Source of the DNA: Asterias rubens
Lineage: Eukaryota
Direction: 5' to 3'
Assembly: GCF_902459465.1 (NCBI RefSeq)
Contig: NC_047062.1
Location: forward strand, 28,582,001-28,646,000
Length of the DNA stretch: 64,000 nucleotides
Shown: piece by piece, positions 1 to 64,000 of the stretch
Layout: every line of letters starts with the position of its first letter
How positions within the stretch are numbered: position 1 is the first letter of the stretch
The notes under the pieces: model-generated
What the model saw: the letters and a program-made list of their open reading frames with translations, nothing else
Databases searched by the model: none
Told to the model about the DNA's origin: nothing
Translations under genes and position numbers: made by a program

Positions 1-734
1 GTTCCATCCGAAAAGTACCATTGCACGCTGCCAGCGTGCAATGGTACTTTTCGGATGGAACGAAAAAGCACGGTGAGTGACTCAGCGTGCAATGGTACTT
101 TTATTTGCTATCACGTGACAGACAATCCTCCAATCAAATGGCAAGGATCTGCTTGGGTGTTATATAATACATAATAAGACAAAGAAGGCGATGATTTTTT
201 TTCTCGCCACTCTGCCCGCCATTTTGCCAGTAGGGGGGCCTGTCCTCTTCTTTTTTGCTTAAGCAAACGATCTAAAATCTTGCGCGCACAGTTTGTTTAC
301 GTGCTTATTTAGCATTGAGGTAGAATAGTTACAGCAATTATTTTTGCTTACCGTTAAGCAGCTCTATGAAATTGGGCCCTGGGTCGACTCACAAAGTCCT
401 TACTTAGGACTAGTCCTAGGAGAGATATTACAAACTTAAGGCTAGTCCTAAGTTAGGACGAGTACTCGTCCTAACTCGAGATAAGACTAGTCTTAACTAT
501 CTGATAAAACGACCCAAGATCAGTTTCCCAAGGCAATCTTGTACACCATTTAAAGACAGTGGGGACTATAGGTAAATGTCAACGACCAGTTTTCTCACTT
601 GGTGTATCTCAACATATGCATAAAATAACAAACCTGTGAAAATTTGAGCTCAATTGGTCGTCAAAGTTGCGATATATTAATTAAAGAAAAAACACCCTTG
701 TCACACCCTTGTCACACGAAGTTATGTGCTTTCA

Positions 735-1864
735 CACTGTAAACAAATTGGGTAAAAAATTCCCAACTTTTTACCCAATTAAGGGCGAATAGTGAACTCC
801 TCCAACTTTTGGGCAAAATATTACCCATCAAAGTTAGGCACTCTGATTGCAAAACAATTGGGTAATATTTCCTCATCAATAGTTGGGTATATTTTGGTAA
901 CCAACAGTTGGGTAATTTTTTGTTTACCTATTTTCTGGGTATTTAATACATTATCAATAACCCACTAATTGGGCGATGATTTTATTAATGATTTAACCCT
1001 TTTCGGTGTTATCCAACAAATGGTGAATGTAATTAACCCTTTGATTTACAGTTTCTTCTGTGATACGTCATACAAGCAGGCGTAGAAAATATCTTTTCCA
1101 CGATGGCAAACGGTGATGAGCTGTGACCTTCCAAGGCCTTGGCATCTCTCTCAAAATCGAGAGGGTGCTCAGTGGTTCGTAGATGCTTTGGAAGGTTAGT
1201 TTTTAACTAAATACAGTTTGTTTCCTGTTCAGTTGTTGTACACAGTCGTGACAGTTGCAGCGCAAGCACACGCATACATGCCACAACCGGCGTTGCACAT
1301 AATGGCATGATAAAACTGAAACTAAAAACTGAAACTAATTCAACAGTAGTGTCACTTTGTTGCTCCCTCTGCAACTGTCCGACTATGTACGACTGAATAG
1401 AAAACACAACTTCATATTTAGTTAAAAATTAACCTTCAAATTTGATCTATATCTACTGGAAAACCCCGCTCGTCACAGCCACTCCTCCACTCGCCATGTT
1501 GGAAAATATCGTTATGTTTTTTCATACCTTGCCCAACTTTTGGCCAACTCTTTGATCGTAGTGCGCATGATCGGATGATTTTGACCAACTTATGTGCATC
1601 ATTTTAAAACCAACAATCGAAATTAACTAAAATTACCAAAAAAGTTGCTCAAATAAATAAACAACAGTGTAACCAACAGTTATGATAAATTCAGATTACG
1701 AATTATTTGCCCAACACTTGCCCAAATTTTGTTCCGCTTTTTAAACAAAAAATTTGCAAACAAAATGTTTGTCCAACACCAATTGGTTTTGTTGGGCAAT
1801 TATCGCCCAATAATTGTTGAAGTTACTTTGCCCAACAAATGATTTGACCAACGTTTTTGCAGTG
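735..1864. mobile_element. Non-autonomous CACTA/EnSpm-like element (second copy 15314-16443; related end fragment about 29490-29760)
   Basis: Termini CACTGTAAA...TTTGCAGTG, a 2-bp CA target duplication splitting a host MITE, and many subterminal CCAA/TTGG motifs. Confidence 0.65.
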
Positions 1865-2560
1865 CAGATGCTTGATTTCGAGACCTCAAATTCTAAATCT
1901 GAGGTCTCGAAATCAAATTCGTGGAAAATTACTTCTTTCTAGAAAACTAGGGAGCCGTTTCTCACCATGTTTTATACTATCAACCTCTCTCCATTACTGG
2001 TTACCAAGTACGGTTTTATGCCAATAATTATTTTGAGTAATTACCAATAGTGTCCACTGCCTTTAGCAAGACGCTTTACCATTGCTTCGTCCTTCGGATG
2101 AGACGTAAAGCCGTTGGTCCCATGTGTTGAGTAACGCATGTAAAAGATCCCAGTGCATTTATTGAAAAGAGAAGGGGTTCGCCCCAGTGTTCTAGTGCAC
2201 CGTGCACCCTTATAAGGTGCTAAATAGTTGGGTCTCAGAATTTCATAACTTCAATATCCTATCTTTCTGAAAGTTTGTATAAACTAATGACTTGTCCACA
2301 TCCCAACACATCCTTATAACTCTTTCCGTCTAGGCCCAATTTCATAAAGCTTTAAAGGAGAAAATACTGCTTGATAATTTTCCTTGCTAAGCAAAAATTA
2401 GGTCGGAAACCAGCCAAAACAATGCAAACTAATAATGAAAATTGGGCTGATAACCCGTTTCTGAAAGCAATACTCTTCTTTGCTTAGCGAGTTCTTGTGC
2501 TTTATGCTTTATTTCTACATGTAAACATTGAGTATAGTTTGTATTGAGCGAATTACTTAC

Positions 2561-2646
2561 ATTTGTAGTTTGGATAGACACCCAGTGAGGGCCCCGACCT
2601 GATCATCTTCGCTTGAACCAGACGAGTAGCTTCTTCTGCTCGCCAT
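2561..2646 (-). CDS. C11orf68: First coding exon (86 nt, MASRRSYSSGSSEDDQVGALTGCLSKLQ) of C11orf68-like paralog 0; the rest of the gene is expected left of the window
   Basis: ATG at 2646 and AT|GTAAGT phase-2 donor at 2561. One nucleotide different from exon 1 of paralog 1 (17225-17140). Confidence 0.6.
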
Positions 2647-3592
2647 GAGTTTAAGTCTTTAAGTCTGCCACAAAGATGGATTCAATACTGTCAGAGAAAT
2701 CAACATGCAGACACAGCTGGCCTGAATTAAAGACAGTGGACACTATTGGTAGTTGTCAAAGACCAGTCTTCTCACTTGCTGTATCTATCATATGCATGAA
2801 ATAACAAACCTGTGAAAATTTGAGCTCAATCGGTCATCGAATATGCGAGATAACAATGAAAGAAAAAAACTTTTGTCACACAAAGTTGTGTGCTTTATGA
2901 TGCTTGATTTCGAGACCTCAAATTCTAAATCTGAGGTCTCGAAATCAAATTCGTGGAAAATTACTTCTTTCTAGAAAACTAGGGAGCCGTTTCTCACCAT
3001 GTTTTATACTATCAACCTCTCTCCATTACTGGTTACCAAGTACGGTTTTATGCCAATAATTATTTTGAGTAATTACCAATAGTGTCCACTGCCTTTAGCA
3101 AGACGCTTTACCATTGCTTCGTCCTTCGGATGAGACGTAAAGCCGTTGGTCCCATGTGTTGAGTAACGCATGTAAAAGATCCCAGTGCATTTATTGAAAA
3201 GAGAAGGGGTTCGCCCCAGTGTTCTAGTGCACCGTGCACCCTTATAAGGTGCTAAATAGTTGGGTCTCAGAATTTCATAACTTCAATATCCTATCTTTCT
3301 GAAAGTTTGTATAAACTAATGACTTGTCCACATCCCAACACATCCTTATAACTCTTTCCGTCTAGGCCCAATTTCATAAAGCTTTAAAGGAGAAAATACT
3401 GCTTGATAATTTTCCTTGCTAAGCAAAAATTAGGTCGGAAACCAGCCAAAACAATGCAAACTAATAATGAAAATTGGGCTGATAACCCGTTTCTGAAAGC
3501 AATACTCTTCTTTGCTTAGCGAGTTCTTGTGCTTTATGCTTTATTTCTACATGTAAACATTGAGTATAGTTTGTATTGAGCGAATTACTTAC

Positions 3593-3678
3593 ATTTGTAG
3601 TTTGGATAGACACCCAGTGAGGGCCCCGACCTGATCATCTTCGCTTGAACCAGACGAGTAGCTTCTTCTGCTCGCCAT
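3593..3678 (-). CDS. C11orf68: Second tandem copy of the paralog-0 first exon, within a 1032-bp tandem duplication
   Basis: Same sequence as 2561-2646, offset 1032 bp, same ATG and GTAAGT donor. Next to a gap, so it may be an assembly artefact. Confidence 0.45.
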
Positions 3679-4054
3679 GAGTTTAAGTCTTTAAGTCTGC
3701 CACAAAGATGGATTCAATACTGTCAGAGAAATCAACATGCAGACACAGCTGGCCTGAATTAAAGACAGTGGACACTATTGGTAGTTGTCAAAGACCAGTC
3801 TTCTCACTTGCTGTATCTATCATATGCATGAAATAACAAACCTGTGAAAATTTGAGCTCAATCGGTCATCGAATATGCGAGATAACAATGAAAGAAAAAA
3901 ACTTTTGTCACACAAAGTTGTGTGCTTTATGATGCTTGATTTCGAGACCTCAAATTCTAAATTTCAGGTCTCGAAATCAAATTCGAGGAAAATTACTTCT
4001 TTCGCGAAAACTACGTCACTTCAGAGGGAGCCGTTTCTCACAATGTTTTGTGTA

Positions 4055-4554
4055 NNNNNNNNNNNNNNNNNNNNNNNNNNNNNNNNNNNNNNNNNNNNNN
4101 NNNNNNNNNNNNNNNNNNNNNNNNNNNNNNNNNNNNNNNNNNNNNNNNNNNNNNNNNNNNNNNNNNNNNNNNNNNNNNNNNNNNNNNNNNNNNNNNNNNN
4201 NNNNNNNNNNNNNNNNNNNNNNNNNNNNNNNNNNNNNNNNNNNNNNNNNNNNNNNNNNNNNNNNNNNNNNNNNNNNNNNNNNNNNNNNNNNNNNNNNNNN
4301 NNNNNNNNNNNNNNNNNNNNNNNNNNNNNNNNNNNNNNNNNNNNNNNNNNNNNNNNNNNNNNNNNNNNNNNNNNNNNNNNNNNNNNNNNNNNNNNNNNNN
4401 NNNNNNNNNNNNNNNNNNNNNNNNNNNNNNNNNNNNNNNNNNNNNNNNNNNNNNNNNNNNNNNNNNNNNNNNNNNNNNNNNNNNNNNNNNNNNNNNNNNN
4501 NNNNNNNNNNNNNNNNNNNNNNNNNNNNNNNNNNNNNNNNNNNNNNNNNNNNNN
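4055..4554. other. Assembly gap (500 N)
   Basis: Run of N. Confidence 1.
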
Positions 4555-5108
4555 CAGCTGTATTTTGCTCATCCTGAAAATCACATGGAAATTTTGTTGG
4601 TAATCCTGTTTTTATCAAGGAAGAAATTTCATGCTAAGCAAACTTCGTGCTTAGCAGCTCTATGAAATTAGGCCCTGATCACTTGGTCAGGATGGGTTCA
4701 ACGGAATGTATGATGGCTGCAAAATGTCAATACAACGTGAGAGAATACATTACGTTATTCGTAAAGCCCGATCGATAACCCACCGCTTTTCGTTTAGGTA
4801 GTTTTCACTCCAATTATTTAGAATTATGCCATATGGTAGAACTGACTTAAATAAATTCATCAGAATGCAGTCATCTTTCTTATATTGTTCCATTTCAATC
4901 AATATGAACCAAACAGAAACTGGGAGGGGGAACAGTCTGGCCCCTTTTTGTTATAATTTGAAATCGATGTTGAGACGTCTAATAAGGTATGAACCCCCTA
5001 GCTCTGGCTTTGTGTTTGCAAAGGCAAATAGGGCACGTGACATGATGTAAAGATAGTTATTTTTGTACATCAGGATTGAATCTTACAAAATCCTTTGTTA
5101 TTCTAGGA

Positions 5109-5290
5109 CCTGGGGTGAATTTTACAAAGGTAGTCCTAACTTAGGACTAGTCCTTGGCAATGCTAAGAGATAGGACTGGTCCTAAGTTAGGACCAGTAAC
5201 TCATCCTAACTTAGGACTGGTCCTATCTCTTAGCATTGCCTAGGACTAGTCCTAAGTTAGGACTATCTTTGTGAAATCCACCCCTGGGCC
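5109..5290. repeat. Palindromic ggactagtcctaagttaggac element (others about 380-520, 14960-15100, 11695-11820)
   Basis: Repeated self-complementary TTAGGACTAGTCCTAA units between ggggtg(a/g)atttcacaaag-type ends. Confidence 0.65.
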
Positions 5291-5730
5291 CGGTTCCCAA
5301 AGAGCTAAGGTTGATCTTAAGTGCTAATCAATCCTAATCACTAAGCATGATGTCACAACACAAATTAACTGACAACTATTATTATGTAGGCCCCCAGTAT
5401 ACATCGATTATATTGAAAACCGCCACTTAATAAACTCGGCAGTAGGCAGAAGCTAAAACCAAAAATACATTTAAAAAATCGAGCACGATGGGATCTCAAT
5501 TTGGGTATAGCTGCACATTGTGTCTTTCCAAGGTAAGTCATGTGCGGTGGAACCCCACCCGCCATTGTCCACCAAGCTATTAAAACATTTTAAAAGCAGC
5601 TTCTGACTAAAACAGGACCCTCCTCAATTACACTTCGTGTTGTAGAGGAGCAATTATGGTCAAGCCGGGATAACTTATTAGATGACTCAACATTGAAACA
5701 AAATAATAATAATGTGGTGATAAAACTATA

Positions 5731-6115
5731 GCGGTTTAGAGCACCGGACTCAAACTCTGGTGTGTCTGATCGGCAGAGTGTGGGTTCGAGTCCTAGTTGT
5801 GACACCTGTATCTAAGCAAGACACACATGATGCTTCGACGGGACGTAAAGCTGTTAAACTCTCGTGTGTTGTGTAACGCATGTAAAAGAACCAAGTGCAC
5901 TTATCGAAACCAGAAGGAGTTCGCACGGTGTTCCTGGTTTGATTGGCAGCATATTTCGCCTCAGCACCTTGTAAACCATTACATGGTGCGTGCTATTATA
6001 AAAAGATTAGATCTCATAATTCAAACGTCCTATAATCCTTAAAATATTTAAGCGCCTTGAGCGTCACTGAGTGACGGATTATGCGCGCTTTGTAATAGAA
6101 GCAACTACAATAATA
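5731..6115 (+). mobile_element. tRNA-derived SINE family; other copies or fragments about 2065-2290, 8760-8960, 16645-16860, 27363-27790, 62030-62490 (-), 63155-63330
   Basis: tRNA-like head (gcggtttagagcaccggactc...gggttcgagtcc, A/B boxes), shared body (gacgtaaagccgttggtcccatgtg...gtaaaagaacccagtgcac) and A/T-rich tail. Confidence 0.75.
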
Positions 6116-6850
6116 TTACTAATGTCATACCGTTCTCCGCATTCCAGGATGCGTGACGAATGGGTGAAAAATGACGACAACTTGTGATAGGGGGCGTCAG
6201 CTTGTACATCAATCTCAACGGGAAAGGACATCTGCACTACAATAGGTGGGTTCGATTAGCTTCTCTGGGTCGACCCCGCGGTCGACAAGAGCTAGTCGAA
6301 CGACCACACTCGCCCTCTCGTGGTGACGGCATGCACCTCAGGTCACCCCCAAGTGACCCACTCCACAATCAGGGCACTGGGCTGACCCGGGTGAGCCCCG
6401 TCAAAGCTACTCGAACGTACCGGGCAGACCGGGGTTGACCCAAACGAACGCACCCACTATTATAGCTATCGATCAGTATTGACTATACAAGTCAAGATTC
6501 TACTTGCAAGCCTGAACACCTGACGTCACACTTAGAAGCTCGTGAGTAGGCCTCACGCCAGAGATCTGCCTTTGCCTATACATTTAATCCCCGTCCATAA
6601 TCACCTTTCACCTACATTCATTTTACATACGCACTGCATTCTGCATGCAGACGACCGAAAGTGCATTTACCTCGGACCAATCAAAACAGAGATATGAAAA
6701 TCTTACGTCACTGCACGTTTATCCAATGCAATTATGTTATCCAATGAAATCACTGGTTCTGTAAAACTGTAAAACCAATACCTGTCTTTATCCTTTACCT
6801 GCAAGCCTTTGTTATGGGCGCTATCCATATCACCAACATCTAGCAAATAA

Positions 6851-7000
6851 TGGGTGCGTTCGTTTATCTTCCCCGGGTCGACCCCGATGTGTGGCGTATT
6901 TTTTGTCCAGGATGAACGTGTGCAGATAATTACCCACGTTCGTCCTGGAAAAAAAACGCCACACACCGGGGTCGACCCAGGGAAGCTAAACGAACGCACC
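6851..7000. repeat. Palindromic repeat family tgggtgcgttcgtttagcttccc..gggtcgacc; other copies about 6245-6456, 12780-12830, 24044-24380
   Basis: Shared inverted termini in four places. Confidence 0.7.
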
Positions 7001-7328
7001 CACTGTGTACTGAAAAAAATATATATGTGGTTAACACATAAGACGGGTCTCGTATAGAGCGCCCTCTGTGGCTACGTAATCAGAATCAGTTCATGTCTGT
7101 ATGCGACGATTTATTTACAATGGGAGACTTTTTGAAATCTCTCCCACTATTATATAACTCCCTTATTCATTGCAACGTATTATTTTATTCCTGCCTTCTG
7201 AGGCATGTTCAGGCATTCTTCAACAAGCGTTTTTTTTTCTTAGCCTTTGTTGTGCACTCATCAGTCCCTGGTGGCGCAAGCAAGCTGTACGATCTTCTCC
7301 TCAGTTAGTTCATTCTATTCTATAGTAC

Positions 7329-7790
7329 ATGTGCCTTGTCGCTTTGTCCACTTCTGACACGTGGATAGTTTTTGAAAGGTTTAAAGACTATTTCGACGAG
7401 AGATTTAGCGCCATTGCCACACCTAAACAAGACTCAAATTCGGTGAAGGAGCTGAAAAACAAGCTCGAGTTAATAGAGCTTACTAAGTTGGGTAATGTTG
7501 CCCAATTCAAATTCTGTGGGAATAGTGCTGGACAAAATCAAACTCGCCCTTATCAGCAAATGGTGATACCGACTCGGCAATCGAAGCAGTGCAGGAGACC
7601 GAAGACTTGGTTGCCGAAAGGAAGAGAACATCGGGTTAGCTGATGACGGGAGCAAGGCCGGCTGGGCCACGATTGGACAGCTCGACAAGAAGGGCGCGGA
7701 CAGTGCAGCTCAAAGGTACGGTGTTCTAAAGACGACAGGTGTGCGTCGAGTCGTGCCGTCGCCCGTCGCGTCGCCTGTTTTTTAATTGAT
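7329..7790 (+). mobile_element. Degenerate DIRS-like retroelement ORF1 (gag-like) fragment
   Basis: TKLGNVAQFKFCG, then after a frameshift NIGLADDGSKAGWATIGQLD. These resemble the KGNxxQFKFN and LADxSxxGWxTV motifs I associate with invertebrate DIRS ORF1. No RT or recombinase follows. Confidence 0.4.
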
Positions 7791-8312
7791 TTGCATGGGA
7801 ACTTTGGAGCCAGAGTCACAGAGGAAGACGCTCTAAAAGAAATTGAAAGCCGTAAATGCAATAGACTTGATTCAGTGAGAGAGGTCTCTAAGCATATCGC
7901 GCCAACTACACTACTGGCAAACGCGCTCGTCGTTTAAGTGTGGTCCCGAAAATGGCACAGGTTGGGGAATGCAGAGCATCACAAAAACAATAGTGTTCTG
8001 GCTATGGCACGGGTTTGGGACTTGAGTCAAGTCTTAAGTGCAAAAGAAGAGACAACCAGTATGGCGCAGGGTTCTTCACACAGTCTGCCCCAAGATCTTG
8101 CTTCTCGTCGGATTTTTCAAGGTAAACCCATCATTATATTGTATTATTTCAATTTGAATATCGTGCATGCAGCCTCATCCCATACTATCTGATCAACATT
8201 CGTGAAACGCATTTTCAGTAGTTTGTATTTCCTTTCCTTTATGTAGTCCTATATATAATGTGTAACTGTTTCTCAATCATAGGAGCGCTGCGACGTAGCA
8301 TAAAAGTAGAAT

Positions 8313-8588
8313 TAAAGGAACACGTTGCCTTGGATCGGTCGAGTTGGTCTTTGTCGACGGTTTTCCTTTTACCTCGTCGATTAACACGGTCGGCCATGGG
8401 ACTCCCATAATGGCGGGCCGTGTTAGTTTGCACAGTAAAAGGAAAACCACACAACTTTGAGGCAAATTTTTGTAGACCATTGTATTCTATTTTTAAAACA
8501 TCTTTCCAACCATATGCATTTTATAACAAACGGTTACAAACGCTTATCAAAGACCAACTCGACCGATCCAAGGCAACGTGTTCCTTTA
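8313..8588. mobile_element. MITE family with TIR TAAAGG(A/G)ACACGTTG; other copies about 21122-21514 and 36009-36624
   Basis: TIRs taaaggaacacgttgccttggatcggtcgagttggtct and its reverse complement, three copies. Confidence 0.75.
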
Positions 8589-11271
8589 AACAATATTCTG
8601 TAGATCCATTTAAAATCACAATAGCAATTGGAAATGACCTTGATAAAAGTTTTAGCTCCTTAGTATCTATACATGTCCATTCCGAATGCCACACAGTGTA
8701 ATGTGGAGGCGCATACAGCGGATAACACTGAAAGTTTGACGGCAATTATATTTTGTGACGTGTTGTGGCCTAGCGGTTCTCAAGCTCTGGTGTTTCTGAT
8801 CATCAGAGAATGGGTTCGATTCCCAGCCGTGGCACTTGCAATGCTGTGTAATTGAGATGTGACGTAAAGCCGTTGTCACGTGTGTTGTGTAACGCACGTA
8901 AAAGAACCCAGTGCACCGTGTAAACCATTACAGTGTGCAAGTAAAGGGGGTAGGTCTCATAATTTTTTTTTTTTTAAAGTAGGCCTACATCTTGCGTTGT
9001 GTAGTTGTATTTGTGTTTGTATTTTCAAAACATAATCCAGCACCCCGACATTTCGCCTCTCACAGAAGCAGTGAGTTAGTTGCGTAAACTTGATTTCAAG
9101 TCTGAGATCGCGGTTATACCTCTGCATCAGCCACGTAGGCCTACAAGAGGGCGCTATTTCTTTCTGATGGTCATGTGGCCCTTGTGATAATTTTTGGTCG
9201 TGCTAATAAATAAATGGCTAAAAGAGAAAACGACAAGGCAATGTGTTTTCTGGACAGGTGTATCGTTTTATTCTGAAATCTTATTATTATTCTTATTTTT
9301 TATTTGGCCATTAAATCATATACAAACAGACAGTATGTCAAAAAGATAATATAAGTACATGTACAACGGTAAATTCAAAGCAAGAAACAGTAATGGCACA
9401 CAAAAAAACCCTAATGTGATGGCCAGGATCAACAACAGTATAATTAAACACTGTAGCTCGAAAGCGTGTTAATCCAGTCACATAGGGAGGCAAACACACT
9501 ATATAAAATACTCTCTTTGGAAAATAATAATAATTTGAAATAAATATAACTATAAATAATCTGTATACACAAAGCACAATTTAAAATAACAAAACCAAAA
9601 CCAAGAATTAGACAAGCAAATAGCAAATAAATAAATAAACAAATAAATAGTTAATTAAAAAATAGAAATGAAAAGTGTTAACAAATTAATGAATAAATAA
9701 TTAGAAAAGTACATGTAAAAAGAGATAAAGCAACAAATAATTCAATAAAGGGATGGATTTAACACAAAAATAGGTCAATCAACCAAAAAGTTAATCAAGG
9801 AATCTCCTTTTCCACTATAAATACTCTCACATCAATAAACAAATGATTAAATATGAATAAAGCAATCAAAACAACCAATCGATTAATAAAAACAAATAAA
9901 TAGACCACAATTTAGACAAGCAAATAAACGGTTAAATGAATTTAATAAAACATATTGGTATTTTATTACCTGTTACATGCACTCATCTATCCATCTATCC
10001 ACCCATTCATTCATTTATTTATCCACTAAATCATATTATTTAAAATATAACTAAATAGATGAACAGATAAACAACAATTGCACTCAAAGTGCGAGTATCC
10101 AAAGGAGGTTTTTGCACAGTAAATGGAGATGATGATTAATTCCCCAAATCTTTCCAGTATTAACTTCTCCAGATAATATTATTTTAAAACTCACAATAAA
10201 TGACAAGAAGACGGACATAATATGTAACAGTTCTTTCTCCGTCTTCGTCCAGTTGAATGAATATCAATTAACAATACACTGCGAATGAAGAATAATTTAT
10301 CAAACAAAAAACTTATATAAATAATCACTTAACTAATTTGGAATGGAAAATCTACTAAACAAAAGAATCCAAGATGGCGCTAGGGTTCCCGCCAAACGTT
10401 CAATGACGGTCGCCATCTTGGAAAATGCACCACAACTCGATGTGAAAACATCGTACTTGATATTTACTACGAAAAACAACACCGTTGAATAAAGTGAATG
10501 ATTAGGCAGTAGCAATGCTACCAAGAAAGGTGATTTATACAAACTATAAGCATTGACATTATTATAAAATTATTATTATTATTTGTTGCTCAGAGAGAGT
10601 CTCTTCTCATGAAATAAACAAAATCAATTAAATAACATTAATCAAGAAATATAAAGTAAACGTTAAGTAAACGTTAATGAATTGCGTCTATGAATAAGTG
10701 AGTATGAATTATAAAATTAGAAATCGGTTACCGGAAATGACAAGAAAACGGACAGGGATATATCAGTAGTTTTTCTCCTTGTTCTTCCAGACTTTGAATG
10801 ACTGGTGAGAGCCCGCCATCAACGGTGAGAAGGTGGACTCAATATTGGCTTAATGAATAATCATTGCGCAATGCATTAAATAATATAAATTTAGAAGGAG
10901 GTGTTTTCTAATACCAGTCACAGTTACAAAATAGGACTAACTGTAGTGGTGTCCTATTCAAACTTAACAACACAATGTCAAATTCGTACGTCAATACTAA
11001 ATTAGGTTAATTTCAAACGGGTAACACTGTTAACAAACATTTTGGCTGTGTACAATAATGTGTTCTAAGAATTTGTATTTTCTAAAAGCGTACTTCCAGG
11101 ACTGTTTTAACTACATGCCAAAAATCTTTAAGAAGCCGTTTTTCAGAATGTCATCTTTTGACGAGAAATTAATTTGATATTTGTTCAAACTATCAAATCA
11201 TTATCACATTTATGCGTAAAATATGACTATAAGTACTTTCCCGTCAAAACAGACCTCAACCTGGGGCAACT

Positions 11272-11593
11272 AAAGGACGTTGAATCCTACTCACTCTGGT
11301 AAAGTAGACTCTACAATACATGGAAATGTCTGCGGTAACACCATGACTATCTCTAAATAAGGTGGTGTGGTTCTGCAATTAAAGGACGTTGCATCCTACT
11401 CACTCTGGTAAAGTAGACTGTACAATACATGGAAATGTCTGCGGTAACACCATGACTATCTCTAAATGAGTTGGTGTGGTTCTGCAATTAAAGGACGTTG
11501 CATCCTACTCACTCTGGTAAAGTAGACTGTACAATACATGGAAATGTCTGCGGTAACACCATGACTATCTCTAAATGAGTTGGTGTGGTTCTG
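11272..11593. repeat. Tandem repeat, 109-bp unit, 3 copies
   Basis: aaaggacgttg..atcctactcactctggtaaag recurs at 11272, 11381 and 11490. Confidence 0.9.
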
Positions 11594-11887
11594 AAAGAAC
11601 CGTTGGTACTGTACACTTTGAATTTCAGTAACATACATATGTTCGTACACATGCCCGTTCTGTTTTAAAGGCACTGAAGCCGTTCACTAACGCTATATCT
11701 CGAGTTAGGACGGGTAACTCGTCCTAAACTCAGGATGGGTCAATGCGTCCTAACGTCTATGGATACGGAACTTAACTCGTCCTAAGTTAAAGAAAGTTGG
11801 GAAGAGTTTGGTGAAATCGACGGGGGACACTTTTGGTAATTGTCAAACACACTTTAAAACAATTGATGAGTATACTTTATTTCTTCA

Positions 11888-24800: not shown

Positions 24801-26036
24801 CCTCTCTCATCACTCTGTATTACCATTGCTTATGCTCTACTTATCTATTTACTTTTGTCGTCTTCAGTAAGCCTGGTATTTTATTCTTTGTATGTTGTTG
24901 TCAGCATTTTGTATAGCCATTGTTCGTTTTGTCTGTCTTGTCCTTGCTNNNNNNNNNNNNNNNNNNNNNNNNNNNNNNNNNNNNNNNNNNNNNNNNNNNN
25001 NNNNNNNNNNNNNNNNNNNNNNNNNNNNNNNNNNNNNNNNNNNNNNNNNNNNNNNNNNNNNNNNNNNNNNNNNNNNNNNNNNNNNNNNNNNNNNNNNNNN
25101 NNNNNNNNNNNNNNNNNNNNNNNNNNNNNNNNNNNNNNNNNNNNNNNNNNNNNNNNNNNNNNNNNNNNNNNNNNNNNNNNNNNNNNNNNNNNNNNNNNNN
25201 NNNNNNNNNNNNNNNNNNNNNNNNNNNNNNNNNNNNNNNNNNNNNNNNNNNNNNNNNNNGGCGTTGGATCTTTTCTTCCTCGGTAAAAACCGCTCCTGGT
25301 ATCTCACCTGGTGTCTGAATACCAGATGAGCAACATGGAGGTATGATGAGGGAGATGGCTCAGCAAGCTATTAATCCTAACCGCTTCAATAACTTTATAT
25401 TAAGGAGGTTTCGCTTGCGAACGGATCGGTTAGTGCAAAGAATAGGTCCTCACTATGACGTCATACGCTACTCGCTATCCGATATACGTACAGACGACAC
25501 TGATATCCTGCTTGCTACACGTAAGTAGGTTACGGATAGCTAGACGTATGCATATGCGTACCCGTTGCGTGCAAAACCTCCCTTTATACTATCAGCTCTA
25601 TCTGGACGGAAAACGGGTCTCGAAGAATGTACCGGGTGGAATGGATATAAAGGCGGGAAGTGGATACCAGGTGAGCTTATCGGGGGAACCAGTCGGGAAC
25701 CAGCCACAACAATGCACCATTAATTAAATTTGGGCTGGTAACCCGTTTCTGAAAAGCAATACTATTGTGTGGTTAGCGAGTTTTTGTGTTTATGCTTTAT
25801 AAATAGAGCAGGATACCAGTAATAAATTGTACATTTAACGTGATATTTTGGCTGGTTGAGCGACTTTTTGTGCTGATGCTTAATGAAATTGGGCCCAGGG
25901 CTTTATACAGGTGAATATTGAGTATAGTTTGTATTGAGCGAATGACTTACATTTGCAGTTTGGATAGACACCCAGCGAGGGCCCCGACCTGATCATCTTC
26001 GCCTGAATCAGACGAGTAGCTTCTTCTGCTCGCCAT
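21886..26036 (-). CDS. C11orf68: C11orf68-like paralog 2; exons 26036-25951, 24746-24528, 22938-22780, 22306-21886; 294 aa
   Basis: Same four-exon phase-2 structure, 86+219+159+421=885 nt in frame. Close paralog of copy 1. The second gap lies in intron 1. Confidence 0.88.
24949..25259. other. Assembly gap (311 N)
   Basis: Run of N. Confidence 1.
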
Positions 26037-26933
26037 GAGTTTCAGTCTTTAAGTCTGCCGCAAAGATGGATTCAATACTGTCAGAAAAATCAGTATCAAA
26101 AACAGCAGGTCTGAATGAATACCCCATTCCCTCAGTTATCAAGGTCCAATAGGCAACATTCTTATTTGTTTTAGAACCTCTTTACTTTTTATGAACTACT
26201 GAAGGCGCGAACGATGTATAATTCTCTGATACCCTAATTGTTCAATTCGAGTTATGAAATTAGTCTAACATGCAGGGTGACCGTACACTGCTTTTGAATT
26301 TTCCATTAATTACGTGTGAGATAAAAAAATCAAAACCATCTACAAATTATTGTTTATAACTCTATATCACTTAAAGACACTGAACACCTTTGGTAGTTGT
26401 CAAAGACCAGTCTTCTCACTGGGTGTATCTCAACATTATGCACAAAATAACAAACCTGTGAAAATTTGAACTCAATTGGTCGTCGAAGTTGCTAGATAAC
26501 TATGAAAGAAAAAAAACCTTGTCAGACGAAGTTGTGTGCTTTCAGATGCTTGATTTCGAGACCTCAGAATCTAATTATGAAGTCTCGAAATCAAATTCGT
26601 GGAAAATTACTTCTTTCTCGAAAACTACGTCACTTCAGAGGGAGTTGTTTCTCACAATGTTTTATATTATCAACCTCTCCCCATTACTTGTTACCAAGTA
26701 AGGTTTTATGCTAATCATTATTTTGAGTAATTACCAATGCCTTATAACAGCCCCGATCTTAAGTTACAAATAATGCAACTAATTGTACAAAACAGTACTT
26801 TTTTTTATATATTTTCTATTTATTTTTTATTTTTATATGTAATTCGCCAGACACACGAGGCCTGAACCACTTCAAGGTGTGGGCTACAATTATTTTTGTC
26901 CAGAGGCCGTTGCCACCTACTCCTAGCTAGGGC

Positions 26934-27168
26934 TAGTCTTGGTTCCAAGACCATTGGTGTTGCGCGGTCACACACAACCAACGTTCCGATTATGCACGGC
27001 AAAAACTGTACACGCTTGTAATGAACGAACGCTAGCGAGATCTAAATCAGAGAAACAGAGCGCCCGCTAGCGTTCGTTCATTACAAGCGTGTACAGTTTT
27101 TGCCGTGCATAATCGGAACGTTGGTTGTGTGTGACCGCGCAACACCAATGGTCTTGGAACCAAGACTA
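26934..27168. mobile_element. Foldback MITE: 104-bp inverted arms with a 27-bp spacer
   Basis: 26934-27037 is the reverse complement of 27065-27168. The same terminus TAGTCTTGG(T)TCCAA recurs at about 46553-46712. Confidence 0.85.
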
Positions 27169-30100
27169 AGCTATGGCTGAAACATGGTTACCCCTTTTAC
27201 AGTCCATACGGATGTAGGCTTGGGTATCATCAGTCCGAAGCCTGGCCGGTAGAGCAGAAAGCACTACCTCCCCAATTCTGCTGTGAGAGGGTTTGTCAAC
27301 CTCCTTAAATCAACATAAAGTCCTTTATGGAAATTTCAGGCTGTTATAAAGGCTATTGTAATTTGGCGTGTCGTGGCTGAACAGTCAAGCGCACCGGGCT
27401 CAAGCTCTGTGTTACTGCTACTGGTGGTGCATTGAGCAGAGTGTGGGTTCAAGTCCCAGTCATGACACTTGTGTCCCTAAGCAAAATACTTAACCATTAT
27501 TGCCTAGTCCTTCAGATAGAAAAACTGTGTACGTTCCGTGCGTTGAGTAATGTACGTATTACACTTATCGTTGAGAGAAGGGGTTCGCCCAGGAATTTCA
27601 GGAAATGGCTGCCAAGTGCACCACAGTACCTTGTGAACCCCTTATAAGATGCTAAATAAACAGATCTCATTATAGAGCATTTAAACTCCAAAATCTGTCT
27701 TTAAATTTATAAAATGTCTCACTATGTGCAAGTACCTTGAGCACCTTATTGGTACATGTATACTGGCACGAAATAAGTCTACAATATTATAAATTATATA
27801 ACACCCAAGCAGATCCTTGCCATTTGATTGGAGGATTGTCCGTCACGTGATAGCAAATAAAAGTACTATTGCACGCTGAGTCACTCACCGTGCTATTTCG
27901 TTCCATCCGAAAAGTACCATTGCACGCTGGCAGCGTGCAATGGTACTTTTCGGATGGAACGAAAAAGCTGAGTAAAAACATCACTGCGTGCGCGTGTCTT
28001 TGGTAACGCAGCAGGTGTTACTGCAAGAAGGCATAGTAAAATTACTAGCATTCGGCTTCTACAGTTGAAATTGTTTGTTTTGAAAGTTGTATCTTTCAAT
28101 CAAAATGACTAAGATCTACTTGGGTGTTATATAAAACAAATAATGAATGTTTTTCATTCGTGCAATGGTGCGAATATGTTCATTCGTTGAAAGCTGGAAT
28201 GTTCCATTCAACTCGGCTCCGCCTCGTTGAATAGAACATTCCATCTTTCAACTCATGAACATATTCGCACCATTGCACTCATAAACATTCATTATGTGTA
28301 TACTACTCACCGTTATCTCTCCTGACTAGTTTAGCTCTGTCTTGATCCAGTTGTCACTATAGATATACCGTGTGTATCTGTACATCCAGAGTGGCCTGTG
28401 GCAGGTCCATGGTAAAAGTACGCTGTTATTGGTTTCTCAGCATGGGAAATTCCTAATGAGTAAACGCTTGCGCAAAGTGGGGATTCCCCTTTGTTGCAAT
28501 CGTATAGTCTACAAAGTACGGTGGCTACGAGAGGCCAGTTGGATTTCAACGAGCGTGTAGTTGTATGGTGGACACTTTCTTACACATAGTCTTTCGATCA
28601 CCCACTTATCACGGACACTTAAAATATGTTCATCCATTTGTTTACAGAGTCAACAAAACTCGTCTGAATGTATGTAACAACTGTAACTGAATAGGCTTAT
28701 TATGAGGTAAAACGTTTAGGCTTCCTATTTCTTTATCAATCATACACGAAAACACTTGCACATCTTGAGAAATCTTTTATTTTCTCGATAAAATACAATC
28801 AAAACCACATTGTTGTTCTGACAGGGGGCCAGTCTGGACTTCCGACATCGCATGATAATTTTGTGAGTGGGGCTGGGGTTATCCCCGGAGATAAAAAAAT
28901 TTCCTTTCCGTATTGAGTAGAGGAGTAAACAACTACTTGAACGAATTTGTTTTTGACGGGAATTAGTTTATAACTAGTTTATTTACCGTGTAAATGTTGT
29001 GGGGTTTTTTTGCGACTCAAAAATCAGGCCCCAACCTCAAGTTTTTGCTAAACTAAAAACACTTCTGCCGTTGTTGACGGCGTGCGTCAAAATGGTAATA
29101 CGTTGAGGTCATGTGTGGGAGTTTGCTTTGTTATGCACCAACGCTGCAACAAAGCGGCTATACACCATGTATAACATGATCGATGGCGTAAACAGAGATT
29201 TCCGCGAATCTTTCAGAAAAGCACTGGATTGGGGTATTCAAAAATGTTTTTTTTTTTTTGCACATTTAAAATCTATTCATAGTCATATGATTCATTTCCT
29301 TATTAATTGAAGAAAAAAATGAATTTCAATCCAGATCATGACTTTACATTTTCGTTCAAGTATTAAAGAAACTACATTTTGATTGTATTATAATAAGAAA
29401 ATATTATATTATCGGTTTTTTTTCTTTTACAAACCTTTTTTTAGATGATTGAACTAATAAAAACTCAAAATAACATGAGAACTTGTTACACTGCAAATTT
29501 GTTGGTCAAAAAATGTGTTGGGTAAATGCATTACTAATTTGTTGGTCACAAATAATGGACGTTGGTTAAACAAAACCGTTGCCCAACATGCTTGGGCAAA
29601 GTTGACCAAATTATTGGTTAACTGGTTGGTTCAATGTATATATTATTGTAGTTGGGCAAGATTTGCCCGAGAAGTTGGTCAAAATTACCCCAGTAACCAA
29701 TGGTGTTGTGCACAAAGCTTTCTGGTTGTTGGGCAAAGTTACCGGTGCGCAATATTGTAACGAAACTGTAATGATGTAGTATTAGTGTACATGTACATGT
29801 GAGTCATTCCATGTCAGACCAACGCACTCTTTTACCTCATGTCTTCCGATTTTGAAAAAAAATTGCTGTGCTTGTAGGTCCAAATGAGCAATGAATGCAC
29901 ACCAATTTTCAGCCCGATCGGACTTTCCATGTGGTCAGGGCAGAAACCACTAAAATCTGACATTTTGAGGGTAAAATACCACCTTTTTGGTAAAAATATG
30001 TCATAACCATGTCAATTTGGTATCAAAATTATGAAAATTGCATGCTCAAATCAGTTCTTTTGTCAAAAATAAATTTTCTGAAAATGTAGGTCACTGTTAT

Positions 30101-33100
30101 CCTTAATATGTTATCGTGACCTTTCCCAGTTTTTGAAATAATGTACCATTCCAAAAATCAACGAAATAAAAATCTCTTGATAGAGCATGTCTTCCTCTAT
30201 CAGAATCCACTAAGAAACAGTTGGGCTCTTCAAAATTTACAACTTTATGACTATTTTTGTACAAGTACCGTGATCTTTAATATGTTATCGTGACCTTTGA
30301 CCCAATTTGTGAAACAATGCATCATTCCAAAAATCAACAAAATAAAAATCACTTGATAGAACATGTTTTCCTCTATCACAATCAACCAAGAAACAACTGG
30401 GCTCATGTACAACGTTTGTACTGTATGTAGTAGTGGTAGGCCTACACACACACACAAGCAACATCATGGCGGCTGGCTGTCAAAAATACTCTTCGAGATT
30501 GGGGAATGGAGTGCTTCTCTGAAACGTTATAGGTTAGAAGCAAAAACAACCAATATTTAAAGGTTTACCCATAGAATACACTGATTCATGTGTGGGGACA
30601 CAGTTTAGTTTTCAGAAGTAAAGTAGGACGGAGCCCACCGTGCATAGTTTGATGTTTACTCTCGTGTTGGGGAAATGGCTGAACAGTCCGTTGTCGTTAA
30701 CGATCGAAAGGCAAGGGTTATTAGATTGAATCCGTTGTGTTCCAGACTTTTTGATCGGGCTCAGTTATCTCGTCAAAATTATATTGACCCAATATTATTC
30801 GGAAATTGTCATTTTAAAAAAGCAAAAAAAAAAAAAAAAAGGGCAATGAACACTGTTGATTGCTGACTCTTTTACCAGGTTACTTCTGACATGATAAATT
30901 TATTTACCTTTAAATTGTGAGCTGTATAATTTGGGCCTTTTGGATTTGAGGAATAATCTATTACAAGACATAATGCAGTATTAAGTCAAGCATGACATTA
31001 AATTGCGCTATTGTTATTCAATAACTCATTATTTCAGGTTCAGAAACAAATAAAAGGACTTGACACCTTGTTTGGGTTGCTCACTGGTACGCTACTCTGC
31101 TGACAGCTTTATTCCACATCCAGACAAACCCTAGTACAAACATAGATCCATAAACCTAATTCAATCTTATGTCATGTAACAATCAATGTTAAAGATTAAT
31201 TCTCAATAGGTAGCCCTCCACCTCAGTTAACACTAAGCAAGTACGCATAACACTTAATTATAAGCCAATACTTATCCATACAATGTGAACTTCATATCAT
31301 GTGCTATATTACATCAAACAATTTGTTACCCAATTTCACCCCAAATAACAGTCTAAAACTCCTACTCACCAACCGATCCGCCTGTCTATTTATCGTTTAA
31401 TCTCCATGAGGGGGTCTCTTCACTCGCTTCCTCCACCCCTATGGGCACTCTCTCATCGTTTGTCAAACATGCTAACTTTTAGGAACCAACACAGCAAAAG
31501 GATCCAACAAATAGACCCCCATCGTCTAACCCATGCCCAGCTAAAATAACTACTCTCCACACTGATTCATATATATACCAATCTCACGTATGAAGAGCTG
31601 AAGATTGAAAATAACATAGTGAATGTTTGTATAAATGTGTACAATTAATTTACATACCAGGAATGAAGACAAGATTGAGACCAAATTCTTAATCAGATAA
31701 AATAATCCAAAAAAGTATGCATTTTTACATCCTTGACTTTTGTATCAGTGCGACTACGTACCAGTAAAGAACAATGGCGCCTTCTATCGGTTACCAAAGT
31801 CATTCAACAAATCTTTCTATAGCCGTAAAAAAAATGTCCATGGGTATGTAAAAATATTGATTCGTCGCAGCAAAAATGTGTTTTTTTAAAATACAGAGCT
31901 TTTCATAAAATAAAATAAATTATAACAGAAAAACATTAAGAAATACGCATAGGCCCTATATTTTTTCAAGTACAACAAACAAAATATCCAATGACTAAAA
32001 GAAAACCAATGGATAACAAGTTATTTTCACTATTCCAATTTTGTTGACCAGCAGCGTATCATAAAACCGTTTGATTACAACGTCCCGGCAAACTAATGCT
32101 TTTTGTCAAAATTAGCAGTAGGCCTAAGCTTTGATTCAAAATTCACCACACTTTCACTTTTTACTAAACTAACCCGTGCATTCTTTGAATATATGAAGTT
32201 GTTTGCTGTCACGAAAAAATCCTTAAACATAACTTTAATAACTACAAACCGCTGAAAGTATGATTTACAACATCATCTTAATCTAATTAGCTTCCATTAA
32301 ATATATTAGGTTATTACTAATTACTCGTGCTTCGTTCAGTTCCTTTTAATAAAAACAGGAGGCCAGCGGACAGAAACTGTGAAACTTGCAAAATAATCTT
32401 TTGTTGAAGGAATTCGTAGGACTTCTAAAAAATTTGAACTGTTGTTTTTCCTGTGTTTTCTTATATTTTGTTATACAATCAAGTACAATAGTCACAAAAG
32501 ATAAGTCTGTCTCTATGAACAACGGTTACTTTGAGAAGATTTATTCCACGGATAAAAACACTCAGTACTTATTTTGAAATCGGTTTGACTAAATCAGAGA
32601 AATCACACCCAGATCCAAAATGGTCGACAAAACTAAAATCAGCTCCGAATTGTGTTTAGTGTTTAACAAGGAATGAATGATGCGTACAATCTCTTGGTCT
32701 CACTCGTGAACCGAAAAGCTCCTTATTTGAATAAGAGAACTTTTGACATGACGGGAAAACGTGACTAGTCTATGTTGCTTGTATTTTGTACATCTTTCTC
32801 ATTGCATCCCATTCCGATACGTAGATTGAAGGCCTCAATCCATATTTATTCCTAGAATTTATACCTAAGTTGGCATAAACACCTGGTTTAAACTTTAGTT
32901 TCCACTTATACATGTCACGTAGTTTTCGTTCTATCGCCATGACATCAGTGTAATCTGTGAAGTCTTTCGTGTACACACTGATGACGTGATTTCTGTAATT
33001 GTACATTTCTTTACCTTCGGGCCTGTCATCGATTGGTGTCACTTTAGCGCCTGTTCCCAGCTGACCTTCAACCGTTGCCAAAGCAATTTGCTCCCATATT

Positions 33101-33264
33101 TGGTCTACGCTCCTGGTTTGAACAAACAGGAGCCAGATACCGTACATACATCTTCGTTAAAGAAAACAAATACAATTCATAAACACGATTTGTGATGTGT
33201 GTACCATGCAGTGCTTTATGATACAACGTATCAGTCAATTTGTCGCAGTATAGTCCGTTCCTAA

Positions 33265-33508
33265 CTAGACTTGTGGACAAGTCGTTAAATGTCTGTCGGG
33301 GTTATAGCGTTCAGAATCTTCCCGCGATATTCTCGCGAGACTGTTGGCCCGCGAGACTACTGCTCTCACGACTACCGGTCCCATTTTTAACGGGGAGTAG
33401 AAGTCGGGCAACCAGCAGTTCCCGCGGAGCAGTTTATCTCGCGAGAGAACCGCCACATCTCGACTATCTCACCGCGGCAGACCATTAACGACTTATCTAC
33501 AAGTCTAG
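33265..33508. mobile_element. 244-bp MITE with a 7-bp target duplication in intron 3 of paralog 3
   Basis: Imperfect about 30-bp TIRs ctagacttgtggacaagtcgttaa / ttaacgacttatctacaagtctag, flanked by ttcctaa at 33258-33264 and 33509-33515. Confidence 0.75.
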
Positions 33509-35226
33509 TTCCTAACATGCGAAGCCCCTTAAGGGACGGGTAACGAAAATATTGAACAGGTTATTAAAATGTGAACATTATTATTATGTAAATATTATTA
33601 TTATGTGAGGGTACGAAATGGTATTTCGAGGGAACATAATTTTATTATTTTGGAGGAACGGAATCATTTCATTATTTTTCTACAATTTTGATATTTTTGT
33701 ACTAGTCCCTTTAGGAGCTGCTCTGCTTTGCGTTTTGGTGTTTAAAGACAAAACTTCGACATTTTAGAAGCAAACCCCCTTCGAGTCTCGACTTTGAATG
33801 GCATCATCCTTGTTTGTACATGTATTATCAAAAGAAAAAGGCCTTTTCATACTACCTCCATTTCGAACCACGTTGAAACCTACCCGGGTCCCCTCCGGTT
33901 CAGCCTCGCTTTTTTTCGACACCGCATCAGAGACAAGCAACATTCACACTAGTCTCTACGTGAACCGGCTAATGCGTGAACCGAACGCCGACAAAGCCAT
34001 TTCGATCCGGACAAAGATTTTCAACCTTGGTCCCTGCCAGGGTTGATTTCAATCCGGCTAGAGCATGCTATACCCGGATCGGAGGCGGATTGAAATGTTT
34101 ACAGTGTGAAACGATTTGAACAAAATCTCCGGTTCGGAACCGGTTCCAACCCCGGAGATTTTGGACAGTGTGAAAAGGCCTATTAAAGGTAAAGAAAATC
34201 TTACATACCCATAAGAAACTGCTAACTGTTTGACCTTACTGAAGTTGATTGCATCGTTTGAGTCAGTCAGTTTTCTCCAGGCGGTTTCAAGTCCTTCTTT
34301 ATCATTTTCTATTGAAACATGGCTTGGAGACACCACCATAATCTTAATAATTCCATCGGATCTGTGGGCAAAAAAAGACAAACAGTTACATTTCCAATGA
34401 CTCTATTTTTTCGATTTTCGGATTTATGTACATGGCAAAGAAGTTGTGAGAATGATTCATCATGAAATAGCTTTACAAATAAGAAACTAACAATATACTC
34501 GCTTTAATTAAAACACAGTAATTAATGATACCAGGCACATGCAGGATAAAACTATATACTTACTGTCGCCTCGTCTTTGAGGGTGCACATTTCTCTAGAA
34601 ATTGCAGAAATCTTTGACGCCATTCGATTCCTCCATATTCGGAAGGATCAAACCGGTAAAAATCCTCTGTATTTGCTAACTTGGAGTCAGCGAACTTCCG
34701 ATCGGAGGCAGTCAGCTCTCCTTTCTGAAGATGACTTCCTTCCCCCATACGTGGGTTAGACACCTTGTTGCTGCCCTGTGCCGGGATTGGCGTTTGAAAA
34801 CTCGTTCTTGCTTTGGGTGGTTGTTCTTGGGGTCATGATCGCTGCCCGCGGCTCTCCAGAACCCTCAGGTTCCAGGTTCCCCCATCCACAAGCTCCTAGA
34901 TGATTACGGTCAGAGCCAAATCCTGCAGACGTCTCAGTGTATTCTGCATCTCTGCAGCCATGGTCAGCCTCCGGTCGGGGTTGGGGGTCAGTGCGTGTTT
35001 GCTTCAGACGCTCGTCGTCTTTACCTCGAACGTCCAGTAGAGACTCTTGCCTTAGAGCATGTGGGTTCCCATCGGTTTGCTCTTTGATTGTTTTAGAGCC
35101 TGTGCCTTTATTTGGCCTGGGGGAAAAAATCGAGACGGGAGATGAAAGAATAGCGCGTCATAGTTTTTAACCGTTAGATTGTGTACTTGAATTGTGGCGT
35201 TCGTAATAATATCTCTTGGTCATAGA

Positions 35227-35624
35227 TAGCCTAAACATCTGACGTCACACTTCGAGGCTCGTGAATAACGCCAGAGACCGGCCTCCAAACCGGCGTGTGT
35301 CTTCACCTTTGACCTCTATTCATTTCACATAGAGATACGCAGTCAAATTCTACACCAACATTACATGCAAATATCCACATGTACACGAACATGTATACCA
35401 CACACGGTAGACACACCAAGACAACCGAAAGGAAGCTTTCCATATCTGTGTTTTGATTGGTCGTCCGACGTGACCTCAGACCAATCAAAACAAACCCAGG
35501 TACGGTAGCTTTTAGTCACTGCATTTATCCAATGATATCATTGTATCCAATTGAATCACTCGATCTAAATAGCAGGTACCTGTCTTTATCCTTGCGGATA
35601 AAGACTGACAGGGGCCCAGTCTAG
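35227..35624. repeat. Dispersed CRE/CCAAT-rich module; other copies about 6510-6795, 13718-13990, 18600-18880, 23783-23990, and inverted at about 49785-50375 and 53505-54090
   Basis: Shared blocks TGACGTCAC, aatccccgtccataatcacctttcacc, (a/g)accgaaag, gaccaatcaaaaca, gtcactgca..tttatccaatg..tatccaat. Confidence 0.75.
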
Positions 35625-36124
35625 GTCATAGAAATCTATGATGAGACTTTGTGTGTCGTTGGTGGCAGCAGACGTACCAGGCAAACCGTGTTCTTGGAAA
35701 TAAGCATGCCCCAAAATATATTTATACATTTAACATGGAAGGAATCTGCAATTTATTTTCTCCTACTATCCCAAAGTCCCAATTAGTTGTCAAACATATG
35801 GATTTAAACTTCATTAATCAAACATCCCTTTGGGTTTTATGAACACAAGGGATTTCAATTCAATTCAATGCAATTTAAAAAACGTTAATCATCTTCAACA
35901 GGCTATTACATCGATTAAAAAAGATTATTTGACAAGACAGTAAGAAAGACTCTGCTAAAAGTGGTTGACCCACAGCAATTATTTACAAGTGATTACACAT
36001 AAAAACATTAAAGGGACACGTTGCATTGGATGTATGAAAAGCGTTTGAAAACCGTTTGTTATCAAATGCATATGGTTGGAAAGATGTTTTAAAAGTAGAA
36101 TACAATGATCCACACACATATGCC

Positions 36125-36352
36125 TAGCCTTGTCCAAGGCTCTTTACGCCAAGCACCGGCCCGCTCTGACTTCATGAAATGCATAAGATACTAAACCGCA
36201 CGGCCTCGTTTTGTAACCTCGTTGATACCTCGAAAGCCATGCTTCGACCCCGCGGTATCACAGTACTGTTGTGTGCCGTGCGGTATAGTATCTATGCATT
36301 TCGTGAAGTCAGAGCGGGCCGGTGCTTGCGTAAAGAGCCTTGGACAAGGCTA
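36125..36352. mobile_element. Small TIR element nested in other MITEs (related copy about 24077-24253)
   Basis: TIRs tagccttgtccaaggctctttacgc / gcgtaaagagccttggacaaggcta. Confidence 0.75.
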
Positions 36353-37283
36353 ATATATGCCTCGAAATTGCACTGTTTTCCTGTTAACGAACACGGCACG
36401 CCATTTTGTGGAGTCAATTTGTTCTTTTGACTCCACAAAATGGCCGACCGTGTAAGTTCGCAAAACAAAAGAAAACTGTATACGCAATTTCGGGGCTTAT
36501 TTGTGTGGATCATTATATTCCACTTTCGAATCATCTTTCTAACCGTATGCATTTTACAACAAACGGTTTCCAACGCTTTTCTAGACTATATAACTCGTCC
36601 GATCCAATCCAACGTGTCCCTTTAATTAGGGATGCATGTTTTGAATTTCTTTTGTTTCAAGGTTAAAAATAAAGACTCACAGTGTGAGTTTGTTCAATCC
36701 ATCAACCAGGGCACTGACTGGATCCTCATCAGAGTCAGGCGGAAGTTCCGATTTCCGATTCATCATAGATTAACACGCTGTTGGAAATCTGGAAAGAGAA
36801 TATCAATTTCAAATCAAGCATTTAAAGGGAAGGTACACGTTTGGTAATTACTCAAAACAAATATTAACTTAAAAACTGACTTGGTAACGAGCATTGGAGA
36901 GCTGGTAGTATAAAACATTGTGGGAAACGACTCCCTCTGAAGTAATGTAGTTATTGAGAAAGAGGTAATTTCTCACTAAAATATTAAAAGACTTCTATAG
37001 CTAGAGCACACAAATTCGTCCAACAAGGGTGTTTCTTCTTTCATCATTTTCTCGCAACTTCGATGACCAATTGAACCCATATTTTCACAGGCTTGTTATT
37101 TTATGCTTATGATGGGATACACCAAGTGAGAGTACATGTCTTTGACAATTACCAAAGGTGTACAGTGTCTTTAAAGGGGCTTGTAGGCCTAGTTAGTGAT
37201 TTTAAACCACTCAAATGAATGTTCACGTATGTATAAGGATCCAGGCTTAATAATGCTTTCAACCTGCATATACCACCACAAAT

Positions 37284-37915
37284 GTGGTAAAATATACCCT
37301 CATAACCATGGTACACCATACACACCACATCACAGACGCGGTAAAGTATACCCTCATAACCATGGTACAGCATACACACCACATCACAGACTCGGTAAAG
37401 TATACCTCCCAAAACATGGTCAAATATACCCTCATAACCATGGTACAGCATACACACAACATCACAGACGCGGTAAAATATACCCTCATAACCATGGTAC
37501 AGCATACACACAACATCACAGACGCGGTAAAGTATACCCTCATAACCATGGTACAGCATACACACCACATCACAGACTCGGTAAAGTATACCTCCCAAAA
37601 CATGGTCAAATGTACCCTCATAACCATGGTACAGCATACACACCACATCACAGACGCGGTAAAGTATACCTCCCAAAACATGGTCAAATATACCCTCATA
37701 ACCATGGTACAGCACACACACCACATCACAGACGCGGTAAAGTATACCTCCCAAAACATGGTCAAATGTACCCTCATAACCATGGTACACACCACATCAC
37801 AGACGCGGTAAAGTATACCTCCCAAAACATGGTCAAATGTACCCTCATAGCCATGGTACAGCATACACACCACATCACAGACGCGGTAAAGTATACCTCC
37901 CAAAACACGGTTAAC
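37284..37915. repeat. Minisatellite with about 51-bp and longer variant units
   Basis: Repeated ggtaaagtataccctcataaccatggtacagcatacacaccacatcacagacgc with optional cctcccaaaacatggtcaaa inserts. Confidence 0.92.
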
Positions 37916-38901
37916 CATGGTTAACCGTGTTTTTACATTGTATTGTTATTATATAACCATTGTGTTTCTTGTTCTACGGTAAATCTTTGATGTGCATTTT
38001 TTCGATACGTGTTTTTTTTTCATGTTTGCTGGCAAATGAAATTAAATGAAATGGTAAAGCATACACGTGTGTGGATTAATACCCCATTCACAGTTCATTT
38101 ATCAAGGTACCTTTTATCGAGGTACATTATAGGCCCTACTTCTAGTTTGTTGTAGAGCTTCTTCTTTTTTATGAACTTCTGACGATATGAACCGTCTCGA
38201 AATAGTTTATTTGCTGCAATTTAGGCCCCGATATTAATAAAGTGTTCTGATAAATTAAGTGTTCAAGTTTCAATTCGATTTCTGAAATTAGTTGAGTGAC
38301 AAAGAGCGTACTGAACTTTACAGCTGAGCCCTTTTTCCGATCGTCTTCCGGTTGTTGTGACATGAATAAAGAATTAAAAACCTGTCTTTCAAATTGCCTC
38401 TTTTTGTTCAAGCACCTTGAGCATCTTTTGGTAGATAACGGGCGCTATTTATACTACAATATTATAAACTACTTACAGTTATCTCTCGCGACTAGTTTTG
38501 CTTCGTCTTTGCTCCAAGTTTTATACACATAGGTATACGGTGTATTTTGTACTGTTAATGCTGTTGCTGGGGTGTTTTTTTGTAATAAATCGTAGTGCAA
38601 CATGAATAATGCTGTTGGGACCTTTGGCCAGTAATATTTGTTCGCGCGACCTATGACCTATGATTTTTTTTAAATAAAAACAAACTTTACCTGTAGCATC
38701 AGGACAGGCAGTGATGGCCTCAAACCCGCTGTTACTATAGGCATATCCCAAAACAGAAATAAACATGTAGTTTGTGACACCTTTATATTTTTCTATTGAT
38801 TATTTCAAGTTTCTTTGACAATTAAACCATAAACACTAATGTATTATTAATCAATTTTTAATCAAAATGTTCAATTAAACCAAAATCTGATTGCCTTTCT
38901 T

Positions 38902-39284
38902 TAAAGACAGTGGACACTATTGGTAATTGTCAAAGACCAGTCTTCTCACTTGGTGTATCTCAACATATGCATACAAAAAAAACTGTGAAAATTTGAGCTC
39001 AATCGGTCGTCGAATTTGCGAGATAATAATGAAAGAAAAAACACTATTGTTACACAAAGTTGTGTGCTTTCTGAATGCTTGATTTCGAGACGTCAAATTC
39101 TAAACTTGAGGTCTCGAGATCAAATTCGTGTAAAATTACTTCTTTCTAGAAAACTACGTCATTTCAGAGGGAGCTTTTTCTCACAATGTTTTATACCATC
39201 AACCTCTCCCCAATACTCGTAATCAAGAAAGGTTTTATGATGATAATTATTTTGAGTAATTACCAATAGTGTCCACTGCCTTTA
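38902..39284. mobile_element. About 385-bp MITE family with TIR TAAAG(A/G)CAGTGGACACTATTGGTAATT; other or partial copies about 550-2065, 2740-3095, 3770-4054, 15130-16645, 17308-17680, 23290-23430, 26370-26740, 36825-37170, 41750-41940, 43239-43622, 44555-44960
   Basis: Terminal inverted repeats, TA ends, many similar copies in both orientations, no coding capacity. Confidence 0.85.
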
Positions 39285-39639
39285 TTAACCATATTATTCA
39301 TGCACTACGTTATGCAAATGACAAAGTTTTGGAACTACAATAGAGCTATATAACCAGTTCTACGGGAAATACGTGTATTAAGTTTGTTTGACCACGTTTT
39401 ACTGCTGTCGCATAATATAAAATAAAAAAACATTTCGTTTTATCCTACTGCTGTTGTGTGATAAAAAGACACAGAAATTAATTTAGCATTCTATATTTAT
39501 TGTAAGAGGGGAGCCACACATCCCTATGCACACTCACACAGGTCATGCCGGAGAAGTAATGTGTACAATTAATCTTCTGAGAAAAAAATGACTGGAAGTG
39601 GTCACAAACATTAAAAATTACTGTATAAGGCATATATAC

Positions 39640-40450
39640 AAAAATTAATATTCTTGATCCCTGATGCAAATTTCCATCTTCAGTTAAATTGTTGCGGTAC
39701 CGCTGCTAAACATAGGATTCCAACTGCCTCTAGCCACCGGGCAATCTCGGTGGTCTAGTTGGTATGACACTGCTCTAGAATTGCAAGGGTCGTGGGTTCA
39801 AATCACACCCGAGTAATATGCCTGTGATTTTTGTATCATCACAGAGCTCGGGAAAGTACTGAGTATACAGTGCTAACACACATCGGTGTATGGGTAAAAA
39901 CCAAAATTAATATTCTTTATCCCCGATGCAAATTTAACACCTATTATATCGTTGCGGTACCCGCTGCCAAAACATAGGAATCGAACTGCCTCTAGCTGCC
40001 GGGCAACCTCGGTAGTCTAGTTGGTAAGACACTGCTCTAGAATTGCAAGGGTTGTGGGTTCGAATCCCACCCGAGTAACATGCCTGTGATATTTTTTCAC
40101 AGGACTCGGGAAAGTACTGAGTATACAGTGCTAACACACATCGGTGTATGGGTAAAAACCAAAATTAATATTCTTTATCCCCGATGCAAATTTAACATCT
40201 ATTATATCGTTGCGGTACCCGCTGCCAAAACATAGGATTCGAACTGCCTCTAGCTGCCGGGCAATCTCGGTGGTCTAGTTGGTAAGACACTGCTCTAGAA
40301 TTGCAAGGGTCGTGGGTTCGAATCACACCCGAGTAATATGCCTGTGATTTTTGTATCATCACAGAGCTCGGGAAAGTACTTAGTATGCACACGTAGGTGT
40401 GTATGGGTAAAACCAAAATAATTAATACTAATTGTCCCTGATGCAAATTT
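39640..40450 (+). mobile_element. Three tandem units of a second tRNA-derived SINE
   Basis: Heads near 39738, 40000 and 40258 with A box (ggtctagttggt) and B box (ggttcgaatc), followed by a non-tRNA body. Period about 240-260 bp. Confidence 0.75.
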
Positions 40451-40760
40451 CCATCTATTAAACCTTTTTTTCTGGTAAGCAAAACATTTTCCACTATATG
40501 AGCAAATTTTCACCATTGTGCACACACGAACTTGCTCATGGTAGTCAACCAATGGTCGACCAGCCTGGGTCTAAGTCAAAATAGTCAACCTTTAGTTAAC
40601 CATGGTGCACACTCGAACTTGCTTGTTGCTGTAGCATATATATCCCGTCTCAACTGAAGAAAACATCAGCATAAGCAAACTGTCTCACAAGTGTGCGAAG
40701 TAGTTGCTAATCAAAATATCATTTTCCCGCTAATATTGAGTTTAAGTTATGTTAACGATT

Positions 40761-40980
40761 TTACTTAGTTTTGTCCTTTATCACTGATCTGTCTTCGACA
40801 GGATCCCAATACGATGTATAGGTGCTCACATTCAAGGACCAATCAATCAAATATGCGTAGTACGGTGAAGACGCTGGGCTTAAATACCATCTGGCCCTTC
40901 ACACCAAAACTACGAATCTTCCTTTCTAGAGACATCACCTCTTCCTTGTTGGTGAAATTGTTGGTGTGCACCCAAGTTAT
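40761..40980 (-). pseudogene. Truncated relic of the 3' half of the C11orf68-like last exon
   Basis: Near-identical to 41249-41473 with a 5-nt frameshifting deletion (ccaatcaatcaaatatg vs ccaatcattatttgcaaatatg). Fused at 40980 to a MITE fragment. Confidence 0.8.
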
Positions 40981-41248
40981 GGCCGATCGATCTCAAACTT
41001 CTACATGTTTGTCAGTGTATGAGTATGGTGGATTACATAAAGTGATTACACTGCCAGCAAATGTTTATTAGCAAAAACCAATTCTGTAATGTTCCTTTAA
41101 AAAAATCATGAAATTACCGACAGCTGTCGAAGCTTATACTGTTTTCCATCTAAATTAATACTTTGATGCGAGGGTTATCTAATGGTGTTCAAAGTAGTTG
41201 TGTAATAAAATCGGTATTAACTTTTGGGTTGCTTCATAGTTTACAATT

Positions 41249-43068
41249 TTACTTGGTTTTGTCCTTTATCACTGATCTGTCTTCGGCAGGATCCCAATAC
41301 GATGTATAGGTGCTCACATTCAAGGACCAATCATTATTTGCAAATATGCGTAGTACGGTGAAGACGCTGGGCTTAAATACCATCTGGCCCTTCACACCAA
41401 AACTACGAATCTTCCTTTCTAGAGACATCACCTCTTCTTTGTTGGTGAAATTGTTGGTGTGAACCCAGGTTATGTAATTTTCATCCCACTGTTTAACAGA
41501 CACTTTAGCCAAGATACCGAGCTTCCCCTCCGCTGTTGCTTGGGCAATTCTCACCCATTCCTTGTCCTGATTTTCTCTTTCGCACGGTTTGTAAAAGAGA
41601 AGCCACTTGCCCCGCAAACACCTTCAATGTAAAACAAAATAACATGCAGTGTTTTAAATTTAAGAACATTCAGCATTTCCCCTTCTAACCTTTTTAGTAA
41701 ATGTTGTTGTTCCCGTTATTTATACTGTTAACAGGTTGGTGAACGTTGGAAGGCACTGGTCACCTTTGGTAATTGTCAAAGACCAGTCTTCTCACTTAGT
41801 GTTTCCCAACATATAATGAAAAAAAAAACTGTGAAAATTTGGGCTCAATTGGTAGTCGAAGTTGCGAGAGAATAAATGGAAGAACAAAAATACCCTGATC
41901 GCACAAGTTGTGTGCTTTCAGATACTTGTATTGGAGACCTCCGCTGTTTCCTTCCATTCAACAATAGACTGTTTAAAGAGGAATATCAATTCCTATACTT
42001 TCAGATCCCCTGAGTTCTTTTCACCTTAATTAATTATTCTTCTTGTAGCCCCATACTAAGAGTGGCTTATAACCTTGTTTGAGGCGAACATGTATACAAA
42101 TAACAATAAAAACATCACTATATTGCCGTTGATGAGGTCAACGAGATTGTGGATAAATGTGAGACAAATTGTGCCGTCGTCAAGACATCAAAATTATTTT
42201 TTGCGATGGCAGGTTTTGGGGTTTTATTTTCCCAGTCATTATTTTAGAAGAGATCTTGCCCATATTGATTCAACTTACTTGTGAGCCAAAGCCAATTCTT
42301 TGATAGAGGGGAAGTTTACTCGGTCGGGTGTAAGTTTTAATTCTTCCCAGTCAGTTATCAAGCTTTCCCTATCCCCAAGTGCTTCATCTTCAACATAGCT
42401 TGGCGACAAAACTCTTGCTTCTTTAACACCTTCGGGCCTAGAAAACAAATTAAGGGTATACTTTATATGTGACAATGCATAATTGCTTCCCTCCCCTTTA
42501 GATTTGTTGATGTTAACAAGCTCACTAAAATGTAATGTTGCCTGGTTGGCCTGTTAAGCTCGTCCCAACTGGGCGTCTGTTGCTGCAATGGCTAAGATCA
42601 TGTTGAACAGACAGCAACTTCGGGAAAATCTAGCCCATAAACGCGGCTTTTCAAGAATATGGAAACTACAGCTTACATGTAGTTTTAAGTGAGTACCGGT
42701 TTATTTTAAATAACAAGTACAACAACTAGTTGTATAATTTCAAACCCCTCACCCGTTGTCTCATTTGAATGTGAATTTCCCACTCTAACATCTTTTAACT
42801 TCCCTGATTTCTGATTTAGGAATTTACAATTCAAAACAAAGTAAGTAAGTCCAACAATTATTATTTTTTTTTTTTTTTTTTTTTTTTTGGGGGGGGGGGA
42901 TATTAAACTTAAATCTCACCACTCAAACTTTGAAGGCACGATGCTTTCTAAGAAAAAATTCAGACGGCGTTGTTGTTCGCTCTCATCTTTATAGTCCCGT
43001 GGATTGAAGGCATACAAACTACCCTTGTAGTTTTCTGACGACATAAAGTCAGAAGGTTCGAGGTCCAT
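41249..43068 (-). CDS. C11orf68: C11orf68-like paralog 4; exons 43068-42920, 42437-42279, 41621-41249; at least 226 aa (upstream exon not identified)
   Basis: GT-AG phase-2 introns, 149+159+373=681 nt in frame. Motifs FNPRDY..PSK, GD.E.L..W..L, RGKWLLF, AKVS, VHTNNF, FKPSVFT. Confidence 0.8.
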
Positions 43069-45097
43069 TGTGTAGAAGTTCTGATACCGAGATAAAAGCT
43101 GGAGTAGAAAGGATACTCTTTATTATGTATTGACTTGACATGTCTAATTGTTAATTACCCATTATTGATCAACTTAGAAAACACTAGAATTTCTAAAAGT
43201 TCCATTGTGTTATCAAGTTTCTTGAAATTAAAAGTCTTTAAAGGCAGTGGACACTATTGGTAATTTCTCAAAATAATTATCATCATTAAACCTTTCTTGA
43301 TTACGAGTAATGAGGAGAGGTTGGTAGTATAAAACATTGTGAGAAGCAGCTCCCTCTGAAGTGACGTAGTTTTCAAGAAAGAAGTAATTTTCTGCAAATT
43401 TGATTTCGAGACCTCAAGTTTAGAATTTGAGGTCTCGAAATCAAGCATCAGAAAGCACACAACTTCGTGTGACAATGGTGTTTTTTCTTTCATTATTATC
43501 TCGCAACTTCGACCACCGATTGAGCTCAAATTTTTACAGGTTTGTTATTTTATGCATATATTGAGATACACCAACTGTGAAGGCTAGTCTTTGGCAATTA
43601 CCAATAGTGTCCACTGCCTTTAAAATTAAAAGTCTGTATCTTGAAAGTGATTCGCTAATGAGGACTCCTCTAGAGAGTATTGTTTGAAGCTTTGTATGGT
43701 GTGGAGAAATAAGAAGAAACCATAAATAAATAGTGAACTTGCGGGTACAACCATGTGTAAATCTCTTAGGGTGAGTGTTCGCTCTGAAAAGAGCCGGTTT
43801 GGTCTCGACGTTTCGAACAGTATAGGCCTATACTTTGCTCGTTTCTCCTGAAGACGAGCAGAGTATACTGTTCGAAACATCGAGACCCAACCGGCTCTTT
43901 TCAGAGCCAACACTCACCCTAAGAGATTTACACCCGCAAGTTCACTATTTATTTATAGTTTCTTCTTATTCCTTTAGTTGAAAGTTACAATTGACTCACC
44001 GCAAACAAGACACTCATATATCATGGATGTTGGCGTTTATATCAACAATTTGTTTGTTAAAGGAACGTTACAGAATTGGTAAACAAAAATCATGAAGATC
44101 ACAGATTTACATAAAACTTACACGGTCTAATGATGATGGTAGTAGAAAACATCCATTGGAATATTTCTGTCTGAAGTGTCATATTTGATGAGAAACAAAT
44201 AATATAATTTCTCGTTCGGAGTTTATCGCTCAGTGAGCGTTTTATTCATTTTTGTTTTGGCATCGATGCAATGACAAATTTGTAATCGGTTTTTCACTAT
44301 TCTCTTGTGACCCAGATGGTCGATCAATCTCAAACTTCTACAGGTTAGTCAGTTTATGTATATGATGGATTACATGAAGTGCTTACACTGCCAGCAACTG
44401 TTTTGTTAGCAAAAACCAATTCTGTAATAAACAGTGCAATATGCAGGAGGTGTTTTACTGGTAACTAGACATGCCAGACTTGGGCGCTGCATTCGAATTG
44501 ACAGCTTCGGTTGCGTCTATGACAAGACGAGTGCCCCGTGCTGCCAAATTGCACTGAACACTATTGGTAATTACTCAAAATAATTGTTAGCCAAAAAAAA
44601 ATGACTTGGTAATGAGCAATGGAGAGCTGTTGAAAGTATAGTTTTAGTTGCTAAGGCGTTGACGAGACCAGCATAGATAGATAGTGTAAATCATTGTGAG
44701 AAACGTCTTCCTCTAATGTAGCGTAGTTTTTGAAAAAAGCGGCAATTCCTCACTAAAATAATAAAATACTTCAGCTAAAGCCTTTTATTGTGCATCTGAA
44801 AGCACACAAAGTAATGCACTAAGGGAGGTTTTCTGTCATTCTTCTCATGCAAATTCGATGACCAATTGAGCCCAAATGTTCACAGATTTGCTATTTTATA
44901 ATGTTGGGATACACCAAGTGAGAATACTGGTATATTTGCCATTACCAAAGGTGTCCAGTACCGCTAAAAAGACGTGCTAAAAAAGACGTATTATGTAGAC
45001 CTTTCCATTCATTTGTTGTTACACAAGCTGCGCTGGTTGGCATGGCTGAATGTTATCATCAACATCCAGTCCTGTTAACAGATGCTCTGACCAAGTT

Positions 45098-45630
45098 TAA
45101 AGTCACCTGGAAGTGGTATTTTTTCAAAACAAAGCTTTTGTCACTAATATATGTGTTTTGATGAGTGGAATGTGAATAAACAGTTAACTAAGGTTTTAAA
45201 AAATCAGTTCTTATGTTATTTACAAATTTAAGGGTAGACCCGGACCCGAGAGGGCGCTGTTCGTGACGTCAATCGAGGCAGACTTTGCCTGTAATGCGTA
45301 GAGTAAACACAAATGCACAGTACATGTACGGACCAAGTCGTGAGTTTGTACTTTTAAAAAAAAAATTGTTTTTTTTCCGACTTTTTGAAATGTACCAACT
45401 CACGACTTGGACGTACATTTACTTTGCACGTGTGTTTACTATACGCATTGCAGGCAAAGTCTGCCTCGATTGACGTCACAAATTGGGTAGGCGGAGTCAG
45501 CCCCCCAAACAACTTTATATATTTTTTAGACATATAAATCGTGCGAACAATTACTAAAAAAAAATTGTATTGTTCGTAAGCATATACTCTTATGTTTGAA
45601 AGAAAACAAGTATATTTCCAGGTGACTTTA
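45098..45630. mobile_element. MITE with TIR TAAAGTCACCTGGAA containing a long internal imperfect inverted repeat (about 45264-45479)
   Basis: taaagtcacctggaa / ttccaggtgacttta ends; internal arms gtgacgtcaatcgaggcagactttgcctg and its reverse complement. Confidence 0.7.
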
Positions 45631-47614
45631 ATAATTATGTTTTGCAAACTTTGGCACAAACTAAATATCGCCCATGATGGTTGCTTTTTATCCAAGAAAA
45701 TCAATACTATTTTCGAATAGTTGTGTGCATTGTTACAAACTGTGGCCATCTGTTTTTGTTTTGCATTTATGTATTTTCACAGTATGGTAAAAACTCGGGC
45801 TGGTGACGTTGCTTGCGATAGAAAATTCCAATGCCGCAGCCGTATTTTTTTTTACACCTCGGCGAAGGGTTTTGTACTGTAAATGTAAACTGCCAATTCC
45901 TAGCCTGTCTTGAAACGAGACTACGTTACAACGCTTTTTGAAATAATCCCCCAATTGGGTGGGGGTGCATATACAACGGCGTGTGGAATTCTGGCTTTCC
46001 CTTTAGCGAAATAATCCTCTGATATAGGGGGCATGGGCGTAACGGTATTATAAGAAGCGTAGTCTCATTTCCAGACATGAGTCGGCAGTGTTACTAAAAC
46101 CCCTCGCTGCGGTGTAAAACAAAATATGCAGCCTACCAAAGCCGTCTTGTATTCCGGAAACGAAAATTCCCATTTCCCTGGTAATAATGCATCATGCATG
46201 GTGTTGATGCTGACAGAATACCACCGTTAACGTATAGTGTCGTGAGCAATAAACTCAGTTTTTACATACATTATGTACCAGTAGTGTTATTTATAATAAT
46301 GCGTATTTACTTCAACCATGGAGGTAGAACTTCAACATACATGCGCTGCACATGGCCATACCTGCACAATAAAGTACGAACACTATATACAGTAAATACT
46401 CACAGTCACAACATCATACGACGGTATTATTTCGTACGGTAAACATTAATATTCCTCCATTTACATGATGACCGGATCATCTAAATTGGGTTTAATATTA
46501 AAAAGGGGGTATTTTGTGAAAATACGCGACTCGAGGTCAATCGTCTACAACGCTAGTCTTGGTCCAAAGGTTGAAGACGCGAACTGGAAATCGAATAAGG
46601 ATAGTGACGCCCTCTGTTGTTTACATTTATCCAGTAGGTGTGAACTACATTAAACCATGATTAAACAATGTGCAGTGATTCGTTCCTTGGTTGGAATGCT
46701 AACGTCTTGGAACCAAGACTACTAATAGACTGTGATAACGCACGGGTAAAGTCTAGCTTCCAAATGTACACACACTACATACAAACGAATTGTATGCATA
46801 TTAATGCTCGTTTCGTATCTTTTTTTATCTGACCCTTGGTGACCCGCAAGCATATTGAACAATGAATTGTGTAAACATGTAAATACAATTGTGCATAAAT
46901 TATTCTTACCTAGGGCACACACCTCCTGACGTTTGCACAGACTTGAGTTAATTCAGTGTAGAACTGCAAACAGGCTCGGGTGTGTGATGAAAACTGCGCA
47001 ATGTACAGGCTACGTAGTCTGCGCAACAGAATCAGGATTTCACACGCTAGGGAAAGTCCCTAATTACGGAGGCCTAGAGCGGCCTTTGTGCAAGTACGGA
47101 ATAAATGGATACTATTTTTTATTCAAATGCATAAAGTCCATAATAATATTATTTTATTTTTGATGTTCATTAAGAAAACACGTTGAAGCCTTAACACTGA
47201 TACAATTTACCTGGAGTGGAAAAGCAAGTCTTTGAGAAGTTCTCCCTTGTTGTATTTCAGAAGTTGATAAAATCAGACAGTACAATCTCCCAAAAAATAT
47301 GAACTTAATGTTTTGTTTCACAGGTTCATGGTTCATAAGCTTTATGTAACATTTAATATCTGAAAGAATTATTTTGCTTGAATTCTATGTCTTACAAATA
47401 CACCATTTACTAGACCACATAGAAAGTTCGTACCCCCCCCCCCCCCCCCAAGAAAAAAAGAAAAAAATTATCATAAGCCACTCTCTTTGAACTGCCAATC
47501 AAAAAGATAAACCGAATGGTGGGTTAACATACTTAGGCCGTATCAGCTATAATGTATGTTTAAAAAATCATGAAAATGTCCGATAGCTGCCAAAGCTTAA
47601 TTTTGTTTTGCATT

Positions 47615-48000
47615 TAAAGGAACAATACAGAATTGGTAAGAACAAAACTCGTCTAAGATCACATATTTACATCAAACTTACACGGTCTAATGAAGATGAT
47701 AGTAGAAAACATCCCTTAAAATATTTTTGCCTGAAATGTCATATTTTGACGAGAAATAAATAAAACTGATTTCCCGTTTGTAGTTTATCGCTCAATGAGC
47801 GTTTTATCCTCTTTTTTTTTTAAATCGATGTCATGCATAATGTGTATTTTGTTTTTCACTATTTTCTTGTGACCCAGATGGCCGATCGATTTCAAACTTC
47901 TACATGTTTGTCAGTGTATGCGTATGGTGGGTTAAATAAAGTGATTACACTGCCAGCAAATGTTTATTAGCAAAAACCAATTCTCTATTTGTTCCTTTAA
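47615..48000. mobile_element. MITE family starting TAAAGGAAC..ACAGAATTGGT; other copies about 44058-44390, 51474-51855, partial 40981-41100
   Basis: Homologous copies with inverted termini (taaaggaacaatacagaattggt / accaattctctatttgttccttta). Confidence 0.7.
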
Positions 48001-48149
48001 AAAAAATCATGAAAATACCGATAGCTGTCGAAGCTTATACTGTTTTCCATCTAAATTAATACTTTGATGCGAGGGTTATCTAATGGTGTTCAAAGTAGTT
48101 GTGTAATAAAATCGGTATTAACTTTTGGGTTGCTTCATAGTTTACAATT

Positions 48150-49719
48150 TTACATGGTTTCGTCCTTTATCACTGATCTGTCTTCGGCAGAATTCCAACA
48201 CGATGTATAGGTGCCCACATTCAAGGACCAATCATTAATTGCAAATATGCGTAGTACGGTGAAGACACTGGGCTTATAAACCATCTTGCCCTTCACACCA
48301 AGATGACGAATCTTCTCTTCCAGTTCCTTCACCCCTTCCTTGTTGTTGAAATTATTATTGTAGACACTAATAAAGTAAGCTGTTGCCCCCATGTCTCTCG
48401 GCACTTTAGCGAACATACCGAGCTTCCCCTTCACTGTTGCTTGGGCAATCCTCACCCATTCCGCGTCATATTTTTCTCTTTCGAACGGTTTGTAAAAGAG
48501 AAGCCACGTACCCCGTAAACACCTTTAATGAAAGAAAGAGCGGAACAACACACAATAATTTATTTTCAAACCACTCAGCATTTTCAAATTCATTTAAATC
48601 AATTGTTAGTATAATTTTTTTACTTTTCATTTTCAATGACACTGGACAGTATTTTTTAGAGAGAAAAGGGAGAAAAGGTCCCCTGCCCGATGATTTCACT
48701 AGCTAAAGTAACTATCATCTGGTTTCCTAGGTTTGTTACATTTCTTCTCTTTTTATTGTTATTATCTCACAATATTATTAGGACCGTTTATTTTCTAATT
48801 TGTGAAAAGTGTTTTAACTAATGTTGCAATCGTCACGACATCAATTCAATCTTTGCTTAGCCTCTATATATTTTGGTGATTACAGGTTTTTTCTTCAGTT
48901 TTTGATTGCAATAATATTTTGCTTTTTGAGAACAATTGCCTTATGATAAGAATTCATCTTACTTGTGAGCCAAAGCCAATTCTTTGATAGTGAGGAAGTT
49001 TACTCGGTCGGGTGTAAGTTTTAATTCTTCCCAGTCAGTTATCAAGCTTGCCTTATCTCCAAGGCATTCATCTTCAACATAGCTTGGCGACAAAACTCTT
49101 GCTTCTTCAACACCTGCAGGCCTGGAAAATTCATGGGGTAGACCTATGATGTGACGTTATTGCTTCCCTTGGCCCACCCCTATATGTACGCTTGTTAGAC
49201 TTGTATCACCTGAACATATTGATGCAATGTCTGAAATCATTTCAGTGGCAACCTTCGGACAAGCCTAGCCCCAAATCTTGGCATTTCAAAGGAGTGGCAA
49301 AGTACAGTTATATTTAAAAGAGCACATGCTTTTATGAATAACAAATAACCTACAAAACATCAAATAGATATAGCTTCAATCGTTTAAATTTTTACCGCAC
49401 AATTTCATTTAAATGCGAGTTTCACCACTTTGGCACCTTTTAACATTAATTTCTTATAACAATTTGCAATTTGTTTTACGGTAATTGAAGTTAATCGCAA
49501 ATGATGTTAGGGGATGGGATAAAATGTACTAAATTGGTTGACTACTAATTCTCACCACTCAAACTTTGAAGGCACGATGCTTTCCAGAAAAAAATCAAGC
49601 CGGCGTTGTTGTTCGCTCTGATCATCTGGGTAGTCCCGAGGATTGAAGGCATACCGTTCCACTGTGCGCCAACCCTTATAGTCTTCCACTGACCTAAAGT
49701 CAGAAAGTTTGAGCTCCAT
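48150..49719 (-). CDS. C11orf68: C11orf68-like paralog 5; exons 49719-49556, 49121-48963, 48522-48150; at least 231 aa; probable upstream exon with donor at 50760
   Basis: 164+159+373=696 nt in frame, canonical splice sites, RGTWLLF...YKPSVFT. Confidence 0.82.
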
Positions 49720-50017
49720 GTGTTGTGTGGAAGTACTGAAAGCTGGAAACTGAACGGCAAGATAAGACAAGATTGTTTATCCCACTGTCTTTATCTGCAA
49801 GGATACAGACAGACTAGGTATGCTTTTCAGAACCAGTGATTTCATTGGATACCATGATTGGATAAAGTAAACGTGCAGTGACGTAAGCTTTGCATAATGT
49901 CTGTGTTGATTGGTCTAAGGTGATGTGGGTGCAGCTGACAACCATCGCATCGGACCAATCAAAACACAGATATGAAAAGCTTACTTTCGGTTGTCCATGT
50001 AGTGTCCACGAGTGTAT

Positions 50018-50250
50018 TAGCGAGGTTTAGCTGTTACGCGAGCAAAAACGTGACCGTTAACACCACAAAACTGTGTCATTTCTAGGTTTATTTCTCGGGT
50101 TTATTTCATGTTCACGTATGACGTCTGCACGTACGTACGTACCTGACTTGAAAATGGTTACTTCACGAAGGCTTAAAACGTGCGATTTTTACATTTTTTG
50201 ACGTTCACGTTTACGTTTTTGCTCGCGTAACGTGCAGCTAAACCTCTCTA
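50018..50250. mobile_element. MITE nested in the CRE/CCAAT module (second copy 53738-53974)
   Basis: TIRs tagcgaggtttagctg-ttacgcgagcaaaaacgt / acgtttttgctcgcgtaa-cgtg-cagctaaacctctcta. Confidence 0.75.
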
Positions 50251-52005
50251 TTATACAAGAGTGCGTATCTCCATGTGAAATAAGCGAAAGGTGCGAAAGG
50301 TGAATGATATGGGGATTGACGTAGGCTAGAGGCCACTCTTTGGCGTTATTCAGGAACCTCAAAGTGTGACGTCAAATGTTTCAACATCTTGGTGCAACTG
50401 AATGCAGAACCACCTCAAGCTCATCTATGCTCCAAAAAGTTTGCATCTACATTAGATTAGTACAAGTAGCTAGCTATGTATACCTTTATAAGATAAAGGG
50501 ATTCGGTGTTGTGATAATGCGTTACTTCATTTTGGAAACTGGAGCCACCCTTTTTTATGTAAACAAGTTATTTATATTAGGATGCGTAGTACTAGTAGGC
50601 CTACAATTTTATTTGTACGTTTTTCCTGTAGCCGCCTGTCTGAACATAAAACAATGCGGATGAGGCGTAGTCTCTGTTTAAAAATGATTTTATTTACACA
50701 TAATCACTCTTTAATCAAGTAGCAGAACAATATTATTAGGCTTTAATTGCACAACCTACCTTGGATTTTAGCTGTCCGTATAACGCTGTCTGGAGTACTG
50801 TTTTGGGGGTGTGTGTCTCTTTCTCTTCTGAGCCTTTATTCAAGGCGCACCTGCGCAATGTACAGGCTACGTAGTCTGCGCAACAGAATCAGGATTCACA
50901 CGCTAGGGAAAGTCCCTAATTACGGAGGCCTAGAGCGGCCTTTGTGCAAGTACGGAATAAATGGATAATATTTTGATTCAAAATGCTCTGTCAAAGTCCA
51001 TAATAATATTATTTTATTATTGAGGTTCATTAAGAACACACGTTGAAGCCTTAACACTGATACAATTTACCTGGAGTGGAAAAGCAAGTCTTTGAGAAGT
51101 TCTCCCTTGTTGTATTTCAGAAGTTGATAAAATCAGACAGTACAATCTCCCCAAAAAATATTAATTTAATGTTTTGTTTCACAGGTTCATAGTTCATAAG
51201 CTTTATGTAACATTTAATATCTGAAAAGAATTATTTTGCTTGAATTCTATGTCTTACAAATACACCATTTATTAGACCACATAGAAAGTTCGTACTCCCC
51301 CCCCCCCCAAAAAAAAAAAAAAGAAATGATCATAAGCCACTCTCTTTGAACTGCTAATCAAAAAGATAAACCGAATGGTGGGTTGACATACTTAGGCCGT
51401 ATCAGCTATAATGTATGTTTAAAAAATCATGAAAATGACCGATAGCTGCCAAAGCTTAATTTTGTTTTGCATTTAAAGGAACAATACAGAATTGGTAAGA
51501 ACAAAACTCGTCTAAGATCACATATTTACATCAAACTTACACAGTCTAATGAAGATGATAGTAGAAAACATCCCTTGAAATATTTTTGCCTGAAATGTCA
51601 TATTTTGACGAGAAATAAATAAAACTGATTTCCCGTTTGGAGTTTATCGCTCAATGAGCGTTTTATCCCTTTTTTTTTAAATCGATGTCATGCATAATGT
51701 GTGTTCTGTTTTTCACTATTTTCTTGTGACCCAGATGGCCGATCGATCTCAAACTTCTACATGTTTGTCAGTGTATGCGTATGGTGGATTAAATAAAGTG
51801 ATTACACTGCCAGCAAATGTTTATTAGCAAAAACCAATTCTCTATTTGTTCCTTTAAAAAAATCATGAAAATACCGATAGCTGTCGAAGCTTATACTGTT
51901 TTCCATCTAAATTAATACTTTGATGCGAGGGTTATCTAATGGTGTTCAAAGTAGTTGTGTAATAAAATCGGTATTAACTTTTGGGTTGCTTCATAGTTTA
52001 CAATT

Positions 52006-53439
52006 TTACATGGTTTCGTCCTTTATCACTGATCTGTCTTCGGCAGAATTCCAACACGATGTATAGGTGCCCACATTCAAGGACCAATAATTAATTGCAA
52101 ATATGCGTAGTACGGTGAAGACACTGGGCTTATAAACCATCTTGCCCTTCACACCAAGATGACGAATCTTCTCTTCCAGTTCCTTCACCCCTTCCTTGTT
52201 GTTGAAATTATTAGTGTAGACACTAATAAAGTAAGCTGTTGCCCCCTTGTCTCTCGGCACTTTAGCGAACATACCGAGCTTCCCCTTCACTGTTGCTTGG
52301 GCAATCCTCACCCATTCCGCGTCATATTTTTCTCTTTCGAACGGTTTGTAAAAGAGAAGCCACGTACCCCGTAAACACCTTTAATGTAAGAAAGAGCGGA
52401 ACAACACACAATAATTTATTTTCAAACCATTCAGCATTTTCAAATTCATTTAAATCAATTGTTAGTATAATTTTTTTACTTTTCATTTTCAATGACACTG
52501 GACAGTATTTTTTAGAGAGAAAGAGGAGAAAAAAGTCCCCTGCCCGATAATTTCACTAGCTAAAGTAGCTATCATCTGGTTTCCTAGGTTTGTTACATTT
52601 CTTCTCTTTTTATTGTTATTATCTCACAATATTATTAGGACCGTTTATTTTGTGAAAAGTGTTTTAACTAATGTTGCAATCGTCACGACATCAATTCAAT
52701 CTTTGCTTGGCCTCTATATTTTTTGGTGATTACAGGTTTTTTGTTTTTCAATTTTTGATTGCAATAATATTTTTTCTTTTAGAGAACAATTGCCTTATGA
52801 TAAGAATTCATCTTACTTGTGAGCCAAAGCCAATTCTTTGATAGTGCAGAAGTTTACTCGGTTGGTGGGTGTACGTTTCAATTCTTCCCAGTCAGTTATC
52901 AAGCTTTCCTTATCTCCAAGTGCTTCATCTTCAACATAGCTTGGCGACAAAACTCTTGCTTCTTCAACACCTGCAGGCCTGGAAAATTCATTGGCATTTC
53001 AAAGGAGTGGCAAAGTACAGTTATATTTAAAAGAGCACATGCTTTTATGAATAACAAATAACCTACAAAACATCAAATAGATATAGCTTCAATCTTTTAA
53101 ATTTTTACCGCACAATTTCATTTAAACGCGAGTTTCACAACTTTGGCACCTTTTAACATTAATTTCTTACTAACAATTTGCAATTTGTTTTACGGTAATT
53201 GAAGTTAATCGCAAATGATGTTAGGGCCCGGGGATGGGATAAAATGTACTAAATTGGTTGACTACTAATTCTCACCACTCAAACTTTGAAGGCACGATGC
53301 TTTCCAGAAAAAAATCAAGCCGGCGTTGTTGTTCGCTCTGATCATCTGGGTAGTCCCGAGGATTGAAGGCATACCGTTCCACTGTGCGCCAACCCTTATA
53401 GTCTTCCACTGACCTAAAGTCAGAAAGTTTGAGCTCCAT
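52006..53439 (-). CDS. C11orf68: C11orf68-like paralog 6; exons 53439-53276, 52978-52817, 52378-52006; at least 232 aa; probable upstream exon with donor CCAAG|GTAGGT at 54475
   Basis: 164+162+373=699 nt in frame, canonical splice sites. Recent tandem duplicate of paralog 5. Confidence 0.82.
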
Positions 53440-54570
53440 GTGTTGTGTGGAAGTACTGAAAGCTGGAAACTGAACGGCAAGATAAGACAAGATTGTTTAT
53501 CCCACTGTCTTTATCTGCAAGGATACAGACAGACTAGGTATGCTTTTCAGAACCAGTGATTTCATTGGATACCATGATTGGATAAAGTAAACGTGCAGTG
53601 ACGTAAGCTTTGCATAATGTCTGTGTTGATTGGTCTAAGGTGATGTGGGTGCAGCTGACAACCATCGCATCGGACCAATCAAAACACAGATATGAAAAGC
53701 TTACTTTCGGTTGTCCATGTAGTGTCCACGAGTGTATTAGCGAGGTTTAGCTGTTACGCGAGCAAAAACGTGACCGTTAACACCACAAAACTGTGTCATT
53801 TCTAGGTTTTATTTCTCGGGTTTATTTCATGTTCACGTATGACGTCTGCACGTACGTACGTACCTGACGTTAAAATGGTTACTTCACGAAGGCTTAAAAC
53901 GTGCGATTTTTACAACATTTTTTGACGTTCACGTTTACGTTTTTGCTCGCGTAACGTGCAGCTAAACCTCTCTATTATACAAGAGTGCGAATCTCCATGT
54001 GAAATAAGCGAAAGGTGAATGATATGGGGATTGACGTAGGCTAGAGGCCACTCTTTGGCGTTATTCAGGAACCTCAAAATGTGACGTCAAATGTTTCAAC
54101 ATCTTGGTGCAACTGAATGCAGAACCACCTCAAGCTCATCTATGCTCCAAAAAGTTTGCATCTACCTTAGATTAGTACAAGTAGCTAGCTATGTATACCT
54201 TTATAAGGTAAAGGGATTCGGTGTTGTGATAATGCGTTACTTCATTTTGGAAACTGGAGCCACCCTTTTTTATGTAAACAAGTTATTTATATTAGGATGC
54301 GTAGTACTAGTAGGCCTACAATTTTATTTGTGCGTTTTTCCTGTAGCCGCCTGTCTGAACATAAAACAATGCGGATGAGGCATAGTCTCTGTTTAAACAT
54401 ATTTTTATTTACACATAATCACTCTTAAATCAAGTAGCAGAACAATATTATTAGGCTTTAATTGCACAACCTACCTTGGATTTTAGCTGTCCGTATAACG
54501 CTGTCTGGAGTACTGTTTTGGGGGTGTGTACGTGTGTCTCTTTCTCTTCTGAGCCTTTATTCAAGGCGCA

Positions 54571-55165
54571 CGCGGCGGCAGCTCCCCAAAAGTCACGCAC
54601 AAAAAAAAGTACGCCGCTCGCACTGGTCTTTTTCGTAGTGACATTTTTGGGGCCGTGTGACATCTGAAAGATGTCGCGTGCGCCTTGACTAAAGGCTACT
54701 ATACTACTACATGTACACGGCCAACCCCGGAAGGCAACTAGCCTCCAATACAAGCTCCGCGTTAACACCACACCGGCCGCATTTTTCCCTGTGGAATTGC
54801 CATCCTCAATTAATGATTTTTTTTTTAGGATTCCCTTTTTTTCAGTCGATTTAGAATAAACAAACCCACTTGAAAAAGCACTTTTACATACGACAGTGTA
54901 AATTTTCATCAAAATCATCCACTTCACAATTTTTTGTCACTGGGTGGCGCTGTAATAATGTTGACAACGTGTGATCGAAACAAAAAGGAGAGTACGGATT
55001 TTTTATGTCTGTCTAAATATCCGTCTATCCTAGACTATTCTTGTTCAATATACATGCATCATACGCATGTTATCTTTTGATATAGAAGCAAACTGATCCA
55101 AGCGTGTAAACCCACATGACGTACTGCACAGCCTTCATAAAGTAACCAAGAACATTGTCAACAAA
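54571..55165. promoter_or_regulatory. Candidate bidirectional promoter between paralog 6 (-) and SCCPDH (+)
   Basis: About 600 bp between divergently oriented 5' ends, CpG-richer than the flanks and with no recognisable repeat. TSSs are not demonstrated. Confidence 0.45.
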
Positions 55166-58100
55166 ATGGTGACTTCTTCAGCTTCTTCAAGCGACGGTCG
55201 CGCCTTTGGTGTAATCGTGTTTGGTGCAAGTGGATTTACCGGTCAGTTTGTGGTGCAAGAGTTAGCCAGAGTGAGCGATGAAGAGCCGGGTCTGACTTGG
55301 GCCATAGCTGGTAGAAACCAGGACAAACTTCAAGCGGTATTGAAGGAGGCTGAGAAAGTCACAGGTTAGCCTATCGTTAAATGATTAATAACAACCAACA
55401 TGCACTGCCACTGGGGAAAAACAGCTCAGTTTGAGCATGCCAAAGATGCCGGCTCCTCTTTGTTCATAATAAACAAAGATTGGCTCGAGATTAGTTGCGA
55501 TGAATAACGTAATCTCCTCTCGCCGTCGGCAGGAGGGTTACGTTTATCGCAACTAGCTCGAGATGAGCTCACATGTTAGTCAAAATTGAGCCAGTAGTAC
55601 TAGTACTAGTAGTAGTAGTGGCTCAATTTGACTGAGCCAGTCTTGGCTCATGTGAACCAATCATCACTCTGGGGACACTGATCATGGCTCATCTTGACTT
55701 GAGCCAATCTTTTATTGAGCCATTTGTGAACAGAGGAACCCACATTTTTGGCTGTGAAGTCAAACTCAAACCATGGAGGTACACTGAGCCGTATTTGGAA
55801 AAGTTTCCGTATGGCATGGCGCCACCACTTTTTCATTCGATATGAAATAATCTAGCACAGTGTGTATCTAATTTACCTCAATGAGATATATCCCATTTTG
55901 TAAAAATGAGTAAAAAAGTTGTGGCGTTAGCCGTTATCCCCATATTTTTCCCAAGTGTTTACGTGGCATCATGGTTTATCGCGGTTCAGAACCGCAATGC
56001 ATTGTGGGTAGGCAGAGAGGGCATTGACGTGTTCGACGACTTTATGTATGTTGTGATGCTATATATTTGTGTTGCGCTCACAGCACGCTCTTTCTTGTTA
56101 ATTATGGTCAAAATGCGCGCGACCGCCGATATTCAAATGACCATTTGGTCATAATTGGTTGAATTTGGTGCCTTTGGAGAGGCAATTGCAAAAGCTTTCC
56201 AAATCTGCCATTACTTTTTTGTAGGAACATGTTTAGGGCTGATAACCTTCTGATCTCTACTTTGACCTTGAATTTGACCTTGTGGATCACGTGATCTGGA
56301 GATGGATTTCTTTGAAAACTTTCCTCCATATGTTTCTCCACAATATAAAAAAGATTTATACATGTAGGCCTAGTATTTTGTTGCTTGTTTTCAAGCTCAA
56401 AGTTGCCATACTTGGCAAAACTATGATAATATTCCTACATGCAAAGTAAATTACACGTATCATGATTGCATGATTGTATTGCATACAGAGTCAGCATGTT
56501 TCTACACTACAGGAAATACTTTTCAAACAGAACATTTTAAATTGAAAGAAAAGTTGGCTTGTTGAAGTGCAAGTTTTATCCTTTTTTCTGTCATTTCATT
56601 CATACACTGTACAATTCTTATGTAGAAATAAAATGAGCAATTTTGATTTCAAAATTCTGGCTGAAGCAAGAACAAGTTCACATGTCTGGATTTAACAAGA
56701 AGCCAATCAGTCCATGGTTTCTATTGCCCTGGTCTCGTCCTTTAAAAGTTTTCTAAAGAAAGTGCCCTTAGCACAAATGGCCTTGCCCTCTCCAGGATGA
56801 AGTTCCAGGCCTGCGTTCAAATCATGAGTCACGTCAAGGACAAGCAGCTCTAGTTATTTTGTTTATTATTTGCTTTAAAACAACAGGCCTTGAATTACAT
56901 GGAGGCCATGACATCCATTGCCTTGGCCTTGGTGCCCCTTCAAAAGTTTCACATAGACTTTAAGATTTTCCAATGGATGTGCCCTTTTCAAAATGAAAAT
57001 GGCTTTGCCCTCTCAAAGATGAAATTCCAGGCTTGTAACAATTTTGTATACTAGCGCTTTTGTTTTTGTTACCTTTCTATTTCTCATGTTGAATTATTTT
57101 TTTAAAAAGAGTATGGAATAAACGTCATATTAAATTGAATTTAATTGAGTTTAGATCTTTGATTTGGCTCTGTTTCTGCAGGTAAAGATTTAAAGGATGT
57201 GGGTGTACTGATTGCTAATGTTAACGATCACCAATCCATGGATAATATGTGTGCCCAAGGCAAAGTGTTGCTCAACTGTGTAGGACCGGTGAGTGTTCAA
57301 CCATCTAGGAAGTCAAATAACATTTACAATTGTTGCACGCTGTGACGGGATCCATTGCGTTTTGTACACCCGAGGGGGAAAAGGGCACCCAAAGCGAAGC
57401 CGAGGGTGCCATTTGCCACCGAGGGTGTACAAAACCCATGGACCCCAGTCACAGCGTGCAACAATTGTTTTGTTATACCTTGGTAACATTGTTATTCCTC
57501 TTCTCAAAGTTCTGTTGTCATCTTCAAACTTTATTAAGACGGAGCAATGCATAGTTCAATCATGGTTTAATAAGCAGACGAACGGTTCAAACAAGGAACA
57601 ATTCTTCACCTGTTGATTGACCCAGCGTGTGTTTCGCACAGCGCTTAAAATCGACCAACAGCGGGAACGATCAAGGTGATGTACACTGGTGTACATCACT
57701 TTTCATGTTACCCGGCGCGCTGTGCATTACGCGTAGCGCGCATCATTAGCCATGATACATGCATATTTGTTGCACGGCACGTGATTGGTTCTCGTCCAAT
57801 CAAACTTCACAATTTGCACAGAGGTATAACAATAAATTTTGATGTTTTGTTAAAGAACAGGGGGCTGCATGATACTTCACAGAGCAACGCAGTCAATTAC
57901 CTCCATGCCCCCTGGTCATTGCCTTGGGGTCCTTGAAATACTCCAGTAGAAATTTACAATTTCCTCATAGGGTGCCCTTTACCAAGAAGAAAATGACTTT
58001 GTGGTTTTACCAATGACCAAAAATGAAGCATTCTTGACTTTCAATAATATTTAATCAAAACAACCTTGACTGGAACATTTTGACCAACACAAAATTCCAT

Positions 58101-60250
58101 CTTGGAATGTAAAGATGCATACAAGATGTATCAAATGTTTCACTGAAATAATTTTACAATTGCATGTTGCCGTCACGTGTCACGTTTGATACAACACACC
58201 TGTTCACAATACAAAATGTACAATAGTAAATATGAGACCAAAAGGTTGTATTTTTTTCCCCCCAGAAATTTAGCTGTTATTGTTTATCATTTGTATATTA
58301 TTTTCCTTGGGGCTTGGATCTATTTAAAATAAAAATAAAAATAATAAAAAAAAGTAAATCAAGATGTTCACAGTTAAATCATTAAAGGTTTAGTAATTTC
58401 AAGTTGCATTGCCCGATTTGCAACAAAAGCACTTTTTTTTTCTTTTTCTTTTTCTCTCTGAATGAATTTTCATAGATGAAGCGGTTTCAAAATCAAAAAC
58501 ATACGTACACAAATTGTCAATAATGCCTTGCACTGAGCCACGATCAAAGCACAAGGAACAGTAACATGCAAATTATATGGCAAAAAAAGGCAATAGGCCT
58601 AATCTTTTTTTTTCTAGTCATCAAATTGTGTGATTTTTTTTTAGACAAAATGAAAAATTATGTAATTCTTGAATCTACAATGTTCATGCAGATAATATAA
58701 TGCAGATAATATTTCACTACTCAAAATGAAAAGGTAATATTATTAATCTAATCATTGAAAGACAGCTCAGTTATCAAGTTGATATAAATTTCTTTTCCTC
58801 AGCGTGATAGCATTGATAATCAATGATCTATTCAAGTGATAGTCTATGGTCTAGACAATGATGTCATTTCATTGTACCTTGTACCTGTACAAAAACATAG
58901 CATGACATTCATGATGCATAATTTACATACATGTAGCTATAAGTACTTGTACGTGATATACGGGTGTGTTATGTTAATGAATGACACATTTTGTTCCAGT
59001 GTAAAATGATTGAGAATCTAAAATAAGCAGTTCCCACTGTCAGGGCCCATTTTCATTTAATTGCTTTATAATAAGCACTAAAAGTAGCTTAGCACAATAA
59101 CATTGTGCTTACATGAAAAAGGTTAGCAGCCCAACTATCATACAGTTTGTGACTTGAAACCTGCTCATTTCTGCCTAGCAGAAAATTATTTAAAGCAGTA
59201 TTGTCCACTTTAAGCGACTCGGCCCTGGTGTAGCACAAGATTCCCTTTTAATTAGTTTTTTGTTTATTGATTTGGGATTAAACAAAGACAAACATGACTA
59301 GAGTGGGATTTGAACCAACAACCTCTGGGTTAACAGGCCAGTGCTCTACAAACTGAACTAGCCATCTACCGTAGCCTTATGTTGGTGGTCTCCCTATTTT
59401 GTCAATCTTTTTTTAGGGTGCCGATTGTCTATTGCTACATTCCCTGGTTTTTTTTTCAGAATAGAGTGAGATGTGACTACATTAATGCCCAAGTTTTACG
59501 TACATTTCTGTATTGTGTTTAAAGCCATTGGACACTTTCTGAACAGAGCAAAAATTAAAAGTTCACAGATTTACAAATAACTTACAGGGTTTACAGAAGG
59601 TAATGGTAAAAGACTTCCCTTGAAATCCTATTTCATGAAATGCTTTATTTTTTGAGAAAACATAAAAAACAATTATCAATTCTCGATATCGAGAATAACA
59701 GACTTATTTTAAACACATGTCAAGACACGGCGAAACAGGTGGAAACAAGGATGGGTTTTCCCGTTATTTTCTCCCGACTCCGATGACCGATTGAGCCTAA
59801 ATTTTCTCAGGTTTGTTATTTTATATATCAGTTGTGATACACCAAGTGTGGGACAATACTGTTTACCGATGTTGTGCGATTGCTTTTATAGATGATTCCA
59901 TAAGCCATTTTGAGATATGGTGAACCCAATACTATGCCACTACATGTATTAGGCTTGGATAAATCTGTCTGTATGACACCCAAATGAAACAGTGCACACC
60001 TATAGTGTCCACCATCTCAAAAACGCTAAAGCCTATATTATAGTAGATGTACATGTAGAGGATGTATGTTTTTAAAGTCCTTCACTCCAAAACTAAATAG
60101 CCTTGTTTGGTGACACAATCTTCTTATTATTGTTTTTAAAAGATACCAATGTATGTTTTTTCTCCACAGTATCGATTCTATGGTGAACAGGTAGTCAGGG
60201 CTTGTGTAGAGAATGGCTGTCATCATGTCGACATAAGTGGTGAACCTCAG
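55166..60250 (+). CDS. SCCPDH: Saccharopine dehydrogenase-like oxidoreductase, first three exons: 55166-55364, 57182-57288, 60170-60250; continues beyond the window
   Basis: Rossmann motif VIVFGASGFTG..WAIAGRN, then LLNCVGP|YRFYGEQVVRACVENGCHHVDISGEPQ. GT-AG introns in phases 1 and 0 join in frame. Confidence 0.93.
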
Positions 60251-60781
60251 GTAATTGTTAAACTCAGTCTATAACATTGGTATGACCAGGGGTTATTATA
60301 AAATAACAATACAAAGTCTTATAAAGCGTACGTATCTACCGACAAGCTACTCAAGGCACTTAGTATGTATACATTTTACAGAAAGATAGGTTATTGATGA
60401 ATTCTGAGACCCAATTATGTAGCACCTTACAGGGTGTCTCAAAAAAAAGATTAGATACACTTTTGAAATGGCTAATTCTGGTGGAAAAGGTTTATGTATG
60501 GACAGCTTATTGTATGGACTCAACTTTCATACATGTATGACACAAAAAAGTCTGAAAATAATTCATGCCTGGGTGGGCACTGCTCACTTTTTAAAGGGTA
60601 TGAAAATTAGGTTGCGTAGGAATTAGCCATCCAATTTGTGAGAGGTAGGTCCTTTGGAGCTTACAAAATTGAGTGTGATATGATAAATTCATGATGAATA
60701 GCCCAATTGCGCTCCGCCATTGTCCGCGCGTCACCTGACCTATAGTGGGTATTGGATGTAAACAAACACGGCGTACTGCAT

Positions 60782-61140
60782 TAAGCTTGGGCGATACCAC
60801 GATGTTATCGAATATCGCGATACTAATTTGGAAACGATTTTGATATCGGATCAATTTGGTTTTAATCGAAATATCGATATATCGCGATGTCGATTAAGTA
60901 TCGCAATATCGCGATGTATTTGCTAGCTGAGACATCTTGCACCCCATAGGTTTGGAGTAAAACCAGAAGAATAGGTCATTAGAACACCTCTCTTAAGCTA
61001 TGACTGTCTTTTCTACAACTTTCACTGGGAGTTTGAAGACTGATGATGTCAAATTTAATTAATCGCGATTATATCAAATATCGCGAGATATTGTCGGCGA
61101 TATATCGTGATTAAAATAAATCGATATTGCCCAAGCTTAT
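60782..61140. mobile_element. CG-rich palindromic MITE in the SCCPDH intron
   Basis: TIRs taagcttgggcgata / gatattgcccaagctta, many internal atatcgcgat motifs. Confidence 0.65.
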
Positions 61141-62786
61141 ACTGCAGATAAACGTGCGTTAAAAAGACATGATTACTGTTGCAATTTTTGGCTCAAAAAA
61201 GGACTAAATTCTCGAAATCACTGAAGAATATTCTGGAGTTTGTAACATAAGACCTTACCGGTGGCTGAACAATGCCAGTATGGGTTCCACCAAACAGGAA
61301 ATTTCAAGAGAATTTTCACACGATGTCATGTGTTTGTGCACGGAAAGTGTGGTTTTATTCTCAAAAGAAACCTCTTTTGTAGTAGAATACTGGAAACATC
61401 AAACAGCAAATGTCACAATATTCAACTTTATAAAAAGGGCTCCGTTTTTAGTTATATAAGTGTAATTATTTATTGAAAATACAGCCAATTATGGTCCATC
61501 GGTACGAGTTTTCCCATGTCTTTAGGTCACGTGATCACATGTAAACATTGGTAGCGCAATCGGTCTATTGCAACCACTATGGGTTTGCTGAGTGAATTTT
61601 ATGGTTTATTAAACCAAACTGCATGAGTGAACAGGAATTGCATTTTTGTATTGCAGCATTGTAACTTTCCCTGGTAGACTCAGTGGTGTGTTCATGGGAG
61701 TCAGGATGGAGTGACGGTACATGTTGCAATTTCCATGTTGCAAACTGTTATTTTTTACATGTGACTTTGAATAAAAACATTCACCCACATTTCAGTTATT
61801 GGAAGATTAGTTGAACATCTCATTGATTTACTTAATAACCAGATGGGGATTATGTAAATTTATTATTCAAATACGGTTTGTTGAAAAAAGGAATTTCACA
61901 GATGTTGGCTACTTATTCTTCAGGTTACCCATTGACCTGAAGAATAAGTAGCCAACATCTTGGATTGAATTTTCTAAGCTCCAAAGGACATACACTGTAC
62001 CTCTTACAAATTGGAAGGCTAATTACTGCGCAACCTAATTTTCATACCCTTTACAAAAGTGAGCAGTGCTCACCTAAGCATGAATTATTTTCGGTTTTGT
62101 TTGGTGTCATATGAAAGTTGAGCCCATAAGTTATCCAAACATATAAACATTTTCCCCCAGAACCATATATTTTTTATTCGGCAGCCATCTCAAAAGTGTG
62201 TAGTTTTTTTTAGACACACAGTATAAGGGTTTACAAGGTTCTACGGCACATTCAGCAGCCATAGCCAGGAACACCGGGCCGAACCCCTTTTTGATAAGTG
62301 CACTGGGTTCTTTTACAAGCATTACACAACACATGGGACCAACGGCTTCACGTCCCATCCGAAGGACGAATCAATGGTTAAGTACCTTGCTTAAGGACAC
62401 AAGTGTCACGGCTTGGGATTCAAACCCACACTCTGCTGATCAGAAACACCAGAGTTTGAATTCGGTGCTCTTAACCGCTCGGCCACAACACTTCCAGTTA
62501 TGAGCACCGGACTCAAGCTCAGGGCCAAATTTCATAGTGCTGCTTAACGGTAAGCAAATTTTTGTGCTAAGTGAATACTGCATCAGAAAAATTTGCTAAG
62601 GTGTAAGCTTATTTCACACGTTAGCAAGAAAATTAGGCGGCCATCTCCCGTGTTCACCATGGATTTGCATTGTGACCTCATTTATTTTCGTGCAGTAAGC
62701 ACCGGAAGATTAGCATGCCTTTTCATGTGGTTACGGTAAGCATCGCTATGAAATGGAAATTGTACAGTAAGGACGAAATCAGGCGT

Positions 62787-63134
62787 TAAAGCCATTGGAC
62801 ACTTTCGGTAAACAGTATTGTCCAAGGCCCACACTTCGTGTATCACAACTTCTATATCAAATAACAAACCTGTGAACATTTCGGGAGAAAATAACGGGAA
62901 AACCCACACTTGTTTCCGCACATTTCGCCGTGTCATGACATGTGTTTAAAATAAATATGAATTCTCGATATCGAGAATTGATATTGTTTTAATGTTTTCT
63001 CAAAAAGTAAAGCATTTCATTGAATAATATTTCAAGAGAAGTCTTTCACCACTGCCTTCTGTAAACCCTGTAAGTTATTTGTAAATCTGTGAACTTTTTT
63101 TTTTTTCCTGTACCGAAAGTGTCCAATGGCTTTA
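62787..63134. mobile_element. MITE family with TIR TAAAGCCATTGGACACTTTC; other copies 19177-19547 and about 59520-59880
   Basis: TIRs taaagccattggacactttcggta / taccgaaagtgtccaatggcttta, three homologous copies. Confidence 0.8.
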
Positions 63135-64000
63135 AGCAGCACTATGAAATTGGGCCCTGGTGTTTCTGACCAGCAGAGTGTACTGTTTAGGTTTGAGTTC
63201 CAGTAGTGACACTTTTGTGCTTGAGCAAGATACATTTACCATAATTGCTATTGTACACGGATAGTAGTGAATGTAAAAGAAACCAGAACACTTTATCGTG
63301 GAAGAGTAGGGGTTAACCCTGTTGTGTTTCTGGTTCACATACATGTACATGTACACGTAGCAAGTACCCTTGTTTACAGGTTTCTTTAGGTTTGTTAGCT
63401 AAAGGGATTAAAGTTCACCTAAATTAGGGCCACTGATTTTCCGTTTCAGAAAAGTGCAAATTCCGTTTGGCAAAAACATGAATTCCGTTTCAGGCACAAA
63501 AAATTCCGTTTCATGTTTTTTTAATTAAATAAAAGGTTGTTTAATACCCAGGGACACACTTATAAAAATCAATTTGAGATAAGTTGCACTGTTGACTTCG
63601 TAAAATGTTCATTTGAACTGACAAATTTCAAAAAAATACTTTTTTTTATAATTGTGGATTATTTTGTATACTGCTGTTCTAAAAAGGTTGCACTGTGACT
63701 GCAGTATCAATGCACATGATGTGATAGACTTGATTCCAAGTCTAAAACTGCAGTTGATTCTCTGCATCAGCCACATTGTAGGCTAATGACAGGAGTGTAT
63801 CCACAAGAGGGCGCTGTTTCAGCATGATCAAAGACTTGGGAACAAGTCTATGGACGTGACCATTCTCCATCCACAAACAAAATGTCAGCCATTTTGTTTT
63901 CGCTTTGGCGACAGAATGTTGACAGTTTACGGTTTTGTTTTAGACCTTTCCGAGATGAAAAAACATTGTATGTGTTCTTATAGATCATAGGTAAGCTAGT

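What the first reader, a model, noticed from the sequence alone, without database searches (positions are those of the whole stretch)
2561..54571. Tandem, diversifying array of at least six C11orf68/DUF1917 (eIF4E-like fold) paralogs
Seen: six spliced gene-length copies, one relic and the first exon of another copy, all on the minus strand with phase-2 introns at the same positions. They form two subfamilies (copies 0-3 and 4-6) and are of very different ages, from near-identical to highly diverged. Known: C11orf68/BLES03 is an uncharacterised protein with an eIF4E-like fold and, to my knowledge, single copy in vertebrates. Inference: ongoing birth-and-death expansion of a putative RNA- or cap-binding fold, a pattern typical of immunity or genetic-conflict genes. 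This could be an undescribed lineage-specific RNA-sensing or translation-control family.
Basis: partly seen in the sequence, partly recalled or inferred. Interest (0 to 1): 0.85.

Follow-up and report, generated by a model that had tools for sequence, protein, structure and literature searches.

The report
Sea-star tandem array of BLES03-family genes
This stretch of the common starfish genome holds six intact, tandemly duplicated genes of the poorly understood C11orf68/BLES03 family, a sea-star-specific branch that genome pipelines have already labelled but nobody has studied.

Summary
The window is Asterias rubens LR699092.1, about 28.582-28.646 Mb. It carries six intact minus-strand genes of Pfam family Bles03 (PF08939). 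It also carries a truncated, frameshifted exon relic and two copies of an extra first exon next to an assembly gap. All coding introns are phase 2 and sit at homologous positions.

There are two subfamilies. A-C have four coding exons; spliced RNA contigs revealed a 219-nt exon that a three-exon model misses. D-F have three. My model of gene B is 100% identical to the RefSeq protein 'UPF0696 protein C11orf68 homolog [Asterias rubens]', and A and C are also annotated as genes. So the genes are already labelled, but no paper describes them.

A gene tree puts all copies in a sea-star clade, together with arrays in A. amurensis and Patiria. This clade has replaced the lysine of the GKW motif, which is K in 164 of 172 other family representatives. 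Three other conserved pocket residues are kept.

Pairwise dN/dS is 0.3-0.7. It is 1.65 for E/F, but that rests on 12 differences and is not significant. Birth-and-death expansion is supported. An immune, conflict or RNA-sensing role has no evidence here. Verdict: a modestly interesting lineage-specific expansion of a known family whose function is still unknown.

The parts
11888..17225 (-). Gene A, 293 aa. Four coding exons: 17225-17140, 14258-14040, 13468-13313, 12308-11888. All three introns are phase 2.
   Evidence: Model. Spliced RNA contigs X4 record 24 and X3 record 16 join exactly these exons. Pfam Bles03 E 4e-22. RefSeq annotates a 272-aa version that starts just upstream of exon 2.
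21886..26036 (-). Gene B, 294 aa. Exons 26036-25951, 24746-24528, 22938-22780, 22306-21886. Assembly gap 24949-25259 lies inside intron 1.
   Evidence: 100% identical over 294 aa to P0157, RefSeq 'UPF0696 protein C11orf68 homolog [Asterias rubens]'. The gap flanks are colinear with gene A.
32770..36766 (-). Gene C, about 275 aa. Exons 36766-36681 (inferred), 34770?-34564 (acceptor uncertain), 34361-34209, 33151-32770.
   Evidence: 85% identical to A. amurensis RefSeq P0007. RefSeq for this genome has a 239-aa model that starts at a Met in exon 2, window 34748. Exon 1 rests on homology only (tblastn E 0.009, conserved motif, phase-2 GT donor).
40751..40981 (-). Relic: the 3' 231 nt of a D-type last exon, with a 5-nt deletion (frameshift) and no upstream exons.
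   Evidence: blastn gives 94.5% identity over 236 columns to 41239-41474. tblastn shows the match split into two frames.
41249..43068 (-). Gene D, 226 aa. Exons 43068-42920, 42437-42279, 41621-41249. It is the only copy that keeps Lys in the GKW motif, but it has His in place of the conserved Tyr.
   Evidence: 94% identical to the C-terminal half of A. amurensis P0004.
48150..50850 (-). Gene E, 231 aa. Coding exons 49719-49556, 49121-48963, 48522-48150. It also has a roughly 90-nt remnant (50850-50760) of the 5' exon seen upstream of F. The duplicated unit is 46994-50850.
   Evidence: The duplication junction is at 50850|50851.
52006..54663 (-). Gene F, 232 aa. Coding exons 53439-53276, 52978-52817, 52378-52006. 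A probable non-coding 5' exon ends at 54475 and begins at or beyond about 54663. The exon that holds the ATG probably starts at 53469.
   Evidence: The 5' exon is inferred from the A. amurensis RefSeq model P0004, not from A. rubens RNA.
2561..2646 (-). Extra A-type exon 1, first copy ('copy 0'). The rest of that gene would lie left of the window.
   Evidence: tblastn gives 96% identity over 28 aa. Window 1-3090 matches 14580-17681 at 98.9%.
3593..3678 (-). Extra A-type exon 1, second copy. It sits in a 1032-bp tandem duplication that ends at gap 4055-4554.
   Evidence: 2899-4054 matches 16446-17601 at 99.7%, so this may be an assembly artefact.

Best explanation
This is a tandem array of C11orf68/BLES03-family genes in Asterias rubens.

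Origin (shown or inferred from structure). The array was built by repeated head-to-tail segmental duplication, most simply unequal crossing-over. It is still turning over. The E/F unit of 3857 bp is 96-97% identical between copies. One duplicate lost its promoter-side exon. One copy has decayed to a frameshifted exon fragment.

Products. The proteins are small and single-domain. Modelled for gene B and inferred for the others by homology, they have a BLES03 alpha/beta fold, which is distantly eIF4E-like, behind a disordered N-terminus. All copies belong to a clade found so far only in sea stars.

How the proteins work (inference, not shown). The domain binds a small or phosphorylated ligand in the pocket lined by the conserved Lys (AKV), Tyr (VYT) and Lys (YKP). 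The sea-star clade changed that pocket by replacing the fourth, nearly universal Lys of GKW with I, N, T or M. Paralogs have then split up roles in two ways:
- the pocket-side loop between the AKV Lys and the VYT Tyr differs strongly between D-type and E/F-type copies;
- localisation may differ, because A-C carry an extra first exon with an acidic Ser-rich stretch followed by a leucine-rich export-signal-like motif that D-F lack.

The biochemical activity of the whole family is still unknown.
For: Identity.
- Pfam Bles03 hits on all six copies.
- PDB profile hit to 1ZTP, E 3.8e-23.
- AF2 model of gene B's protein: pLDDT 85, pTM 0.81, residues 1-50 disordered. It matches 1ZTP at Foldseek E 2e-20, TM 0.81-0.84, and VIA Z 25.5; eIF4E scores Z 8-10.8.

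Gene reality.
- Six intact ORFs with canonical splice sites.
- Model B equals a RefSeq protein.
- Spliced RNA contigs cover all four A-type exons.
- An RNA-type run holds 22% of the sampled words of the E region.

Duplication history.
- Self-alignment blocks.
- The relic.
- The truncated 5' exon of E.
- The gene tree has a starred clade (SH-aLRT 99) of 20 sea-star rows. D pairs with its A. amurensis ortholog, and E/F and A/B are young pairs.
- Three array-type members lie on one A. amurensis chromosome and five on one Patiria chromosome.

Pocket.
- The K128 position is K in 164 of 172 other representatives. In the sea-star clade it is K only in D-type copies. K159, Y175 and K204 are kept.

Focal divergence.
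- 13 of 15 consecutive residues differ between D and E in the loop and strand between the AKV Lys and the VYT Tyr (permutation p 1e-4).

Selection.
- dN/dS is 0.32 for A/C, 0.48 for A/B and 0.66 for D/E, consistent with functional but relaxed genes.
Against: - No direct expression data for D, E or F from A. rubens itself. The RNA contigs laid on gene A differ from the window by 2-7%, so they come from a relative or another strain.
- Since duplication E/F have evolved almost as fast as their introns: 11 nonsynonymous and 1 synonymous difference, Fisher p 0.48, against intron mismatch of about 3%. One of the two may be drifting toward a pseudogene, and E lacks F's promoter.
- The ligand-pocket reading rests on one in-silico paper (PMC4159009) and on residue conservation, not on any assay.
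- Loops often vary without any change in function.
- The export-signal reading rests on a pattern match plus conservation only.
Confidence: 0.8

Rival explanations
1. The array is an immune or genetic-conflict family of cap- or RNA-sensing or translation-control proteins, diversifying under positive selection.
For: - The fold is related to eIF4E (Z 8-10.8), with weak IF4E Pfam matches (E 0.003-0.004).
- The array shows tandem birth-and-death dynamics.
- Divergence is focused in one pocket-side loop.
- The otherwise near-invariant GKW lysine position varies: I, N, T, M or K.
- E/F dN/dS is 1.65.
Against: - No dN/dS value is significantly above 1 (Fisher p 0.48 for E/F, 0.89 for D/E). Older pairs give 0.3-0.5.
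- The IF4E match is below Pfam's cut-off.
- No RNA-binding or cap-binding evidence exists for any BLES03 protein in the papers found.
- No expression data link the genes to infection.
- Orthologs are kept one-to-one between A. rubens and A. amurensis for C and D at 85-94% identity. That is not the rapid turnover typical of conflict genes.
Confidence: 0.1
2. The proteins are phosphothreonine/phosphoserine lyases, as proposed in silico for human BLES03. The array would provide isoenzymes with different substrate preferences.
For: - PMC4159009 proposes K128, K159, Y175 and K204 as a lyase-like site.
- K159, Y175 and K204 are conserved here.
- There is weak fold similarity to SpvC (2q8y, Z 4.6) and to lanthipeptide-synthetase lyase domains (Z 4.2-5.3).
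Against: - K128 is the proposed counterpart of SpvC K104, which binds the phosphate and stabilises the carbanion. It is replaced by I, N or T in five of the six copies. D keeps it but has His at the Tyr position.
- Z scores of 4-5 are in the range the tool describes as common for unrelated folds.
- The lyase activity has never been shown experimentally for any BLES03 protein, as far as the papers found show.
Confidence: 0.07
3. Mostly neutral redundancy plus assembly artefact. Some copies (E or F, and 'copy 0') would be decaying duplicates or falsely duplicated haplotype sequence, with no separate function.
For: - Block 1-4054 is 98.9-99.7% identical to A's 5' region and abuts a gap.
- E lost the promoter side of its 5' exon.
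- The E/F nonsynonymous rate is about equal to the intron rate.
- A relic exon shows that copies do die.
Against: - All six ORFs are intact with good splice sites.
- E and F lie in gap-free sequence, 3-4% diverged and with indels.
- A, B, C and D differ far too much to be alleles, and C and D pair one-to-one with A. amurensis proteins; A and B share a single A. amurensis counterpart.
Confidence: 0.2

Closest known systems
Human C11orf68 / BLES03 (UPF0696; PDB 1ZTP, 2Q4K; Pfam PF08939, formerly DUF1917)
   Same: Same Pfam family and same fold: Z 25.5, 33-35% identity over about 206-230 residues. The AKV Lys, VYT Tyr and YKP Lys are shared. Function is unknown in both.
   Different: - The sea-star genes form a multi-copy tandem array.
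- The GKW lysine is replaced in five of six copies.
- A-C add a first exon with an acidic and leucine-rich motif.
- D-F have a shortened loop after the AKV Lys.
Other sea-star Bles03 genes already in RefSeq: A. amurensis XP_071797111/XP_071797228, Patiria miniata XP_038066017 and neighbours, Acanthaster planci, and A. rubens XP_033636565 on another chromosome
   Same: Same clade (SH-aLRT 99). Same exon architecture in the unlinked A. rubens gene and in Patiria. Tandem neighbours in Patiria, and several members on one chromosome in A. amurensis.
   Different: Copy content differs between species. E/F and A/B look like duplications, or gene conversions, at or after the rubens/amurensis split. 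The D-F type was seen here only in Asterias and in one unnamed NCBI record (P0012).
eIF4E / 4EHP cap-binding proteins (Pfam PF01652)
   Same: Related alpha/beta fold: Z 8-10.8 over 127-151 residues. There is a sub-threshold IF4E profile match.
   Different: Only 9-17% identity. The match is below Pfam's threshold. Cap-sandwiching tryptophans were not established. No evidence of cap binding.
Phosphothreonine lyases SpvC/OspF and the lyase domains of class III/IV lanthipeptide synthetases
   Same: Weak fold similarity (Z 4.2-5.3). A published in-silico proposal of a shared active site (PMC4159009).
   Different: The residue equivalent to SpvC K104 is missing in most copies. The similarity is at noise level for this aligner. 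No activity has been shown.

Membership tests
Bles03 / C11orf68 (Pfam PF08939) | Match to the family HMM above its gathering score (23.1 bits) | tested here: met
   The last exons of all six copies score 34-80 bits. Full-length B (P0157) scores 83 bits and a D ortholog 60 bits.
Bles03 / C11orf68 (Pfam PF08939) | BLES03 three-dimensional fold (1ZTP) | tested here: met
   The AF2 model of B (pLDDT 85) matches 1ZTP at Foldseek E 2e-20, TM 0.81-0.84, and VIA Z 25.5, rmsd 1.9 A over 206 residues. Only B was modelled.
Bles03 / C11orf68 (Pfam PF08939) | Near-invariant residues K128, K159, Y175, K204 (human numbering, PMC4159009) | tested here: inconclusive
   K159 and K204 are kept in all six copies and Y175 in five (D has His). 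K128 is kept only in D; A has N, B and C have I, E and F have T. It is K in 164 of 172 other representatives. These residues are conserved features, not formal membership criteria.
eIF4E (Pfam PF01652) | HMM match above the gathering score (28.7 bits) | tested here: not met
   The best score is 17.3-17.8 bits, E 0.003-0.004, and only for C-type proteins.
eIF4E (Pfam PF01652) | Pair of tryptophans that sandwich the m7G cap, plus the Glu that reads it | not testable with these tools
   The fold searches return no residue-level superposition. It would need structural alignment and a binding assay.
Phosphothreonine lyase (SpvC/OspF type) | Catalytic and phosphate-binding set equivalent to SpvC K104, K136, Y158 and H106 | tested here: not met
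   Using the equivalences in PMC4159009, the K104 equivalent (K128) is absent in five of six copies. Fold similarity to 2q8y is only Z 4.6.
Leucine-rich (CRM1-type) nuclear export signal, first exon of A-C | Hydrophobic spacing L-x3-L-x2-L-x-(L/M/I) in a disordered segment | tested here: met
   The pattern is present in A, B and C, in the unlinked A. rubens paralog and in Patiria P0006; Patiria P0159 and the Acanthaster member fit it only in part. The segment is disordered in the model, pLDDT under 50. Export itself was not tested.

The most novel reading that the evidence does not exclude
The sea-star clade of BLES03 proteins could be a re-tooled ligand or RNA-cap-like sensor family. It gave up a lysine that nearly every other family member keeps, and it now varies that position (I, N, T, M, K) and the neighbouring pocket loop between paralogs. 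One subfamily also carries an export signal. That pattern would fit recognition proteins tracking changing targets such as pathogens or selfish elements.
Probability: 0.1. Interest if true: 0.7.

Novelty: new member of a known kind. Interest (0 to 1): 0.33.

Why it matters
C11orf68/BLES03 is a conserved protein with a solved structure and no known function. A natural series of recent and old paralogs offers ready-made variants for working out what the fold binds. The series differs at one normally invariant pocket lysine, in one pocket-side loop and in an N-terminal motif. For sea-star genomics the finding also corrects gene models: A-type genes have a fourth, upstream coding exon, and an A. 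amurensis RefSeq model fuses two neighbouring genes. Apart from that, this is an ordinary lineage-specific tandem expansion.

Tried and rejected
- Three-exon model for A-C. Replaced after RNA contigs showed an extra 219-nt exon.
- P0001-P0003. These are bacterial-style ORF calls on metagenome contigs that read through introns, so I did not use them as gene models.
- Positive selection. Pairwise dN/dS and Fisher tests give no significant excess of nonsynonymous change. Codon site models need ortholog CDS that I could not fetch.
- Canonical, K128-bearing ortholog in Asterias. The search with Patiria P0015 found only Patiria and Acanthaster members plus one unnamed protein. The word-index search is limited, so absence is not shown.
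- The look-up of encoding contigs for the A. amurensis fused model P0004 found no record, so I could not lay out the A. amurensis array.
- Literature searches for C11orf68, BLES03, DUF1917, UPF0696 and 'C11orf68 homolog' found nothing on invertebrate expansions. Two papers that mention C11orf68 say nothing about function.
- The protein atlas search added no functional lead.
Full report
WHAT IS THERE

The window is AT-rich animal DNA (GC 36-42%). A list of ORFs showed six similar minus-strand ORFs of 100-160 aa. All six hit Pfam Bles03 (PF08939) above its gathering score, with E from 4e-22 to 3.7e-8. tblastn of exon peptides against the window found six full copies. It also found a split partial match near 40.8 kb.

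My model of gene B turned out 100% identical over 294 aa to P0157, the RefSeq protein 'UPF0696 protein C11orf68 homolog [Asterias rubens]'. The locus returned for that protein places the window at about 28,582,001-28,646,000 of LR699092.1 in GCA_902459465.3.

GENE MODELS

I first built three-exon models with GT-AG introns. All were intact and both introns were phase 2.

Laying RNA-type contigs on gene A changed this (table 8). One 678-nt contig (X4 record 24) joins 17139-17267, 14038-14257, 13311-13466 and 12163-12306. A 1162-nt contig (X3 record 16) joins the last three of those pieces. So A-type genes have an extra 219-nt coding exon (14258-14040). It is in frame and phase 2 at both ends. 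B has the same exon at 24746-24528. C has it ending at 34564, with an uncertain acceptor.

The final models are:
- A: 293 aa
- B: 294 aa
- C: about 275 aa
- D: 226 aa
- E: 231 aa
- F: 232 aa

Exon 1 of D-F is homologous to exon 2 of A-C, and its ATG is conserved in D, E and F. The two introns shared by all six lie in the same alignment columns.

RefSeq for this genome already calls A (272 aa, starting just upstream of exon 2), B (294 aa) and C (239 aa) as Bles03 genes. An unlinked A. rubens paralog (P0160, on LR699103.1) and Patiria genes share the exon architecture.

The contigs laid on A differ from the window by 2-7%. They therefore come from a related strain or species. They support the splicing pattern rather than expression in this individual.

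GAPS, TESTED FIRST AS ASKED

Gap 24949-25259 lies in intron 1 of B, so no reading frame crosses it. Its left flank (24501-24911) matches A at 14013-14423. Its right flank (25692-26119) matches A at 16981-17309. Order and orientation are the same. Linking B's exon 1 to the rest of the gene is therefore reasonable, and the RefSeq model makes the same link.

Gap 4055-4554 is different. Its left flank is a 99.7% copy of A's exon-1 region. That copy is itself the second unit of a 1032-bp tandem duplication. Window 1-3090 matches 14580-17681 at 98.9%. The right flank of the gap matches nothing in A's upstream region. So the extra first exon occurs twice (2561-2646 and 3593-3678). Whether it belongs to a real further gene lying left of the window or to misplaced haplotype sequence cannot be decided here.

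DUPLICATION HISTORY

- E and F are a head-to-tail duplication of a 3857-bp unit. 46994-50850 matches 50851-54571 at 96-97%.
- The junction cuts F's 5' exon. E keeps only its last ~90 nt and none of the sequence upstream.
- That 5' exon is inferred from the A. amurensis RefSeq model P0004, which reads through two neighbouring D-F-type genes. Its reading frame is not conserved between the two species, so it is probably non-coding.
- The relic at 40751-40981 is the 3' 231 nt of a D-type last exon. It is 94.5% identical to D and has a 5-nt deletion.
- Protein identities are A/B 91%, E/F 97%, D/E 75%, A/C 44% and A/D 37%.

FAMILY CONTEXT

A profile of the six last exons, searched against 1.84 billion cluster representatives, found 2220 clusters at E up to 0.001 and 820 at E up to 1e-10. 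The family is large and spans eukaryotes (chordates, fungi, diatoms), and bacterial clusters appear among the atlas look-alikes; PMC4159009 also reports bacterial and archaeal members.

The named top hits are sea-star RefSeq proteins from A. amurensis, Patiria miniata and Acanthaster planci. Next come crinoid, shrimp and sea-anemone proteins.

A maximum-likelihood tree of 69 rows gave the following:
- All six window proteins fall in a starred clade (SH-aLRT 99) of 20 rows. These rows come from sea stars or from unnamed records.
- D pairs with the C-terminal half of A. amurensis P0004, and C pairs with P0007.
- A and B pair with each other, next to P0156.
- E and F pair with each other.
- Two further sea-star clades exist. 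One holds P0013, P0158 and P0015, next to two crinoid proteins. The other holds P0019 and P0027.

Five Patiria members lie on one chromosome, and two of them are direct neighbours. So multi-copy sets are general among the sea stars sampled, and automatic pipelines have labelled them. I found no paper that describes them.

A search for a canonical-type ortholog in Asterias found none. That search is word-limited, so this is not evidence of absence.

STRUCTURE AND CONSERVED RESIDUES

- The profile hits human BLES03 (1ZTP, 2Q4K) at E 3.8e-23.
- An AlphaFold model of B's protein has pLDDT 85 and pTM 0.81. Residues 1-50 are disordered and a compact domain starts at about residue 54.
- The model matches 1ZTP at Foldseek E 2e-20 and TM 0.81-0.84, and at VIA Z 25.5.
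- eIF4E proteins follow at Z 8-10.8. Lanthipeptide-synthetase lyase domains and SpvC score only Z 4.2-5.3.

The 'eIF4E-like fold' label is therefore fair. The IF4E Pfam match is below threshold.

The one paper that proposes a function (PMC4159009) argues in silico for phosphothreonine-lyase activity. It uses K128, K159, Y175 and K204. I mapped these onto 209 aligned domains:
- K159 and K204 are kept in all six window copies.
- Y175 is kept in five. D has His.
- K128, the lysine of GKW, is K in 164 of 172 representatives outside the clade.
- Inside the clade K128 is K only in D and its ortholog. A has N, B and C have I, and E and F have T. Other clade members have I, M or N.

These residues are all one nucleotide step apart at the second or third codon position (sequence).

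PATTERN OF DIVERGENCE

- Pairwise dN/dS is 0.32 for A/C, 0.48 for A/B, 0.66 for D/E and 1.65 for E/F.
- The E/F value rests on 11 nonsynonymous and 1 synonymous difference. It is not significant (Fisher p 0.48).
- E/F introns and flanks show about 2-3% mismatches (94-96.5% identity once indels are counted), so the nonsynonymous rate is about the same as the intron substitution rate.
- D/E differences are strongly clustered. 13 of 15 consecutive residues differ in the loop and strand between the AKV Lys and the VYT Tyr (permutation p 1e-4). D-F also have a shorter loop there than A-C.
- A/B differences cluster in the disordered linker (p 0.02).

The extra first exon of A-C encodes an acidic, Ser-rich stretch followed by L-x3-L-x2-L-x-(M/L). 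The pattern is conserved in the unlinked A. rubens paralog and in Patiria P0006, and partly in Patiria P0159 and the Acanthaster member. It lies in the disordered part of the model. The pattern fits, but the function is untested.

READING

Three things are shown:
- a real, annotated, at least partly transcribed tandem family of BLES03-type genes;
- clear birth-and-death dynamics;
- membership of a sea-star clade with an altered conserved pocket residue.

Two things are inferred:
- paralogs differ in ligand preference, through the pocket loop and the GKW position;
- paralogs differ in localisation, through the N-terminal motif.

An immune, conflict or RNA-sensing role is not supported by any evidence here. 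The lyase proposal fits these copies poorly, because its K104-equivalent lysine is missing in five of six.

SCORING

This is a lineage-specific expansion of a known family of unknown function, and databases already label the genes. The lost lysine and the natural paralog series are useful leads for studying BLES03, but they are not surprising enough for a high score.

Noticed in passing
window 39641-40386: A 258-bp tandem repeat (2.9 copies). Each unit holds a tRNA-like sequence, and ARAGORN calls two of them tRNA-Ser(AGA). It lies just downstream of the relic exon. It could be a small tRNA gene cluster or a tRNA-derived repeat.
   Followed up: partly
window 13041-13085 (-): Rfam histone 3' stem-loop hit (37.6 bits, above the gathering score) inside an intron of gene A. 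It sits in a dispersed repeat whose ORFs recur across the window, for example at 43626-43913.
   Followed up: no
window 37286-37911: Minisatellite with nested 54-, 78- and 186-bp units just upstream of gene C's first exon. It produces long spurious ORFs on both strands.
   Followed up: no
window 1867-4054: A 1032-bp tandem duplication carrying an A-type first exon twice. It ends exactly at assembly gap 4055. The second unit is 99.7% identical to gene A's own 5' region, which suggests misassembly or haplotype sequence.
   Followed up: partly
window 50760-50850 and 54475-54663: The E/F duplication breakpoint falls inside F's 5' exon, so E keeps only about 90 nt of it and no promoter. The A. amurensis RefSeq protein XP_071797111.1 is a read-through fusion of two neighbouring genes of this type, and its first half skips one exon.
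   Followed up: partly
window 15112-15479 and 16400-16767: Very high-copy interspersed repeats inside intron 1 of gene A. Contig depth there is thousands of times that of the flanks in all four runs. The same element bounds the duplicated blocks near the gap.
   Followed up: no
contig of P0003 (ENA ERZ26222911, 14.5 kb; no DNA served): Three tandem ORFs of 137 aa, 2019 bp apart, each hitting Pfam Bles03. The contig is from an environmental assembly and has a PiggyBac-type transposase (DDE_Tnp_1_7) ORF nearby. This is another array of the same clade in an unidentified animal.
   Followed up: no
locus L002 (Patiria miniata JADOBP010000001.1:5317835-5343280): Two neighbouring Bles03 genes are followed by an allograft-inflammatory-factor-1-like EF-hand gene. 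This is a neighbourhood only and is no evidence of a functional link.
   Followed up: no
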